From an uncultured Actinomycetota bacterium (lineage in GTDB: Bacteria; Actinomycetota; Actinomycetes; JAFAQI01; DASSKL01), in the NCBI GenBank assembly GCA_963728075.1, contig CAVSIP010000003.1, positions 617,463 to 681,462 of the forward strand: 64,000 nucleotides of DNA, written 5' to 3'. Below are positions 1 through 64,000 of the stretch, piece after piece; position 1 is the stretch's first letter; each line of letters opens with the position of its first letter. The notes under the pieces were generated by a model. It was not told the DNA's origin. It ran no database searches and worked only from the letters and a program-made list of their open reading frames with translations. The translations under genes were made by a program, and so were the position numbers.

Positions 1-88
1 GCGCAGCATCGAGGATCTCGGCACGGGTCCGCTCCGCGTCGGCACCCGGGGGGCGCCCGACGCGACGACCGTCACCGTTACCGGACAT
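1..88 (-). CDS. TetR-family transcriptional regulator, 5' part only (runs off window edge)
   Basis: Reverse strand from ATG at 88 reads MSGNGDGRRVGRPPGADAERTRAEILDAA, the typical GRP...TR..IL.AA TetR N-terminus. It is divergent from the crotonase gene and absent from the ORF track. Confidence 0.8.
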   Translation of the reverse strand, partial: MSGNGDGRRVGRPPGADAERTRAEILDAA

Positions 89-147
89 GCGTGGATCCTC
101 GCCAAGGCCCCCGCGCGTACACGGAACTCCCGACAGGAAGGAGGGAC

Positions 148-167
148 AACTATACGACCGTCCAGTT
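148..167. promoter_or_regulatory. Palindromic operator copy 1 (AACTATACGACCGTCCAGTT) between divergent promoters
   Basis: Followed after 3 nt by the extended -10 TGG-TACGGT (171-179). The reverse strand carries a -10 TATAGT (149-154) facing tetR. Confidence 0.75.
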
Positions 168-363
168 CTTTGGTACGGTCCGGCCGGGCCGGTGCCAACC
201 GGCTGCCAGCAAGATCAACGGTGTGAACGTACCACCACACCGAGCTGGCCGGCGAACTCGCCCGCGGCGGCGGGGGCCCGAACGTCGCTCGACGGCATCG
301 ACGAAGCCTCCAGCGACCCACTCAGCCGCCCGCCTTCCCCATCGATTCGGAGAGTCGCGACCT

Positions 364-1389
364 ATGGCCGACCACGTGACGCACACCACTCGCCCCGACG
401 ATCCGCACCGCATGGTGAAGTGGTCGCCGCCGTACCGGCGGGAGAACGTCGAGCTGCCGGAGTTCGACCTGGTCGAGGTCGAGCGAGACGGCCCTGTCGG
501 CCGCATCGTCATGAACTCCCCGGAGAAGCGGAACCCGCTCGGCTACGAACGCCTGCTCCAGATCGAGATGGCGGCGAAGTGGCTCGAGCTGGACGAGGAC
601 GTCCGGGTCATCATCATCAAAGGGGAGGGGCCCTCCTTCTGCGCCGGCTACGACATGACGCCGGTGCGACGCGGCGAGCGGGCGAGGAACGTACCGCAGG
701 GTGGTTACATCCACCCCAAGCGCGACCGGCTCTGGCAGTCCTACGACCTGGAGCACGCCCGCGTCTACTTCACGTTGTTCGACCTCCAGAAGCCCGTCAT
801 CGCCCAGATCCAGGGCCACTGCCTCGCCGGCGGCACGGAGCTGGCCGGCTTCTGCGACCTTCGCATCGTGGCCGACGACGCCAGGATCGGCTGGCCCGTC
901 GGCCGGAACTGGTCACCCGGGAACCTGCAGTACATCCCGTGGCTCGTCGGCATGACGAAGGCGAAGTACTACATGTTCACCTGTGAGCCGATGAGCGGGA
1001 AGGAAGCCGCCGAGTGCCAGTGGGCCTCGGAGTCCGTACCCGCCGACGAGCTCGAGGAGCGCACGGAGGAACTGGCCCGGCAGATCGCTCTCACACCGAC
1101 CGACCTGATCATGCTGACCAAGCGCAGCATCAACCGCCAGTTCGAGGTGATGGGGTTCCGGACCGGCGTCGCCGCCAGCGTCGACCTGCTCGCGCTGTCC
1201 AGCTTCCGCGAGGAAGGCCTCTACGCACAGCGTGATCCTCGCACCGGTGAGGCCGGCGACGAGTTCATGAAGCGTGCCGAGCGCGATGGCCTCAGGGCAG
1301 CCATGGCCTGGCGTGAGGAGACCTTCGGCAACCGCTACCACGACGGCGCGACCGGGGAACCGGCGTTGCCTGACCGCACCCGAGAGTGA
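364..1389 (+). CDS. Enoyl-CoA hydratase/isomerase (crotonase) family protein
   Basis: GEGPSFCAGYD and KPVIAQIQGHCLAGGTE motifs. ATG 364 follows GGAGAG. Confidence 0.9.
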   Translation: MADHVTHTTRPDDPHRMVKWSPPYRRENVELPEFDLVEVERDGPVGRIVMNSPEKRNPLGYERLLQIEMAAKWLELDEDVRVIIIKGEGPSFCAGYDMTPVRRGERARNVPQGGYIHPKRDRLWQSYDLEHARVYFTLFDLQKPVIAQIQGHCLAGGTELAGFCDLRIVADDARIGWPVGRNWSPGNLQYIPWLVGMTKAKYYMFTCEPMSGKEAAECQWASESVPADELEERTEELARQIALTPTDLIMLTKRSINRQFEVMGFRTGVAASVDLLALSSFREEGLYAQRDPRTGEAGDEFMKRAERDGLRAAMAWREETFGNRYHDGATGEPALPDRTRE

Positions 1390-1396
1390 GCAGAAG

Positions 1397-1416
1397 AATT
1401 TTACGACTGTCCAGTT
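1397..1416. promoter_or_regulatory. Palindromic operator copy 2 (AATTTTACGACTGTCCAGTT)
   Basis: Same motif and spacing as copy 1: -35-like TTTACG (1400-1405), 17 nt, TGC-TACGGT (1420-1428). Confidence 0.75.
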
Positions 1417-1477
1417 CAGTGCTACGGTCGGCGCAAGACGCCGTCACGTGTCACCACGACTGCGATCGGAGTGCCGG

Positions 1478-2677
1478 ATGAGCACCGCCCCAATGCCCTT
1501 GTTCGATGCCGACAACCACTACTACGAGGCGTACGACGCCTTCACCCGCCACGTGCCTCCGCAGGCCCAGAAGCGCGGCGTGCAGTGGGTCACGCTGGAG
1601 AACGGCCACAAGCGCCATATGGTGCGAGGCAAGGTCGACTTCCAGGTGCCGAACCCCACTTTCAACCCGATCTCCAGGCCAGGGGTTCTGCGCGAGTACT
1701 ACAAGGGCAACCCGGACGGCAAGACCTTCATGGAGCTGATCCGCTCCAACCTCGAGCCGCTCCCCGCCGCCTACCAGAACCGCGACGAGCGGCTGAAGGT
1801 CATGGACGAGCAGGGCGTGCAGGCCGCGTGGTTCTTCCCGACCGCGGGAATCCACTACGAGGAGCTGCTCAAGAACGACATCGAGACGAACATCGCGGTT
1901 CACCGGGGCTTCAACCGCTGGCTCGAGGAAGACTGGGGCTTCGCCTACAAAGGCCGGATCTTCGCCGCTCCCTACATCACGCTCGCTGACCCCGCCTCGG
2001 CGACCGAGGAGCTCGACTGGGCCATCGAACGCGGTGCCCGCGTGGTCATCATGCGACCCGCCCCGACGATGACCGCCGCAGGTCCCCGCTCTCCCGGTCA
2101 CGCAGACTTCGACCCCTTCTGGGCGCGGGTCAGCGAGTCCGGTGTCGTCGTCGTGGCCCATGCCGGCAACTCCGGCTATGGCACCAACGGGTATCCAGCC
2201 AGCTCGGCCAGTGCCGAGGCGCTCGGCGGCGGCGAACGTCCGACCGTGGCGATCTACAAGCTTGAGCGGGCCATCCTCGACTGGCTCACCGCGCTGTGCT
2301 TCGACCGGGTCTTCGAGCGGTTCCCCGGCGCGCGGGTCGCCTCGGTGGAGAACGGCGCCGCGTATCTGAGCGACCTGTTCCGACAGCTGGCGTCGACCAA
2401 GGAGCGCTACCCCAGGTGGTTCCAGGACGATCCGATCGAGGTGTTCAAGCGCCACGTGTGGATCAATCCGTTCTGGGAGGACCGGATCGACGGCGTGGTG
2501 GAGTTCATGGGCGCGGACCGGGTGCTCTTTGGCTCGGACTTCCCGCACATGGAAGGCCTCGAGTATCCGGCCCAGATCTTCGACGAGATCGGTCACATGT
2601 CCGAGGCCGACCAGCGTCGGATCGTCTACGAGAACGCCGCCGAGCTCACAGGCGTGCGGAGCCTGGCCGCGGTCTGA
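1478..2677 (+). CDS. Amidohydrolase family protein (amidohydro_2 type)
   Basis: DADNHYYE N-terminal metal motif, VAHAG, SVENG, LFGSDFPHMEG. Confidence 0.9.
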   Translation: MSTAPMPLFDADNHYYEAYDAFTRHVPPQAQKRGVQWVTLENGHKRHMVRGKVDFQVPNPTFNPISRPGVLREYYKGNPDGKTFMELIRSNLEPLPAAYQNRDERLKVMDEQGVQAAWFFPTAGIHYEELLKNDIETNIAVHRGFNRWLEEDWGFAYKGRIFAAPYITLADPASATEELDWAIERGARVVIMRPAPTMTAAGPRSPGHADFDPFWARVSESGVVVVAHAGNSGYGTNGYPASSASAEALGGGERPTVAIYKLERAILDWLTALCFDRVFERFPGARVASVENGAAYLSDLFRQLASTKERYPRWFQDDPIEVFKRHVWINPFWEDRIDGVVEFMGADRVLFGSDFPHMEGLEYPAQIFDEIGHMSEADQRRIVYENAAELTGVRSLAAV

Positions 2678-2780
2678 GGCCGCACGTCGCCGAACCACTG
2701 CTGAACCGCGGCTCACCGGTCCCTGTACGCAACGACCGACGTCCGGCCGATTGACAGGTCATGCCCGGAGGAGGGTGTTG

Positions 2781-4019
2781 ATGACCATCACGGACCACCC
2801 GTCCCGCCTGACACCGAGCGGGCTCTTCACCGACGGCGCGACGTTCCTCGATCTCGAGGGCTGGCATCGCGCTGTTGACGCTCTGCGCGACCAGGGTCCG
2901 TTCGTGCGCCTGGACGACGAGGTCTACGGCACGCTGTGGGCGACCGTCGACCTCGAGGTGCTCCTCGCCGTGTCCCGTCAGGCTGAGGTCTTCGCGAACA
3001 CATCGGAGCCGCTGCTCCCCCCCAAGGTAGGCGGCGGCAACCTCGGCGAGGTCAGCACGCAGCTGAAGATGCTCATCAACCAGGACGGCCCAGACCACAT
3101 CGCACACCGCAAGCTCATCGTCGACTGGTTCAAGAACTCGACGCTGCGCGTCCTGAAACCGGCGGTCGACGAGCTGGTCGCCGAAGCGATGACCCGCCTG
3201 CGCGATCTCGGCGGTGAATGTGACTTCTCCACCGAGATAGCGCTTCCGCTGCCACTCCGCGTCATCATGTCGATGCTCGGGGTCCCCCGCGAGGACGAGC
3301 CGATCCTGCTGAAGCTGACCCAGGAGATGTTCAGTGCCGAGGACGACGAGCTCGGCGAAGGTGACCCGTTCGCCGCGATGATGGAGGTCGCCTCCTACTT
3401 CGGTGAGCTGATGAAGGACCGGCAGGAGAACCCCACCGACGACCTGTCCTCGGCGATCGCCAACGGCACGATCCAGGGAACGTCGGTCGAGACGATGACG
3501 GCCATCGGCCTGTACGTCATCATCGCCACTGCCGGGCACGACACGACGTCGTTCGCGATGGCGGGCGGTGTCGATGCCCTTTGCCGCTTCCCTGACGAGT
3601 TCACCAGGCTGCGCGACGAGCCGCAGCTTGTCGACAACGCCGCCGACGAGGTCGTGCGCATGACATCCCCGGTCCGTCACTTCGTCCGGCACGCGCAGGC
3701 GGACGTCGAGGTGGCCGGTCGTTCGTTCGCTGAGGGGGACCGCGTACTCCTGTCGTACCCAGGGGCCAACCGGGACCCGAAGGTCTTCGACGACCCGCAC
3801 CGGCTCGACGTCGGCCGCCCCAATGCCGGCCGGCAGGTGGGCTGGGGCCACGGCCCGCACTTCTGCCTCGGCTCTCGCCTGGCGCACATGGAGATCGCCG
3901 CTGTCCTCGACGGCCTGCGCAGAGAGTTCACCTCGATCGAGGCGACAGCCCCGTCAGAGTGGACCAAGTCGTACTTCGTCGGTGGCGCCAAGCACGTGCC
4001 GATCCGCTGTACGAGCTGA
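2781..4019 (+). CDS. Cytochrome P450 (CYP108-like, copy A)
   Basis: I-helix IATAGHDTT, EVVR (ExxR), heme motif WGHGPHFCLG. RBS GGAGGAGG. Confidence 0.93.
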   Translation: MTITDHPSRLTPSGLFTDGATFLDLEGWHRAVDALRDQGPFVRLDDEVYGTLWATVDLEVLLAVSRQAEVFANTSEPLLPPKVGGGNLGEVSTQLKMLINQDGPDHIAHRKLIVDWFKNSTLRVLKPAVDELVAEAMTRLRDLGGECDFSTEIALPLPLRVIMSMLGVPREDEPILLKLTQEMFSAEDDELGEGDPFAAMMEVASYFGELMKDRQENPTDDLSSAIANGTIQGTSVETMTAIGLYVIIATAGHDTTSFAMAGGVDALCRFPDEFTRLRDEPQLVDNAADEVVRMTSPVRHFVRHAQADVEVAGRSFAEGDRVLLSYPGANRDPKVFDDPHRLDVGRPNAGRQVGWGHGPHFCLGSRLAHMEIAAVLDGLRREFTSIEATAPSEWTKSYFVGGAKHVPIRCTS

Positions 4020-4058
4020 CCCGAGCGTGGGTGTGGTCGACGGGTCCGGGGTGAACCG

Positions 4059-4514
4059 ATGAGCGTGCGCATGAGCGACGAGGAGGCCTGGACGTTCCTC
4101 GAGGCGGGACATACCGCCATCCTCACGACCCTTCGACGAGACGGATGGCCGGTCTCACTGCCGCTCTGGTACGTCGTCGACGAGCGAGTCGTCTATGTGA
4201 CCACCCCAGCCAGCAGTCAGAAGGTCGCCCGCATCCGCAACGACGACCGCGCATGCCTGCTGGTCGAGCGGGGCGACGAGTGGGCCGAGCTGGCAGCCGT
4301 CCAGTTCGCCATGCGAGCAACAGTTCTCGTCCCCGGTCCGGAGGCTGACCGGGCCAGCGGGCGTTTCGCCGCCAAGTACGAGGCGTTCCGTCCCCCCCGG
4401 GGCCGGGCCCCGGATGTGACCAAGAGGCGCTACAGCAGTCGAGTGGTCATCCGGCTCGATCCAGCCGGTCCTCCGATCAGCTGGGACAACGCTCGCATCC
4501 GGTTGAAGGGCTGA
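4059..4514 (+). CDS. Pyridoxamine 5'-phosphate oxidase-like split-barrel protein (FMN/F420-binding)
   Basis: AILTTLRRDGWP..PLWY and SQKVARIRNDDRACLLV pattern. Confidence 0.85.
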   Translation: MSVRMSDEEAWTFLEAGHTAILTTLRRDGWPVSLPLWYVVDERVVYVTTPASSQKVARIRNDDRACLLVERGDEWAELAAVQFAMRATVLVPGPEADRASGRFAAKYEAFRPPRGRAPDVTKRRYSSRVVIRLDPAGPPISWDNARIRLKG

Positions 4515-4554
4515 CCGGGCAGAGGCCTGCCGACGGATAGCGGAGGAACGCTGC

Positions 4555-5772
4555 GTGGGTATCTTCTCGATCTTCGCCGTCCTGTCCATCGTGGGTGCGG
4601 CCATCGGCTATGTGACCAAGTGGACGTCGGTGCAGCTCATCTTCCATCCATCCACCTACGTGGGCATCGGGCCGCTTGGCTGGCAGGGGGTGGTCCAGCG
4701 CGGGTCGCCGAAGTTCGCGCGGGGTATCGCCGAGACGTTGCGGTCTGTCGCGCCGCTCGACCGGATGCTCGCCCGGATCGATTCCTCCGAGCTCGCTCGC
4801 ATAGCCACCGAGGAGCTCGGCGCGCACATCGACGACATCGCACCTGAGATCGTCGAGCATCTCTCGCCCGGAGCATGGGATCAGGCACCGGTGCATGTTC
4901 AGGACCTGCTCCGCTCCGGGCTGCGCCAGCAGACCACCGAAGCCATCGCAGAGATCGTCGACGAGACGCGCACGCTGCTGCCCGGGCTGGTGGACGTCGA
5001 CGGCCTGGCGCTCGACCTCCTGTCCGGCGAGAACGCTGACCGCCTGGCCCGACTCGTACGGCTGACCGGCAACCGGGAGCTGCGAGCCGTGGTGCGCTAC
5101 GGCGCGGTCGTCGGCTTCTTCGTCGGACTGCTGGAGGCGGTCGCCTACCTCGGCTTCGACCGGTGGTGGTTGCTCCCCGCCATCGGGGCCCTCGACGGGC
5201 TGGTCAACAACTGGATGGGCATCCAGATGATCTTCCGACCGCTGGAGGCCAGGCGATACCTGGGCCTGTTCCGTTACCAGGGTCTCTTTCCCGCGCGCCA
5301 GGACCAGATCGCCCACGACTACGCACACATGATGGGAGCCGAGGTGCTGACCCCGATGTCGATCGTCACCAGACTGCGCGAAGACGATCTGCTGGAGCCA
5401 GTGCTCGAGGTCGGCTACGACATCGTCGACCGTCGGCTCGACGCCCAGCTCACCGTGCTCGCCCCCGTGCTCGGTGTCGACCCCGTCCCCGAACTGCGAC
5501 AGACGGTCGTGAAGGCAACAGTCGCTGCGGCGACCACCCGCGGCATCTCGGTCAACGACATGCCGCGCGTTCTCGCCTACCTCGACGAGCGCATGCGGGT
5601 GGCCGACACGATCGAGAATGGGCTCGCGAGCATGAGCAAACGTGACTTCGAGGGAATCCTGAGAGGGATCTTCGAAGAGGACGAGCCCGTCCTGATCGGC
5701 ATCGGGGGCGTGATCGGCGTGCTGATCGGATGCCTGCAGGCGGCCCTCGTCGTCGGCCTGCACCTGGGATAA
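4555..5772 (+). CDS. DUF445-family membrane protein
   Basis: N-terminal IGYVTKW..VQLIFHP, internal NNWMGIQMIFRP, C-terminal EDEPVLIGIGGVIG. Confidence 0.75.
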   Translation: MGIFSIFAVLSIVGAAIGYVTKWTSVQLIFHPSTYVGIGPLGWQGVVQRGSPKFARGIAETLRSVAPLDRMLARIDSSELARIATEELGAHIDDIAPEIVEHLSPGAWDQAPVHVQDLLRSGLRQQTTEAIAEIVDETRTLLPGLVDVDGLALDLLSGENADRLARLVRLTGNRELRAVVRYGAVVGFFVGLLEAVAYLGFDRWWLLPAIGALDGLVNNWMGIQMIFRPLEARRYLGLFRYQGLFPARQDQIAHDYAHMMGAEVLTPMSIVTRLREDDLLEPVLEVGYDIVDRRLDAQLTVLAPVLGVDPVPELRQTVVKATVAAATTRGISVNDMPRVLAYLDERMRVADTIENGLASMSKRDFEGILRGIFEEDEPVLIGIGGVIGVLIGCLQAALVVGLHLG

Positions 5773-5794
5773 GCCGCAGAGGAGCCGGTGCCAT

Positions 5795-5814
5795 AACTGG
5801 ACAACCGTACTATT
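5795..5814. promoter_or_regulatory. Palindromic operator copy 3 (AACTGGACAACCGTACTATT)
   Basis: -35 TGGACA (5798-5803), 17 nt, -10 TACGCT (5821-5826), upstream of the second P450. Confidence 0.75.
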
Positions 5815-5862
5815 CTTACCTACGCTTGTCTTGGTCGTCGAGATCCTCCCGAAAGGTCCGCC

Positions 5863-7131
5863 ATGACTGAAACTGCGACCAGGCTCCTGCCGGAGCGCAG
5901 CACGCTGGAGCGGCTCTTCATGGACCCGCACTACTTCATGGACATGGACCGGTGGCACCGCACGGCTGCCGAGGCTCGCCGCGAGGGAGCGTTCCACAGA
6001 GTCGACGATCCCGCGGTGGGAGAGTTCTGGGCGTGCATGCGCTGGGCGCCTCTGGTCGAGGTGTCCCGGAACGACGAGGTGTTTCACAACACCGAGCAGG
6101 CAGCGTTCGTCGGCAGCTACCAGGCGATGCAGGAGGCCATCCCTGGTGGGCTCAAGACGCTGCTCAGCATGGACGGGACCGAGCACACGAAGTACCGCCA
6201 GGTCGTCGTGGACTGGTTCAAACCCGCCGCCCTCCGTCGTCTCCAGTCCGCAGTGGACGCGCTGGTCGAGGCATCGATCGCTCGCCTCAGGGAGCTCGGC
6301 GGGGAATGCGACTTCGCCACTGAGGTCGCCATCCCACTTCCCTTGCGGGTCATCATGTCCATGCTCGGGATCCCGCAGGCGGACTACCCGCTCATGCTGA
6401 AGCTCACCCAACAGATGTTCAGCGCCGACGACCCCGAGCTCGGCAAGGGAGACGGCTTTGCAGCGATGGCGGAGATGGCGGGCTACTTCGCCGAGCTGAT
6501 CACCGGTCGCAAGGCGCGCCCCACCGACGACCTCGCCTCTGCCATCGCGAACGCGACCCTCGACGGGGAACCGCTGCAGACGGTGGCCACCATGGGCTTG
6601 TACGTTGTTCTGGCGTCAGCGGGGCACGACACGACCTCCTTCGCCATGTCCGGCGGAGTCGAAGCGCTCACGCGCTTCCCGGACCAGCTGGAACGGCTAC
6701 GGCAGGACCCCGGGCTTGCCGACAACGCGGCCCACGAAATCGTGCGTTACACGTCTCCGGTCCGGCATTTCCTGCGTCACCCGCAGGCAGAGGTCGAGAT
6801 AGCAGGCCATCGATTCCACAAGGGCGAGCGCATCCTGCTGTGCTATCCCAGCGCCAACCGTGACGAGTCCGTCTTCCCGGAGCCCGACCGTCTCGACGTC
6901 GGCCGTGCCAACGCGAACCGTCACGTCGCATGGGGACACGGCGCGCACTACTGCCTGGGCGCACGCTTGGCCCACATGGAGATCGCCGCGCTGCTGCGCG
7001 GACTGTGCCGGGAGACGACATCCGTGGAGGCGATCGGCCCTGCCACGTGGACGTCAGCCCACTTCGTCAGCGGTGTGAAACGCCTGCCGGTGACCTGCCA
7101 GTTCCGACAAGGAAGTCGGCGCCAGCCGTAA
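5863..7131 (+). CDS. Cytochrome P450 (CYP108-like, copy B)
   Basis: LASAGHDTT, EIVR, WGHGAHYCLG. Long near-identical stretches shared with copy A. Confidence 0.93.
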   Translation: MTETATRLLPERSTLERLFMDPHYFMDMDRWHRTAAEARREGAFHRVDDPAVGEFWACMRWAPLVEVSRNDEVFHNTEQAAFVGSYQAMQEAIPGGLKTLLSMDGTEHTKYRQVVVDWFKPAALRRLQSAVDALVEASIARLRELGGECDFATEVAIPLPLRVIMSMLGIPQADYPLMLKLTQQMFSADDPELGKGDGFAAMAEMAGYFAELITGRKARPTDDLASAIANATLDGEPLQTVATMGLYVVLASAGHDTTSFAMSGGVEALTRFPDQLERLRQDPGLADNAAHEIVRYTSPVRHFLRHPQAEVEIAGHRFHKGERILLCYPSANRDESVFPEPDRLDVGRANANRHVAWGHGAHYCLGARLAHMEIAALLRGLCRETTSVEAIGPATWTSAHFVSGVKRLPVTCQFRQGSRRQP

Positions 7132-7177
7132 CCCTGAGCTGTATGACTCGCCCTTTCCCAGGCAGCAGGAGACACCG

Positions 7178-8725
7178 ATGTACCCAGGTACCCACGCTGA
7201 GGCCACTCCCGACAAGCCGGCTCTGATCATGGCCGGCTCGGGGGAGACGGTCACCTTCCGTCAGCTCGATGAGCGATCGAACCGCTTGGCGCAACTCTGG
7301 TACGCCTCGGGTCTGCGACCTGGGGATCACGTAGCTGTGTTCATGGAGAACCATCCTCGATACCTCGAGGTGGTCTGGGCAGGCCTGCGATCGGGACTGT
7401 ACGTGACGACCGTCAACTCCTACCTCAGCGCCGAGGAGGCCGGCTACATCCTCGACGACTGCGGGGCGCGCTCGGTCGTGGTGACACCAGCACGCGCACA
7501 GGTAGCCAGAGAGGCGTTGCAGCACGCTCCAAGGGTCGAGATGGCGCTAGCCGTCGACGGCGGAGCCGAAGGTCTCGCGAGCTACGAGGAAGCCACAGCC
7601 GGACAACCGTCGACCCCGCTCCCCGACGAGTCCGCGGGCGAGCTCATGCTCTACAGCTCAGGAACCACAGGACGTCCCAAAGGCATCAAGCGCGCGCTGA
7701 GCGGCCGGCCGATCGCCGACGGCCACTCGATGGCGCTCGTCCTGGCCACGGTGTTCGGGTTCACCTCGGAGGGCGTGTACCTGTCGCCTGCGCCTCTGTA
7801 CCACTCGGCTCCGGTGGGTTTCAGCATCGGCGTGCAGTCTCTCGGCGGAACCGTTGTCGTCATGGAGAAGTTCGCCCCCAGAGCCGCTCTGGGTGCGATC
7901 GAGAAGCATCGGGTCACCTTCAGCCAGTGGGTGCCGACGATGTTCGCCCGGATGCTCAAGCTGCCCCACACCGAGCGAGAGACGTACGACGTCTCCACCA
8001 TGGAGGTCGCGATCCACGCCTCCGCACCATGCCCGGTGTCGGTCAAGCAGGCGATGATGGACTGGTGGGGTCCGGTGCTCTGGGAGTACTACGCAGGAAC
8101 CGAGTCAAACGGCCTGTGCATCGTCCGGCCCGAAGAATGGCTCGAGCACCCGGGCACGGTGGGCCGGCCGCTCCTCGGTGAGGTTCACATCCTCGACGAA
8201 GCCGGTGCCGAGCTCCCTCACGGCGGGGTGGGAACGGTCTACTTCGGCGGCGGGGGCAGATATGAGTACCACAACGACCCAGAGAAGACGAAGAGCGCCC
8301 AGGACCCGGCCGGTCGAGGTTGGACGACTCTGGGCGACGTCGGCTACGTCGACGAAGACGGCTGGCTCTACCTGACCGACCGGAAAGCATTCATGATCAT
8401 CTCTGGCGGGGTCAACATCTACCCGCAGGAGACCGAGAACGTGCTGGCCATGCACCCCAAGGTGGCCGACGTGGCCGTCGTGGGGGTTCCTCACGAGGAG
8501 ATGGGTGAGGAGGTCAAGGCCGTCGTCCAGCCGGTCGACTGGGCCGATGCCGGGAGCCAACTCGAACGTGAGCTCCTTACCTACTGCCGCGCTCGTCTTG
8601 CCCACTACAAGTGCCCGCGGACTGTGGACTTTGAAGCCGAGCTGCCCCGACTTCCCACCGGCAAGCTGTACAAGCACAAGGTCCGGGAGCGGTACTGGCG
8701 GGACCGCGAGAGCCGAATCGTCTGA
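7178..8725 (+). CDS. Acyl-CoA synthetase (AMP-binding)
   Basis: LYSSGTTGRPKG, YYAGTE, TLGDVG, DRKAFMIISGGVNIYPQE, PTGKLYK. Confidence 0.93.
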   Translation: MYPGTHAEATPDKPALIMAGSGETVTFRQLDERSNRLAQLWYASGLRPGDHVAVFMENHPRYLEVVWAGLRSGLYVTTVNSYLSAEEAGYILDDCGARSVVVTPARAQVAREALQHAPRVEMALAVDGGAEGLASYEEATAGQPSTPLPDESAGELMLYSSGTTGRPKGIKRALSGRPIADGHSMALVLATVFGFTSEGVYLSPAPLYHSAPVGFSIGVQSLGGTVVVMEKFAPRAALGAIEKHRVTFSQWVPTMFARMLKLPHTERETYDVSTMEVAIHASAPCPVSVKQAMMDWWGPVLWEYYAGTESNGLCIVRPEEWLEHPGTVGRPLLGEVHILDEAGAELPHGGVGTVYFGGGGRYEYHNDPEKTKSAQDPAGRGWTTLGDVGYVDEDGWLYLTDRKAFMIISGGVNIYPQETENVLAMHPKVADVAVVGVPHEEMGEEVKAVVQPVDWADAGSQLERELLTYCRARLAHYKCPRTVDFEAELPRLPTGKLYKHKVRERYWRDRESRIV

Positions 8726-8826
8726 GCCTCACGGCGATGTCCGCTGCCAACTGCCGTTCCAGGGCTCAGGTGCCGAGCACGGCCGTGCTGGCGCCGGCTC
8801 GACCTCGCTGTGGAGCCAGACAACCG

Positions 8827-8874
8827 TTGACCCCAATCGGGCCAAGGTATAACAATTCCCGCAATTCTTACGAT
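8827..8874 (+). promoter_or_regulatory. AT-rich sigma70-like promoter region with possible FadR-type site
   Basis: TTGACC (8827), TATAAC (8848), TACGAT (8869). AGGTATAACAA (8845-8855) fits the GT-Nn-AC core of FadR-subfamily sites. Confidence 0.45.
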
Positions 8875-8895
8875 CATTTGGGGCGGTGGCGGCCG

Positions 8896-10449
8896 GTGAG
8901 ACTGGATTCGGTCCCGATCGCGCCCGCGTTGGCCAGCCGCTCGGACAGTGCGCGGGGTACCGCGTCAGGCGTCAGCAAGGCTCAGGGGCTCGCTCAGGAG
9001 ATCCGGACAGCGATCATCGAGGGGGGCCTGCAGCCGGGGGACGCGTTCCAGCGCGAGGCGGACCTGGTGACCCAGAGCGGCCTGTCACGTGCGACGGTCC
9101 GGGAGGCGATCCGGATACTCGACGCGGAAGGCTTGGTCGAGGTGCGCACCGGCCGTGGAGGGGGGCTTTTCGTCGGCGACCCCGGTAGCCGTGGCGTCGG
9201 CGATGCGTTGGCGCTGACCTTGATCTTCGGCTCTGTGACCGCGGGGACCCTCGTGGAGTTCCGCCGTCTGGTCGAACCGGAGGTCGCCGCTCTGGCGGCT
9301 GAGCGGGCGACGGCGCCACAGCTTCGGATGATGCATTCCACCCTCGTGGCTCCCGACTGGGAGGAGGAGCTCGACTTCCACCTCCACGTCGCCGATGCGA
9401 GCGGAAACGAGCTGCTGCGCCTGCTGCTGCGTTCCGTTCACACCGGAATGGTCCGCCAAGCCCGTGCACGACTGGGATCGGCACTCCACCCGAACCTCGA
9501 CCGGCTTCGCGACGGGTTGCGAGGTATCTACGGAGCGATCGAAGACGGAGACCGCCTACGAGCCGCCCGGTGCATGAGGGCGCACATCGAGGGAATCGAA
9601 GACTCCCTCCGTCGCCTCAACCTGCTCGAGGGTCGGGTCGTCTTCGGAGGTAGGAGCCCCACGCCGACGGCAGTGAGCGGCTCGCCTGTGACGGATCCGA
9701 CCAAGGCGGCCGCCTTGGCGGATGAGATCCGCCTCATGATCGTCGAGGAGGGACTGCTACCCGGAGATCCACTTCCTTCGGAGCGCGAGTGGTTGGGCCG
9801 GTCGGGGTTGGCTCGGGCAACCGTGCGTGAGGCCATCCGAATCCTTTCGGCCGAGGGGCTGGTCTGTTCCCGTCGAGGGCGGACCGGCGGCCTGGTCGTC
9901 GGGCAGCCGGACCCCAACCGCATCGCGCGCCTGCTCGCCTCGCACCTGACCATGCACTCCGTGACTGCTGGCGCGCTCGTCGAGTTTCGCCAGGTCTTGG
10001 AGCCGATCGCCGCTGCGCTGGCGGCCGAGCGAGCCGGTGAGGAGCAGCTGGACGCGCTGCGCGAGGCGGCACAGACGCTCTCGCCGCACGCGGATCTGGA
10101 CTTCCACCTACGCCTCGCGGATGCCGCGGGCAACGAAGTGCTCCTTCAGCTGTTGCGCGCGGTTCGCATCGCGTCTCGGCCGGAGGTGCTGCAGCACCGG
10201 TTCGGCATGACTCGAAGGGACATGGAGACCGTGGCTCGCAGTCATCGCAACATCTACCAGGCTGTCGCGGCTCATGACAGCGGCGACGCCCGGACCTTGA
10301 TGCAACGGCATCTCGACAGACTCGGCGACGTCCTGCGGTGGTCGGGGCGTGCTACGGAGACTCTCGCAGTCCAGACAGCCATCGACGTGCCCGTTCCGCC
10401 TCAGTCCGGAGATGCCGGCGCAGCGCGAACCATCGGGAGCCGGGCGTGA
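8896..10449 (+). CDS. Tandem GntR/FadR regulator, two HTH+FCD units in one chain
   Basis: Two copies of SG-L-(S/A)RATVREAIRIL-x-AEGLV, each followed by an FCD segment (EFR..EP..AALAAERA, DFH). Confidence 0.9.
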   Translation: MRLDSVPIAPALASRSDSARGTASGVSKAQGLAQEIRTAIIEGGLQPGDAFQREADLVTQSGLSRATVREAIRILDAEGLVEVRTGRGGGLFVGDPGSRGVGDALALTLIFGSVTAGTLVEFRRLVEPEVAALAAERATAPQLRMMHSTLVAPDWEEELDFHLHVADASGNELLRLLLRSVHTGMVRQARARLGSALHPNLDRLRDGLRGIYGAIEDGDRLRAARCMRAHIEGIEDSLRRLNLLEGRVVFGGRSPTPTAVSGSPVTDPTKAAALADEIRLMIVEEGLLPGDPLPSEREWLGRSGLARATVREAIRILSAEGLVCSRRGRTGGLVVGQPDPNRIARLLASHLTMHSVTAGALVEFRQVLEPIAAALAAERAGEEQLDALREAAQTLSPHADLDFHLRLADAAGNEVLLQLLRAVRIASRPEVLQHRFGMTRRDMETVARSHRNIYQAVAAHDSGDARTLMQRHLDRLGDVLRWSGRATETLAVQTAIDVPVPPQSGDAGAARTIGSRA

Positions 10450-11903
10450 AGCGGGCGGTGACGTCGGTGCGCGCCGGGCGCAAGATTCGGGGCAGGCGCC
10501 GGGTTGTGGCCCGCCTGTCGATCGCAGCCGGCCTTGCCCTGGTCGCTTCCCAGCCCTTCGCGCCGACGGCCGATGCGGCCGCGATCGTCCAGCCGGGACA
10601 GGCGTCCGCCGACTCAGCGGTCTTCAGGCTTGGGGTGCAGAGCGGTGGGACGTCCCTGCGACCCACCGCGGTCGGACACGCGAGCGCCTCCTACCTCCAG
10701 ACCGAAACCCAGGCGAGCTCCGCCACCGTGGACCCGGGCGGGCTCGGCTTCCTACTCACCGCGATCCCTGTCTGTGGCGTGACCCTCTTGCCGTCCAGCA
10801 GGCAGCCGCAGCCGCTCACCGCCGACTCCGCCGACGGCGACAGTTCCAAGACTGCCCACGGCAACGTCGCAGGCGCGGGAACCGAGGTTGTGACCGTCTC
10901 GTCGTCCCCGCAGTTCGCGGTCGCCACCACCAAGCCGGTCAGCCAGTCCCTGCTCGGCGGCCTCGTCGAGATCACCGGCACGGCTACCAGCAAGGTCCGC
11001 TATGTCGCCGACCGTGAACAGCGGGCTGAGTCCTCGGTGACGGAGACCCTCAGCCTGGCCGGCGGCCTCGTGCAGATCGACGGGATGCACTGGACTGCCG
11101 GTCGACGCTCCGGAGGCTCGACGGTGTCTTCGGCTGGCTTCAGCTTCGGCAAGGTCACCCTTCGCCAGCACGGGGTGCCGCTCGCTCTCCCGAACAACGT
11201 TCCGGCTTCGACAGTGGTCGAGGAGATCAACGCGCTGATCGGCCCGTCCGGGCTCCATCTCACCCTTCCGACCAAGTCCACCGACTCGGCCACCGGCGCG
11301 ACGTCCATGGGTCCGCTTCGGGTGCACTTCGCCGGCTCCAGCCTCGACCGAAGCGTGATCACTCCAATCGCCCAGCAGGTGGCTGCGCTCGAGTCACTCC
11401 TCAGCGGCCAGGCCGCCAACGGCAGCGACTGCTCCAAGATCAAGAACCTCATCGGCAACGTGGCCAACCCGGCCGAGACCGTCAGCAACATCGCGCTGGG
11501 TATCGCGGAGGGCGCGGGCAGCCTCGACCTGGACCTTGGGGGAGTCACGGCCAGTACGCAGGCAGCGCACGACTACGCCAACCCGTTCGACTCCGGCGGT
11601 TTCACGTCGGGGCCGAGGCCGTCCGACGGCGTGCCCGCTGGCGTGACCCAGCCGGGGCCGTCAGCCGGCGCGGGGGGGAGACCCGTCACCTCCGCTCAGG
11701 CGCCCACACTGGCAACGGCGCCTGCAGGCATGGTCCTGCAGTGCGTGACCACGAGCCCGGCCGGCCGGCCGGGCTGCTGGCAGGGGCTTAGTGTGCTCGC
11801 CGGCGGCGTGACCGTCGCGCTGGCCCAGGGACTCATTGCTGCCGACGTCGCGTACAGCCGACGGCGCCACCGACGCCGCCGGCCCAGGAGGGTGATCGTG
11901 TGA
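10446..11903 (+). CDS. Secreted, C-terminally anchored protein of unknown function
   Basis: GTGA overlap with the upstream stop, basic+hydrophobic signal ending ADAAA, G/P-rich linker, C-terminal hydrophobic helix plus RRRHRRRR. Confidence 0.7.
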   Translation: MKRAVTSVRAGRKIRGRRRVVARLSIAAGLALVASQPFAPTADAAAIVQPGQASADSAVFRLGVQSGGTSLRPTAVGHASASYLQTETQASSATVDPGGLGFLLTAIPVCGVTLLPSSRQPQPLTADSADGDSSKTAHGNVAGAGTEVVTVSSSPQFAVATTKPVSQSLLGGLVEITGTATSKVRYVADREQRAESSVTETLSLAGGLVQIDGMHWTAGRRSGGSTVSSAGFSFGKVTLRQHGVPLALPNNVPASTVVEEINALIGPSGLHLTLPTKSTDSATGATSMGPLRVHFAGSSLDRSVITPIAQQVAALESLLSGQAANGSDCSKIKNLIGNVANPAETVSNIALGIAEGAGSLDLDLGGVTASTQAAHDYANPFDSGGFTSGPRPSDGVPAGVTQPGPSAGAGGRPVTSAQAPTLATAPAGMVLQCVTTSPAGRPGCWQGLSVLAGGVTVALAQGLIAADVAYSRRRHRRRRPRRVIV

Positions 11904-11943
11904 GCGCTTCGCGCTGGCTGCCTGCGCGGGAGAGGAAGGCGGC

Positions 11944-13623
11944 ATGAGCATGCGCCCGCAAGACCGCGTCCGTCCCGCGGACCGGCGTCTGCTGCTCGGC
12001 TACGGACCGGCGCTGGTGCTTGGCGTCGGTTTCTTGTTGATGGCGCTGCTGGTGCCGACCGTCGCGCCGGAGCAGCAAGTGGCGACCAACATCCCCGGAC
12101 AAAACGCGACGTCTACCGATGTCGGCGCGAACATGCCAGCGGGGGGAACCGGGGGACAGGTGGGCTCGACCGGCAGCTCCTCCGGCCCCCCCGCGAGTTC
12201 CGCGGGGCCGGCCAACGCCGCCCCCGGAGCCACCGTCACCGGGTGTTCTGGCCGCCAGGTGCCGCAGGATCCGTACTCCCCCCCATGCACCAGCTTCTCT
12301 GGCAACAACGGCGGGGTGACCAGCCGCGGAGTCACCGCGAAGACGATCACGGTCGCCTTCCGCATCTCTTCTGACGACATTCTCGGGGTCGACTCTCTGG
12401 TGCAACGCATCGCCGGAAAGAGCAGTTCCAGCCAGTTCAAGGAGTCCGACGCGCAGGTGGAGAGGACGGTCCGGGATCTCGCCGCCTACTTCAACAAGCA
12501 CTTTCAGTTCTACGGGCGCAAGATCGTGGTCAAGTTCTACCACGGGCAAGGACAGCTCCTGAAGGAGTTCCAGGACGCCGGCCAGGCCCAGGCCAACGCG
12601 GACGCACTCCAGGTCGCCGACCAGATGCATGCCTTCGCGGAGATGTTCGCCATCTCCCAGCCGTACTCCGAAGCCCTGTCGGCGCAGCACGTGGTCAACA
12701 TCGGGACCGTCTTCATGTCGCAGCCCTGGTTCCAGGCACGCGCGCCGTACGCTTGGAGCTTCTTCCCCACCTGCAGCGACTTGGGTGCAGAAGGCGCCGC
12801 GGTTGCCAGGGAGATCGCAGGGGGGAACGTCACCTGGGCGGGCACCGGCGTCGCCAACGGTGGCCCACGCAGGATCGCGGTGATCTCACCGGACAACCCC
12901 GTGTACAAGCAGTGCTTCTCCCAGATCGCGCAAGCGCTCAAACAGTCCGGGCACCCGCCCGTCGCCAACCTGACGTACACGCTGTCGTTGTCGCAGCTGT
13001 CCCAGGAGATGAGCGCGATCTCGCAGCAGCTGATCAACGACAAGGTCACCACGGTGATCACGGCGACTGATCCGATCGCCCCGGTCTTTCTCACGGGCGA
13101 CCTGGACAACGCCGACTATCTTCCGGAGATCTTCAATATCGGGGCCGCCTTCTCGGACTACGACTTCGTCACCCAGCTCTTCGACCAGAAGGCCGCTGCA
13201 CATGAGGCCGGCGTCACCAACAGCGGGGCCATCCCGCCCTACGGGTCCTCACTGGCGTACTTCGCTGCCAAGTCGGTCGATCCCGACAACCCCCCAGCCC
13301 GTGAGGTCGACTCTTACTACGAATGCCTCTATCTCCTCGCGCTCGGTATCCAGCAGGCGGGGCCAAACCTCACACCGCAAACCTTCCAGCAGGGCATGTT
13401 CCGGTACCGCGGCGGCACCGGCCAGTACGGGCCCTGGTCGTTCCATGCCGGAGCTACGAAGTACTGGACGCCAGCGCACCATTTCCGTTTCGAGTGGTGG
13501 GACCCCAAAGCCACGTCCGGCTACAACGGCCAGAAGGGCACCTGGGTGATCGGGCAGAAGTGGTACACCCCGACCACAGTCCCGTCGGGGCCGCCGCCAG
13601 TGTTCCCCCACGGACCGCAGTGA
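11944..13623 (+). CDS. ABC substrate-binding protein, HAAT/periplasmic-binding type I, N-terminal TM anchor
   Basis: DPYSPPC, NGGVTSRGVTAKTITV, FYGRKI, GPNLTPQTF pattern. Adjacent to Liv-type transporter. Confidence 0.8.
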   Translation: MSMRPQDRVRPADRRLLLGYGPALVLGVGFLLMALLVPTVAPEQQVATNIPGQNATSTDVGANMPAGGTGGQVGSTGSSSGPPASSAGPANAAPGATVTGCSGRQVPQDPYSPPCTSFSGNNGGVTSRGVTAKTITVAFRISSDDILGVDSLVQRIAGKSSSSQFKESDAQVERTVRDLAAYFNKHFQFYGRKIVVKFYHGQGQLLKEFQDAGQAQANADALQVADQMHAFAEMFAISQPYSEALSAQHVVNIGTVFMSQPWFQARAPYAWSFFPTCSDLGAEGAAVAREIAGGNVTWAGTGVANGGPRRIAVISPDNPVYKQCFSQIAQALKQSGHPPVANLTYTLSLSQLSQEMSAISQQLINDKVTTVITATDPIAPVFLTGDLDNADYLPEIFNIGAAFSDYDFVTQLFDQKAAAHEAGVTNSGAIPPYGSSLAYFAAKSVDPDNPPAREVDSYYECLYLLALGIQQAGPNLTPQTFQQGMFRYRGGTGQYGPWSFHAGATKYWTPAHHFRFEWWDPKATSGYNGQKGTWVIGQKWYTPTTVPSGPPPVFPHGPQ

Positions 13624-13666
13624 CCGGCCTGCGCACAGAGTGCCCATTCCTCCGGGGAGGTCCACG

Positions 13667-16600
13667 GTGACCACCGCGGGGCCGGACGAGCTCGCTCGCA
13701 GTCGTGGCCTGTGCCACGGGCTCGCACAGACCCGGCCGATCGTGGCCAGCGTGATCGCGGTGGCCGTCGTGTTCTCTCTCACCCAGGCGTTTCCCCACAG
13801 TATTCCGCTTGGGACCGTCCTCGCCGGCGCTCTGTACGGTGCCCTCAGCGGGCTTCTTGCCGTCGGCCTTGTGCTGTTGTTCCGGGTCACCAGAGCCATC
13901 AACTTCGCCTATGGGGCGATGGGGGGCCTGCCCGCGGCGATCGCCTCGTCGCTCTACCTGGGCCACGGCTGGCCATGGTCCGTCTCGGTCGTGCTCGCCC
14001 TGGTGCTGGGCGGCGGAACCGGTCTCGCGGTCGGGGCGTTCGTGCAGTGGAGGTTCGCGAATGCACCTCGGCTGGTGCTCGCTGTGGCCAGCATCGGGCT
14101 CGCGCAGCTGCTCGGCGGGGTGGCGGTATACGTCCCCCGCTGGTTCCAGGGGCCAGTGCTCATCACCAACTTCAAGACGGGGTTGTCACGGCTGCATGTC
14201 CAGGTAAGCCCTGTCCTCTTCGACGGCAACGACTTCGTAGCCGCCGCCGCGATACCCGTGGTCGTGGGGGCGGTCGCCTGGTTCCTCCTTGGCACCGATG
14301 CCGGCCGGTCGGTACGCGCGATCGCCGACAACCCGGACCGAGCTCGTCTGCTGGGTATCCCGACCCGGCGACTGATGCTGGGGGTGTGGAGCATCAGTGG
14401 GCTGGTCGCTGCGCTCGCGGTGATCCTGCAAGCACCCCGGGCCGGGGTGCCGCTGTCCGCCGCAGCGGGACCCGCGATCCTGCTCGCCCCGCTGGCTGCA
14501 GCCGTTGTCGCGAAGATGGAATCGCTGCTCGTCGCTTTCGTCGCGGCGGTCGGATTGGGCGTTCTTGAAGAGGTCGTTCGGCTGAACGTGTCCAAGCAGG
14601 CCATCGAGACCCCCGTGTTTCTCGCGGTGATTCTGATCGCCCTCCTCGCACAGCACCGTTCGGAGAGCCGGGCCGAGGCGGCAGACGAGTCGTCATGGTC
14701 CGCTGCTGGTGTACTGCGCCCCATCCCGTCGTGGCTGCGCTCGCTCCCAGAGGTGCGTGCGGTTGGGATCCTGTCTCTCCTTCTTGTCGTTGGTTTCGCC
14801 GTAAGCCTGCCCGCTCTTGTCTCGTCGGCCCGGCTGGACCAGGTGAGCGTGGGGGTGGTCTTCGGCCTGACCGCCCTGTCTCTTGTGGTGCTATCCGGCT
14901 GGGCGGGCACGATCAGCTTGGGTCAGTTCGCCCTGGTCGGCGTGGGGGCGGTCGCCGGCGGCGACCTGATGATGCGCCTGAATCTCGACCTGTTCCTCTC
15001 GTTGGCGATCGCGGGAGCTGCGGGGGCCGTCGCAGCGGTCGTCCTCGGCTTGCCGGCCCTGCGGGTGCGCGGCTTGTACCTCGCGGTGACCACCCTGGCG
15101 TTCGCAGTCGCGGCGAACGACTTTTTCTTTAACCCCACCAACTTCGCCGCGCTCCTGCCGTCCTCGGTGCTTCGGCCGATCCTGTGGAAGCGGTTTGCCC
15201 TCAGAGATGAGGGGGATCTCTACCTGCTCTGCGTCGGAGTGTTGGCCACCGCCACCGCGCTGGTCTGGGGTGTCCGGCGTGCCCGACCGGGCCGGGCCAT
15301 CCTGGCCACCAGGGACAACGCCAGGGGCGCCGAATCCGCCGCGATTCCCACAACCAGGACCCGGCTGACCGCGTTCATGATCTCGGGTCTTATCGCGGGG
15401 GTCGCAGGCGCCCTGTACGTGGTCATCCTCGGCAGCGCCGGGTTCGAGAGCTTCCCGCCCGACGACAGCATCACGGTGTTCTCGATGGCGATTGTCGGCG
15501 GTCTGTCGTCAATTGTGGGCGCGCTGGCGGGCGTGGGGCTGATCCAGTGGCTGGGCATCGCATTTCCGCAGATGCAGATCCTCCTGACTGGTGTCGGGAT
15601 GCTGCTGGTACTGACGATGTTCCCTGCCGGGCTCGCCGGTGTGTACGAGCGGGTGCGAGACCGATTGCTGGCCGTCGCTGCTCGCCGGCGGGGGCTCGAC
15701 ATGAGCATGTGGGTCGATCCGGGTGGCGACGAGACAGCGCGAACGGCCCCGACGGACATGCCTGTCGTGGCGTCTGGCAATGGCACCCAAGCCAGCGACG
15801 CGGCTCTGGACCGTCGGCAGGTGCTCCTGGAGTGCTCGGCTGTGAACGCGTCGTACGGGAAGCTCCGAGTGCTCTTCGGTGTGGACCTAGCCGTCCGCGA
15901 GGGCGAGATCGTAGCTTTGCTCGGCACCAACGGCGCGGGCAAGTCGAGTCTGCTCAAAGCGGTGACCGGCCTCCTGCCGGTCGAGTCGGGCCGCGTCAAC
16001 TTCGCGGGGAAGGACATCACCAATTCGACGACGGAGCATGTCGCGGCCGGCGGACTGACCATGATGCCCGGTGGCCGTGGAGTGTTCCCCTCGCTCACCG
16101 TGGCCGAGAACCTACGTGTGGCCTCTTGGCCGTTACGCGCCGATCCCGCTGCCGCAGACGCGGCCCGGCAACGCGTCGTTGAACTGTTCCCGATCATCGG
16201 GAGTCGCTCCGGTCAGCATGCGGGGAACCTGTCAGGCGGTGAGCAGCAGATGCTCTCTTTGGCCATGGCGTTCTTGGCCAAGCCCAAGCTGCTGTGCATC
16301 GACGAATTGTCCCTCGGGCTGGCACCGGCGGTGGTGTCGACACTCGTCGACGCCGTTCTGGACATCCACCGGCAAGGAACGACGATCGTGATCGTCGAAC
16401 AGTCGGTCAACGTGGCCCTTCTGCTGGCCGAACGAGCCACGTTCCTGGAGAAGGGTCAGGTCCGGTTCAGCGGTCCCGCCGAGGAGCTGCTCGACCGGCC
16501 AGACCTTCTGCGTGCCGTCTTCATCGGCGGCACTCCCGCGCAGGCGTGCAGTGCCACGGCCGACTCGCCTCCGGATCGTCGCCCGGCCGAGGTCGGCGTC

Positions 16601-17464
16601 AAGGTCTCCGAGGACGAACGGCGTGCTCCGGCGCTCGAGTGCTACGGCCTTGTCAAACGCTTCGGAGGTATCACGGCAGTCGACGACGTGGACCTCGCTG
16701 TTCGCCCTGGAGAGACCGTTGGACTCGTCGGGCACAACGGCGCTGGTAAGACCACCCTGTTCGACGTCATCTGTGGGTTCCTCATCCCGGAGGCAGGTCG
16801 AATCGTCGTCGATGGAGAGGACGTCACCTCGTTCCCGGCCCACGAACGCGCGTGGGCTGGACTCGGTCGGTCGTTCCAGGACGCACGACTGTTCCCGACG
16901 CTCACCGTCCGCGAGACCATCGCGGTCGCCTTGGAACGGCACCTCACCAGTCGCGAGCCATTTGCGGCAGCCTTCCGCATGCCGGCCTCCACCGACTCCG
17001 AGGCGTTCGTCGCAGAGCAGGTGGAGCTGGTCATCCAGCAGCTGGGCCTTCCTGCTTTCCGTGACCGCCTGATCGGCGAACTGTCCACGGGCACCCGACG
17101 GATCGTCGAGCTCGCCTGCATCGTCGCGCAGCAGCCGTCGGTGCTGCTGCTCGACGAGCCATCCGGTGGTGTCGCCCAAGCCGAGACCGAGGCTCTCGGG
17201 GCTCTGCTACGCCAGGTCGTTGTCGACACCGGATGCGCTCTGGTCGTCATCGAGCACGACATGACCATGTTGTCGTCGCTCTGTGACCGTCTCGTTGCCC
17301 TGGACCTCGGCCGAGTCATCGCCGAGGGGCTGCCCAGGGACGTCCTGTCCCACCCCGAGGTGATCGCCAGCTACCTCGGCACCGATACGGCCACCATCGA
17401 GCGCTCAGGCCGGGGACCACGACCCCGCCGGGGGACCCCCACAGCCAAGTCCCTGCGGAGGTAG
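13667..17464 (+). CDS. Single-chain HAAT ABC transporter: LivH-like + LivM-like permeases + LivF-like + LivG-like ATPases
   Basis: INFAYGAMG and GTISLGQFAL permease motifs. Walker A GTNGAGKS and GHNGAGKT, signatures LSGGEQQ and LSTGTRR. RBS GGGGAGG before GTG 13667. Confidence 0.9.
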   Translation: MTTAGPDELARSRGLCHGLAQTRPIVASVIAVAVVFSLTQAFPHSIPLGTVLAGALYGALSGLLAVGLVLLFRVTRAINFAYGAMGGLPAAIASSLYLGHGWPWSVSVVLALVLGGGTGLAVGAFVQWRFANAPRLVLAVASIGLAQLLGGVAVYVPRWFQGPVLITNFKTGLSRLHVQVSPVLFDGNDFVAAAAIPVVVGAVAWFLLGTDAGRSVRAIADNPDRARLLGIPTRRLMLGVWSISGLVAALAVILQAPRAGVPLSAAAGPAILLAPLAAAVVAKMESLLVAFVAAVGLGVLEEVVRLNVSKQAIETPVFLAVILIALLAQHRSESRAEAADESSWSAAGVLRPIPSWLRSLPEVRAVGILSLLLVVGFAVSLPALVSSARLDQVSVGVVFGLTALSLVVLSGWAGTISLGQFALVGVGAVAGGDLMMRLNLDLFLSLAIAGAAGAVAAVVLGLPALRVRGLYLAVTTLAFAVAANDFFFNPTNFAALLPSSVLRPILWKRFALRDEGDLYLLCVGVLATATALVWGVRRARPGRAILATRDNARGAESAAIPTTRTRLTAFMISGLIAGVAGALYVVILGSAGFESFPPDDSITVFSMAIVGGLSSIVGALAGVGLIQWLGIAFPQMQILLTGVGMLLVLTMFPAGLAGVYERVRDRLLAVAARRRGLDMSMWVDPGGDETARTAPTDMPVVASGNGTQASDAALDRRQVLLECSAVNASYGKLRVLFGVDLAVREGEIVALLGTNGAGKSSLLKAVTGLLPVESGRVNFAGKDITNSTTEHVAAGGLTMMPGGRGVFPSLTVAENLRVASWPLRADPAAADAARQRVVELFPIIGSRSGQHAGNLSGGEQQMLSLAMAFLAKPKLLCIDELSLGLAPAVVSTLVDAVLDIHRQGTTIVIVEQSVNVALLLAERATFLEKGQVRFSGPAEELLDRPDLLRAVFIGGTPAQACSATADSPPDRRPAEVGVKVSEDERRAPALECYGLVKRFGGITAVDDVDLAVRPGETVGLVGHNGAGKTTLFDVICGFLIPEAGRIVVDGEDVTSFPAHERAWAGLGRSFQDARLFPTLTVRETIAVALERHLTSREPFAAAFRMPASTDSEAFVAEQVELVIQQLGLPAFRDRLIGELSTGTRRIVELACIVAQQPSVLLLDEPSGGVAQAETEALGALLRQVVVDTGCALVVIEHDMTMLSSLCDRLVALDLGRVIAEGLPRDVLSHPEVIASYLGTDTATIERSGRGPRPRRGTPTAKSLRR

Positions 17465-17478
17465 TGCAATCTCCCAGG

Positions 17479-18651
17479 TCAGCGAGGCACCTGGTTCCAG
17501 GGCAGCGTGTCATCGGTGCGCGGCTCACCTGGCAGTCCCAGTACGCGCTCAGCGACGATGTTGCGGTTCACCTCGTCGGTGCCACCACCGATGCGGTGCG
17601 CAGGAGCCCAGAGGAACTTGCGCACCCAGCGAGCGTCCTCGCCCTCGGTGAGCATCCCTGCAGCGCCCAGGAGGTCCATGCCCAACTGGGCGGAATCGAC
17701 GTTGAGCTTCGTGGTGAACAACTTTGCCACCGATCCCTCCGGACCCGGTCGACGTCCCTCGAGGGCCGCCGACAGGATGCGCAGATTCATATACCGGGCG
17801 ACCTCGGTGCGGACCCAGAGTTCCACGATGCGCTGTCGCGTCACGTGGTTGAGTGTCCCTCGCCGCCGCGCGAGTTCCGTCAGGCGTGCCGGCAGGGTGC
17901 TCGGGCCGGTCCTTCCGCCGCCGAGCGAGCTCCTTTCGTTGGCCAGAGTCGTCACGGCGACGTGCCAGCCGTTGTCCACGTCGCCGATGACGTTCTCGTG
18001 CGGCACGCGGACGCTCTCGAGAAACACCTCGTTGAACTCGGCAGTACCCGTCATCTGCCTCAGCGGGCGGACGGTGACACCTGGCGATCGAAGGTCGAGG
18101 ATGAACGCAGTGATGCCTTTGTGCTTGGGCGCCTCTGGGTTCGTTCGGCACAGGATCTCCCCGTAGTCAGCAATGTGCGCGCCCGACGTCCACACCTTCT
18201 GCCCGTCGATGACCCACTCGTTTCCGTCGCGCACAGCCTTGGTCGCCAGTCCTGCCACATCGGAGCCGGCGTTGGGCTCCGAGAACATCTGGCACCAGAT
18301 CGTCTCTCCCCGGAGCAGCGGTCTGAGGTACCGCTGCTTCTGCGCGGCCGTGCCGTGAGCCCGCAGCGTGGGAGCGACGAAGTTCAGCCCGACCGTGAGC
18401 AGGTCAGGAGGCGTGCTGTGCGCCGACTCCTCCTGGTTGAAGATGATCTGCTCTACCGAGGTTCCGTTTCGCCCACCGAGCTCCGGACCCCACGTGATCT
18501 TGGCGAGGCCGGCGTCGAACTTCGCCGCCTGCCACGCCTTGACACGGTTGATGAGGTCACGTTCGTGGTCGATCTGCTCCAGGGCCTCGACGATCCAGGC
18601 CCGGCACTCCTCGCGCCAGGCGGCCTGCTCGGGTGTATCGCGGAAGTTCAC
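17479..18651 (-). CDS. Acyl-CoA dehydrogenase (FadE29/IpdE1-like alpha type)
   Basis: WCQMFSEPNAGSDVAGL, GQKVWTSGA, IGGGTDEVNRN. Start GTG in VNFRDTPEQAAWR. Confidence 0.9.
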   Translation of the reverse strand: MNFRDTPEQAAWREECRAWIVEALEQIDHERDLINRVKAWQAAKFDAGLAKITWGPELGGRNGTSVEQIIFNQEESAHSTPPDLLTVGLNFVAPTLRAHGTAAQKQRYLRPLLRGETIWCQMFSEPNAGSDVAGLATKAVRDGNEWVIDGQKVWTSGAHIADYGEILCRTNPEAPKHKGITAFILDLRSPGVTVRPLRQMTGTAEFNEVFLESVRVPHENVIGDVDNGWHVAVTTLANERSSLGGGRTGPSTLPARLTELARRRGTLNHVTRQRIVELWVRTEVARYMNLRILSAALEGRRPGPEGSVAKLFTTKLNVDSAQLGMDLLGAAGMLTEGEDARWVRKFLWAPAHRIGGGTDEVNRNIVAERVLGLPGEPRTDDTLPWNQVPR

Positions 18652-18698
18652 GACCGTTGATGTGCGGGTCTCGGGCACGTGTAACAGTGTAGGCACAT

Positions 18699-18718
18699 AA
18701 CTGTACAATCGTCCAGTT
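18699..18718. promoter_or_regulatory. Palindromic operator copy 4 (AACTGTACAATCGTCCAGTT)
   Basis: Reverse strand: TGGACG, 18 nt, TACACT toward the ACAD gene. Forward strand contains TACAAT. Confidence 0.75.
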
Positions 18719-18784
18719 CTCTGCAAGGCCGCCGCTTTGGCCAAGGTGCTGCCCGTTGCGTCAGACGCACGTGCCTTCGCAGGT

Positions 18785-18880
18785 ATGGCCGGGCCGTACG
18801 AGGCCGAGGCCGAGCCGGCGGTGCGGGTGTGGTTGGACGGCCTGTCGGATCGTGCCTTCGGTCGGGCGGGTTGCCCATGA
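18785..18880 (+). pseudogene. Truncated RelE/ParE (Gp49/HigB-like) toxin remnant
   Basis: MAGPYEAEAEPAVRVWLDGLSDRAFGRAGCP* resembles the N-terminus of actinobacterial RelE-like toxins. It lies directly upstream of an XRE antitoxin remnant. Confidence 0.55.
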
Positions 18881-18906
18881 CACCCACGAACGCGTGGCCA
18901 CCTGAG

Positions 18907-19200
18907 ATGAGCACTGAGCACGACTCCTACCGGGAGATCGCAGAGTTGGGCGGAACAGCGCCGGATACCGCGAAGGCTACGAGGAGGCACGCCGTGCCTT
19001 CCTGATCGGACGGGCGGTACGCGAACGGCGCCTCGAGCTCGGACGCTCCCAGACCGAGGTTGCCGCTCCCGCTGGCATGACCAGCCCGCCCTGTCCCGGC
19101 TCGAGGCGGGTGGCGCGGTGCCCACGATCCCGGTGCTGGAGCGGCTTGCCACCGCGCTCAGTGCGGACCTTGTAGTGGCCCTGACGACACCACGCAGCCT
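18907..19200 (+). pseudogene. Frameshifted XRE-family HTH (HigA-like antitoxin)
   Basis: Pieces in different frames join to YREGYEEARRAFLIGRAVRERRLELGRSQTEVAAPAGMT/QPALSRLEAGGAVPTIPVLERLATAL. One base is missing at ATGACC^AGCCC (~19082) and there is another shift near the 5' end. Confidence 0.8.
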
Positions 19201-19233
19201 GACCGGCTCGCCGGTGCCCCGCCGCACGGGTGC

Positions 19234-19256
19234 TCGGTGTGGCCTGGCCACACCGA
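19234..19256. repeat. Perfect inverted repeat TCGGTGTGGCC-T-GGCCACACCGA
   Basis: 11-bp arms and 1-nt spacer, read directly. Confidence 0.7.
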
Positions 19257-19343
19257 AGGTCCGCGAAGGCGTGCGAACTCCCCCGAAACTGGGTGACCGG
19301 GAGAGTAGTCTGAGCGTTGTCGCAGGTCAGGGCCGGGTTTCCG

Positions 19344-19371
19344 GTGGCTTCGATTCCCGCCAACCCCACCA
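19344..19371 (+). other. Degenerate tmRNA/tRNA 3'-end fragment (att-like remnant)
   Basis: GTGGC-TTCGATT-CCCGC-CAACCCC-A-CCA: T-arm, acceptor 3' strand and CCA, with no matching 5' half upstream. Confidence 0.6.
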
Positions 19372-19381
19372 AAACTATGCA

Positions 19382-19406
19382 GATCGTACTCTCATGGAGT
19401 ACGGTC
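19382..19406. promoter_or_regulatory. Inverted repeat upstream of abiEi-like gene (GATCGTACTC-N5-GAGTACGGTC)
   Basis: 10-bp arms with 1 mismatch, ending 6 nt before the ATG. Confidence 0.55.
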
Positions 19407-19412
19407 CGTGTA

Positions 19413-20075
19413 ATGGCTGACGATCGTGGTGTGGCCCGGGCCACACGGGTGGCGGGGGTGCCGCCGGAGTTGGCGCGGGTGCCGTTCGGGGTGGTGCGCC
19501 CGGTGGACGCCCGAGGCGTGTACGCGCACCCGCGTCCGCAGTTCGCCCGGCTGGCCGCGCGTGGCTTGCTGCACGTGCTGGCGCCCGGCTACTTCGCGCT
19601 GGTGCCGCCTGCGCAGGTGGGCAGGGGGTTCCGGCCGAGTGTGGAGGCGGCCGGGTTCGGGATCGCGGCGGCGGCGTTCGGTGCGGACCGGGTGCTGCTG
19701 ATGGGGGTGTCGGCGGCCCGGATGCACGGGGCGTTGCCGCGCGCGCTGCCCGTGGCGGTGGTCGCCGTGCCGGTGCAGCGGCGGGTGCTGCGGCTGGCGG
19801 ACCGGGACGGCGAAGTGCGGTTCGTGCGCCGGGACACGGGCCGGCTCGAGGCCGAGCGGATGTCCACGGACCTCGGGTGGGCGCTGGTGGGCACGGTGGA
19901 GCAGACGGTGCTGGACCTGGCGCACCGCCCCCAGCTGGGTGGCGTGCCGGGGCAGGCGCGGGAGGCGGCGATCGCGCTGCTGGCCCGTTGCGACCGGAGG
20001 GGGTTGGAGGAGCTGGCCGCGGGGCAGCGGCTGCGTGCCGCGCTGGACCGTGCCCATGAGTGGGCGGGCGGGTAG
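19413..20075 (+). CDS. Type IV TA AbiEi-family antitoxin
   Basis: N-terminal wHTH-like VYAHPRPQFARLAARGLLHVLAPGYFALVP, SAARMHGALP, VGTVEQTVLDL. Confidence 0.75.
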   Translation: MADDRGVARATRVAGVPPELARVPFGVVRPVDARGVYAHPRPQFARLAARGLLHVLAPGYFALVPPAQVGRGFRPSVEAAGFGIAAAAFGADRVLLMGVSAARMHGALPRALPVAVVAVPVQRRVLRLADRDGEVRFVRRDTGRLEAERMSTDLGWALVGTVEQTVLDLAHRPQLGGVPGQAREAAIALLARCDRRGLEELAAGQRLRAALDRAHEWAGG

Positions 20076-20135
20076 ATGCTGGACCCGGGACAAGCCGCGG
20101 CGGTGGCCGAAACGTCTCATCTGGCAGGGATTTGA
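20076..20135 (+). pseudogene. 5' stub of AbiEii-type nucleotidyltransferase toxin
   Basis: ATG abuts the antitoxin stop. MLDPGQAAAVAE resembles the start of cognate actinobacterial toxins as recalled, then the frame stops after 19 aa. Confidence 0.5.
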
Positions 20136-20280
20136 CATCAGCGACCGTGGCCGCATTTCGACCGTCGTCCGCGACGCGTTGAGGAGCAGCCGCCGGCCTT
20201 CCTCTGCAATGTCCGGCGCTCCCCGCGCGTACCCGGTTCAATGGTCGTGTCACGACGGTTGAAAGGACGGGGGATCCGGC

Positions 20281-23200
20281 GTGTACGGGCGTGGCCCTCA
20301 CCTCGAGGTCATCGACCGTGCGTTGCACGCGGCCCGCCGCGGGAGCAGCCGCCGGCTGGTCGTCCGCGGTCCGGCCGGGATCGGCAAGACCGCATTGCTC
20401 GCGCACGTGACCTCGACGGCGCCCGGCTTCCGCCGCCTCGCCACGGTCGGTGTCAGCGCCGAGTCCGAGCTACCGTACGCCGGACTCGGCGAGCTGCTGG
20501 CGCCGGTGGTCGACCGGCTGGAGGAGATCCCGTCCGTGCAGGCGGCGGCGCTGCGCGCCGCGCTCGCCCTCGGGCCGCCGACGGGCAGTGACCGGTTCGC
20601 CGTCGCGGCGGCGACGCTGGCGCTGCTGTCGATCGCCACCGGCGAGGGACCCCTGCTGCTCGTGGTCGACGACGTGCAGTGGCTCGACCGCGAGTCTGCA
20701 GAGGTGCTGCAGTTCGCGGTACGCCGGCTGCGGGACGAGCCCGTGTGCGTGCTGTTCGGCCTGCGTGACGGGGAGGATGCGGGGTTCGGCGTGCCCGATG
20801 CCGAGGAGATCGCGCTCGGCCCGCTCGACGACGACGCGGCGCGGCAGGTGCTGCGCGACGTAGCGGGCGGAGCGCTCCCGGCGGAGGTCGAGGCGGGTCT
20901 GGTGCGCGCGGCCGCGGGCAGTCCGCTGGCGCTGATCGAGATGGTGCGCACTCTCGACACCAACCGGCCGTTGCAGCCGCAGGTCGAGGATCTGCTGCGT
21001 CGGCGGATCCTCGCCGTGCCGCCGGCCGTACGCAGCGCGCTGCTCCTCGCCGCGGCCGCCGCCGGCGAGCGCCCCGACCGGGTTGGTCGCGCCTGCGCGC
21101 GGCTCGGGCTGCCGACGGACGCGCTCGCCCGGGCGATCGACACCGGCTTGCTCATCCGCGAGGAAAAGCGACTGGTGTTCCAGCACCCGCTGGTCCGCTC
21201 GGGCGTCTACGAGGTCGCCACACCGGCGGAGCGCCGACGAGTGCACGCGGTGCTGGCCGAGGTGGCCGAGCAGGACCGCGATCACGACGTGGTCGCCTGG
21301 CACCGGTCCGCCGCGGCTGACGGGCCGGACGAGCCGGCCGCCCGCGCGCTGGACACCGCCGCCGGCCGGGCCCGCGACCGCGGCGCGCACGGCTCGGCAG
21401 CGAGCGCGAGCACCCAGGCGGCGGGGTTGACCGAGGACCCCGCCCAGCGGGCGCGTCGGCTGATCGCGGCAGCGGAGTCCGCGTTGCTTGCCGGGCAGTT
21501 CCCCCGCGCCCGCGGCCTGCTCGAGGAAGCTGCCGCGATCGACGCGGCCGACCCGGTTGCGCTCGCGTTGCTGCAGGGCCGGCTGGTCACGTTCGCCGGT
21601 GGGAACTTCGCGGAGACGATGGACCTGCTCGAGCGGCTCGCCGACCGCCGCGCGGCTGTCGCTGACCCGGTCGCCGTGCAGCTCTATCTCGATGCGGCCA
21701 TGCTCGCCTTCATCAGCCGCCAGCTCACCCGGGCCGTCGGGCTGGCCGAGCGGGCCCGTGCCGCGGTGCCCACCGGTGACTCCGGCGCCGCGGTCACGGC
21801 GGAGGCGGTCTTCGAGATCGCCCGCAGCTACATGGGGGAGCAGTCCGACAGCGAGGTGCTCGTCCAGGCCGTCGACGCGCTGCTGACCACTGGCGCCGAC
21901 CCGGGTCGGGCGGTGCAGCTGTTGCATCAGGCGGTCACCGCGCTGTCGTCGGCGCGCAAGCACGACGTCGCGGCCCGGCACGCGAAGCGGTTCATCACCG
22001 CAGCTCGCGAGATCGGTACGGTCGGCGTTCTGCCGCTGGCGCTGTGTCTGCACGCGCACACGTCGTTCTGGAGTGGTGACTGGACCGCTGGCGCGCTGTC
22101 GGCGTCCGAGGCGCTGCAGCTGTCGGAGGCGACCGGCCAGCCGACGACGGTCCTCTACGCACTGGTCTGCCAGGCGCTGTACGCCGGGGCACGGGGGCAG
22201 CGCGCCCAGTGTGAAGACGCCGCAGCGCGTGCGTTGCCGCTGATCGAGGCCACCGGCATCGAGATGCTGCGCACACCGCTCATCTCCTCCCTCGGTCTCG
22301 CCGCGCTCGCCGACGGCGACCTGGACACCGCTCTCTCCCGCCTCGACGAGGCCGCGGCCGCGCAGCAGGCCACCGGGCCGGACGCGCTGGTGCACTGGCG
22401 GGCCGACTACGTCGAGGCGCTGGTGGCGGCCGGCCGGTCGAACGACACCGAGCCGGTGCTCACGTCGCTACGTAACCGTCTCGACGGGCCGGACCCGCGC
22501 TGGGAGCGGATGATGCTCGCCCGGGCCGCGGCGGCGCTTTCCGGTGACGACGCCGACTACGCGGCAGCGGTGACCGCCGCCCAGGCCTTGACCTCGTCCT
22601 ATCCGCTGGCCCGCACGCTGCTTGCCTGGGGGCGGCGGCTGGCCGCGGCCGGCCGGACCCGCGACGCCCGGCCGCGGATGACCGAGGCGGCGACCCTGTT
22701 CGACCGGCTGCAGGCCACCGGCTGGGCGCGACTGACCCGCACCGAGCTGACCGCCCTGGGCGTGCCGGCGCCGGTCGTGGGGGAGCACCCGTTCGCTGCG
22801 CTGCCGGACCAGGTCCAGCAGCTGGCCCGGCTCGTCGCCGCGGGGGCGGACGTCGAGGAGGTCGCCGGCCGGCTGTTCCTCGGTGCGGCCACCGCGCGCC
22901 GGCAGCTGGCCCAGGCGCAGGCCGCGCTGGGTGTGACCACCGTCGACGACCTGTCCGCGGCGCTGCACGCAGCCGACGGCACCGGCTCCCGCGCGACCAC
23001 CGGCCACTCGATCCGGATGCTCGGAGCGTTCTCGGTCACCGGCAACGGGTCGGCGCTGACGCTGCCGGGCGGCCTGCCGGCCCAGGCGGTGAAGTTCGTC
23101 GCCGTGTCCGGCGGTGCGGTCCACCTCGACGAGCTGGTCGAGGCGCTGTGGCCTGAGATCGACCCCGAGGTAGGCCGCCGTCGGCTGCGCAACGTGCTGG

Positions 23201-23673
23201 CCCGCGTCCGCTCCGCCGCGGCGGAGCTGCTCGTCCGTCGCGACGAGGCGGTCCAGCTCGCGGAGGGCACTGACGTGGACGCGACCCGGTTCGCCGCACT
23301 CGCTGCGCAAGCCCTGGCAGCGCACGACGAGGACGACACCGCCCGGCAAGCCGGGGAGGCCGCGGTCGCGGCGTACGGCGGGGAGCTCCTGCCGGCCGAC
23401 CGCTACGCCGAGTGGGCGATCGCCCCGCGGGAGCGGCTGCAGCGGCGTTACGTGCAGGTGCTGGACCTGCTCGCCGACCTGGCCGGCTGCCGCGGTGACC
23501 ACGCGGTCGCCGCCGGCTGGCTGGAGCGGGCGGCCGAGGTGGATCCCTGCGACGACCGGCGGCTGGCCGACACCGCCGCTGCCTGGGAGCGCGCCGGCCG
23601 ACCCGCGCACGCTGCGGTCATGCGGCAGCGGGCCGCCGCGGTGGCCCGGGAGCTTGGGCTGCCCACGCCGTAG
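20281..23673 (+). CDS. Large regulator: AAA ATPase - helical/TPR-like - degenerate LuxR HTH - OmpR-type wHTH - BTAD
   Basis: GPAGIGKT, LLVVDDVQWLD, FQHPLVRS. HTH-like LPDQVQQLARLVAAG. SARP-like IRMLGAFSV...LVEALWPE...RLRNVLARVR...YGGELLP..YAEW...DPCDD. Confidence 0.85.
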   Translation: MYGRGPHLEVIDRALHAARRGSSRRLVVRGPAGIGKTALLAHVTSTAPGFRRLATVGVSAESELPYAGLGELLAPVVDRLEEIPSVQAAALRAALALGPPTGSDRFAVAAATLALLSIATGEGPLLLVVDDVQWLDRESAEVLQFAVRRLRDEPVCVLFGLRDGEDAGFGVPDAEEIALGPLDDDAARQVLRDVAGGALPAEVEAGLVRAAAGSPLALIEMVRTLDTNRPLQPQVEDLLRRRILAVPPAVRSALLLAAAAAGERPDRVGRACARLGLPTDALARAIDTGLLIREEKRLVFQHPLVRSGVYEVATPAERRRVHAVLAEVAEQDRDHDVVAWHRSAAADGPDEPAARALDTAAGRARDRGAHGSAASASTQAAGLTEDPAQRARRLIAAAESALLAGQFPRARGLLEEAAAIDAADPVALALLQGRLVTFAGGNFAETMDLLERLADRRAAVADPVAVQLYLDAAMLAFISRQLTRAVGLAERARAAVPTGDSGAAVTAEAVFEIARSYMGEQSDSEVLVQAVDALLTTGADPGRAVQLLHQAVTALSSARKHDVAARHAKRFITAAREIGTVGVLPLALCLHAHTSFWSGDWTAGALSASEALQLSEATGQPTTVLYALVCQALYAGARGQRAQCEDAAARALPLIEATGIEMLRTPLISSLGLAALADGDLDTALSRLDEAAAAQQATGPDALVHWRADYVEALVAAGRSNDTEPVLTSLRNRLDGPDPRWERMMLARAAAALSGDDADYAAAVTAAQALTSSYPLARTLLAWGRRLAAAGRTRDARPRMTEAATLFDRLQATGWARLTRTELTALGVPAPVVGEHPFAALPDQVQQLARLVAAGADVEEVAGRLFLGAATARRQLAQAQAALGVTTVDDLSAALHAADGTGSRATTGHSIRMLGAFSVTGNGSALTLPGGLPAQAVKFVAVSGGAVHLDELVEALWPEIDPEVGRRRLRNVLARVRSAAAELLVRRDEAVQLAEGTDVDATRFAALAAQALAAHDEDDTARQAGEAAVAAYGGELLPADRYAEWAIAPRERLQRRYVQVLDLLADLAGCRGDHAVAAGWLERAAEVDPCDDRRLADTAAAWERAGRPAHAAVMRQRAAAVARELGLPTP

Positions 23674-23678
23674 CGACT

Positions 23679-23710
23679 GGTACGCCGCTGGTACGCCACC
23701 TTCCTACGGT
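23679..23710 (+). promoter_or_regulatory. SARP-type promoter: GGTACGC-N4-GGTACGC-N8-TACGGT
   Basis: Heptamers at 23679-23685 and 23690-23696 (11-bp period), -10 at 23705-23710, GTG start 7 nt later (leaderless). Confidence 0.7.
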
Positions 23711-23717
23711 CGCCGGT

Positions 23718-23900
23718 GTGTTCGTTTCGTTCGTGCTGCGGCTGGTGCCCGAGGAGCTGGCCACAGGCGAGCTCGTCGGGCAGGTCGAGGACGTGGCCAG
23801 CGGTCGGGTCGGTCTGTTTCGGGGAGGGACCGACCTGACCGCCTTCTGCGCCGCGGTCGTCACCACCCCACCGCAGCTACGAACGGAACGGACCGACTGA
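23718..23900 (+). CDS. Small 60-aa protein of unknown function (SFVLRL...VGQVEDV.SG type)
   Basis: Leaderless start at the expected distance from the -10. Beta-strand-rich pattern recalled from small proteins beside BTAD regulators. Confidence 0.7.
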   Translation: MFVSFVLRLVPEELATGELVGQVEDVASGRVGLFRGGTDLTAFCAAVVTTPPQLRTERTD

Positions 23901-23954
23901 CCCGCGCCATCGCCCGCACGGCGCACCACCGCTTCTCGATCGGGGGTCCCTCTC

Positions 23955-24194
23955 ATGTCCGTTCGCCATCTACGCCGCGGCGGGGCACGCGCGTTGAGTG
24001 CTCTCGTTGCCGAGTGTCTCGGGACGACGCTGATGATCGGCCTGCCCGGCTCGGCCGCCGCGACCGTCGGCCCGTCCTGGGTGCCGCAGGAGTCTGGCAC
24101 CACCGCGACCCTCCACGCTGTGCAGTCCTTGGCCGGCAGTCCCGGTGACGCTCAGATTGCGGGCACCGCTCCCTGGTGCCGGGTCTGGAGGTGA
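23955..24194 (+). pseudogene. Probable truncated secreted protein (signal peptide + start of YCF48/BNR-like blade)
   Basis: Basic/hydrophobic N-terminus ending SAAA, then WVPQESGTTATLHAV, then degenerate sequence. Confidence 0.4.
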
Positions 24195-24412
24195 GCGGGA
24201 TGGTGCAGCGCGGGCTCGACGAGATCGCGGTGGAGATGCGGCACGAGCGGGACCGGAGGATGCGGGCGCTGCGGGCGGAGACGTTCGCGACGGTGCTGCC
24301 GCTGCTCGCGATCGGTGTCGCGGTGCTGCTGCTGGTGGGGTTGGCCGTGACGACTGTGCTGCCCCACGCGCAGGCGCTGCTGACGCACCTGGAGAGCGAG
24401 CTGAACCCTTGA
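24191..24412 (+). CDS. Small membrane protein or gene fragment
   Basis: GTGA overlap with the previous ORF, one long hydrophobic helix, strongly GC3-biased codons. Confidence 0.4.
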   Translation: MSGMVQRGLDEIAVEMRHERDRRMRALRAETFATVLPLLAIGVAVLLLVGLAVTTVLPHAQALLTHLESELNP

Positions 24413-24511
24413 CCGTCTGCGGCGTCTGCTGCAACGACTAGATGAAGGCACTGGAGGCCGATGCTGTGCGGGCCCCACCGGTGTCGGCGGGGCCCGCGTG
24501 GTCGTCGGCGT

Positions 24512-25024
24512 CTACTGCAGGGCGAACGTCCAGGTGCTGGTGCCGTTCTGGGCCAGGTCGACCCGAAGAGTGCCTTGTCGACCCGTGTAGCTACCGGTTC
24601 CACCGGTGACCGCCACGTTGACGAAGTCGTCCTGGGCCTTCTCGATCGCCTGGAACGTGAGCTGCCCCCCCGGCACCGCGGCGGTCCCGACACAGCTGGT
24701 CTCGCCGGCAGGGGCGTTCGGGTCGGGGTTGGCCACGTGGATGATCGTGCAGGTGCCGCGGTCGTAGCCGACGGCCTTGCCGGTGGAGTCGTACAGGGTG
24801 TCGGCGATGATCATCTCGTCGCCGGGTGTCGGCTGGCCGTTGTGGTCGACGTCGACGAAACCGTCGTTGGGCAGCCTGAGGGCGACGCCGTGGAAGGTGA
24901 GCGTGGTGGCCGCGTGCCCGGAACTGGGCAGGGCGGCGACGGTGATGGCGGCGAGGCCGGCGACGGCGGCGGCCAGCGCGGTGGCGCGCCGCAGTGAACG
25001 GGAGGGGGCAGGGCTGGCGGACAT
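24512..25024 (-). CDS. Secreted dirigent/allene-oxide-cyclase-like barrel protein
   Basis: Signal peptide ending GHAA. GDEMII.D.LYD..GKAVG...GTC, GGQLTFQ, AVTGGTGSYTG..G. Confidence 0.75.
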   Translation of the reverse strand: MSASPAPSRSLRRATALAAAVAGLAAITVAALPSSGHAATTLTFHGVALRLPNDGFVDVDHNGQPTPGDEMIIADTLYDSTGKAVGYDRGTCTIIHVANPDPNAPAGETSCVGTAAVPGGQLTFQAIEKAQDDFVNVAVTGGTGSYTGRQGTLRVDLAQNGTSTWTFALQ

Positions 25025-25260
25025 GGACGCGGTCTCCTTCGCGGGCTGGAACGGTGGCACCGGGCAGCGGTGCGGTCGCCGACGTTAGGCGCGGCGGTGC
25101 GTTCGGCGCGTCAGCCCGGATGCTGGTCTTGCGGCCTGCCGCGTCACCCACGGGCGGTGATGGCGTGCACCCAGCGCGCCGGCCGGCTCGACCCGTGGAC
25201 GGAGGAGGGATCGTCCGTAGGGTTGACGCGCGGCGGGGGCTGATCGCCTACCGTTCATGC

Positions 25261-26400
25261 GTGCGCAGCAGGGCGGGGATCGGCCGTGTGGACGTGGCCG
25301 TGCCGGCTGCCATCGCCGTTGCCGCGGCAGTCGAGCTGGCGGTCAACCCCCAGATCGCGCCGCGAGCGGTGGCCGCACCGATGACGGCGCTGATGGCGGC
25401 CGCGCTGCTGTGGTGGCGGCGAGCCCCGGTGCTCACCCTCGTCGTCGTGCTCGCTGCCTCGGTGGTGCAGGGGGCGGCGGGCGTGCCGATCCAGCAGCCG
25501 GTCGTGCCGATGCTCGCCCAGCTCATCGCCACCTACGCGGTGTTCAGCCGGTGCGGGCTGCGCCGGGCGGCGGTCGGTGGCGTGCTGCTGGTCGGCGGGC
25601 TGGCGCTGCAGGTGTTCCCCCGTGCCGGTGGCGTCGGCAACTTCGTGTTCGGCCTCGTCCTGGTCGGCGGGGTATGGCTGGTCGCGCAGATCGTCCGCCG
25701 GAGGACGACGGAGCTCGGCGACCAGCAGCGCCGGGCCGACCATCTCGAGCGGCACCAGGACGTCCGAGCCCGCGAGGTCGCCCGCGAGGAGCGGGTGCGC
25801 ATCGCCCGGGAGCTGCACGACGTGATCGCGCACTCGGTCAGCGTCATGGTGGTGCAGGCCGGGGCGGCCGAGCAGCTGATCCGCCGCGACCCGGGTCGCA
25901 GCCAGGCCGCCATGCAGGCCGTCCAGCACACCGGCCGGGAGGCGCTGGCGGAACTGGCGAACCTGCTCGGCCTGCTGCGGGAGGACAGCGCGGAGATCGG
26001 GATGGCCCCCCAGCCGCGGCTGGCCGACCTGCGCAACCTGGTCCAGCGGACCCGCACGGCCGGGCTGCCGGTGACACTCGAGGTCGCCGGCCCGGTACGG
26101 CCCCTGCCACCCGGCGTCGAGCTATCGCTCTACCGCATCGTCCAGGAAGCACTCACCAACGTCCGCAAGCACGCCGGCAACGCGCAGACCAGCGTGACTA
26201 TCCGGTTCGGCGCGGACAGCGTGCACGCCGAGGTCCGCGACGACGGCTCCGGCCGGTCACCCCTCGGCGGCATCGGCGGGCACGGCCTGGTCGGCATGCG
26301 CGAGCGAGTGACCGTGCACGGCGGAACCCTGCACGCCGGCCCCGGGCCGGACGGCGGCTACTGCGTGCTCGCCACCATCCCGGTGCGCGATGTCGACTGA
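25261..26400 (+). CDS. Membrane sensor histidine kinase (HisKA_3, NarX/DesK-like)
   Basis: ERVRIARELHDVIAHS, QEALTNVRKHA, VRDDG, GHGLVGMRERV. Start inferred from -10 TACCGT (25249-25254). Confidence 0.88.
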   Translation: MRSRAGIGRVDVAVPAAIAVAAAVELAVNPQIAPRAVAAPMTALMAAALLWWRRAPVLTLVVVLAASVVQGAAGVPIQQPVVPMLAQLIATYAVFSRCGLRRAAVGGVLLVGGLALQVFPRAGGVGNFVFGLVLVGGVWLVAQIVRRRTTELGDQQRRADHLERHQDVRAREVAREERVRIARELHDVIAHSVSVMVVQAGAAEQLIRRDPGRSQAAMQAVQHTGREALAELANLLGLLREDSAEIGMAPQPRLADLRNLVQRTRTAGLPVTLEVAGPVRPLPPGVELSLYRIVQEALTNVRKHAGNAQTSVTIRFGADSVHAEVRDDGSGRSPLGGIGGHGLVGMRERVTVHGGTLHAGPGPDGGYCVLATIPVRDVD

Positions 26401-27085
26401 TCGCGAGTGCATCACCGTCCTGCTCGCCGACGACCAGGCGCTCGTTCGGGCCGGCTTCCGGATGATCCTGGAAACCCAGGACGACATCGTCGTGGTCGGC
26501 GAGGCCGAGAACGGGGAGGAGGCGGCGAGCCTCAGCCGCGCCCTACGCCCCGACGTCATCCTCATGGACATCCGCATGCCGGTGCTGGACGGGCTGGAAG
26601 CGACCCGGCAGATCCTCGCCCGAGGAGGCGACGGCCTGCTGCCGCACATCGTCATGCTCACCACGTTCGACACCGACGAGTACCTCTACGAGGCCCTGCA
26701 CATCGGTGCTTCCGGCTTCCTGCTCAAGACTGCCCCCCCGGACCGGCTCGTCGACGCCGTCAGGCGGATCCGCAGCAACGAGGCGCTGCTCGCCCCGACC
26801 GTCACCCGAAGGCTCATCGAGACCTACCTCGACCGACACCAACCCGACCAGCGCTACGGCAGCCGAATCGCCGCGCTGACCAGTCGTGAACAGGACGTGC
26901 TGCGCCTCATGGCCGAAGGTCTCGCCAACAGCGAGATCGCGGCGCGCCTGACCGTCAGCGACGCGACCGTCAAGACGCACGTGAACCGCATCCTGCAGAA
27001 GCTGCAGGTCCGCGACCGCGTGCAGGCGGTGATCCTCGCTTACGAGTCTGGGGTCATCCAGCCGGGGTCGAACCGGTCGCTGTGA
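26390..27085 (+). CDS. NarL/LuxR-family response regulator
   Basis: LADDQALVR, DVILMDIRMP, LTSREQDVL...TVKTHV. Confidence 0.93.
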   Translation: MSTDRECITVLLADDQALVRAGFRMILETQDDIVVVGEAENGEEAASLSRALRPDVILMDIRMPVLDGLEATRQILARGGDGLLPHIVMLTTFDTDEYLYEALHIGASGFLLKTAPPDRLVDAVRRIRSNEALLAPTVTRRLIETYLDRHQPDQRYGSRIAALTSREQDVLRLMAEGLANSEIAARLTVSDATVKTHVNRILQKLQVRDRVQAVILAYESGVIQPGSNRSL

Positions 27086-27144
27086 GGCCCTTGCGCCTCG
27101 GGATCGGTGCTTCGAGACCGCGGCGCTGCCCGCCGGCGTGTCGT

Positions 27145-27177
27145 GTTCGACGAGCCGTCACCGCATGTTCACGGGTC
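27145..27177 (+). promoter_or_regulatory. PHO-box-like 11-nt direct repeats
   Basis: GTTCGACGAGC / CGTCACCGCAT / GTTCACGGGTC at 11-nt period upstream of a phosphoesterase. Confidence 0.4.
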
Positions 27178-27250
27178 TGCCGGTCGTACGACATCCGACC
27201 TGGCCATCGTGTCGCTCGGTCCGGCACGGACCGTGAGACGAGGAGGATGG

Positions 27251-28852
27251 ATGAGGCACAGGAAGACGGTGCTGGGGGCGTCGGCGGCCGCAGCTGCGGC
27301 TCTGCTGGTGACCGGGGTCGCCGGCCCCGCGAGAGCGGGGGACCCGCACGGCGTCGGCGACACGGCTACGGCTGCGACTCCGATCAAGCACCTGGTGGTG
27401 ATCTTCGGGGAGAACGTGTCGTTCGACCACTACTTCGGCACGTACCCGAAAGCGACGAACAGCGACGGTACGCGGTTCACCGCACAGGGCGACACCCCGG
27501 CCGTGAACGGGCTCACCCCTGCGCTGCTCGCAGACAACCCGAACGGTGCCAACCCGCAGCGGCTCGGCCCTGCCCAGGCGGTGACCTGCGACCAGGACCA
27601 CGGCTACACCGCGGAGCAGCAGGCCTACGACGGCGGGGCGATGGACGGGTTCGTCCCGTACACCGACCGGGAGAGCTGCGACTCCCGGATGTACGCCGCC
27701 CCCGGCCTGGTCATGGACTACTACGACGGCAACACCGTCACCGCGCTGTGGAACTACGCGCAGCGGTTCGCGATGAGTGACAACTCCTACAACACGACGT
27801 TCGGCCCGTCCACACCGGGCGCGCTGAACCTGGTGTCCGGGCAGACCGGGGGCGCGGTGAACCACGCGACGGCGGGCCGCGACGCGGGCACCGTCCCCGA
27901 CGGGCCGGTCACCACGACGGAGACCTACGGCGTGCGCAACCCGGACGTCAGCGGGGTCGGCACCGTGGTCAACGACCCGGACCCGTACTACGACATGTGC
28001 TCGAGTCCCAAGCACGACACCGTCGAGATGACCGGCCAGAACGTCGGTGACCTGCTCAACGAACGGCGCGTCACCTGGGGCTGGTTCGAGGGCGGCTTCG
28101 CCGACTGCAGTACGACTCACGCCAACGTCGCCGGCGTGAGCAGCGCCGACTACATCCCGCACCACGAGCCGTTCCAGTACTACCGGAGCACCTCGAACCC
28201 GCGACACCTCCCGCCGAGCAGCCCCGACATGATCGGCAAGACAGACCAGGCCAACCACCAGTACGACATGACCGACTGGTACACCGCGCTCGACGACGGC
28301 CACCTGCCGGCGGTGAGCTTCCTCAAGGCCCCCGGCTACCAGGACGGCCACGCCGCGTACAGCGACCCGATCGACGAGCAGCACTTCGTCGTCGACGTGA
28401 TGAACCGGCTGCAGCGCTCCGATGCCTGGAAGTCGACCGCCGTGGTCGTCTCCTACGACGACAGCGACGGGTGGTACGACCACCAGCCCTCGCCGGTCGT
28501 CAACGCCTCGCACTACAGCGACGACGCGCTGGACGGCCCCGCTCAGTGCACGGACGCCGGCAACGGGGGGACCACGACGACGCTCGACGGCTTCCAGGAC
28601 CGCTGCGGGTACGGCCCGCGCCTACCGCTGCTGGTGCTCTCCCCGTACGCGAAGCGCAACTACGTCGACCACGCGGTCACCGACCAGTCCTCGATCCTGC
28701 GCCTCGTCGAGGACAACTGGCTCGGTGGCGCCCGCATCTCGGGTTCGTTCGACCGGCTCGCCGGCTCCCTGGACGGCATGTTCGACTTCGGCCACCCCGT
28801 GAACGGTCGCCTCTACCTCGACCCGGCGACGGGGGCTCCGTCAGCGGGCTGA
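27251..28852 (+). CDS. Secreted phospholipase C / acid phosphatase (phosphoesterase family)
   Basis: Signal peptide, IKHLVVIFGENVSFDHYFGTY, GPSTPGALNL, YDDSDGWYDH, GYGPRLP. RBS AGGAGG. Confidence 0.9.
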   Translation: MRHRKTVLGASAAAAAALLVTGVAGPARAGDPHGVGDTATAATPIKHLVVIFGENVSFDHYFGTYPKATNSDGTRFTAQGDTPAVNGLTPALLADNPNGANPQRLGPAQAVTCDQDHGYTAEQQAYDGGAMDGFVPYTDRESCDSRMYAAPGLVMDYYDGNTVTALWNYAQRFAMSDNSYNTTFGPSTPGALNLVSGQTGGAVNHATAGRDAGTVPDGPVTTTETYGVRNPDVSGVGTVVNDPDPYYDMCSSPKHDTVEMTGQNVGDLLNERRVTWGWFEGGFADCSTTHANVAGVSSADYIPHHEPFQYYRSTSNPRHLPPSSPDMIGKTDQANHQYDMTDWYTALDDGHLPAVSFLKAPGYQDGHAAYSDPIDEQHFVVDVMNRLQRSDAWKSTAVVVSYDDSDGWYDHQPSPVVNASHYSDDALDGPAQCTDAGNGGTTTTLDGFQDRCGYGPRLPLLVLSPYAKRNYVDHAVTDQSSILRLVEDNWLGGARISGSFDRLAGSLDGMFDFGHPVNGRLYLDPATGAPSAG

Positions 28853-28873
28853 GCGCGCTCGTGCGGTCGTCTG

Positions 28874-28915
28874 GCTGCCCCCATCCCTTGGCCGATGCCG
28901 AGGGGTGGGGGCAGC
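28874..28915 (+). terminator. GC-rich stem-loop after phosphoesterase
   Basis: GCTGCCCCCATCCCTTGGC-CGAT-GCCGAGGGGTGGGGGCAGC, 19-bp stem with G-U pairs. Confidence 0.6.
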
Positions 28916-28951
28916 ACGCGTTCGGGTCGCTTCCCCAGTTCGCCGCTTCAC

Positions 28952-28973
28952 CTTCATGCGCTGTTCAGGTCGG
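28952..28973 (+). promoter_or_regulatory. PHO-box-like repeat pair
   Basis: CTTCATGCGCT / GTTCAGGTCGG at 11-nt period upstream of the second phosphoesterase. Confidence 0.35.
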
Positions 28974-29059
28974 TTTGCCCTGGGCGTTGCCGACGGCTCG
29001 TAGCGTCCGGCGCCGTCACCGTGTCACGGGGGCACGGGACGAGCGACAGGAGAGCGCAC

Positions 29060-31540
29060 GTGCGCGTGGGGATGAGCAGAACGAGGGCGGGCCGCTATGC
29101 GGCCGGCGGTGCGGCGGGATTGCTGGCGCTGGGCACCGGGGTGGCGGTCGCGGCCACTCTGGTGGCCGGGCCGCAGGGGGACGGGACGGCGGTCACCCCG
29201 GTCGGCTACCGGGTGACGCCGGCCGGGCGGCAGACGACGCTGGGGGACCTTCCGCTCGGCATGGCGTTGAGTCCGGACGGGGGCATGCTGCTGGTCAGCA
29301 ACGACGGGCAGGGCACCCAGTCGTTGCAGGTCGTGGACCCGCGGACGTCGCAGGTGAGGCAGACCATCGCGTACGCCAGCCCGCAGTCGTTGTTCGCCGG
29401 GCTGGGCTTCAGCCCGGACGGCAGCCGGGCGTACGCGAGTGGCGGCGGCGACGAGCAGATCCACACCTATGCCGTGTCGGGCGGGCGGCTGACGGAGACG
29501 GCGCCGATCGCCCTGCCGGCCACGGACGCCGCCGGGAACGCGGTGAACATGTTCCCGGCCGGGTTGGCTGTCGCCGCGGGCGGGTCGCGGCTGGTCGTGG
29601 CCGACCACCTGGCGGACGCCGCGAGCGTGGTGGACGTGGCGACCGGTGCCGTGCAGACGGTCGCGGTCGGGCACGCGCCGTACGGCGTGGCGGTCATGGG
29701 TGACACCGCGTACGTGACGAACCAGGGTGCCGGCACGGTCTCGGTGGTGGATCTCAGGAAGAGCGCACCGCGGGTGGTCGGCACCGTCCGGGTCGGCACG
29801 CACCCCAACGCCGTGATCGCCGACCCGGCCGGCCACCGGGTGTTCGTGGCGGACGGGGACAGCGACGAGGTCAGCGTCATCGACGCCGCCACGGACACGG
29901 TGAGGCAGACGGTCAGCCTCGCGCCGTACGCCGACGCGCGGGTCGGCAGCACTCCGCTCGCGCTGGCACTGGCGCCCGATGGCAAGACGCTGTACGTGGC
30001 GAACGCCGGTAACAACGCCGTCGCTGTCGTCGACTTGGCGCGCGGCCAGGTGACGGGTACGGTGCCGACCGGTTGGTACCCCAGCGCCGTGGTCGCCACG
30101 GACAGCTCGCTGTTCGTCGCGAACGCCAAGGGCCTCGGCGCGGGCCCGAACGACGGCCCGGGGCGCCCGGACCCGACCTCCTCGAGCGCCACCAGCCCGG
30201 ACCAGTACGTCGGCTCGATGATGGCCGGCACCCTGTCCACCGTCGACCTGCCGCTGAGCGCCGGCCAACTCGCGCACGGTACGCAGCAGGTCCGGCGGAA
30301 CAACGGCTACGCGCGGGCGAACGCGCGAGGCGGCGACCCGCAGCCGATCGAGCACGTGATCTACATCGTCAAGGAGAACCGCACCTTCGACCAGGTCTTC
30401 GGCTCGCTCGGCAAGGGCAACGGCGAGGCGTCGCTGAATCTCTTCGGCGACGAGTCGGCACCGAACCAGCGGGCGCTGGAGAAGCGCTTCGTCACCCTCG
30501 ACAACTTCTACGCCGACGCCGAGATCAGCGCACAGGGGTGGAACTGGTCGGTCGCCGCCAACTCCAACCCGTACAGCGAGGCGCTGTGGCCGGCGAACTA
30601 CTCCGGTCGCAACGCGCCGTACCCGTCGGAGAACGGTGACCCCGCGATCGCCCCGAACGTCCACCCGGCCGACGCCTACATCTGGGACCGGCTCGCGGAC
30701 AACGGGGTGACCTTCCGCAACTACGGGTTCTACGTCCACGGCAGCAGCACCGGCGGCTTCCACGCCGCGGACCCGAAGCTCGAGGCGAACACCGACCACG
30801 CCTTCCGCGGCTTCGACCTGGCGTGCCCGAGCAACGCCGACACCTTCGCGCCGCGCCGGTCGGACTGCGGCACACCTCGGTTCGACGAGTGGAAGCGGGA
30901 GTTCGACCAGTACGTGCGTAACGGCAACCTGCCCACGGTGGAGCTCGTACGCCTGCCCAACGACCACACCGCAGGCACCCGCACCGGCTACCCGACGCCG
31001 CGTGCCTACGTCGCGGACAACGACCTGGCGCTGGGCAGGCTCGTCGACGCGGTGTCGCACTCGCCGTACTGGCAGAACACCGCCATCTTCGTCACCGAGG
31101 ACGACGCGCAGAACGGGCCCGACCACGTCGACGCCCACCGCACGACCTCACAGGTCATCAGCCCCTACACCCAGACCGGAGCGGTCGACAGCACCTTCTA
31201 CTCCACCGCGTCGATGCTGCGCACGATCGAAGACCTCGTCGGCATCCGGCCCCTCACCCAGTTCGACGCGTTCGCCACGCCGATGAGCGCCGCCTTCTCC
31301 AGCCACCCGAACGACCGGACCTACCAGGCGGTCCGGCCGCAGCAGGCGGGTAACACGACGAACGGCAGCTCCGCCCCGATGGCGGCCGCGTCGAACGCGC
31401 AGCGCCTCGACGTCGAGGACGCCATCAACATGGCCACCTTCAACGAGGCGATCTGGAGGTCCGTGAAGGGCGCAGACAGTGACATGCCCGCGCCACGGCA
31501 CGCGTTGCGCCCCTCCACCGCGCCGGGCGGCGGCGGTTAG
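29060..31540 (+). CDS. Secreted YVTN/YncE beta-propeller + phosphoesterase (alkaline-phosphatase superfamily) fusion
   Basis: Repeated YVTN/YVAN..GTVSVVD blades, then IYIVKENRTFDQVFG, LPNDHT, EDDAQNGPDHVDAHR. Confidence 0.88.
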   Translation: MRVGMSRTRAGRYAAGGAAGLLALGTGVAVAATLVAGPQGDGTAVTPVGYRVTPAGRQTTLGDLPLGMALSPDGGMLLVSNDGQGTQSLQVVDPRTSQVRQTIAYASPQSLFAGLGFSPDGSRAYASGGGDEQIHTYAVSGGRLTETAPIALPATDAAGNAVNMFPAGLAVAAGGSRLVVADHLADAASVVDVATGAVQTVAVGHAPYGVAVMGDTAYVTNQGAGTVSVVDLRKSAPRVVGTVRVGTHPNAVIADPAGHRVFVADGDSDEVSVIDAATDTVRQTVSLAPYADARVGSTPLALALAPDGKTLYVANAGNNAVAVVDLARGQVTGTVPTGWYPSAVVATDSSLFVANAKGLGAGPNDGPGRPDPTSSSATSPDQYVGSMMAGTLSTVDLPLSAGQLAHGTQQVRRNNGYARANARGGDPQPIEHVIYIVKENRTFDQVFGSLGKGNGEASLNLFGDESAPNQRALEKRFVTLDNFYADAEISAQGWNWSVAANSNPYSEALWPANYSGRNAPYPSENGDPAIAPNVHPADAYIWDRLADNGVTFRNYGFYVHGSSTGGFHAADPKLEANTDHAFRGFDLACPSNADTFAPRRSDCGTPRFDEWKREFDQYVRNGNLPTVELVRLPNDHTAGTRTGYPTPRAYVADNDLALGRLVDAVSHSPYWQNTAIFVTEDDAQNGPDHVDAHRTTSQVISPYTQTGAVDSTFYSTASMLRTIEDLVGIRPLTQFDAFATPMSAAFSSHPNDRTYQAVRPQQAGNTTNGSSAPMAAASNAQRLDVEDAINMATFNEAIWRSVKGADSDMPAPRHALRPSTAPGGGG

Positions 31541-31560
31541 GGTCTGCGCCCTCGTCGCAG

Positions 31561-31594
31561 CCGGCCCCCGCGCGTTCGAACACGCGGGGGCCGG
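31561..31594 (+). terminator. Stem-loop terminator
   Basis: CCGGCCCCCGCG-N10-CGCGGGGGCCGG, perfect 12-bp stem. Confidence 0.65.
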
Positions 31595-31749
31595 ACCGTT
31601 CACAGTCGTGCTCCGGGCCCCCTCGCTGCCATCGATCGAGGCGGGGTCGGGGTGGCTGCATCGCCGTGCTGGGGCTGTTCGGCTCCTTGCGGTCGTGGCG
31701 CACGTGGCCCAGGCTCGGGGGAGAGTCTGCAGTGGCAGCGGGGGGCGGG

Positions 31750-32619
31750 GTGGCAACGACGATCGCGGTGGTGGCCGCGCTGGCCGCCGCTGCCCTCTTC
31801 GGTGTGTCGACCGTCCTGCAGCAGGCGGCTGCCAGAGCGGAGCCTGCGGCGCCCGGCGCCCACGTGCTTCGATGGCGACTCCTCGGTCGGCTGGCCCGGC
31901 GCCCCCGGTGGCTGATCGCGGTCGGGCTCGCCGCCGTTTCGTACGGAGTACAGGCTCTTGCGCTGGCCTTCGGGCCGCTCGTGCTCGTCCAGCCGCTCGC
32001 GGCCATGGACCTGCTGTTCGCGCTCCCCCTGCTCGCTCGGCGGAACCGGCGCCGACTGCGGCGTGACGAGTGGCTCGGCAGCGCCCTGGTCGTCACCGGA
32101 GTCGGCCTGTTCCTCGCGCTCTCCCGGCCCGGCGAGGGCCGGACGGCCCCACCGCTCGCCGACTGGATTCCGGTGCTGGCCGCCATCGGCTCCGTGGTGT
32201 TCGTTGCGACCGCACTTGCGTCGCGGATGAGCGCGGGCACGCGTACGGCGCTGCTCGCCAGCGCGGGAGCAAGCGTCTTCGCGCTCGTCGACGCGCTGAG
32301 CAAGAGCCTCGTCGGTCAGCTGCGGGACGACGGGCTGGTGACCTTGATGCGATGGGAGCCCTACGCTCTGCTCGCGGCAGGGCTCACGGGGCTGCTGCTC
32401 GCGCAGACCGCGTTCCGTTCCGGCTCCCTGCTCATCAGCCTGCCGATCATCGACACGCTCGAGCCGATCGGAGCGGTGCTCGTCGGCGCCTTGGTGTTCG
32501 ACGAGCACGTCGCCCGCTCCTTGCCGCTCCTGGTCGGACAGCTGCTCGCCGCGGCGGTCGCGGTCGCGGGCATCGTGGTCCTGGACCGGTCGCCGCTGAC
32601 CACGTCGATGCGCGGTTGA
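31750..32619 (+). CDS. DMT-superfamily transporter
   Basis: ALFGVSTVLQQ, RRPRWLIA, QALALAFGPLVLVQPL, multiple TM helices. Start approximate. Confidence 0.8.
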   Translation: MATTIAVVAALAAAALFGVSTVLQQAAARAEPAAPGAHVLRWRLLGRLARRPRWLIAVGLAAVSYGVQALALAFGPLVLVQPLAAMDLLFALPLLARRNRRRLRRDEWLGSALVVTGVGLFLALSRPGEGRTAPPLADWIPVLAAIGSVVFVATALASRMSAGTRTALLASAGASVFALVDALSKSLVGQLRDDGLVTLMRWEPYALLAAGLTGLLLAQTAFRSGSLLISLPIIDTLEPIGAVLVGALVFDEHVARSLPLLVGQLLAAAVAVAGIVVLDRSPLTTSMRG

Positions 32620-32948
32620 CGGCGCAGGCTCAGTAGCGGGGCCGCGGCCACGACCAGCACTGCGAGCAGCAGGGTGGTCACGAGCGTCGCGCGAGCCGGT
32701 GGCCGGACGGTGGACCCCAGACGGGACTAGGTGTGGGGTGGACAGCGCCCGACCACCGGCGGGAGGTCTCCCCGTGAGGCCCGTCCGCACGGAGAGTCGC
32801 CCGGGTGAATCCGTGAAGAAGAACCGGGCAGTCCGGTCATACCACCATCCGAGGTGCACCACAACAGCCCTGCGTGAGAGAGCCGCGGCCGGCCGGCGTT
32901 GTGCGACCGTTACACCTACTCTAGGAGTAGGTCACACACTTTCGGGGT

Positions 32949-34310
32949 ATGGGGGTCGCCGTGCCGAAGCGGGGGACCCGGACAGCGTCGGCTGGGCTGC
33001 TCAGCAGGGCAGCGTTCATCGGCGTGCCCGGTGGTGCGCTGATCCTGCTGGGGGTGCTCGCCGGGCTGGAGCTGGAGTCGGGGCGGGTGTGGTGGCTCGG
33101 TGCGCTGGCCCTGGGGGTCCTGGTGGGCGCGGTCGGGGTCCTGGGCGCGGCGTTGCGCCGTCACCGGGAGCTGGCCGAGGCGGCGAGCGCGGACGCCCGC
33201 CGGCTGGCCAGTGCCTCGGTGACCAGCAGTGAGCTGGTGTGGGAGATGTCTGCCGAAGGCACGCTGACCTACCTGGGCGGGCAGTGCCTGGCGATCTTCG
33301 GTCGGGCGCCGCAGGACCTGGTCGGGACGTCGGTGTTCGCGCTGCTCCCTGCGGCTGAGGCTGCGCGGGCCCGGCGGGTCCTGGTGGAGTCGGTGGCCAA
33401 CGGCACCGGATGGGAGCGCCTCACGTTCCGGGTGGTCGTGGCGTCAGGCGGCTTGGAGTGGGTGCAGACCAGCGGGGTCGCCCATGTCGACGAGCACGGG
33501 GCCGTCCGCGGGTTCACGGCGACGACCCACCTGCTGAGCGCGCACGAGGTGGACCAGCTTCGGCTGAGTGAGGCCCGGGCCCGGGTGGAGCAGACCCTGG
33601 CCCAGCATGCTGTCGACATCGTCTTCCAGCCGATCGTCGACCTGTCGTCCGGGCAGACCGCCGGGTTCGAGGCGCTGTCCCGGTTCCCCGTCCAGCCGGA
33701 ACGGTCGCCGGCGGAGTGGTTCGCGGACGCGGTGCTCGCCGGCCATGGTGTCGAGCTGGAGCTGCTGGCCGTGCAGACTGCCCTGCACCGGGCAGCGACC
33801 CGGGCCCTGCCGCTGGGCAGCTACGTGTCGGTGAACGTGTCGCCCGCGACGCTGACCAGCCCACGGCTGGTGGCGACCATCGACAGCGCGCCCGTACCCC
33901 CGATCCGGATCGTGCTGGAGATCACCGAGCACGCGTCCATCGCCGACTACCCGGTGCTGCTGGCGGCCACGGACGTGCTGCGCCAGCGGGGTGTCCGCCT
34001 GGCCGTCGATGACGCGGGTGCCGGCTACGCCTCCTTCCGGCACATCCTGTCGATGCGGCCGGACTGCATCAAGCTCGACCAGACGCTGGTCCGGGGCATC
34101 CACCAGGACCCGGCGCGACGGGCGTTCGCCGCTTCTGTGGTCATGTTCGCCCTGGAGGTGGGGGCGAGCATCGTCGGCGAAGGGGTGGAGACCGCGGAGG
34201 ATCTGCGGATGGCGCTCGACCTCGGCTTCGACGCGGTGCAGGGCTACTACCTGGGCCGCCCCCAGCCCCAGCCCGTCTCGAGCTCGACACCGCTGTGCGC
34301 GCCGGCCTGA
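32949..34310 (+). CDS. Membrane-anchored PAS + EAL c-di-GMP phosphodiesterase
   Basis: Two TM helices, PAS (ELVWEMSAEG.LTY), FQPIV, FEALSRF, LEITE, DDAGAGYAS, EGVET. Confidence 0.88.
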   Translation: MGVAVPKRGTRTASAGLLSRAAFIGVPGGALILLGVLAGLELESGRVWWLGALALGVLVGAVGVLGAALRRHRELAEAASADARRLASASVTSSELVWEMSAEGTLTYLGGQCLAIFGRAPQDLVGTSVFALLPAAEAARARRVLVESVANGTGWERLTFRVVVASGGLEWVQTSGVAHVDEHGAVRGFTATTHLLSAHEVDQLRLSEARARVEQTLAQHAVDIVFQPIVDLSSGQTAGFEALSRFPVQPERSPAEWFADAVLAGHGVELELLAVQTALHRAATRALPLGSYVSVNVSPATLTSPRLVATIDSAPVPPIRIVLEITEHASIADYPVLLAATDVLRQRGVRLAVDDAGAGYASFRHILSMRPDCIKLDQTLVRGIHQDPARRAFAASVVMFALEVGASIVGEGVETAEDLRMALDLGFDAVQGYYLGRPQPQPVSSSTPLCAPA

Positions 34311-34441
34311 CTCCTCGGGGTGTCGGGCACGCCGTGGGGGCGTAGTCCCTTGTGGCCAGTTTCGGCTATCGGCCATTTGGGTGACGCAGCGTTGTGGCAA
34401 GGTTACTGAGGGGAAGGGGGCTCGATGCCTGGGGGGGCGTG

Positions 34442-34783
34442 ATGGCTAACCGCTTCGGTGAACACGTGCGTCATCTGCGCCAGCTGGCGCGGCTCAGCCA
34501 GGAGCAGCTCGCGGAATCCCTCGGCGTCGGCCAGCAGACCGTGTCCCGCTGGGAGAACGGCACCGCGACACCGCGCCGGGCGACGCTACCCCTGCTGGCC
34601 AATCTGCTTGGGGTCAGTCCGGCCGCTCTCCTCGACGACCTCGGCTACCTGTCCGGTGATCAACCGGCCGATCAGGCCTGGGCCAGCACGCTCTCCGAGA
34701 TCCCCGAACAGCAGCTGTGGGAGCTCGCTGACGACCTCTGGCACGAGATCACCCGCAGGTACCGGCCGCAGCCGAAAGGCTGA
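34442..34783 (+). CDS. XRE-family HTH regulator
   Basis: LRQLARLSQEQLAESLGVGQQTVSRWENG..TP. Confidence 0.85.
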   Translation: MANRFGEHVRHLRQLARLSQEQLAESLGVGQQTVSRWENGTATPRRATLPLLANLLGVSPAALLDDLGYLSGDQPADQAWASTLSEIPEQQLWELADDLWHEITRRYRPQPKG

Positions 34784-34910
34784 CGTCGCGACCGAAGCGG
34801 CGCCATCGCCGAGAACGCCTGGGCGCCTTGTGTCCGGTCACTGCGAGCGCGCGTCTCGGCTGTGACGGGGCCCAGCAGGCATGGACGCAGGGTCGTCGAA
34901 CCACTGCACC

Positions 34911-37900
34911 ATGCGACCGTCTGCTCGCCGTCTGATCCCGCTCGCCGCCACCGTCGTGCTGCTCGCCACGGCACCGATGGCCGTCGCCGCCGGTGGTGCG
35001 TCCACCCCGCCTGCAGGCGTGTCACAGGCGACCGGCGCGAAGGTGCTCTTCCCGCCGCTGCACGACGGGCAGACCTACGCGGACCTGAAGATCGGCAACG
35101 GCGACTGCGTGCCGACCCGGAGCCCGGAGCTGCCGCCGTCGTTCGACTGCAAGGGCAGCACGAAGCTCACCGACTACGCGCCACAGCCGGGCGACAGCGA
35201 CTACGACCCGACGGTCGAGAACAACCCGCAGGAGCTCTTCGGCGTCAAGGGTGCGGGGACGAACCACGCGTGGACGGTCAGCACCGGCCGTCCCGACACG
35301 GTCATCGCGGTGCTCGACTCCGGCATCGAGTGGGACACCCGCGAGCTCGCGGACAAGGTGGAGCTGAACAAGGGCGAGCTGCCACCACCGTGTGACAGCA
35401 CCGACCCGAGCAGCTGCGACAGCACGTACGGCGACCCGAACGCGACGTGGGACCTCAACGGCGACCACGTGTTCAGCGTCAGCGACTACGCGAACGACCC
35501 CCGCGTCCGCGCGGTCACCGACTCGACCGGTCGCGGCTACGTCGTCCCCGAGGACCTGATCCGGGCGTTCTCCGACGGCCAGGACCACGACGGCAACGGC
35601 TACCCGAACGACATCGCCGGTTGGGACTTCTACCAGCACGACAACGACCCGGCGGACGACGTGACGTACGGCCACGGCACCGGCGAGGCGAAGGACTCGA
35701 GCGCACAGGTCACACGGTCCTCGGTCAGCCAGTGCCCCAACTGCCGCGTGCTGCCGCTGCGCGTCGGCGACTCGTTCATTGCGGACATCAACAAGTTCGC
35801 CGCGGCGGTCGTCTACGCGACCGACAACCACGCGGACGTGGTCCAGGAGGCGCTGGGCACCCTCAACCACACGTCGTTCGCGCAGCAAGCGGTCGACTAC
35901 GCGTACGCGCACGGTGTCCTGGTCGTCGCGAGCGAGGCCGACGAGGCGGCGGGCCACCACAACTACCCGGCCGCGCTGAACCACACGATGGTGGTCAACT
36001 CGGTGACGCACTACGTCGACCCGGTCCAGCAGCCGAAGACCTACCTCGCCATCAACGGCTGCACGAACTACGGCGGCTACACGTGGGTCTCGGTGGAGTC
36101 GAACTCCTGCTCCTCCGACGCGACCGGGCAGTCGGCGGGGATGGCCGGGCTGCTCTACTCGGCGGCGCAGAACGCCGTCGAGAGCGGCGCCCTGCCTGCC
36201 CGCCCCGACGGCCTGCCGCTCTCGGCCGAGCAGGCGAAGCAGCTGTTCCGGCTGGCAGCGGAGGACATCGACTTCTCCACACCGAAGCCGCCGTTCGGCC
36301 CGCCGAACAACTTCGCCACGACGCTGCCGGACACCGTCCGGTACGTCACCACCGCCGGCTGGGACCAGGTGACCGGCTGGGGCCGGATCTCCGCGGACAA
36401 GCTCGTGGACCTGGTCACTGACGGCAAGATCCCGGGCGAGGCGGACATCACCTCGCCGACGGGGTGGAGCCCGCTCAGCACGACGGGGACCGTCGACGTC
36501 GTCGGCCGGGTCGCGGGCGCGCCGAAGGCGCCGGACTACACCTACGACGTCGAGGTCGCTCCCGGTGTGCAGCCGCCCATGGCGTCGTTGCCGGACACCT
36601 GGACAACCGTGGCAACCGGGAGCGGTACCGAGCCGAGGACCGGGACGCTTGCGACCCTCGACCTGGCGCAGGTGCGAGCGATGATCGACGCCGCCCCGCC
36701 CGCGTACACGCCGGCCAACGACCCGACGTCGCCCGACCTGCCGGAGCAGGACGCCTTCCGCGTCCGCGTCGTCGTGCACGTCGACGGCCGGCCGGACGCC
36801 GTCGAGCAGCGGCAGTACTTCTCCCACGCCGACGCCGACCTGCTCGCCCGGTTCCCGCGCAACCTCGACGCCGACATGACGGGCGCCGCGTTCGCCGACA
36901 TCGACGGCGACGGCACGTCGGAGATGATCTTCGGCGACGGCAACGGCTATGTGCACGCGATGAAGGCCGACGGCACGGAGGCCAAGGGCTGGCCCGTCGC
37001 CACCGAGAGGCTGACCTGGCTGCCCACCGGCGGACACAACGCGTACACCACGGGTGCCGTCTCCCCGGACGTCCACGCACCGCCCCTGCTCGGCAGCCCG
37101 CTCGTCGCCGACCTCGACGGTGACGGCTACCCCGAGGTCGCCGTCGACGACATCGAGGGCACGCTGCACGTCTACGACCACCAGGGCCGTGAGGTCGATG
37201 GCTTCCCGGTGCACACGAACCGCGCGTGGTCGCATGACCCGGGATGCCAGGAGCCAGGCCAGGCGCCGGACTGCGACCACTGGGTGCAGCACCACGTCCG
37301 CGACCACGTCAACACGGTCGACAAGGCGTTCGCGGCGATGCCGTCGGCAGGCGACCTCGACCCGTCGTACCCGGGGCTGGAGCTCGTCGCCGGTGCGATG
37401 GACGGGCACGTCTACGCGTGGCACGCCGACGGCACGCCCGTCGCCGGGTGGCCGGTCCTGCCGCGCGACCCGGCGAAGGTCGCCAACGTCGACCCGCAGA
37501 GCCACCTGGTGACCTTCAAGTCGGGCGCCAACGCCGAGTACGGCAAGCAGATCATCACGACGCCGACGCTCGCCGACATCAACGGGGACGGGGCGCTCGA
37601 GGTCCTCGTCAACGTCGACGAGGAGTACACGGAGACGCCGAACTGGTCGTCGCGTACGCCGGTCGCCGACGGGCTCGGTTACAGCGGCGCGGTCGGCAGC
37701 GGCAACACCCGGACCTACGCCCTGTGGGCCGACGGCACCAAGCACGCGGGGAACGAGACGATCGGCAACCTCGGCGACAACGCGTACCTCCCCGGCTGGC
37801 CGGTCAAGATCGGCATGATCGAGACCGAGCTGCTGCCCGACGTCGGCTCCGGGTCGGACGGGTCGCCGGTCGTCGCCCACGCGGTGGCAGGCAGTGACAC

Positions 37901-39074
37901 GCCGCAGATCGCCACGACGTCGATCGGCGGGCCGCCGTACCTGCTCAACGCAGACGGGACCAGCGTCTACGGCGCGGACCCCGACGGCCACTACCGCACG
38001 ATGTCCACCGTCGAGGGCAAGAGCGCCGCGACCGACTACCCGTCGATCGCCTCGCTCGGTGGCGGCGCGCTCGGCCGGCTCGGCGGCACCGGCTCGCCGA
38101 TGTCGTTCGCGATGGGCGCGACGGGGCTCAAGCGCCTGCTGGACGTCGTGCTGCCCGACCAGCAGCTCGGCGCCGAGGACCACGTCGACGCGTGGGACAC
38201 CACCACCGGCACGTTCGAGCCCGGATTCCCGGCACGGATGAACGACCTGCAGTTCTTCAACACACCCGCGATCGCGGACATCGACGGCAGCGGCCGCCCG
38301 TCGGTGCTGCAGGGATCGGCGGTGTACGACCTGCGGGCCTACCAGCTGGGCGGCACGTCACCGAACGGCTGGCCGAAGTTCACCGGCGGCTGGGTCACGC
38401 AGACACCGGCGGTGGGCGACCTGCTCGGTGACGGGGGACTCGAGGTGACGATCCCGACCCGCGAGGGCACCCTGTTCGTCTGGAAGACGGCGGGCAGCGT
38501 CTGCGGCGACCTGGAGTGGCCGAAGTTCCAGCACGATCTGCACAACAGCGGCAACTACGACACCGACGCGACCCCGCCGGGCGCCCTGCGGGGCGTGCAC
38601 TTCGACGGCGACACGCTGCACGTGACCGCCAGCGGCGACAACGGCTACTGCCCCGGCACCGGGAAGTCGTACCTGCTGACCGCGGGCGGCCGGCGCACGG
38701 TGCTCGACGTAGCACCGGCCCCTGCCGGCACCGCGCAGACGATCCCGCTCGGCGACCTGCTGCACGGTCAGCAGAACGCGACGATCAGCGAGGTGGACGC
38801 GGCCGGCAACGTGTCGTTCCCGGTCGATGTCGTCACGGGCAAGCCCGGCCGCGACCGCGGCAAGCACCTCGGCGACGCCGGAGCCAACGATCACGGCTCA
38901 TCCGTACAACCCGGCGACGGCACGGTGCGGGCAGTGGCGTACGGCAGCGGCGGTGGCGGCGGCGACTTCCACGCCCGCGACGTCGCAGCCGTGGCTGCGC
39001 CGTTCGAGCTGTCGCTGCTGGCGCTCGTGGCTGCCGCTGCGGTGCGCCGGCGGCGGCGCGGACGGAGGGCGTGA
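34911..39074 (+). CDS. Secreted S8 (subtilase-like) peptidase with FG-GAP/VCBS repeats and C-terminal anchor
   Basis: VIAVLDSG (Asp), GHGT (His), SCSSDATG (Ser region), several (A/G)D(I/L)(D/N)GDG repeats, C-terminal hydrophobic helix plus RRRRR. Confidence 0.85.
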   Translation: MRPSARRLIPLAATVVLLATAPMAVAAGGASTPPAGVSQATGAKVLFPPLHDGQTYADLKIGNGDCVPTRSPELPPSFDCKGSTKLTDYAPQPGDSDYDPTVENNPQELFGVKGAGTNHAWTVSTGRPDTVIAVLDSGIEWDTRELADKVELNKGELPPPCDSTDPSSCDSTYGDPNATWDLNGDHVFSVSDYANDPRVRAVTDSTGRGYVVPEDLIRAFSDGQDHDGNGYPNDIAGWDFYQHDNDPADDVTYGHGTGEAKDSSAQVTRSSVSQCPNCRVLPLRVGDSFIADINKFAAAVVYATDNHADVVQEALGTLNHTSFAQQAVDYAYAHGVLVVASEADEAAGHHNYPAALNHTMVVNSVTHYVDPVQQPKTYLAINGCTNYGGYTWVSVESNSCSSDATGQSAGMAGLLYSAAQNAVESGALPARPDGLPLSAEQAKQLFRLAAEDIDFSTPKPPFGPPNNFATTLPDTVRYVTTAGWDQVTGWGRISADKLVDLVTDGKIPGEADITSPTGWSPLSTTGTVDVVGRVAGAPKAPDYTYDVEVAPGVQPPMASLPDTWTTVATGSGTEPRTGTLATLDLAQVRAMIDAAPPAYTPANDPTSPDLPEQDAFRVRVVVHVDGRPDAVEQRQYFSHADADLLARFPRNLDADMTGAAFADIDGDGTSEMIFGDGNGYVHAMKADGTEAKGWPVATERLTWLPTGGHNAYTTGAVSPDVHAPPLLGSPLVADLDGDGYPEVAVDDIEGTLHVYDHQGREVDGFPVHTNRAWSHDPGCQEPGQAPDCDHWVQHHVRDHVNTVDKAFAAMPSAGDLDPSYPGLELVAGAMDGHVYAWHADGTPVAGWPVLPRDPAKVANVDPQSHLVTFKSGANAEYGKQIITTPTLADINGDGALEVLVNVDEEYTETPNWSSRTPVADGLGYSGAVGSGNTRTYALWADGTKHAGNETIGNLGDNAYLPGWPVKIGMIETELLPDVGSGSDGSPVVAHAVAGSDTPQIATTSIGGPPYLLNADGTSVYGADPDGHYRTMSTVEGKSAATDYPSIASLGGGALGRLGGTGSPMSFAMGATGLKRLLDVVLPDQQLGAEDHVDAWDTTTGTFEPGFPARMNDLQFFNTPAIADIDGSGRPSVLQGSAVYDLRAYQLGGTSPNGWPKFTGGWVTQTPAVGDLLGDGGLEVTIPTREGTLFVWKTAGSVCGDLEWPKFQHDLHNSGNYDTDATPPGALRGVHFDGDTLHVTASGDNGYCPGTGKSYLLTAGGRRTVLDVAPAPAGTAQTIPLGDLLHGQQNATISEVDAAGNVSFPVDVVTGKPGRDRGKHLGDAGANDHGSSVQPGDGTVRAVAYGSGGGGGDFHARDVAAVAAPFELSLLALVAAAAVRRRRRGRRA

Positions 39075-39075
39075 C

Positions 39076-41127
39076 ATGCGCAGGCTGCTGCTGAGCGCGA
39101 CCGCAGCGGCGCTCGTCGTCGCGCCGCTCGGGGCCCTGCACGCCGCCGCGACGCCGCCGTCCCGGTCGTTGCTGGCGGGTGCCGCCTCCGTGGACGTCAC
39201 GCCGCCTGCGCCTGGCACTGTGCCCGATCCCGCCGACTGCCGGCCGGTCGGCACGGCGGTCGGCTACGACGGGCCACGCCAGTTCGCGCTCGAGGAACCG
39301 TACGAGGACGTCAACGGCAACGGCCACTACGACGCGCCGGACCCGACCAACGGGGCGCCCGGCGAGCCGTTCCTCGACTGCCCGACGCCGACGGCGACAG
39401 GCGGCGTACGCCCGCCGGATGGGCGCTGGGACGGCGTCTACGTCGGCGGTGGCGACTGCTGCGACCGGCTCGGCATGAAGGTGCTCGACCCGCTGGAGGC
39501 GGACGCACTCGTCGTCGCGAACGGGGACAAGCGCATCGCGGTCGTCACGGTCGACAACGAGGGCGTGTTCAAGGAGATCTGGGACGAGGTGCGGGCGAAG
39601 GTCGCTGCCGATGGCGTGCACCTCGATGCCGTGTTCCCGTCGTCGACGCACGACGAGTCGGCGCCCGACACGATCGGCATCACCGGCCCCGCGCAGACCA
39701 CGAGCGGGGTCGACCCGTTCTACGTCGAGTTCCTCGTCGCGCGCGTCGCGGGCGCGATCGAGCACGCCGCGTCGCACCTGCACCCGGTGCGCGTGCGCTA
39801 TGGCCGCGTCCAGCCCGGCAACCTGGTGCCGTGCTGGTCGTCGTACCCGTTCGTCGCCGACCAGAGCATCGGCGCGATGCAGGTCGTCTCCGCCCGCGGC
39901 CACGACGTGCTGGCGACGCTGGTCAACTACGGCATCCACGCGGAGGAGCTCGGGTTCTCCGAGGACACCAAGCACGACATCTCGGGCGACTGGTGGCACT
40001 TCCTGCGCGAGAGGCTACGCGCCGAGTACGGCGAGCGCCCGGTCCTCGCGATGGCCGGGATGGTCGGGTCGGTCGAGATGCCGATGATCCTCACCGGCGC
40101 GTACGACCCGACGCCGACGGGCGTGCACAAGTACTCCGCACGCGACGGCTGCACGACGATCTACAGCGGCCCGCCGCAGGCCGTGCCGCACGAGGGCGGG
40201 TACGACACCTACACGAAGAGGCTCGGCGAGACCGTCGCGTCCTGGGCTGATCGCGCCCTCGAGGACGGCGACTGGTCGCGCAGCGACCGGCTCGAGTTCG
40301 CACTGCAGACGATCCAGACGCCGATCACGAACGAGCTGTTCCTCGCCGCAGGGCCGCTGTGTGTGTTCGACTACCGGATCCTCTACACCGAGGGCGTCCC
40401 GACCGGCACCGGCGTGCCGCCGGCGTGTGGCGCCGGCGACCAGGTCGCGACCGACGTGGGCTACTTCCGGATCGGTGACGGGTCGTTCGTGATGGCTCCC
40501 GGTGAGCTGTTTCCGGTGACGTACGCGCACGACTTCCACGGTGCCGCCGGCGAGGCGGACCCGTCGGCCGGGCCGGTGCACGACTGGGTGCTCGCGCACC
40601 TGGGCGGGAGGTGGCGCTTCGTCGACGGCCTCGGCGGTGACCTGTCCGGCTACATCTTCCCGTCGAACAACGAGGTGGGAACGCCGACGCTGCCGGACAA
40701 CCCGCAGGGCGACGACGTCGACCGGTTCGGCTGCCACCACGTGGACGATGCGGAGGCCTCCAGCGGTCAGGAGGGCGACGTTGTCGACGACGCGCTCGCG
40801 ACGCTCCTGCCGCCATCACCGCGGGACCAGGTGCGGGTCGGGCGCTACGTCTACTCCGACGGCTCGCTGCACCGGGACCCGACCGGCGACGGCATCCTCG
40901 CGTGCAGCGCCCAGACCAGCGGGTTCGACGCGGCGCGCGGGCCTGCCACGGCGGTGTCGGTGGCGCCGGCCGGTGACAGCGCGCCGACGACCTACACGCC
41001 GGGTGTCGACGGCGTCAGGTGGATGGACCTCGACGGGCTCCCGCAGGCGGCGCCGAACCAGCAGACCCGAGGGGTGCTGCTGCCTGACGGCACCCGGATC
41101 TGGGTGGACGTCTACCCCGACGTGTAG
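39076..41127 (+). CDS. Secreted neutral/alkaline ceramidase-like protein
   Basis: Signal peptide, LAGAASVDVTP, LEADALVV...IAVVTVD, STHDESAPDTIG, LVNYGIHAE, MAPGELFP. Confidence 0.6.
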   Translation: MRRLLLSATAAALVVAPLGALHAAATPPSRSLLAGAASVDVTPPAPGTVPDPADCRPVGTAVGYDGPRQFALEEPYEDVNGNGHYDAPDPTNGAPGEPFLDCPTPTATGGVRPPDGRWDGVYVGGGDCCDRLGMKVLDPLEADALVVANGDKRIAVVTVDNEGVFKEIWDEVRAKVAADGVHLDAVFPSSTHDESAPDTIGITGPAQTTSGVDPFYVEFLVARVAGAIEHAASHLHPVRVRYGRVQPGNLVPCWSSYPFVADQSIGAMQVVSARGHDVLATLVNYGIHAEELGFSEDTKHDISGDWWHFLRERLRAEYGERPVLAMAGMVGSVEMPMILTGAYDPTPTGVHKYSARDGCTTIYSGPPQAVPHEGGYDTYTKRLGETVASWADRALEDGDWSRSDRLEFALQTIQTPITNELFLAAGPLCVFDYRILYTEGVPTGTGVPPACGAGDQVATDVGYFRIGDGSFVMAPGELFPVTYAHDFHGAAGEADPSAGPVHDWVLAHLGGRWRFVDGLGGDLSGYIFPSNNEVGTPTLPDNPQGDDVDRFGCHHVDDAEASSGQEGDVVDDALATLLPPSPRDQVRVGRYVYSDGSLHRDPTGDGILACSAQTSGFDAARGPATAVSVAPAGDSAPTTYTPGVDGVRWMDLDGLPQAAPNQQTRGVLLPDGTRIWVDVYPDV

Positions 41128-41177
41128 TGCGAGCGACGCTGGCCGGCCTGCCGCGAATACGCTGCGGGGGAGGGGAG

Positions 41178-41555
41178 GTGCGTGTCACGGACGACGGGCG
41201 ATTCGGCCTGGTGAACCTCACCAGGGTGTACGGCGCGGCGGACGAGCTGGACATGGCGCCGTTCGCAGAGCTGCTGGCCGACGGGGTGGTCATGCACCTT
41301 CCCGGGCTGTCGATGGAACTGGCCGGCGCCCAGGAGTGCGTGCGCGCCCTGCGCATGGCGTACGCGGATCTGCGCATACGTCAGCGGCCGCTCCGGGTCG
41401 AGCGGCTCGGCCCGTTCGTCGTCGTCCTCGTCACCGGCTCGTCGAGCCTGCGTACGACACTCGAGTCCGTCCACGTCATGCGTCTCGGCGGTGCGGAGCG
41501 GGTGGTCGAGTTCTGGGGGATCAGCACTCCGATGCACGTCCAAGGGGCGACGTGA
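41178..41555 (+). CDS. SnoaL/NTF2-like protein
   Basis: FAELLADGVVMHLPG..LAG..E pattern, about 125 aa, RBS GGGGAGG. Confidence 0.6.
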   Translation: MRVTDDGRFGLVNLTRVYGAADELDMAPFAELLADGVVMHLPGLSMELAGAQECVRALRMAYADLRIRQRPLRVERLGPFVVVLVTGSSSLRTTLESVHVMRLGGAERVVEFWGISTPMHVQGAT

Positions 41556-42681
41556 ACCCGCGGCTGCCGGCACCGACCACGCGGTAGTGGAAGTCGCTGT
41601 CGCCGAACAGGGCGTCGACGGCGAGCAGCCGCTTGAGGTAGTGCCCGATCGGGAGCTCGTCCGTCATGCCGACGCCACCGTGCGTCTGCACGGCGGCCTC
41701 GCCGACGAGCCGGCCCAGCCTTCCCACCTGCGCCTTGAGGACGGAGACGTCGCGTGCGGTGGCCTGACCTGCCTCGGCCAGCGCCGCCGTGTAGACCAGC
41801 GTCGTGTGCGCCTTGGTGTGTGCGATCTTCATGTCGGCCAGCCGATGCGCCACCGCCTGGAAGGCGGCGATGGGCTTGCCGAACTGCTCCCGCGTCATGC
41901 CGTACGCCGCGGTCCGGCGCAGCAGGGCGCCCATCGCCCCGACCCCCTCGGCCGCCAGTGCGACGACAGCGTCGGTCACGACACCGGTGATCGCGGCGTA
42001 CGCGTCGTTCGACACGCAGCACTCGCGCGGGACCGCGACGCCGTCGAACGTGACGTGGGCGGCGGCGCGGCCGTCGATGGTCGTGAACGGGCTCATCCGG
42101 ACACCGGGTGTCTGCCGTTCCACGACCAGTAGGACGAGGCCGTCCGGCTGACCTGGCTCGCCGGACTCGCGCGCGGTCACGACCAGCACGTCCGCCTCGG
42201 CCGCCCCCAGGACGAGCCGCTTCTTGCCGTCGAGGTGGTACGTGTCACCCGTCCTGCGGCAGCGCATCGCGACCTGTGCCGGGTCTGCGGTCCCACGGCC
42301 CTCCTCGTGGGCCAGCGCACCGAGCGTCGTGCCGGCCATGATCCGCTCGAGCCAGCGGCGGGCCGCCGGCTGCTCGGGCGCGATCGCCAGGGCCCGCCCG
42401 GCCAGGAGAACCGACGACAGGTACGGCTCCACCAGCAGGTGCTCGCCGAACAGCTCGGTGACGGCGACGACGTCGACCACCGACCCGCCCGTGCCGCCGA
42501 CGGCTTCGGGGAACGGCAGCGTCAGCAGGCCCAGGTCGCCCAGCGCCGCCCAGACCTCGGCGGAGAACGGACGGTCCGAGTGCACGATCGCCTGGCGCGC
42601 GTCGAAACCGTAGCTCCGCCGCAGGTAGCTCGTGACGCTCTGCCGAAGCAGCACCTGCTCGTCCGTGAAGGAGAAGTCCAT
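41521..42681 (-). CDS. Acyl-CoA dehydrogenase, beta (PimD-like) subunit
   Basis: MDFSFTDEQVLL, REQFGKPIAAFQAVAHRLADM, VQTHGGVGMTDE. Confidence 0.9.
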   Translation of the reverse strand: MDFSFTDEQVLLRQSVTSYLRRSYGFDARQAIVHSDRPFSAEVWAALGDLGLLTLPFPEAVGGTGGSVVDVVAVTELFGEHLLVEPYLSSVLLAGRALAIAPEQPAARRWLERIMAGTTLGALAHEEGRGTADPAQVAMRCRRTGDTYHLDGKKRLVLGAAEADVLVVTARESGEPGQPDGLVLLVVERQTPGVRMSPFTTIDGRAAAHVTFDGVAVPRECCVSNDAYAAITGVVTDAVVALAAEGVGAMGALLRRTAAYGMTREQFGKPIAAFQAVAHRLADMKIAHTKAHTTLVYTAALAEAGQATARDVSVLKAQVGRLGRLVGEAAVQTHGGVGMTDELPIGHYLKRLLAVDALFGDSDFHYRVVGAGSRGFTSPLGRASEC

Positions 42682-42694
42682 CGTCGTTCCTCGG

Positions 42695-43900
42695 TCAGCG
42701 GCCGGCGAGCGTCCGGGCGATGAGGTCGCGCTGCACCTCGTTCGTGCCTGCGTAGATCGACGCCGCGCGGCTGTTCAGGTAGTAGGGCATCGCGACGAGG
42801 TCGAAGTCGTCGGTCAGGGCCTCGACTCCCGAGCCCACCCCGAGCGCGTCGACCTGCAACGGCAGTGCCTCCAGGCCGGAGACCCTCGCCATCATCGCCG
42901 TGAGGCGCTGGGTCAGCTCGGACCCCGCCGTCTTGTTGATCGAGGGAAAGGCAGGATCCGCCATGACGGGGTGGCCGCTGATCGCCAGCTTCTCCAGGTG
43001 CTCGAGCGATGCCACCTCTGCCTCCAGCTCACCCAGGTCGCGCTGGAAAACCGGGTCGTCCGCCAGGCGGCCGCCGTACGCCGAGGTGCGTGTCGACGCG
43101 GCGTCCCGGATCGCCTCGACGAAGCGCAACAGCGACGGGCTCTGCGTCGACACGCCGCGCTCGTGCGCGAGCAGGTGCTTTGCGACGGCCCAGCCTGCAC
43201 CCTCGTCGCCGACACGGTTGGCCTGCGGCACGCGGACGTCGTGGAAGAACACCTCGCACTGCTCCGGGAAGCCGTCGAGCCCGACGATGGGCCGCACCTC
43301 CAGGCCCGGCGAGTCCATGCGGTCCAGCAGCAGGAAGGTGATGCCTTCCTGCTTGCGGCCCGCACTGCTGGTGCGCACCAGCATGAACATCCGGTTCGCG
43401 CGATGCGCCAGCGTCGTCCAGATCTTGCTGCCGTTGACGACGTAGTCGTCGCCGTCGGGGACGGCGCTGCAGCTCAGCGAGGCGAGGTCCGACCCTGCGT
43501 TCGGCTCCGAGTAGCCCTGCGTCCAGAAGTCCTCACCGGAGAGGATCCCGGGCAGGTGGCGCTGCTTCTGCTCCTCGGTCCCGAGGTCGATGAGCAACGG
43601 CCCGATCATCTTCAGGCCGTTCGGGAGCAGCGGCGGCAGGTTCCGCCGCGCGTACTCCTCGGCGAACACGAACCGCTGGTCCACCGACCAGCCGGTGCCG
43701 CCGTACTCCACCGGCCAGGCCGGCGCGGCCCACCCCTTGCCGTGCAGGATGCGGTGCCACTCCATGACCTCGTCGAACGGCGAGAAGACGCTCGTGAGCT
43801 TGCGGCCAGCCTCGCGGATGGCGACGGTCGGGGCGGTGTCGAGGAAGGCGGCGACCTCCTCGCGGAAGGCCTCGAGCTCCGGCCCGGTCTCCAGATGCAT
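42695..43900 (-). CDS. Acyl-CoA dehydrogenase, alpha (PimC-like) subunit
   Basis: WTQGYSEPNAGSDLASL, NGSKIWTT, SIYAGTNEVQR. Confidence 0.92.
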   Translation of the reverse strand: MHLETGPELEAFREEVAAFLDTAPTVAIREAGRKLTSVFSPFDEVMEWHRILHGKGWAAPAWPVEYGGTGWSVDQRFVFAEEYARRNLPPLLPNGLKMIGPLLIDLGTEEQKQRHLPGILSGEDFWTQGYSEPNAGSDLASLSCSAVPDGDDYVVNGSKIWTTLAHRANRMFMLVRTSSAGRKQEGITFLLLDRMDSPGLEVRPIVGLDGFPEQCEVFFHDVRVPQANRVGDEGAGWAVAKHLLAHERGVSTQSPSLLRFVEAIRDAASTRTSAYGGRLADDPVFQRDLGELEAEVASLEHLEKLAISGHPVMADPAFPSINKTAGSELTQRLTAMMARVSGLEALPLQVDALGVGSGVEALTDDFDLVAMPYYLNSRAASIYAGTNEVQRDLIARTLAGR

Positions 43901-44119
43901 CAGCTGCGGCCCCCTGCTGCCGTCCCGCGGAATCGTGGCGGGTCTTCCCGTCCGGTCGCCAACGTAGTAGCCGCCTGGTCGCATGTGTGGCGGGTGCCAC
44001 GCCCTCGGAGGTCTTTGGACCCTGTGGGTCTCGCCGCCGAGGGCGGAACGTCCACATGTCAAGTGCGCGCACGGACGGTGTCTGCGACGTGCCTCGGTTC
44101 CACAGAAGGAAGGCCAAGC

Positions 44120-45349
44120 ATGATCGGTTCGAAACGGTGGCTGACTCTCGTTGCCGCCGTGGGGGTGTCCGCTGTCGGGCTGACCGCGTGTGGCGGTGGC
44201 TCGTCGAACCAGGCGGCGTCGGAGAGCCCGAGCGCGTCGGCATCGGCGTCCAGCTCGACCGCCGCTCCGTCGATCTCTGCGACGTCGTTCACCGCTGACT
44301 TCTCCGTGATGAGCCAGCTGAAGGACCTGGCTGCGCAGGGCAAGGGCAAGATCGGAGTCCTGCTGCCCGAGACCACGACCTCAGCGCGGTACACCGCTTT
44401 CGACGCTCCGTACCTGACCAAGGCGTTCCAGGCTGCGGGGCTGAGCTCTGACCAGTTCATCATCACCAACGCACAGGGCAGCACCGCCACCGAGAAGACG
44501 CAGGCGGAGGCGGCCATGACGCAGGGTGCGACCGTCCTGGTGATGGACCCGATCGACTCCGGTGTGGGTGCGGCGATCGAGTCCGAGGCGAAGTCGCGTG
44601 GCGTCAAGGTCATCGACTACGACCGGCTGACCCTCGGCGGCAGCCGTGACTACTACGTGAGCTTCGACAACGTGAAGGTCGGCGAGCTCATCGGTCAGGG
44701 CTTCGTCGACTGCGTGCAGGCGTGGAACGTCAGCAAGCCCAACGTGCTCGTCATGCGCGGTGCGCCGACGGACAACAACGCCACCCTGTTCGCTCAGGGG
44801 TACGACGGCGTGCTGCAGCCGAAGTTCGACTCCGGTGAGTACGTGAAGGTCGGCGAGCCGGCCGGGACGTGGGACCCGCCGACCGCGCAGACGACGTTCC
44901 AGCAGCAGTACACGGCGCACAAGAACATCAACGCCGTTGTGATGCCGAACGACGACAACGCCAATGCGGTGATCTCCTACCTGAAGACCCTCAACATCCC
45001 GCCGAGGAAGTTCCCCACCACCGGCCAGGACGCGACCGTGACCGGCCTGCAGAACATCCTCTCGGGCTACCAGTGCGGCACCGTCTACAAGCCGATCTAC
45101 CTCGAGGCGCAGGCCGCAGCAGCGCTCGCCCTCTACCTGCGGGCGGGCATGCAGCCCCCGGCGGACCTGGTCAACGGCCAGACCGAGGACAGCCAGGCGA
45201 AGAGCCAGGTGCCGTCCGTGCTCCTGACCCCGGTCTGGGTGACTGCGGACAACATGGCCAAGACCGTCGTCGCGGACAAGTTCGTCGACACCGCGAAGCT
45301 GTGTGCGGGTGCGCTCGCGGACGCGTGCAAGCAGGCCGGAATCCAGTAA
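44120..45349 (+). CDS. Sugar ABC substrate-binding lipoprotein (XylF/ChvE-like)
   Basis: Lipobox LTAC, LLPETTTSARY, IDYDRL, SFDNVKVG, GAPTDNNA, TTGQDA. Confidence 0.9.
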   Translation: MIGSKRWLTLVAAVGVSAVGLTACGGGSSNQAASESPSASASASSSTAAPSISATSFTADFSVMSQLKDLAAQGKGKIGVLLPETTTSARYTAFDAPYLTKAFQAAGLSSDQFIITNAQGSTATEKTQAEAAMTQGATVLVMDPIDSGVGAAIESEAKSRGVKVIDYDRLTLGGSRDYYVSFDNVKVGELIGQGFVDCVQAWNVSKPNVLVMRGAPTDNNATLFAQGYDGVLQPKFDSGEYVKVGEPAGTWDPPTAQTTFQQQYTAHKNINAVVMPNDDNANAVISYLKTLNIPPRKFPTTGQDATVTGLQNILSGYQCGTVYKPIYLEAQAAAALALYLRAGMQPPADLVNGQTEDSQAKSQVPSVLLTPVWVTADNMAKTVVADKFVDTAKLCAGALADACKQAGIQ

Positions 45350-45361
45350 GCCGGACCGTAG

Positions 45362-45394
45362 CGGTGGCCGGGTCTCGAGAAGACCCGGCCACCG
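45362..45394 (+). terminator. Intercistronic stem-loop after binding-protein gene
   Basis: Inverted repeat with core GCCGGGTCT-CGAGA-AGACCCGGC. Confidence 0.6.
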
Positions 45395-45425
45395 AGCCGC
45401 CCACACCGAGGAGAGGAACGACAGG

Positions 45426-46220
45426 ATGACGGCGACGCAGGAGCCACTCCTGCGACTGCGCGGGGTCAGCAAGAGCTTCGGGCCGGTACAGGCGTTGACC
45501 GGGGTGGACGTCGATGTCCCCGCGGGGCAGGTCACGGCACTGGTCGGCGACAACGGCGCCGGGAAGACCGTACTGATCAAGTGCATCGCCGGCATCTGGG
45601 AGCCGGATGCCGGACAGATGTTCTGGGAAGGCCGGCCGGTGCACATCCGCACGCCCCGCGACGCGGCGGCACTCGGCATCGAGACCGTCTACCAGGACCT
45701 GGCCCTCTGCGACAACCTGGACATCGTCCAGAACATGTTCCTGGGCCGCGAACGCGTTCGGATGCGGGTCCTCGACGAGGACAACATGGAGCGGGCGGCC
45801 GCGGAGACGCTCGCCGGGCTGTCGGTGACGACCGTCCGGTCCATCCGTCAACCCGTCGCCTCGCTCTCGGGCGGACAGCGGCAGGCGGTGGCGGTGGCGA
45901 AGGCCGTCATGTGGAACTCGAAGCTCGTGATCATGGACGAGCCGACCGCTGCACTGGGCGTCGCGCAGACCGCCATGGTCCTCGACCTCATCCAGCGCCT
46001 GGCGGCCCAGGGCCTTGCGGTGATCGTCATCTCGCACAACCTCAACGACGTGTTCAACGTCGCTGACCGGCTCGCCGTGCTGCAGCTGGGACGGATGGTG
46101 GCGACCGGTCCGGCAGCAGAGTTCGACAGCCAGAGCGTGGTCGAGCTGATGACGACCGGGACCTCGTCGCGGGTACCCGCGCGCGAACCGGTCACCGAAT
46201 CCGACGAGGGTGGTGCCTGA
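45426..46220 (+). CDS. Sugar ABC ATP-binding protein
   Basis: GDNGAGKT, YQDLALCDNL, LSGGQRQ, MDEPTAALG. Confidence 0.93.
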   Translation: MTATQEPLLRLRGVSKSFGPVQALTGVDVDVPAGQVTALVGDNGAGKTVLIKCIAGIWEPDAGQMFWEGRPVHIRTPRDAAALGIETVYQDLALCDNLDIVQNMFLGRERVRMRVLDEDNMERAAAETLAGLSVTTVRSIRQPVASLSGGQRQAVAVAKAVMWNSKLVIMDEPTAALGVAQTAMVLDLIQRLAAQGLAVIVISHNLNDVFNVADRLAVLQLGRMVATGPAAEFDSQSVVELMTTGTSSRVPAREPVTESDEGGA

Positions 46221-46222
46221 CC

Positions 46223-47515
46223 ATGTCGCGCACGGAAGGGCCCGCACCACACGCCGCTCCTGCGGGCGCAGGTCAGGGGTCGGTCGAGGCGGTCCGGGCG
46301 AACCGGACCGAGACCCTGTCCGAGTACGTGCATGCCGCCGCGGGCCGGCTTCGTGGTGGCGAGAGCGGCGTGCTGCCCGTCCTCGTCGGCCTCGTGGCCA
46401 TCACGATCTTCTTCCAGGTCCGCAACGACAACTTCCTGTCCGCCGGCAACCTGACGAACCTGCTCGTCCAGGGCGCCGTCTTCATGCTGCTCGGCATGGG
46501 CGAGGTGTTCGCCCTGCTGCTGGGTGAGATCGACCTGTCCATCGGCTTCGTCTCGGGCATCGGCGGCGTGGTGACGGCGGAGCTCGTGGTCTACCCGCGG
46601 TACTGGCCGTGGTGGGCCGCGATCGTCGTCGCGCTGCTGGTCACGGCGGCGATCGGGGCGCTGCAGGGGGCGCTGATCACGCAGCTGCGACTGCCGTCGT
46701 TCGTGGTGACGCTGTCCGGCCTGCTGGGCTGGCAGGGGGTCATGATCTGGATCCTCGGAGCGGGCGGCACGGTGCCCATCCCCAGCGACGTCATCAACGA
46801 CCTGGCCAACGGGAACCTCAGCCCGGCGGCCGGCTGGATCGTCGTGGGCGCCGTGGTGGGGGCGTACGCGGTCACCACCGTCTACCGGGACAACCACCGG
46901 CGGGCGAGCGGTCTGGTGGCGCCACCACCGGTACTCACCGCGGTGAAGATCGCCGCGGCGGCGGCGGCCGGAGTCGTTCTCGTCGTCATCTGCAACACGA
47001 ACCGTGGTGCGCTCGTCCCCATCCGTGGCGTGCCGTGGGTGGTGCTGATCGTGCTGGGCGTGCTCGCCGCCTGGACGTTCCTGCTCTCCCACACCCGTTT
47101 CGGTCGCTACATCTACGCCATCGGCGGCAACCCCGAGGGGGCTCGCCGGGCCGGCATCAACCTGTCGCTCATCCGCACGTCGGCCTTCGCGCTGGCGGGG
47201 CTGACGGCCGGCATCGCCGGCATCATCTACGCGTCGCGGCTGCGCTCGGTGTCCACCAGCCTGGACGGTGGGACGCTCGTGCTCTACGCGGTCGCGGCGG
47301 CGGTCATCGGGGGGACCAGCCTGTTCGGCGGGCGCGGGAAGGCGCTGCACGCCGTCCTCGGCGGGATCGTCATCGCCGCCATCTACAACGGCATGGGCCT
47401 GCTCGGCATGAGCGCCGCCTCGCAGTACATGGTGACCGCGCTGGTGCTGCTGTCCGCGGTGACGGTGGATGCCGTCGCGCGCCGTGGGCGGGAGGCGTCG
47501 TCTGCCGGCAGGTGA
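46223..47515 (+). CDS. Sugar ABC permease (XylH/GguB-like)
   Basis: LLGEIDLSIG, LPSFVVTL, FGRYIYAIGGN, AAVIGGTSLFGGRG. Confidence 0.92.
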   Translation: MSRTEGPAPHAAPAGAGQGSVEAVRANRTETLSEYVHAAAGRLRGGESGVLPVLVGLVAITIFFQVRNDNFLSAGNLTNLLVQGAVFMLLGMGEVFALLLGEIDLSIGFVSGIGGVVTAELVVYPRYWPWWAAIVVALLVTAAIGALQGALITQLRLPSFVVTLSGLLGWQGVMIWILGAGGTVPIPSDVINDLANGNLSPAAGWIVVGAVVGAYAVTTVYRDNHRRASGLVAPPPVLTAVKIAAAAAAGVVLVVICNTNRGALVPIRGVPWVVLIVLGVLAAWTFLLSHTRFGRYIYAIGGNPEGARRAGINLSLIRTSAFALAGLTAGIAGIIYASRLRSVSTSLDGGTLVLYAVAAAVIGGTSLFGGRGKALHAVLGGIVIAAIYNGMGLLGMSAASQYMVTALVLLSAVTVDAVARRGREASSAGR

Positions 47516-47529
47516 GCGCTGGTGCCGGG

Positions 47530-47964
47530 TCAGTCGGCCGGCGGGATGACCACCACCGGGCACGGCGCCTGGACGACGCAGCTGTGGGCCACCGCACCCA
47601 GCAGCTTCCGGCCGTCGTGCCCGTGACCGTGGCGGCCCAGGACGAGCAGGTCGGCATCTCGAGCCTCGCGCAGCAGCAGGGCGACCGCGCTGCCCTCCTG
47701 GACGACCGACTCGACGTCAGCGCCAGCGCCGTCCGTCGACTCCTTCACCAGGTTCGCCAGCACGTCCTCCGCTGCGGCCGACAGGTCCGACTCGACCCGC
47801 GCCGGCACGTACCCAGGGAGCTCGGGGAAGTGCCAGGCGAGAACCGCCCGCACGCGACCACCGACGGACTCGGCCTGCCGTAGCGCCCAGCGCAGGACAG
47901 CGGCCGAACTCGGCGACCCGTCGACGCCGGCGACGATGAGCGGTGCCGAACCCTGGTCACCCAT
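47530..47964 (-). CDS. Universal stress protein
   Basis: IVAGVDGS, LLVLGRHG, APCPVVVI. Confidence 0.9.
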   Translation of the reverse strand: MGDQGSAPLIVAGVDGSPSSAAVLRWALRQAESVGGRVRAVLAWHFPELPGYVPARVESDLSAAAEDVLANLVKESTDGAGADVESVVQEGSAVALLLREARDADLLVLGRHGHGHDGRKLLGAVAHSCVVQAPCPVVVIPPAD

Positions 47965-48141
47965 AACTGGTCACCTTCCGTCCCAGACAGCTCTCACGGT
48001 GTGGCCGGCGCCCGGAGCGCGGACAGGGGCGAAGGTCACCGCGCACCGTCGGCAGGCCTTTCGCCTCTGAGCAGGGTGGGCCGCGCGTCGTACACCCGAG
48101 AAGAGCCCCGACGGACGGTGGCTGCTGCCCTGGAGCTGGCC

Positions 48142-50544
48142 ATGAGCGAGCTGACGTACATCCGGTTCTTCGACGAGGTAGGGGTGGGCGACGTTGCCCT
48201 GGTCGGCGGGAAGAACGCCTCCCTGGGGGAGATGTACCGGGAGCTGTCCGGCGAGGGAGTACGCGTACCGAACGGTTTTGCGATCACGGCGGAGGCCTAC
48301 CGGCACGTTCTCGACGAGGCCGGCGCCTGGCCCGCGCTGCGGGCGGCGCTGGACGGCCTCGACCCCGCCGACGTGGCCGACCTGGCCCGCCGGGCCAAGG
48401 CCGCGCGCGAGATCGTGTACGGCGCCGGGCTGCCGGCCGACCTGGCGGCCGAGATCCTCGCGTCCTACCGCCGGCTGGAGGAGCAGTACGGCGCCGGCGT
48501 GAGCGTGGCCGTGCGCAGCTCTGCGACCGCCGAGGACCTGCCCACCGCGAGCTTCGCCGGGGAGCACGAGACCTACCTCAACGTCCAGGGTGAGCACAGC
48601 CTGCTCGACGCCTGCCGCCGGTGCTTCGCGAGCCTGTTCACCGACCGGGCTGTCCACTACCGGATCGACCAGGGGTTCGACCACTTCGCGGTCGCACTGT
48701 CGGTCGGCGTCATGAAGATGGTGCGCTCGGACGTCGCGGCTTCGGGCGTGATGTTCTCCCTGGACACCGAGTCCGGCTTCTCGGACGTCGTGTTCATCAC
48801 CGGCGCGTACGGGCTCGGCGAGAACGTCGTGCAGGGGGCCGTCGACCCCGACGAGTTCTACGTGCACAAGCCGACGTTCGCCCAGGGACATCGTGCGGTG
48901 CTGCGGCGCCGGCTCGGCGACAAGGCCGTGCAGATGGTGCTCGCCGAGGGCGGCAGCAAGCAGACGACGAGGAACGTGCCGACTCCCAAGGCCGACCGCG
49001 AGCGGTTCTGCATCACCGACGACGACGTCCTGGAGCTGGCCGCGAGCGCCCTGGTGATCGAGCGGCACTACGGGATGCCGATGGACATGGAGTGGGCCAA
49101 GGACGGACAGGACGGCAAGGTCTACCTCGTCCAGGCCCGCCCGGAGACCGTGACGTCGCAGCGCGGCGCGGCGCTGCTGGAGACCTACGTGGTCGACGGT
49201 GTCGGCGAGGTTCTCGTCGAGGGGCGTGCTGTCGGCGAGAGGGTGGCCTGCGGAGCCGTCCGGCGGATCACCAACCTCAGCGAGCTGGCGGGGTTCCGCC
49301 CGGGCGAGGTGCTCGTCGCCGACATCACGACCCCCGACTGGGAGCCGGTGATGAAGACGGCAGCCGCGATCGTCACCAACCGCGGTGGACGGACCTGCCA
49401 TGCGGCGATCGTGGCCCGCGAGCTGGGCATTCCCGCGGTCGTCGGCACCGGGGACGCGACGACGCGGATCCCGGTGGGGAGCACGGTGACGGTGTCCTGC
49501 GCCGAGGGGGACACCGGCCGGGTGTACCGCGGCGAGGTGGCCTTCCATGTGGAGCAGGGCGACAGCGTGGAGCTCCCTCGCCCCCGGACCCGGATCATGA
49601 TCAACCTGGGCAACCCGGACCTGGCGTTCAAGACGTCGTTCCTGCCCAACGACGGGGTGGGCCTGGCCCGGATGGAGTTCATCATCAGCGAGTCCATCAA
49701 GGCTCACCCGCTGGCGCTCCTGCACCCGGAGAAGGTCTCCGACCCGCAGGTCCGCACCGCGCTCGCCGCTGTGACCCGCGGCTACCCCGACGGCGAGACG
49801 TTCTTCGTCGAACGGCTCGCCGAGGGGATCGGCACCATAGCCGCCGCCTTCTACCCCAAGCCGGTCGTGGTCCGGATGAGCGACTTCAAGACCAACGAGT
49901 ACGCGAGCCTCCTCGGCGGTGCGGACTTCGAACCGCGCGAGGACAACCCGATGCTGGGCTTCCGCGGCGCCTCCCGGTACGCCCATCCGGCGTACACGGA
50001 CGGCTTCGCGCTCGAGTGCCGGGCGATGCGTCGCGTGCGGGACGACATGGGCCTGGTCAACGTCGTGCTGATGCTGCCGTTCGTCCGGCGGGTGGAGGAG
50101 GCCGACCTGGTCCTCGCCCGCATGGCCGACCTCGGTCTGCGGCGCGGGGAGAACGGCCTGCTGATCTACGCCATGTGCGAGATCCCGAACAACGTCATCC
50201 TCATCGACGAGTTCGCCCAGCGCTTCGACGGCTTCTCCATCGGCTCGAACGACCTCACCCAGCTCACCCTGGGCGTCGACCGGGACAGCGCCTTGGTCTC
50301 CTTCGACTACGACGAGCGGGACCCGGGGGTGAAGCAGATGATCCGACTGGCCGTGGAGGGTTGCCGTCGCAACCGCATCCACTCGGGGCTGTGCGGCCAG
50401 GCGCCGTCCGACTACCCGGACATGGCGGAGTTCCTCGTCGAGATCGGGATCGACTCCATGAGCCTCAACCCGGACAGCGTCATCGCCACGACCCGCCGGG
50501 TGCTGGAGGTCGAGCAGCGCCTCGGGCCTGCTGCGCCAGCCTGA
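48142..50544 (+). CDS. ppsA: Phosphoenolpyruvate synthase
   Basis: VGGKNASLGEM, VAVRSSATAED, GGRTCHAAIVARE (phospho-His), DGFSIGSNDLTQL, CGQAPSDYP. Confidence 0.95.
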   Translation: MSELTYIRFFDEVGVGDVALVGGKNASLGEMYRELSGEGVRVPNGFAITAEAYRHVLDEAGAWPALRAALDGLDPADVADLARRAKAAREIVYGAGLPADLAAEILASYRRLEEQYGAGVSVAVRSSATAEDLPTASFAGEHETYLNVQGEHSLLDACRRCFASLFTDRAVHYRIDQGFDHFAVALSVGVMKMVRSDVAASGVMFSLDTESGFSDVVFITGAYGLGENVVQGAVDPDEFYVHKPTFAQGHRAVLRRRLGDKAVQMVLAEGGSKQTTRNVPTPKADRERFCITDDDVLELAASALVIERHYGMPMDMEWAKDGQDGKVYLVQARPETVTSQRGAALLETYVVDGVGEVLVEGRAVGERVACGAVRRITNLSELAGFRPGEVLVADITTPDWEPVMKTAAAIVTNRGGRTCHAAIVARELGIPAVVGTGDATTRIPVGSTVTVSCAEGDTGRVYRGEVAFHVEQGDSVELPRPRTRIMINLGNPDLAFKTSFLPNDGVGLARMEFIISESIKAHPLALLHPEKVSDPQVRTALAAVTRGYPDGETFFVERLAEGIGTIAAAFYPKPVVVRMSDFKTNEYASLLGGADFEPREDNPMLGFRGASRYAHPAYTDGFALECRAMRRVRDDMGLVNVVLMLPFVRRVEEADLVLARMADLGLRRGENGLLIYAMCEIPNNVILIDEFAQRFDGFSIGSNDLTQLTLGVDRDSALVSFDYDERDPGVKQMIRLAVEGCRRNRIHSGLCGQAPSDYPDMAEFLVEIGIDSMSLNPDSVIATTRRVLEVEQRLGPAAPA

Positions 50545-51001
50545 CGAGCGTCTGCTGCATCGCCGGGCACATGTCCTTGTGGTGGGGGAGCAGCCGGGAG
50601 TACAGCGCACGGAACGGCTGGCGGGGCATCACGGTGATCTCGTACGAGTGGCGCACGAGCGTGCTGCCGCCTCGTGGCACCAGGTCGTACCGCCACGTGG
50701 TGGAGTCCCGCCGGGACGGGTCGAGCCGCTCGGGGACGGTGCGGAAGGCGAACACCCGGTCGGGCACCATCTCGACGACCTCGCACACCCTGCTCCAGCG
50801 GGCGACTCCGTGCCGGTTGTGGCCGCGGAAGCGAGCGCCGGTCACCGCCTCGTGGGGGCTGTCCGCCAGCCACTCCGCCCGCCGCGCCTCGTCACTGCGC
50901 TCACCGGTGGTCGTGACGTCGGTGATGATGCGGAACAGCGTCTCCGATGCGGCATCGATGGTCTGCTCCACGCTGCCTGCGCGTCGCCACTGGTCGGTCA
51001 T
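50480..51001 (-). CDS. SRPBCC/polyketide-cyclase family protein
   Basis: GARFRGHNRHG..RWSRVCEV...FAFRT..DSTTWRY. 3' end overlaps ppsA convergently. Confidence 0.8.
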   Translation of the reverse strand: MTDQWRRAGSVEQTIDAASETLFRIITDVTTTGERSDEARRAEWLADSPHEAVTGARFRGHNRHGVARWSRVCEVVEMVPDRVFAFRTVPERLDPSRRDSTTWRYDLVPRGGSTLVRHSYEITVMPRQPFRALYSRLLPHHKDMCPAMQQTLVRLAQQARGAARPPAPGGSWR

Positions 51002-51009
51002 GGCACCTC

Positions 51010-51684
51010 CTACCTGGCCCCGCGTGGCCGGCTCGTGGGTCGCGTCCGGTCGAGCAGGCGCACCACGGTGTCCGCAGCCCACCGCTCGTACTGCTCGTCG
51101 GTCCACCCGGCGATGCCGGTCAGCATCCGGTAGACGTCGGCGCTGCCGACCGCCCACACGCCGTCGCGTTCCGTGGCGCTGACCGACCGTCCCGCCACCA
51201 GTCGCAACGCCGCGGCCAGGTCGTCGCGCCGGGCCTGCTCCAGGGCGCCCGACCGGTCGCGCAGCTGCGGCTCGCTCGTTGCTGCCTGCTGCAGCGCGGT
51301 CATGACCCCTGCGGTGCGGCGGTGGATGGCCGTCCCGAGAGCGGCCAGGGCGTTCGCCCGCCGGCGCCGCGAACCGGCCGCGAGCGCGGCGAACTCCGGT
51401 CGCTGCGACAGCGGGATGGCGGCATCGTCCCCGACCACGGCGGCGTCCACCGCTGCCAACAGGACGCCTGCCTTGGAGTCGAAGGCGGCGTACACGGTCT
51501 CCACCGCCACGTCGGCCGCGGTCGCGATGTCACGTACGCCCGTGCCGCTCCAGCCGCGCTCGGAGAACAGCGTAGTGGCGGCAGCGAGGATCGCCGCACG
51601 GGTGCCGGCGGCCTGTCGTTCGCGGTGGACCGAGCGGTAGGGACGGGGCCGGTCTCCCCCTCGCACCCTCGCGGCTGTCCCCAC
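51010..51684 (-). CDS. TetR-family regulator
   Basis: RPYRS..RERQA..TRAAILAAA..LF..RGW..T..IA..ADVAVETVY..F.SK. Probable leaderless start 6 nt after TAGGTT. Confidence 0.88.
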   Translation of the reverse strand: MGTAARVRGGDRPRPYRSVHRERQAAGTRAAILAAATTLFSERGWSGTGVRDIATAADVAVETVYAAFDSKAGVLLAAVDAAVVGDDAAIPLSQRPEFAALAAGSRRRRANALAALGTAIHRRTAGVMTALQQAATSEPQLRDRSGALEQARRDDLAAALRLVAGRSVSATERDGVWAVGSADVYRMLTGIAGWTDEQYERWAADTVVRLLDRTRPTSRPRGAR

Positions 51685-51901
51685 GAACCGAACCTAGATC
51701 GCCCATGTATTCATGACAAGTAGGTTCCAGTGAATTGCACGGTAGGGGTCGGACAATCGCCGCAGCGGGCCGAATGTCCTGCCAATCCGGCATCTCGGCC
51801 GAATCCGGTGCACGCAGCCACCCTCGGAAATGCCCAGTAGAGTTCGCAGACGGTTCCGCGCGAGACCTGGTCAGCCCGGGTGATCTGGAGGTCCCCACCG
51901 C

Positions 51902-52972
51902 ATGTGCGACGTGGCGGGACCCAGCGTCGACGCGGTGTTCACCGGCTCGGTCTTCCGGGACCTCCTGGAGTCGGCGCCGGACGCGATGGTCATCGTCGGG
52001 TCCGACGGCACGGTGGTGCTCGTCAACCGGCAGACCGAGCAGCTGTTCGGCTTCGGGCGGGACGAGCTGGTGGGCCAGCCGGTGGAGGCACTGGTACCGG
52101 AGCGCTTCCGGCACCGGCATCTCGCCCACCGCGATGGTTACTTCGCCGACCCGAAAATGCGGCCGATGGGCGTGGGGCTGGAGCTGTTCGGGTTGCGCCG
52201 GGACGGGACGGAGTTCCCGATCGAGATCAGTCTGAGCCCGCTGGAGACCGACCGCGGCGTCCTGGTGTCCGCCGCGATCCGCGACATCACCGAGCGCAAG
52301 CGCGCCGAACGGCTGTCCGCCCTCGGCGAGCTCGCGACCGTCATCGGGCATGAGCTGCGCAACCCGTTGGCCGCTGCGACCAACGCGCTGTTCCTGGCCC
52401 GCCGGCGGCTGGGCGCGGCCATCGGGCCCGACGTCGAGCGTCACCTCGCTCTCGCCGAGCGGGAGACGGCCCGGGCTGCGTCCCTGTCGGAGGACCTGAC
52501 GGCCTACATCCGTGACCGCCATCCCACTCCCGTGCCGTTCACCGTGGGTGCGCTCGTGGAGGAGGTGCTCGCGTCGACCCCGCCTCCGGGCGACGTGTCC
52601 GTCACGGTCGACGGGCTCGACACCCCGCTGGTGGCCGATCCGGCGCAGCTCAACCAGGTGCTCACGAACCTCGTGGCCAACGCCTACCAGGCCATGCCCG
52701 ACGGTGGTGAGGTCTGCATCACCGCCCGTGCCGCCGACGACGAGGTCGAGATCGCCGTGGCCGACACCGGCCCCGGCATCGCGGAGTCGGTGGCCGCACG
52801 GTTGTTCGAGCCGTTCTTCACCACCAAGGCGATCGGCACCGGGCTCGGACTGGCGATCGCCAAGCGGCTGACCGAGGCCCACGGTGGGACGCTCTCTCTC
52901 GAGAACGGGCCGGCCGGGGGTGCCCGGGCGACCGTGCGACTCCCGCTGCGCGCCTCCCGGTCGCAGGGGTGA
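51902..52972 (+). CDS. Cytoplasmic PAS histidine kinase
   Basis: [39 protein letters not shown]. Confidence 0.92.
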
Positions 52973-53340
52973 GCGTGGCCGGATACGTGCTCGTCGTCGA
53001 CGACGACCCGAGCGTGCGCTCGACTGCCGCCGAGATCCTGGCGGAAGAGGGCCACCGCGTCCTCGAGGCGGCGGACGGTGAGGCCGCACTCGCCGTGCTC
53101 GCCGACCACCCGGTCACGGTGCTCCTGCTCGACGTGCACATGCCCAGGCTCGACGGGCTGTCCCTGCTCGAGCGGATCGACGTACCGCCGCCGGTGGTGC
53201 TGCTGGTCTCCGCCTACGCGTTCACCGCCGATGACCGTGCCCGCGTCGGAGGCAAGGTCTTCCGCTACCTCCGCAAGCCCGTCCCACCGGCGAGCCTCAT
53301 CGCGGCGGTCGACGACGCGATGGCCACCGCGGGCTCGTAG
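52969..53340 (+). CDS. Single-domain response regulator
   Basis: [19 protein letters not shown]. Confidence 0.88.
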
Positions 53341-53347
53341 CGGCGGC

Positions 53348-54190
53348 TCAGGACGGCGGGCTGTCGTCCGCCGCCCTCGGTGTTCCCTCGGCGGTCAGCG
53401 CAGGCACCGGATCGACCAGGCGCTCGACCAGGTGGTCGCCGGTGTGCTGGCCCTGCCCGGTGCGGCCCAGCCCCGACCAGATCTGCCAGCCGAGCCGGGC
53501 CTTGAGCGCCGGTGGCAACCCGGCGACGAGCGGGTCGGGGAGGGTGAGGAAGAAGTTCTCCTGCTGCCGGACCCACGGGCGGCAGAAGTACGACAGGATG
53601 CCGTACCGCGGGTCGGCCGTGCGGTTCCTGCCGGTCCCGTGCCAGAGCCGGCCGTCGAAGACCAGTGCGTCGCCGGCTCGGCCGGTCGCGGTGACCGGCT
53701 CGAAGACCTCGCCCGCGGGTAGTCCTTCGTACGCGACGTTCTCCGGCCGCCCGTGCGTCCTCGGGAGGAGCAGGGTGCCGCCGTTGTCCTCGGTGAAGTC
53801 GCTGAGCATCCACATGATGTTCATGACGAGGGGCAGTGGCGTGGGGAACGGCACGTAGCTCTGGTCGGAGTGGAACAGCATCTCCTCCCCGCCCAGCCCG
53901 GCGATGTTCGCGTTGAGCGAGGAGAGCACGAACCCGGGCCCCAGCAGGTGCGGCACGATCGCGTCGATGAGCGGGTGCTGCAGCAGCTCGAGGAACACGC
54001 CGCCCTTGGCCGGCAGCATCATCACGCGCTGGTTCGCGCCGTCCCACTCCAGATGTGCGACGCCCGCGGCCCGCTCGCCCGCCGCCTGCTCGACCAGGCG
54101 TTCACGCAGGCGCGTCAGCAGATCCGCGTCCAGCGCGTTCTCCACGACGCAGTAGCCGAGCTCGTCCAGCCGGGCACGCGCCGTCGCCAT
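53348..54190 (-). CDS. Phytanoyl-CoA dioxygenase (PhyH) family 2OG-Fe(II) oxygenase
   Basis: HSDQ (HxD), NIMWMLSDFTEDNGGT, LWHGTG. Confidence 0.88.
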   Translation of the reverse strand: MATARARLDELGYCVVENALDADLLTRLRERLVEQAAGERAAGVAHLEWDGANQRVMMLPAKGGVFLELLQHPLIDAIVPHLLGPGFVLSSLNANIAGLGGEEMLFHSDQSYVPFPTPLPLVMNIMWMLSDFTEDNGGTLLLPRTHGRPENVAYEGLPAGEVFEPVTATGRAGDALVFDGRLWHGTGRNRTADPRYGILSYFCRPWVRQQENFFLTLPDPLVAGLPPALKARLGWQIWSGLGRTGQGQHTGDHLVERLVDPVPALTAEGTPRAADDSPPS

Positions 54191-54336
54191 CGGGTCGACA
54201 CCGGACGGCGAGCTGCTCACCGCCACGACGGTAGTCGGTGCGCTCGCCGCGGCGAGGTCGCCGGGTGACCTTGGCCCCTGGACGGCCGCTCCCCGGACTA
54301 CGCCCAATGAGGTGACCGCACGGGAGGTGGTTCGCC

Positions 54337-54996
54337 ATGTCGGTCCGCACGCTCACCGCTCTTGCCGACCCGGTCCACGAGCGCGTCGCGGTAGCCCTGG
54401 ACGAGGCTCGCAAGGCCGGCGGTGCGGGCGACCGCTGGGCGCTGGCCGACGCCTACGACCGGGTGGTCGCCGACCTGTCCGCCCACCTCATCGCCATGGA
54501 GGTGGTGGTCGACTCGGAGTACGTCCGCCGGGTTCCGCATGCCCAGCTCACGGTGCGCCGTCAGCTGGAGCTCACCCGCCGGATCGAGTCGGTCCTGCGG
54601 CGCCTGCAGCTGCTGCTGTGGGGGCGCCCGGTGCCGCGAGGGGTGACGGTCGACTCGGCGCGCGCGGAGCTGCAGGAGCTGCTCGCCCGGCACCGCCGGG
54701 ACGAGGTGGAGATGCTGCGGATCCTCGACGCCGCGCTCACCGAGGACGAGCGCCGCGCGCTGGCTGAGCGGCTGGACGAGGCGGACCGGCACGCGCCGGA
54801 CCGCCCGCACCCGCACGCGCCGCGGTCCTTGCTCGCGACGAAGGTGATGTACCGGCCGGTGGCGGCCTGGGACCGCTTCTTCGACGCGCAGGACTCGCGG
54901 CCGCCGCGCTCCGACGTGCCCGGGCACGAGCCATCCGGGCTCTGGGACGGGTACCTGCTCGGGACCCCCGTGCCGCGGCGGCGCGACGAGCGCTGA
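54337..54996 (+). CDS. Hemerythrin-like domain protein
   Basis: Helical, H...HxxxxE...HxxxE, followed by APDRPHPHAP. RBS GGGAGG. Confidence 0.6.
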   Translation: MSVRTLTALADPVHERVAVALDEARKAGGAGDRWALADAYDRVVADLSAHLIAMEVVVDSEYVRRVPHAQLTVRRQLELTRRIESVLRRLQLLLWGRPVPRGVTVDSARAELQELLARHRRDEVEMLRILDAALTEDERRALAERLDEADRHAPDRPHPHAPRSLLATKVMYRPVAAWDRFFDAQDSRPPRSDVPGHEPSGLWDGYLLGTPVPRRRDER

Positions 54997-55002
54997 GCGC
55001 TC

Positions 55003-55278
55003 CTAGTCCTGGTCCGCGTCGGGCTCGGTGGCGTGGGCGACGACCGTGCGGGCGTGCTCGACGTCGCGCGCGCGAACGAGGACTCGGCCACCCTGCGGCT
55101 GCCCGGTGAACACCATGTCCATGCCGAGGTCGACCGCCTCCGCCGGGATGCCCCGGTCCTGGAGCAGAGTCGCGAGCAGGAACGCCTCCGCGGCCGTCGC
55201 CGTGCGGGTGAGCTGGACGACCCTGGGTCCGGGTGCCGTTGCTGACAGTGCGGCCCGGAGGCGGTCGAACCAGCTCAC
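55003..55278 (-). CDS. DUF2007-like small protein
   Basis: ATAAEAFLLATLLQDRGIPA...RVLVRARDVEHAR. Confidence 0.6.
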   Translation of the reverse strand: MSWFDRLRAALSATAPGPRVVQLTRTATAAEAFLLATLLQDRGIPAEAVDLGMDMVFTGQPQGGRVLVRARDVEHARTVVAHATEPDADQD

Positions 55279-55300
55279 GTCCTGGGGATACCCGATCGGC

Positions 55301-56253
55301 TCAGTCGGACTGCCGCCGGGTCCGGACACTGCCGACGGTCATGCCGCCGATCGTCATCCCGGCGAGGGCCCAGAGCAGGTGCGGGGCGCTGGGCACGGGC
55401 ACCTCGTCGGCGGCCGGGCGCGCCTGTGCTGACGTCGCCGCGCCGCGGCCGCGGCCGCGTGCACGGGCTCGGTCTGGGCCGGGCGCTCGGACCGGGGACC
55501 CTCGGGGGCGGGTGACAGCGTCACCGCGCCGGCAGGCAGCTGCCAGTGCGCCAGCGGGTTCACGGGCGGTGCCGGCTTCGCCGGCGGGGCCGGCTTCGGT
55601 GCGGCTGCGTGCGTGGCCTCCACCGACGCGCGCTGCGGGGCGGCGGCCGGCGCGCGCGTCGCGGGCGCCGGTGCCGGTGCCGGTGCCGGTGCTGGTGGCG
55701 CGGCAGCCTGCCGAGGAGCCGGAGCAGCGGCTTGCACGCCGTAGCTGTCGACGAAGTCGAGGGTGTTGTACGCGACCGCGGTGCCGCCGACCTGGGCGAT
55801 CGTCACGCCGACGCCGACGTACCGCGCGTGCGGATCGAGGATGTTGTCCCGGTGGGACGGGGAGTTCATGTACGCGTCGAACACGGCGCGGGCGTCACCG
55901 GCCTCGGCAACGCCGACGTTCTCGGCGATCCAGCCCCACTGCGGAGAACCGTGGGAGGCGATCTGGTTGGCGAGGTCGGGGTTGTGCGCCAGCCTGCCCA
56001 TCTGCGCCAGCTGCGCCGACCAGGCCTGGGCGACCTGGCTCGTGCCGGACGTCTGGACCAGCGTCGACAGCCCGGCAGAGGAGCGCACCTGGTTCACCAG
56101 CTGCAGCAGCTGCTGCCCGTACCCCGAGGGCGACATCGCAGCATGCGCGGTAGCCGGGGCCAGTAGCCCGACAACACTGAGCAGGACCGTTGCGGCGGCG
56201 GCAGTCGCCATCCGGGCCCAGCGGCTGATCCGTTCGTCGATCGTTGCGTTCAC
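55301..56253 (-). CDS. CAP/SCP-domain protein with Pro/Ala linker and C-terminal TM anchor, interrupted by a 1-nt frameshift near 55442
   Basis: LVNQVR, AHNP, AENVG, MNSPSHRDNIL..VGVG. The anchor PHLLWALAGMTIGGMTVGSVRTRRQSD* lies in another frame. Confidence 0.8.
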
Positions 56254-56316
56254 GCTGTGTGCATCGGACGGTTTCCGCGGAGCCCTTAGCAGCGGATTGG
56301 GGCGAGGTGGCCTCGT

Positions 56317-56334
56317 GGTTAGCCCGGGCTAACC
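56317..56334. repeat. Perfect 18-bp palindrome GGTTAGCCCGGGCTAACC
   Basis: Read directly. Located 64 bp upstream of the CAP gene start. Confidence 0.7.
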
Positions 56335-56541
56335 CCGGGCAGGAGGATGACAGCGACGGTGCGTCCCGACGGTGTGCGGGTGGGAGCCGAGATGGGGGCG
56401 GCACGTGCCGCGCTGACAGGGGTTGTGACCGTCCGTTACGTGGCGTTATGGTCGTGAGCCGGTTCAACGTGAGCCCGGTCGCGCTGTTCGCGCGGCTGGA
56501 GGCCGCGGACAGCCACGACCTGGGGCACAGCAACGACCTCA

Positions 56542-56766
56542 TTGTTCGGCGGAATCGCTGCGCGCAACCGCGACGGCGCCGCCACCGTGACGCTCGAGGA
56601 ACGGATCGCTCTCGGCGACCCGGGTTGCCGCGTCGTCGTGCACCTCGGCGAACCGGTGGCCGAGCCGACGGGGCGCCCGTACCGCTACCCGAGCCCGGAC
56701 GGGGGAGGTGACGGGCCCGACCGGCGGGCGAAGGGCTTCTGCGAGGCTAGGCGGTATGGCTACTGA
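56542..56766 (+). pseudogene. C-terminal fragment of a methanogen-output-domain-1 (MetOD1)-like protein
   Basis: FGGIAARN..A.VTLEERIALGDPGCRVVVHL matches the recalled MetOD1 C-terminal pattern. The N-terminal two-thirds are absent. Confidence 0.5.
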
Positions 56767-57256
56767 AGAGTTGTTCGACGACGTCCTGCGCGCCAACGAG
56801 GACTACGCCGCCGGCTTCTCACTCGCGGGGCTGGAAGCCCGGGCCGTACGGGGCCTGGCGATCCTGACGTGCATGGACTCGCGGATCGAGCCGCTGGCGA
56901 TGCTGGGGCTCGCCGCGGGCGATGCGAAGATCCTGCGCAACGCCGGTGCGCGGGTCACCGACGACGTCCTGCGTACGTTGGTGCTCGCCTCGTACCTGCT
57001 CGACGTGGACCGCGTGATGGTGGTCGCCCATACCCGCTGCGCCATGGCGAGCGGCACGGAGGAGGAGGTCCACCGCAGGATCTACGAGGCCGGCGGCCCG
57101 GACACGCGCAGCATCTCGTTCCTCACCACCACCGAGCAGGAGACGAGCCTGCGCCACGACGTGCAGCGCATCCGGTCCTGGCCGTACCTGCACAACGTGG
57201 TGGTCGGCGGGTTCATCTACGACACCGACACCGGTCGGGTGAGCCGCGTCTGCTGA
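56756..57256 (+). CDS. Beta-class carbonic anhydrase
   Basis: CMDSR, LRNAG, HTRC zinc ligands. Confidence 0.92.
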   Translation: MATEELFDDVLRANEDYAAGFSLAGLEARAVRGLAILTCMDSRIEPLAMLGLAAGDAKILRNAGARVTDDVLRTLVLASYLLDVDRVMVVAHTRCAMASGTEEEVHRRIYEAGGPDTRSISFLTTTEQETSLRHDVQRIRSWPYLHNVVVGGFIYDTDTGRVSRVC

Positions 57257-57268
57257 CCCGCGGTCGGT

Positions 57269-58438
57269 TCAGCCGGCGGTGCTGGGCGGCCAGTGCAGCA
57301 GGGTGGCGCCGACGACGGCCGCTTCGACCGTCAGCCGGTGCTGCGGGTCGGCGGGCCGGTACCCCGTCAGCTGCTCGATCCGGCTGAGGCGGTAGGTGAC
57401 CGTCCGCACGGACACGTGCAGGCGGCGGGCCGTCTCCATCGCGTTGAGCCCGGACGAGTAGTACGCGGTCAACGTCTCCAGCCATGGCCGTGGCCCACCG
57501 CGGGCCCGCTGCAGCGGCCCCAGCACGGTGGTGATGAGGTCGGCGATCGCATCCCGGTCGCGCAGCAGCACTCGGTAGACGAGCATGTGCTCGGCCAGCG
57601 CCACCGGCTCGGGGAAGTCGAGCTCGGTGGCGGTCGCCAGCGCCAGCCGCGCCTCCTCGTAGGCCGCGGTCACTCCGGCGACGCCGGTCGTGGAGCGGCT
57701 GACGGCGGCTCGCCAGCCGGTGGCGACGCCGAGCGCACGGGCAGCGGCGCGGGCCGCAGCCGGCGCGTCGCCGCCGGGTGCGCCGGACAGGATGCAGACC
57801 AGCTCCCGGTGGCGGGTGGTGACGAGGCACGGCCCGGCCCGCCAGCTGGCGGACACCGCCCGCTCCGCGGCATGCGTCGATGCACTGTGCTCCTCCAGAG
57901 GGAGCGGGGTGCGGACGACCGCCACGACGAAGGTGGCCGTCGGGCTCAGCCCGGACCGCTCGGACCGCTCGGCCAGCCGCCCGACCTCTCCTCGTCCGCC
58001 CAGCAGGTCGTCGATGAACTCTCGTCGCTGCGCCTCGTCGTGGCGGATGCTGCGCCGGCGCGCTGCGGCGAAGCCGGCGGCGACCCCCGCCAGGGCGTCG
58101 TCGGTCGCGCGCAGCACGCTCTCGCCGACGTTGACGCGCTGCTGGACGGTCGCGGCCTGCCGGACCCCGGGTAGCTGCGCCCAGAGCAGCCGGGCGGCGC
58201 TGAGGTGCGCGTCCACCAGCTGGGCCAGCGTGAGGTCGGTCGCGGCCGCTTCTTCCCCTGCGTCGCGGCACGCGTCGAGCTCTGCACGGTTGGGTCGGCG
58301 GCCGGTGGTGCTCGCCGCGACGAGCACCGCGAGGAAGCCGTCCAGCAGTGCGGCGGAGGTTCCGGGCACTTCGGCGGCGGCGGCTCGCGCGATCCCGCTC
58401 AGGTCCGGCGTCGCCGATGCCGTGCTGCCGGTGGGCAA
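57269..58438 (-). CDS. PucR/CdaR-family regulator
   Basis: RREFIDDLL, AYEEA, LETL.AYY.SGLN...TARRLHVSVRTVTYRL. TTG start after GAGGAG. Confidence 0.88.
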   Translation of the reverse strand: MPTGSTASATPDLSGIARAAAAEVPGTSAALLDGFLAVLVAASTTGRRPNRAELDACRDAGEEAAATDLTLAQLVDAHLSAARLLWAQLPGVRQAATVQQRVNVGESVLRATDDALAGVAAGFAAARRRSIRHDEAQRREFIDDLLGGRGEVGRLAERSERSGLSPTATFVVAVVRTPLPLEEHSASTHAAERAVSASWRAGPCLVTTRHRELVCILSGAPGGDAPAAARAAARALGVATGWRAAVSRSTTGVAGVTAAYEEARLALATATELDFPEPVALAEHMLVYRVLLRDRDAIADLITTVLGPLQRARGGPRPWLETLTAYYSSGLNAMETARRLHVSVRTVTYRLSRIEQLTGYRPADPQHRLTVEAAVVGATLLHWPPSTAG

Positions 58439-58500
58439 GGTCTTCTCCTCTCGCACCCGTTCCTGGATCAACGCGCCGGCCCGCGGCCCGGTTCCTGCGG

Positions 58501-59793
58501 TCACGCCAGCAGGAAGTACCGGACGTACACGTAGGCGGCGCTCAGGGCGATCGTGGCCAGTGCCGTCACCGAGCCGTAGCGGACGAACTGCAGGAACCGG
58601 ATGGGCTCCCCGTAACGCGCCGCGAGCCCGATGATCACGAGGTTCGCACTGGCGCCGATCGGGGTGGCGTTGCCGCCCAGGTCCGCGCCCAGTGCGAGCG
58701 ACCACCACAGCACCGTCGGGTCCGTCCCGGCCGGCACACCGGCCGCCAGGTGGTCCACGATCGGCGCCATGGTCGCGACGTACGGGATGTTGTCGACGGC
58801 GGCCGAGAAGACCGCCGACGAGACGAGCAGGACCATGCTGCCGGTCAGCACCTGGCCGGCCAGCGCGTCCGCGGCGACCTCTCCCAGGCGCTCGATGACA
58901 CCGCTCTTCACCAGCGCGCCGACCATGACGAACAGCCCGGCGAAGAACGCGAGCGTCCCCCACTCGACTCCCTGCATGACCTGCGGCACGTTGGTGCGCG
59001 CGATGAGCAGGAGGATGCCGGCACCGATGAGGGCGATCGTGGCCGGCTCGTACCCCACCACTCCGTGCAGGGCGAACAGCACCGTCACGGCTGCCAGCAC
59101 GGTGAGCGACTGCCACATCAGCGTGCGGTCGCGCAGCAGCGTGTGCTCGTCCATCGCCATCACCGCAGCCGCGCGCTCCGGGTCGTACCGGAACGACCGC
59201 CGGAACATCACCCGGGCGAGCAGGACGAACACGGCGAGGAGCAGCACCACCAGGGGGGCGAGGTTGACCAGGAAGTCCAGGTAGCCCAAGCCGGCTGCGC
59301 TGCCGATGATGATGTTCGGGGGGTCGCCGATGAGCGTTGCGGCCCCCCCGATGTTCGAGGCCATCGCCTCCGCCAGCAGGTACGGGGCGGCGGGGACGCC
59401 GAGCCGGCCGGCGAGGCTGATCGTCATGGGCGCGACGAGCAGCACCGTGGTCACGTTGTCGAGCAGAGCCGAGGCGGCTGCGGTGAGCAGGACGAGCGTG
59501 ACCAGCAGCCGGAACGGCCGTCCCTGTGCCCGCTTGGCCGCCCGGACGGCCAGCACGTCGAACATCCCGGTCTCCCGGATGACCTCGACGATGACCATCA
59601 TCCCGAGCAGCAGGAAGATGACGTTCCAGTCGATGCCGTACGCGTCGGAGTGGAACGCGTCGTCGGCGGACACCACGCCGAGCGCCAGCATGAGACCGGC
59701 GCCGGCGAGGGCGACGGTGACCCGGTTGATCCGCTCGCTGGCGATGGCCGCGTACGCGCCGACGAACACCACGGTCGCGATCACGGCGCTCAT
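58501..59793 (-). CDS. ArsB/NhaD (SLC13/P-protein-like) ion transporter
   Basis: SALLDNVTTVLL, SNIGGAATLIGDPPNIII, SAAVDNIP, GADLGGNATPIGASAN. Confidence 0.9.
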   Translation of the reverse strand: MSAVIATVVFVGAYAAIASERINRVTVALAGAGLMLALGVVSADDAFHSDAYGIDWNVIFLLLGMMVIVEVIRETGMFDVLAVRAAKRAQGRPFRLLVTLVLLTAAASALLDNVTTVLLVAPMTISLAGRLGVPAAPYLLAEAMASNIGGAATLIGDPPNIIIGSAAGLGYLDFLVNLAPLVVLLLAVFVLLARVMFRRSFRYDPERAAAVMAMDEHTLLRDRTLMWQSLTVLAAVTVLFALHGVVGYEPATIALIGAGILLLIARTNVPQVMQGVEWGTLAFFAGLFVMVGALVKSGVIERLGEVAADALAGQVLTGSMVLLVSSAVFSAAVDNIPYVATMAPIVDHLAAGVPAGTDPTVLWWSLALGADLGGNATPIGASANLVIIGLAARYGEPIRFLQFVRYGSVTALATIALSAAYVYVRYFLLA

Positions 59794-59864
59794 GCGGCCG
59801 ACGCTGCCCTACCGTGACCGGCCTCCGCAGCGGGCCGGCTCGGCCATCTCCGCCCGCGGCTGGC

Positions 59865-59921
59865 TGCCGGAACCCGGCAACGTGCGACGGCCAGGGGCGG
59901 CCCGGTTCCGGGACCCGGCAA
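59865..59921. promoter_or_regulatory. Two copies of T(G/T)CCGG-N3-CCGGCAA upstream of the transporter-pucR operon
   Basis: TGCCGGAACCCGGCAA (59865-59880) and TTCCGGGACCCGGCAA (59906-59921), 41 bp apart. Confidence 0.5.
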
Positions 59922-60010
59922 CCAGCCGGCGACACACCTTGCCGTGACGGCACCTGGCGCGCCACGCCGGTGCACCGGCACCGTGCCGGGGAGAGAGACC
60001 GGGAGGACGC

Positions 60011-60340
60011 GTGCAGCTCGAACTGGTCGACGTGGGGCCGGATCACATGGTGGCTCTGGTGTCCGGTGTCCGCCGCGGTGAGGTCGCCGGGGCGTCCTGT
60101 GCCGTCGCCGAGGCGCTCGCCCACGCGGGGGTGCGGGCGTCGTCGCCGGGCTGCGAGGCGACCACCGTCGCGCTCGCGCTGCTGTCGGACCGCTGTCGCG
60201 CCGCGCCGGCCCGCGCGGTGGCCCGTGCGCGGATGCTGCACGAGCGGCATGCGGTCTACGACGTGGTCGTCCTGGACGCGCACGAGCAGGTCGTCGCCGA
60301 CGTGCGCGTCGACGTCGAGATCGGCGTCAGCGGTCGGTGA
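60011..60340 (+). CDS. Possible degenerate hot-dog-fold (PaaI-like) protein
   Basis: RBS GGGAGG, alternating beta-strand C-terminus (YDVVVLD...VADVRV). No clear HGG motif. Confidence 0.35.
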   Translation: MQLELVDVGPDHMVALVSGVRRGEVAGASCAVAEALAHAGVRASSPGCEATTVALALLSDRCRAAPARAVARARMLHERHAVYDVVVLDAHEQVVADVRVDVEIGVSGR

Positions 60341-61523
60341 AGACCATGATCGTGCCGGTGTAGCACGCGACCCACACCTCGCCGGTGAGCGCGTCCTGCG
60401 TGATCCCGATCGGCCACTTCTTGGTGGGCAGCGTCTGCAGCACCGCCAGGTCCGAGGTGCGCACCTTGGAGACGGTGTTCGAGAAGTAGTTCACGACGTA
60501 CAGGGAACGGCCGTCGGCGGCGAGCACCATGCTCCGCGGGGCCTTGCCGGTACGCACCCTGGTGACGACCTTGGCGCTCGCCACGTCGACCTTCACGACC
60601 TGCCCGGCGCCGTTGAGGGTCGCGTAGAGCGTGCGCCCGTCCGGGCTGAGCGCCAGGTGCCGCGGGGAGTTGCCGACGGTGATCCGGCCGGTGACCGTCC
60701 TGCTGCGCAGGTCGAGAACCGCCAGCTGCCAGCTGCCCATGACCGCGACGTACGCGGTGTGCGAGGACGGGGCGATCACGATGCCCCGCGGGTACGCGCC
60801 CACGGGGACGCGAGCGAGCTCGCGCAGGGTCGTCGTGTCGATGACGCTGACGTCGTACGAGCACCAGTTGCTGACGAGCAGCAGGTGGTCGTCCGGTGAC
60901 ACCGCCAGGTACTTCGGCACGGACCCGACCGGGATGACCGCGTCGACGGCGAGGGTCGAGGTGTCGATGCGGTAGACGAAGCTGTCGTCGTAGTGGTTCG
61001 ACGGCTTGCACACGTCGTGGCCCTCACGGGTGTAGCCGGGGCCGTACATCGAGTAGTTCGACACGTACGCGTACCTGCCGTCCGGTGAGAACGCGGCCTC
61101 GACGGGCGCCCCTCTCACCGTGCCGGTGCCGACGCCGAACCTCGCCAGGTCCACCCTGTCCGGGATCGTGCGCACCAGGCGGTGCCGGCGGTCGTACACC
61201 GTCACCGTGTGCCGGTACATCATGTTCTGGGCGAAGAACAGCCCGGTGCCGCTGGCGACCACGGACTTCGGCGAGATCGCACCGGTGATGGACGTCGACA
61301 GCCGCAGGGTGCGCCGGTCGCTGGGTCCGTAGCGGTCTGCCGCGGTCGCCGCCCGAGGTGCCGGCGCGCCCGACGGCGGCTGCACCGGCGACGGGGACGC
61401 GCTGGTGGCACGCGGTGGCGGTGTCCCCGCGCTCGCCGACGGTGAGGTCACCGACGTGCAGCCCGCGGTGGCGAGCAGGGTGATGGCGGCAGCCGCGCCG
61501 GACAGGCGCACGAACAAGCGCAT
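60327..61523 (-). CDS. YVTN/YncE beta-propeller lipoprotein
   Basis: Lipobox-like TAGC, repeated VGxxPxxxAxSPD..YVxN..S..VS blades. Confidence 0.88.
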   Translation of the reverse strand: MRLFVRLSGAAAAITLLATAGCTSVTSPSASAGTPPPRATSASPSPVQPPSGAPAPRAATAADRYGPSDRRTLRLSTSITGAISPKSVVASGTGLFFAQNMMYRHTVTVYDRRHRLVRTIPDRVDLARFGVGTGTVRGAPVEAAFSPDGRYAYVSNYSMYGPGYTREGHDVCKPSNHYDDSFVYRIDTSTLAVDAVIPVGSVPKYLAVSPDDHLLLVSNWCSYDVSVIDTTTLRELARVPVGAYPRGIVIAPSSHTAYVAVMGSWQLAVLDLRSRTVTGRITVGNSPRHLALSPDGRTLYATLNGAGQVVKVDVASAKVVTRVRTGKAPRSMVLAADGRSLYVVNYFSNTVSKVRTSDLAVLQTLPTKKWPIGITQDALTGEVWVACYTGTIMVFTDR

Positions 61524-61589
61524 GCGGAGCCTCGGGAGAGCGGCGGAGCGGTCCCCTGACACTAGCAACGGTCCGGTCGCCCGGCAGGC

Positions 61590-62789
61590 ATGATCGGTGC
61601 TGTGACGACCGAGGATGGGACCGGGCCGCTCGCGGGGGTCCGCGTGCTGGACCTCAGCTCCGTGGTGATGGGTCCGCTGGCCACGCAGATCCTCGGCGAC
61701 CTCGGTGCCGACGTGGTGACGATCGAGAGCGCCGTGGGCGAGACGAACCGCGCGATGGGTCCGGGGCCGCACCCGCTGCTGTCGGGAGTCTCGCTCAACC
61801 TGCTGCGCAACAAGCGCAACCTGGCCGTCGACCTCAAGCACCCCGCCGGCCACGACGTGCTCATGCGCCTCGCCGCGACCTGCGACGTGTTCGTGACCAA
61901 CCTGCGGCCCCAGCCGCTGCGCCGGCTCGGTGCCACGTACGACGACATCCGCGGCGTACGCCCGGACGTCGTCTACTGCCAGGCGCAGGGGTTTCCCTCG
62001 GACAGCGAGCGCGCGGACGAGCCGGCGTACGACGACGTCATCCAGGCGGCGAGCGGGGTCGCGGACGCAGTGGCGCGGGTGACCGGGGCACCGGGCCTGG
62101 TGCCCACGATCTTCGCCGACAAGGTGTCCGCGCTGACGATCGCGTACGCAGTCCTCGCAGCGCTGTTCGACCGGGAGCGCACCGGCCAGGGCCAGCACAT
62201 CGAGGTGCCCATGCACGACGTGGCCACCGCCTTCATGCTCGTCGAGCACGGGGCGGCGGCGATCCCACGCCCGGCGCTCGGCCCGGCCGGCTACCAGCGC
62301 ATCCTCACGCCGGAGCGCCGTCCGCGCCGCACGGCCGACGGGTGGATCCACGTGCTGCCGTACTCGCGCGAGCAGTTCGAGGCGCTCTTCGCCGCCGGGG
62401 GCAGGCACGACCTCGTCGGCGACCCCCGGTACGCGACCGGACGCGCGCGGATCGCGAACGCGGACTTCCTCTACGCCCAGGTCGGCGAGATCCTCGCGGA
62501 ACGGACGACCGCCGCCTGGCTGCGGTTCTGCCGGGACAACCACATCCCGGCCACGGAGGTCGCCAGCCTCTCCGACCTCGTCGAGCGGCTCCCGGAGGAC
62601 GACCACCCCGTCGCCGGGCGCTACAAGGTCATCCCGCCGCCGGTGCGGATGTCACGCACGCCTGCGTCGGTCCGACGGCCGGCGCCGCTGCCGGGACAGC
62701 ACAACGACGAGGTGCTCGCCGACCTCGGCTACAGCCCCGACGCGGTCGCCGACCTGCGTGCTCGTGGAGTCCTGCGTGACCCGCCCTGA
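61590..62789 (+). CDS. CaiB/BaiF family III CoA-transferase
   Basis: PLAGVRVLDLSSVVMGP, LGDLGADV, RNKR, AYDDVIQA, GQHNDEVL. Confidence 0.92.
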   Translation: MIGAVTTEDGTGPLAGVRVLDLSSVVMGPLATQILGDLGADVVTIESAVGETNRAMGPGPHPLLSGVSLNLLRNKRNLAVDLKHPAGHDVLMRLAATCDVFVTNLRPQPLRRLGATYDDIRGVRPDVVYCQAQGFPSDSERADEPAYDDVIQAASGVADAVARVTGAPGLVPTIFADKVSALTIAYAVLAALFDRERTGQGQHIEVPMHDVATAFMLVEHGAAAIPRPALGPAGYQRILTPERRPRRTADGWIHVLPYSREQFEALFAAGGRHDLVGDPRYATGRARIANADFLYAQVGEILAERTTAAWLRFCRDNHIPATEVASLSDLVERLPEDDHPVAGRYKVIPPPVRMSRTPASVRRPAPLPGQHNDEVLADLGYSPDAVADLRARGVLRDPP

Positions 62790-63618
62790 GGTCGAGGTCC
62801 TCGGCGCCGAGCCCCGGCCACCGCTGCCCCGATGGGTCCGGCTGCTGGCGTGGGCCGTCGCCGCGGGAGCCGTCGTAGCCGTGGTCGCGAACACCGTCTG
62901 GCGGGCGGCTCCGACGGCGGCGCTGCGCGTGGAGTCCGTACACGCCGTGCCGGGCGCGGACGAGGTGCGCCTGCAGCTGCAGGTGCACAACGCGGGGGCC
63001 CAGCCGGTCCCGCTGACGTCGGTCGCGCTGTCGGCGACCGGGCTGTCGGCGCACCGCGCCGCCGACGGCGCGCGGGCGATCGCTGCAGGGGGGACGGCGA
63101 CCGTGGTGCTCTCTGCCGAGGTCGCCTGCCCGGCCGCCGCCCAGGCGGGTGACGCCGTGCTCACGGTCGCCGGGACAGGCGTGCAGCTCGCGCGCGTCCC
63201 GGCCTGGCAGCGGGAGCTCCGGCGGATCTGCACCGACGGCCCGCCCCCGAGCGTGGCGCTGGCCACGGGTGGTGGGGCACCGTCCGGGGTCGGGGACGCG
63301 GTGCTGCAGCCCGTGCGGCTGCGCAACGGGGCGGACCGGCCGGTCGAGCTGCGCGAGGTCTGGTCGTCCACGCCCGGCGTGGCCGCGCTCGTCGCGCCGT
63401 GGCCGCCGGTTGCCGTCGCCCCGGGCGTGACCCGGACCCTGCACGTCTACTGGTCGATCAGCGACTGCGCCCAGGCCCGCCTCGGGGACCAGCCCGTGCT
63501 GCGTGCCCGCGTCGCCTTCACGGGCGCGGCACCGTACCGCGTGGTCGCGCTGGCCGAGGCCGCGCTGCGCGCGCCGCTGGCCGCGCTCGTCAGGGCTCAG
63601 TGCCCGGGCGTCTCCTGA
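62776..63618 (+). CDS. Membrane-anchored hypothetical protein with two Ig-like beta segments
   Basis: One TM helix, repeated L.V/LxN.G..PV.L..V pattern. Confidence 0.55.
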   Translation: MTRPEVEVLGAEPRPPLPRWVRLLAWAVAAGAVVAVVANTVWRAAPTAALRVESVHAVPGADEVRLQLQVHNAGAQPVPLTSVALSATGLSAHRAADGARAIAAGGTATVVLSAEVACPAAAQAGDAVLTVAGTGVQLARVPAWQRELRRICTDGPPPSVALATGGGAPSGVGDAVLQPVRLRNGADRPVELREVWSSTPGVAALVAPWPPVAVAPGVTRTLHVYWSISDCAQARLGDQPVLRARVAFTGAAPYRVVALAEAALRAPLAALVRAQCPGVS

Positions 63619-64000
63619 GCCGAGGCGCCCGTGACCACGTCGCTGATGGCGTGGGCGAGGACCTGCGCGCCCTGCCGGCTCGGGTGGATGTCACAGCCCC
63701 CGCCGGCCGTGCGTGCCAGGAGCCCGGCCGCGCACGCGTCACCGCCGGCGGCCTGCGCGGCCCGCTGGAAGGCGCTGTACCCGTCCGCCACGTCGGCGCC
63801 GACCGTGGCGGCGGCCTTCGTCAGGGTGCCGTTGAGCATGGACATGCCGGCCGCCACCGCCCCGTTGCCGGGCTGCGGGTCGTAGTAGGTGAGCACGACG
63901 ATGCGCCCGGGGTAGACGTCGCGGATGCGGCGAAGGGCGGTGTCCAGGTTGGCGCTCAGCCGGCCCAGCGCCGTGGTGAGCTCACCGGGGCCGAGGCAGT
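63597..64000 (-). CDS. SGNH/GDSL hydrolase, 3' part
   Basis: The frame stays open to the window edge: NLDTALRRIR..YPGRIVLTYYDP...DIHPSRQG (DxH block V). Confidence 0.75.
   Translation of the reverse strand, partial: CLGPGELTTALGRLSANLDTALRRIRDVYPGRIVVLTYYDPQPGNGAVAAGMSMLNGTLTKAAATVGADVADGYSAFQRAAQAAGGDACAAGLLARTAGGGCDIHPSRQGAQVLAHAISDVVTGASAQETPGH

Follow-up and report, generated by a model that had tools for sequence, protein, structure and literature searches.

A 20-bp dyad with the consensus AAYTGKACRNNYGTMCARTT is predicted to be the operator of a TetR-family regulator encoded at the edge of the window (the whole 64,000-nucleotide stretch of DNA that was analysed), which would repress four transcription units as well as its own gene and be released by a ligand. 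We give this reading, which draws on sequence comparison, a probability of about 0.85. Four copies of the box are found in the window, at positions 148-167 (AACTATACGACCGTCCAGTT, operator 1, between the divergent tetR and enoyl-CoA hydratase (ECH) genes), 1397-1416 (AATTTTACGACTGTCCAGTT, operator 2), 5795-5814 (AACTGGACAACCGTACTATT, operator 3) and 18699-18718 (AACTGTACAATCGTCCAGTT, operator 4, the best consensus match among the four), with exactly the letters and coordinates of the original prediction. The consensus proposed there, with a free four-nucleotide centre, holds for the box and fails for the centre, whose first base is R and last base Y in the refined consensus built from 23 distinct sites.

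The boxes stand well apart from chance matches. With up to three mismatches allowed, the earlier consensus gave six matches in the window versus 0.19 expected, a number reached by 0 of 100 shuffled windows; the two surplus matches (4618 and 5209) are intragenic and low-scoring. A genome-wide scan with a position weight matrix (PWM), proposed originally as a check on the motif, showed that it does not occur at background level: the four boxes top the whole 3.43-Mb genome at 31.7-36.5 bits, and the next best of the 3.43 M positions scored 17.3. In leave-one-out scans every held-out site scored above all non-site positions, and a PWM built from the orthologue loci only ranked the window sites 1-4 (28.2-36.2 bits), with the fifth position at 20.8. 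In three genomes, the source genome and two complete genomes bearing an orthologue, good matches to the box occur nowhere outside the tetR cluster. All four matches in one of the latter (G417) fall inside a 9-kb tetR cluster, as do all three matches with at most one mismatch inside the cluster of the other (G416). Among sixty relatives without this TetR, no box was found at up to one mismatch, and 2-mismatch matches occurred at the control rate. The boxes, their exclusivity to the cluster and their conservation together with the TetR and the -10 elements are computed results, as is the joint change of box and recognition helix in distant homologues.

The gene at the window edge, identified as a tetR in the original prediction, encodes a 215-aa protein with a TetR_N helix-turn-helix domain (PF00440, residues 25-70, 46.4 bits versus a cut-off of 24). 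Its 5' part occupies positions 1-88 of the minus strand, with the ATG as the complement of 86-88, and the gene continues past the window to C3:616906. The structure model is all-helical, with 10 helices and moderate confidence (pLDDT 71.5), and the 50 top-ranking PDB structures listed are all regulators of the TetR family or similar to it (probability 1.0, TM 0.41-0.70). The putative arrangement, with palindromic operators on adjacent or divergent target promoters and on the regulator's own, is that of the TetR family. Public-data matches listed include ~65 orthologues at 50% identity or more, and the few with a taxon name belong to Acidimicrobiales or are unclassified Actinomycetota MAGs. The regulator is less conserved than the cluster enzymes (55-69% versus 72-93% identity), a point against the operator reading; its helix-turn-helix is nearly invariant among orthologues.

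Ten TetR-orthologue loci (52-69% identity), those with a named host being from Acidimicrobiales, including Actinospongicola halichondriae, each carry two to four boxes, all placed in matching promoter gaps of orthologous genes, with amidohydrolase, P450 and acyl-CoA dehydrogenase (ACAD) genes as the orthologous targets behind them. The counterpart of operator 2 precedes the amidohydrolase gene in eight loci and that of operator 3 the P450b orthologue in L084; a box identical to operator 3 recurs in L089. Operator 4 has its counterpart ahead of the ACAD gene in L003, L004, L083, L085 and L087, and a box also lies ahead of an ACAD gene in L088 (a gene outside the scored orthologue set). Eight of the ten loci have a further copy across the start codon of tetR, degenerate in one case (L089); the box AACTGTACGAATGTCCAATA encloses the tetR ATG in seven loci, with TAAACT 6 nt before the box in most. 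This placement would be a signature of autoregulation. The window lacks the start-codon box, which leaves box 1, 60 nt upstream of the tetR ATG, as the sole candidate site for autoregulation here. More distant TetR homologues (38-43% identity) retain a divergent P450 and carry the substitutions G53S, R58H and Y60H together with a changed box, ACTTGGCAG.TGCCCCAT, in the same place; box and recognition helix covary.

These comparisons bear on the possibility that a different regulator binds the boxes, whether a tandem GntR/FadR protein encoded at 8737-10449 or a factor encoded elsewhere, with the TetR a mere neighbour. The tandem GntR is encoded within transcription unit 3 and operators of the GntR family are likewise short dyads, but the protein has a homologue in 0 of 12 related box-carrying loci and is therefore not a conserved partner, which tells against the original fallback candidate. 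The TetR, by contrast, is the sole regulator common to all of these loci, the box overlaps its start codon in orthologues, and the box changes along with its recognition helix in distant homologues. We consider binding by another regulator very improbable; co-conservation, exclusivity and helix-box covariation argue for the edge TetR as the user of the boxes, as first proposed.

The gene map agrees with the four transcription units that had been suggested. Unit 1 under box control would consist of the ECH (crotonase) gene (364-1389, plus strand, 341 aa), whose product is 81-93% identical to Acidimicrobiales orthologues. Unit 2 would start with an Amidohydro_2 TIM-barrel protein (1478-2677, plus strand; similar to PDB 4dzi, with weak similarity to PtmU3 and DitZ) and probably run on, all on the plus strand, into P450a (2782-4019; CYP108/P450terp- and CYP125-like, with its ATG at 2782 after a GGAGGAGGG ribosome-binding site), a PNPOx-fold protein that is probably an F420-dependent oxidoreductase (4059-4514) and a DUF445 membrane protein (4555-5772). 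Because the 104-nt gap between the amidohydrolase and P450a genes holds no box, we infer the inclusion of the last three genes in this unit. The predicted unit 3, again on the plus strand, comprises P450b (5863-7131; closest to P450terp, CYP125, CYP124 and CYP268), a FadD4-like acyl-CoA ligase (7178-8725), the fused tandem GntR-FCD (FadR-type) regulator, a conserved protein with no assigned role, an uncertain start and homologues in L084 and L087 (10338-11903), a Peripla_BP_6 solute-binding protein (11944-13623) and a single-polypeptide ABC importer with two permease and two ATPase domains (13640-17464). Unit 4 would be the ACAD gene (17479-18651, minus strand, 390 aa, GTG start at 18651).

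A TANNNT hexamer, the candidate -10 element, lies 6-7 nt beyond the box at all four sites, as the original prediction had described: TACGGT at 174-179 (ECH transcript), TACGGT at 1423-1428 (amidohydrolase transcript, conserved in the promoter alignment) and TACGCT at 5821-5826 (P450b transcript), each on the plus strand at 6 nt, and TACACT at 18686-18691 on the minus strand, 7 nt beyond operator 4 and facing ACAD. The plus-strand side of operator 4 has no TANNNT. The TATAGT described inside the first copy is also present, at 149-154 on the minus strand within operator 1, and plausibly serves as the tetR -10; TANNNT hexamers occur at equivalent positions facing tetR in L084 and L089. Of the 31 sites in the window and the ten orthologue loci, 24 carry TANNNT 6-8 nt past the box, with a single one of these falling outside 6-7, against a background chance of 0.39% per side when offsets 4-9 are counted. 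Aligned amidohydrolase promoters conserve the box, the -10, the ribosome-binding site and the ATG, and nothing else. Less favourably for the operator reading, a leader of ~178 nt follows box 1 ahead of the ECH start; a check of it for known RNA families found none.

The fixed spacing from box to -10 hexamer would also fit a promoter element of an alternative sigma factor; the repeat might also be a small repeated or mobile element lying by chance in intergenic gaps, with no operator in either case. Both dyad halves, however, are conserved irrespective of gene orientation, the box is shared by divergent promoters on its two sides, there are 3-4 copies per genome, always beside tetR, and the box flanks lack the conservation expected of a mobile element. 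Explanations of this kind are the least probable of those we considered. It is somewhat less improbable, though still unlikely, that the TetR uses the boxes to activate, or both to activate and to repress, and is not a simple ligand-released repressor: activators can also use sites over the -35 region, and a few TetR-family proteins activate. The geometry, on the other hand, would occlude RNA polymerase, both in the orthologues, where the box covers the predicted -10, transcription start and start codon of tetR, and where the box is flanked by a back-to-back pair of -10 elements spaced 34 bp from each other. In addition, the half-site TGGACA is itself -35-like, and TetR regulators encoded divergently from their targets generally repress.

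We therefore favour repression and infer binding, repression, ligand release and the nature of the ligand as follows. One TetR dimer per box would cover the -35 region and spacer, since the -10 begins 6-7 nt beyond the box, and covering these would keep RNA polymerase off. Because the operator lies within overlapping back-to-back promoters, one bound protein would govern both directions and its own synthesis, with tetR probably autoregulated via box 1. The C-terminal domain may take up a hydrophobic pathway compound, whereupon the repressor would leave the DNA. The cluster probably acts on a terpenoid-, sterol- or branched-lipid-type acid, and the candidate ligand is such an imported acid or its CoA ester; that an acyl-CoA acts as ligand is a guess. 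The boxes are a well-supported but ordinary bacterial gene switch, and as the mechanism is the standard TetR scheme, its general interest is modest.

As in TetR-tetA and other divergent pairs, the regulator gene and one target gene are transcribed away from each other. TetR of tetA uses two operators, whereas a single box per intergenic gap would serve both directions here; in place of an efflux pump, the targets here comprise catabolic enzymes and an importer, and further boxes lie at distant operons of the cluster. The closest structural matches of the model include the acyl-CoA-responsive regulators DesT, Bacillus FadR and FasR, which control fatty-acid and CoA-ester metabolism, with weak likeness (TM 0.5-0.6, identity 14-21%). 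The arrangement also resembles that of KstR/KstR2, TetR-family proteins that repress sterol and lipid catabolism in Mycobacterium and Rhodococcus from a short palindrome on P450, CoA-ligase, ACAD and ECH operons, and a lipid-derived inducer would be expected here by analogy. Unlike the genome-wide KstR regulon, this one is local, with 4 boxes in 18.6 kb, and no ring-degradation genes are in view. The KstR operator is TnnAACnnGTTnnA (PMC5348764), in agreement with the consensus quoted for it originally; the present motif is distinct from it, and the KstR pattern is absent from the window. The best 60 PDB sequence matches of the TetR include no chain named KstR, the Rv3574 protein (judged by chain names). 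They do include AcnR of Corynebacterium glutamicum (E = 2e-8, alignment confined to the N-terminal DNA-binding domain), a TetR-family protein whose operator, CAGNACnnncGTACTG (PMC2723105), shares the 6 + 4 + 6 layout and GTAC-type core (here CTGKAC-RNNY-GTMCAG). The second half-site base is T/A here and A/T in AcnR, the box here extends to 20 bp and its targets are catabolic. By eye, no complete site among the 23 listed fits the AcnR pattern, and the cluster gene map has no aconitase gene, which an AcnR-type regulator adjoins and controls.

The cluster of ~21 kb is a low-GC island and was probably acquired horizontally. It is possible, at a little under even odds, that a self-contained regulon cassette, made up of the TetR with its operators and of ~15 genes for catabolism and transport, moved from an Acidimicrobiales-like donor to another actinobacterial lineage and was then rewired. 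If so, the box at the tetR start codon was lost after transfer, with the shared upstream box in its stead, the leaderless tetR and ACAD transcripts became leadered, and the single box of a divergent P450/ACAD promoter is now present as separate copies 13 kb apart; the cluster would then illustrate, in a natural setting, how a repressor can be transferred along with its binding sites and coevolve with them. The operator is new for this TetR subfamily, not yet having been described, and gives an uncharacterised group a precise, testable candidate, with a predicted co-regulated set of two CYP108/CYP125-like P450s, an amidohydrolase-fold enzyme, an F420-type reductase, a CoA ligase, an ECH, an ACAD and an ABC importer. 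Since Actinospongicola halichondriae is a cultured carrier, the prediction can be tested, and the repressor might serve as bait or biosensor in finding the pathway substrate.

The tetR gene at the left edge of the window (minus strand, up to position 88) encodes a 215-aa regulator (PF00440), and the first of the four 20-bp palindromes, box 1 (148-167), lies between it and an enoyl-CoA hydratase (ECH) gene (364-1389, plus strand). Box 2 (1397-1416) precedes genes for an Amidohydro_2 protein (1478-2677), P450a (2782-4019, after a 104-nt box-free gap), a PNPOx/F420-type protein (4059-4514) and a DUF445 protein (4555-5772). Box 3 (5795-5814) precedes P450b (5863-7131), a FadD4-like CoA ligase (7178-8725), a fused tandem GntR-FCD (FadR-type) regulator with two complete GntR + FCD units in one 570-aa ORF (8737-10449), a protein without assigned function and of uncertain start (to 11903), a Peripla_BP_6 binding protein (11944-13623) and an ABC importer (13640-17464) that joins two BPD_transp_2 permease and two ATPase domains in one polypeptide of 1274 aa, all on the plus strand. 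Box 4 (18699-18718) lies upstream of the acyl-CoA dehydrogenase (ACAD) gene (17479-18651, minus strand). These four positions agree exactly with the original prediction, whose consensus, AACTGGAC-N4-GTCCAGTT, gave six window matches at up to three mismatches compared with 0.19 expected, a number reached in none of 100 shuffles; the two surplus matches, at 4618 and 5209, are intragenic and score poorly. The genome scan it had called for, using a palindrome-symmetrised PWM on the 3.43-Mb assembly (73% GC, 8 contigs, 82% complete), placed the four boxes at 31.7-36.5 bits and the runner-up position at 17.3. In leave-one-out scans every held-out box outscored all non-site positions, and a PWM built from the sites of other genomes alone ranked the window boxes 1-4 (28.2-36.2 bits), with the fifth position at 20.8. 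Match count, shuffles and PWM gap to the next position reject chance as the origin of the boxes; the motif is real, far above chance and restricted to the tetR cluster. Its refined consensus, from 23 distinct sites, is AAYTGKACRNNYGTMCARTT. The fifth position in the orthologue PWM scan, at C3:156493-156512 of contig CAVSIP010000003.1 (3031-3050 of the extracted region L094), is a possible weak box, TACTGGACGAGAGTCCAATA, located 461 kb from the cluster, directly ahead of a gene for a 'predicted metal-dependent hydrolase' (PF10118), with TACACT 5 nt past it.

The boxes are closely coupled to promoter elements. As had been predicted, a TANNNT hexamer was found 6-7 nt past each window box: TACGGT at 174-179 and 1423-1428 and TACGCT at 5821-5826, each 6 nt past boxes 1-3, and TACACT at 18686-18691 on the minus strand, 7 nt past box 4 towards the ACAD gene. 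Such a hexamer follows 24 of the 31 boxes pooled from the window and ten related loci at 6-8 nt (all but one at 6-7); four of the 31 have one on both sides, and the background at a random position is 0.39% per side. A spacer of 17-18 bp puts the -35 hexamer on box positions 4-10, where the half-site TGGACA resembles TTGACA, and the box would therefore cover the -35 region and spacer. An E. coli-type promoter scan did not detect these actinobacterial promoters, and a reading of the box as a sigma-factor element was rejected. The predicted box-1 promoter and the ECH start codon are separated by about 178 nt (180-363) with no recognised feature; a terminator-like hairpin is called on the minus strand at 219-242 in this leader region, and Rfam returned no RNA family match for window positions 1-21000, leader included.

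No TetR orthologue was found in 61 relatives or in 401 sampled genomes of the same class, so footprinting could not rest on close relatives. Among the matches listed, public data hold about 65 orthologues at 50-69% identity, and the few named by taxon belong to Acidimicrobiales or unclassified Actinomycetota MAGs, together with the cultured Actinospongicola halichondriae. A genome-contig scan with the TetR alignment, whose peptide patterns were over-general, yielded true orthologues at 2 of 80 loci; the 78 unrelated TetR loci, taken as a negative control, had no box above 17.5 bits. Each of ten fetched orthologue loci (L003, L004 and L083-L090) carries two to four boxes of 22-35 bits, all in promoter gaps, and in a gene-by-gene comparison the genes that follow these gaps proved to be orthologues of those in the window. 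The amidohydrolase gene has a box ahead of it in 8/8 loci, the ACAD orthologue in L003, L004, L083, L085 and L087 (L088 has one ahead of an ACAD gene cut off by the locus end, outside this scoring), and the P450b orthologue in L084, with an identical box in L089. In aligned amidohydrolase promoters, conservation is limited to the box, the -10, the ribosome-binding site and the ATG. The box AACTGTACGAATGTCCAATA spans the tetR ATG in seven loci, mostly with TAAACT 6 nt before it; this copy is degenerate in L089 and absent only from L084 and L090. Such an arrangement implies that tetR is putatively leaderless and autoregulated, its first codons (Met-Ser-Asn) forming part of the half-site. In the Acidimicrobiales loci, the start codons of tetR (L003, L004, L083, L085-L088) and of the ACAD gene (L003, L004, L087) follow a -10 hexamer at 6-8 nt, and both genes appear leaderless; by predicted -10 positions the window leaders measure about 54 nt for tetR and 28 nt for ACAD.

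The box also follows the regulator in distribution and in sequence. In two complete orthologue-bearing genomes a pattern search placed every match at up to one mismatch within 9 kb of tetR, and two-mismatch matches outside the cluster occurred at the control rate; 60 relatives without the TetR had no match at up to one mismatch. Orthologues show next to no variation in the helix-turn-helix (residues 40-70). In homologues of 38-43% identity (L091 9959-10010, L092 9955-10010), tetR is still divergent from a P450 gene and still has a box over its own start codon, and the box is changed to ACTTGGCAG.TGCCCCAT at the same position while the recognition region carries G53S, R58H and Y60H, indicating that regulator and operator covary. 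The tandem GntR/FadR protein, originally named as the fallback binder, is the only other regulator in the cluster; none of 12 related loci contains a homologue, which marks the protein as added to the cluster in this genome only, and it was rejected as binder. Overall, exclusivity, conservation, co-occurrence and covariation support the edge TetR as user of the box as far as comparative genomics allows, and we put the probability that the box is its operator at about 0.85. An exact metagenome scan for AACTGGACARTYGTAYWRTW gave 25 matches, where a rough estimate expects about a hundred by chance, and is uninformative as a reverse test. Of these, 23 are lone sites on contigs of 28-60% GC, mostly AT-rich, with no cluster gene; the relevant two are L112, carrying an ECH orthologue (92%), and L116 (Ga0118677_10001908). 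The latter has the box AACTGGACAGTCGTATAGTA (916-935) 68 nt ahead of the gene for another TetR, of 208 aa, which is transcribed divergently from that of a secreted protein; this paralogue, with recognition region GVSHGLVQHHFGAREELV, may share the operator type.

Consistent with the original distinction from the KstR motif, the KstR consensus, TnnAACnnGTTnnA (PMC5348764), was confirmed and had no match within the window, and KstR/KstR2 control of the cluster was rejected. The nearest published operator verified is that of AcnR, CAGNACnnncGTACTG (PMC2723105), which has the same 6-4-6 layout and GTAC core but differs at the second base; the cluster has no aconitase gene, and the similarity between AcnR and the TetR here is confined to the N-terminal domain. 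No close relative is among the solved TetRs, the top PDB sequence match (7e-11) covering the N-terminal half only, and in the full-text literature the half-site GTCCAGTT together with 'TetR' gave only unrelated primer-type matches among those listed. The structural model is all-helical at moderate confidence (pLDDT 71.5), and its fold-search neighbours are generically TetR-family or TetR-like, with the acyl-CoA-binding DesT, FadR and FasR at TM 0.5-0.6 only; neither model nor fold search yielded a ligand assignment. The box/TetR pair is a further case of the well-known TetR-operator scheme.

Both P450s are nearest to P450terp (CYP108), CYP125, CYP124 and CYP268, which hydroxylate terpenoids, sterols and branched lipids at the terminal position, and the amidohydrolase closely resembles PDB 4dzi and is weakly similar to PtmU3 and DitZ. 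From these affinities the cluster looks like a putative pathway that would take up some hydrophobic acid, oxidise it terminally, activate it with CoA and degrade it by beta-oxidation. Transport differs between loci: the window has the ABC importer with a Peripla_BP_6 binding protein, whereas the importer's fusion into one polypeptide recurs in L084 (1251 aa), its parts are separate genes in L086, and the two complete genomes have an MlaE/YrbE gene, the start of a Mce-type lipid transporter, after the ACAD-DUF445 unit (L083 20174-20654, L085 20297-20654). The boxes, their exclusivity, conservation and -10 coupling, and TetR co-occurrence and covariation were computed, whereas binding, direction of regulation, transcription starts and ligand are what we infer. 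One TetR dimer per 20-bp dyad would occlude four promoters at their -35 region and spacer and, through box 1, tetR's own promoter. In L003, L004, L083 and L087, the P450 and ACAD genes diverge from a gap in which one box has a -10 element on either side, 34 bp from each other; one dimer bound there would shut off both directions. TetR would be released by a hydrophobic pathway compound; an acyl-CoA, as originally proposed, is a guess.

The cluster, from about -2500 to 19000 (C3:615000-636500), has a GC content of 65-69% between flanks of 72-76%, apart from a pair of kilobase windows near 10-12 kb, where it is about 71%. Its right-hand boundary is abrupt, and ARAGORN and Rfam found no tRNA or tmRNA at this edge (19234-19371). 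Just downstream of tetR, a second ECH gene on the minus strand (C3:615996-616798; 4534-5336 of the extracted region L093) is split into two reading frames, an N-terminal part (4779-5336) and a C-terminal part (4534-4920); it is either a pseudogene with a frameshift or the product of misassembly. The cluster enzymes share 72-93% identity with those of the Acidimicrobiales loci, compared with 66% for the best match of the flanking penicillin-binding protein, whose best named match is a 'Mycobacteriales bacterium' MAG at 61%. Relative to the layout in the putative donors, the window has no box left at the tetR start, and its tetR and ACAD genes have acquired leaders. Taken together, the GC content of the island and its high Acidimicrobiales identity, set against this flank, suggest that the whole regulon was probably acquired horizontally.
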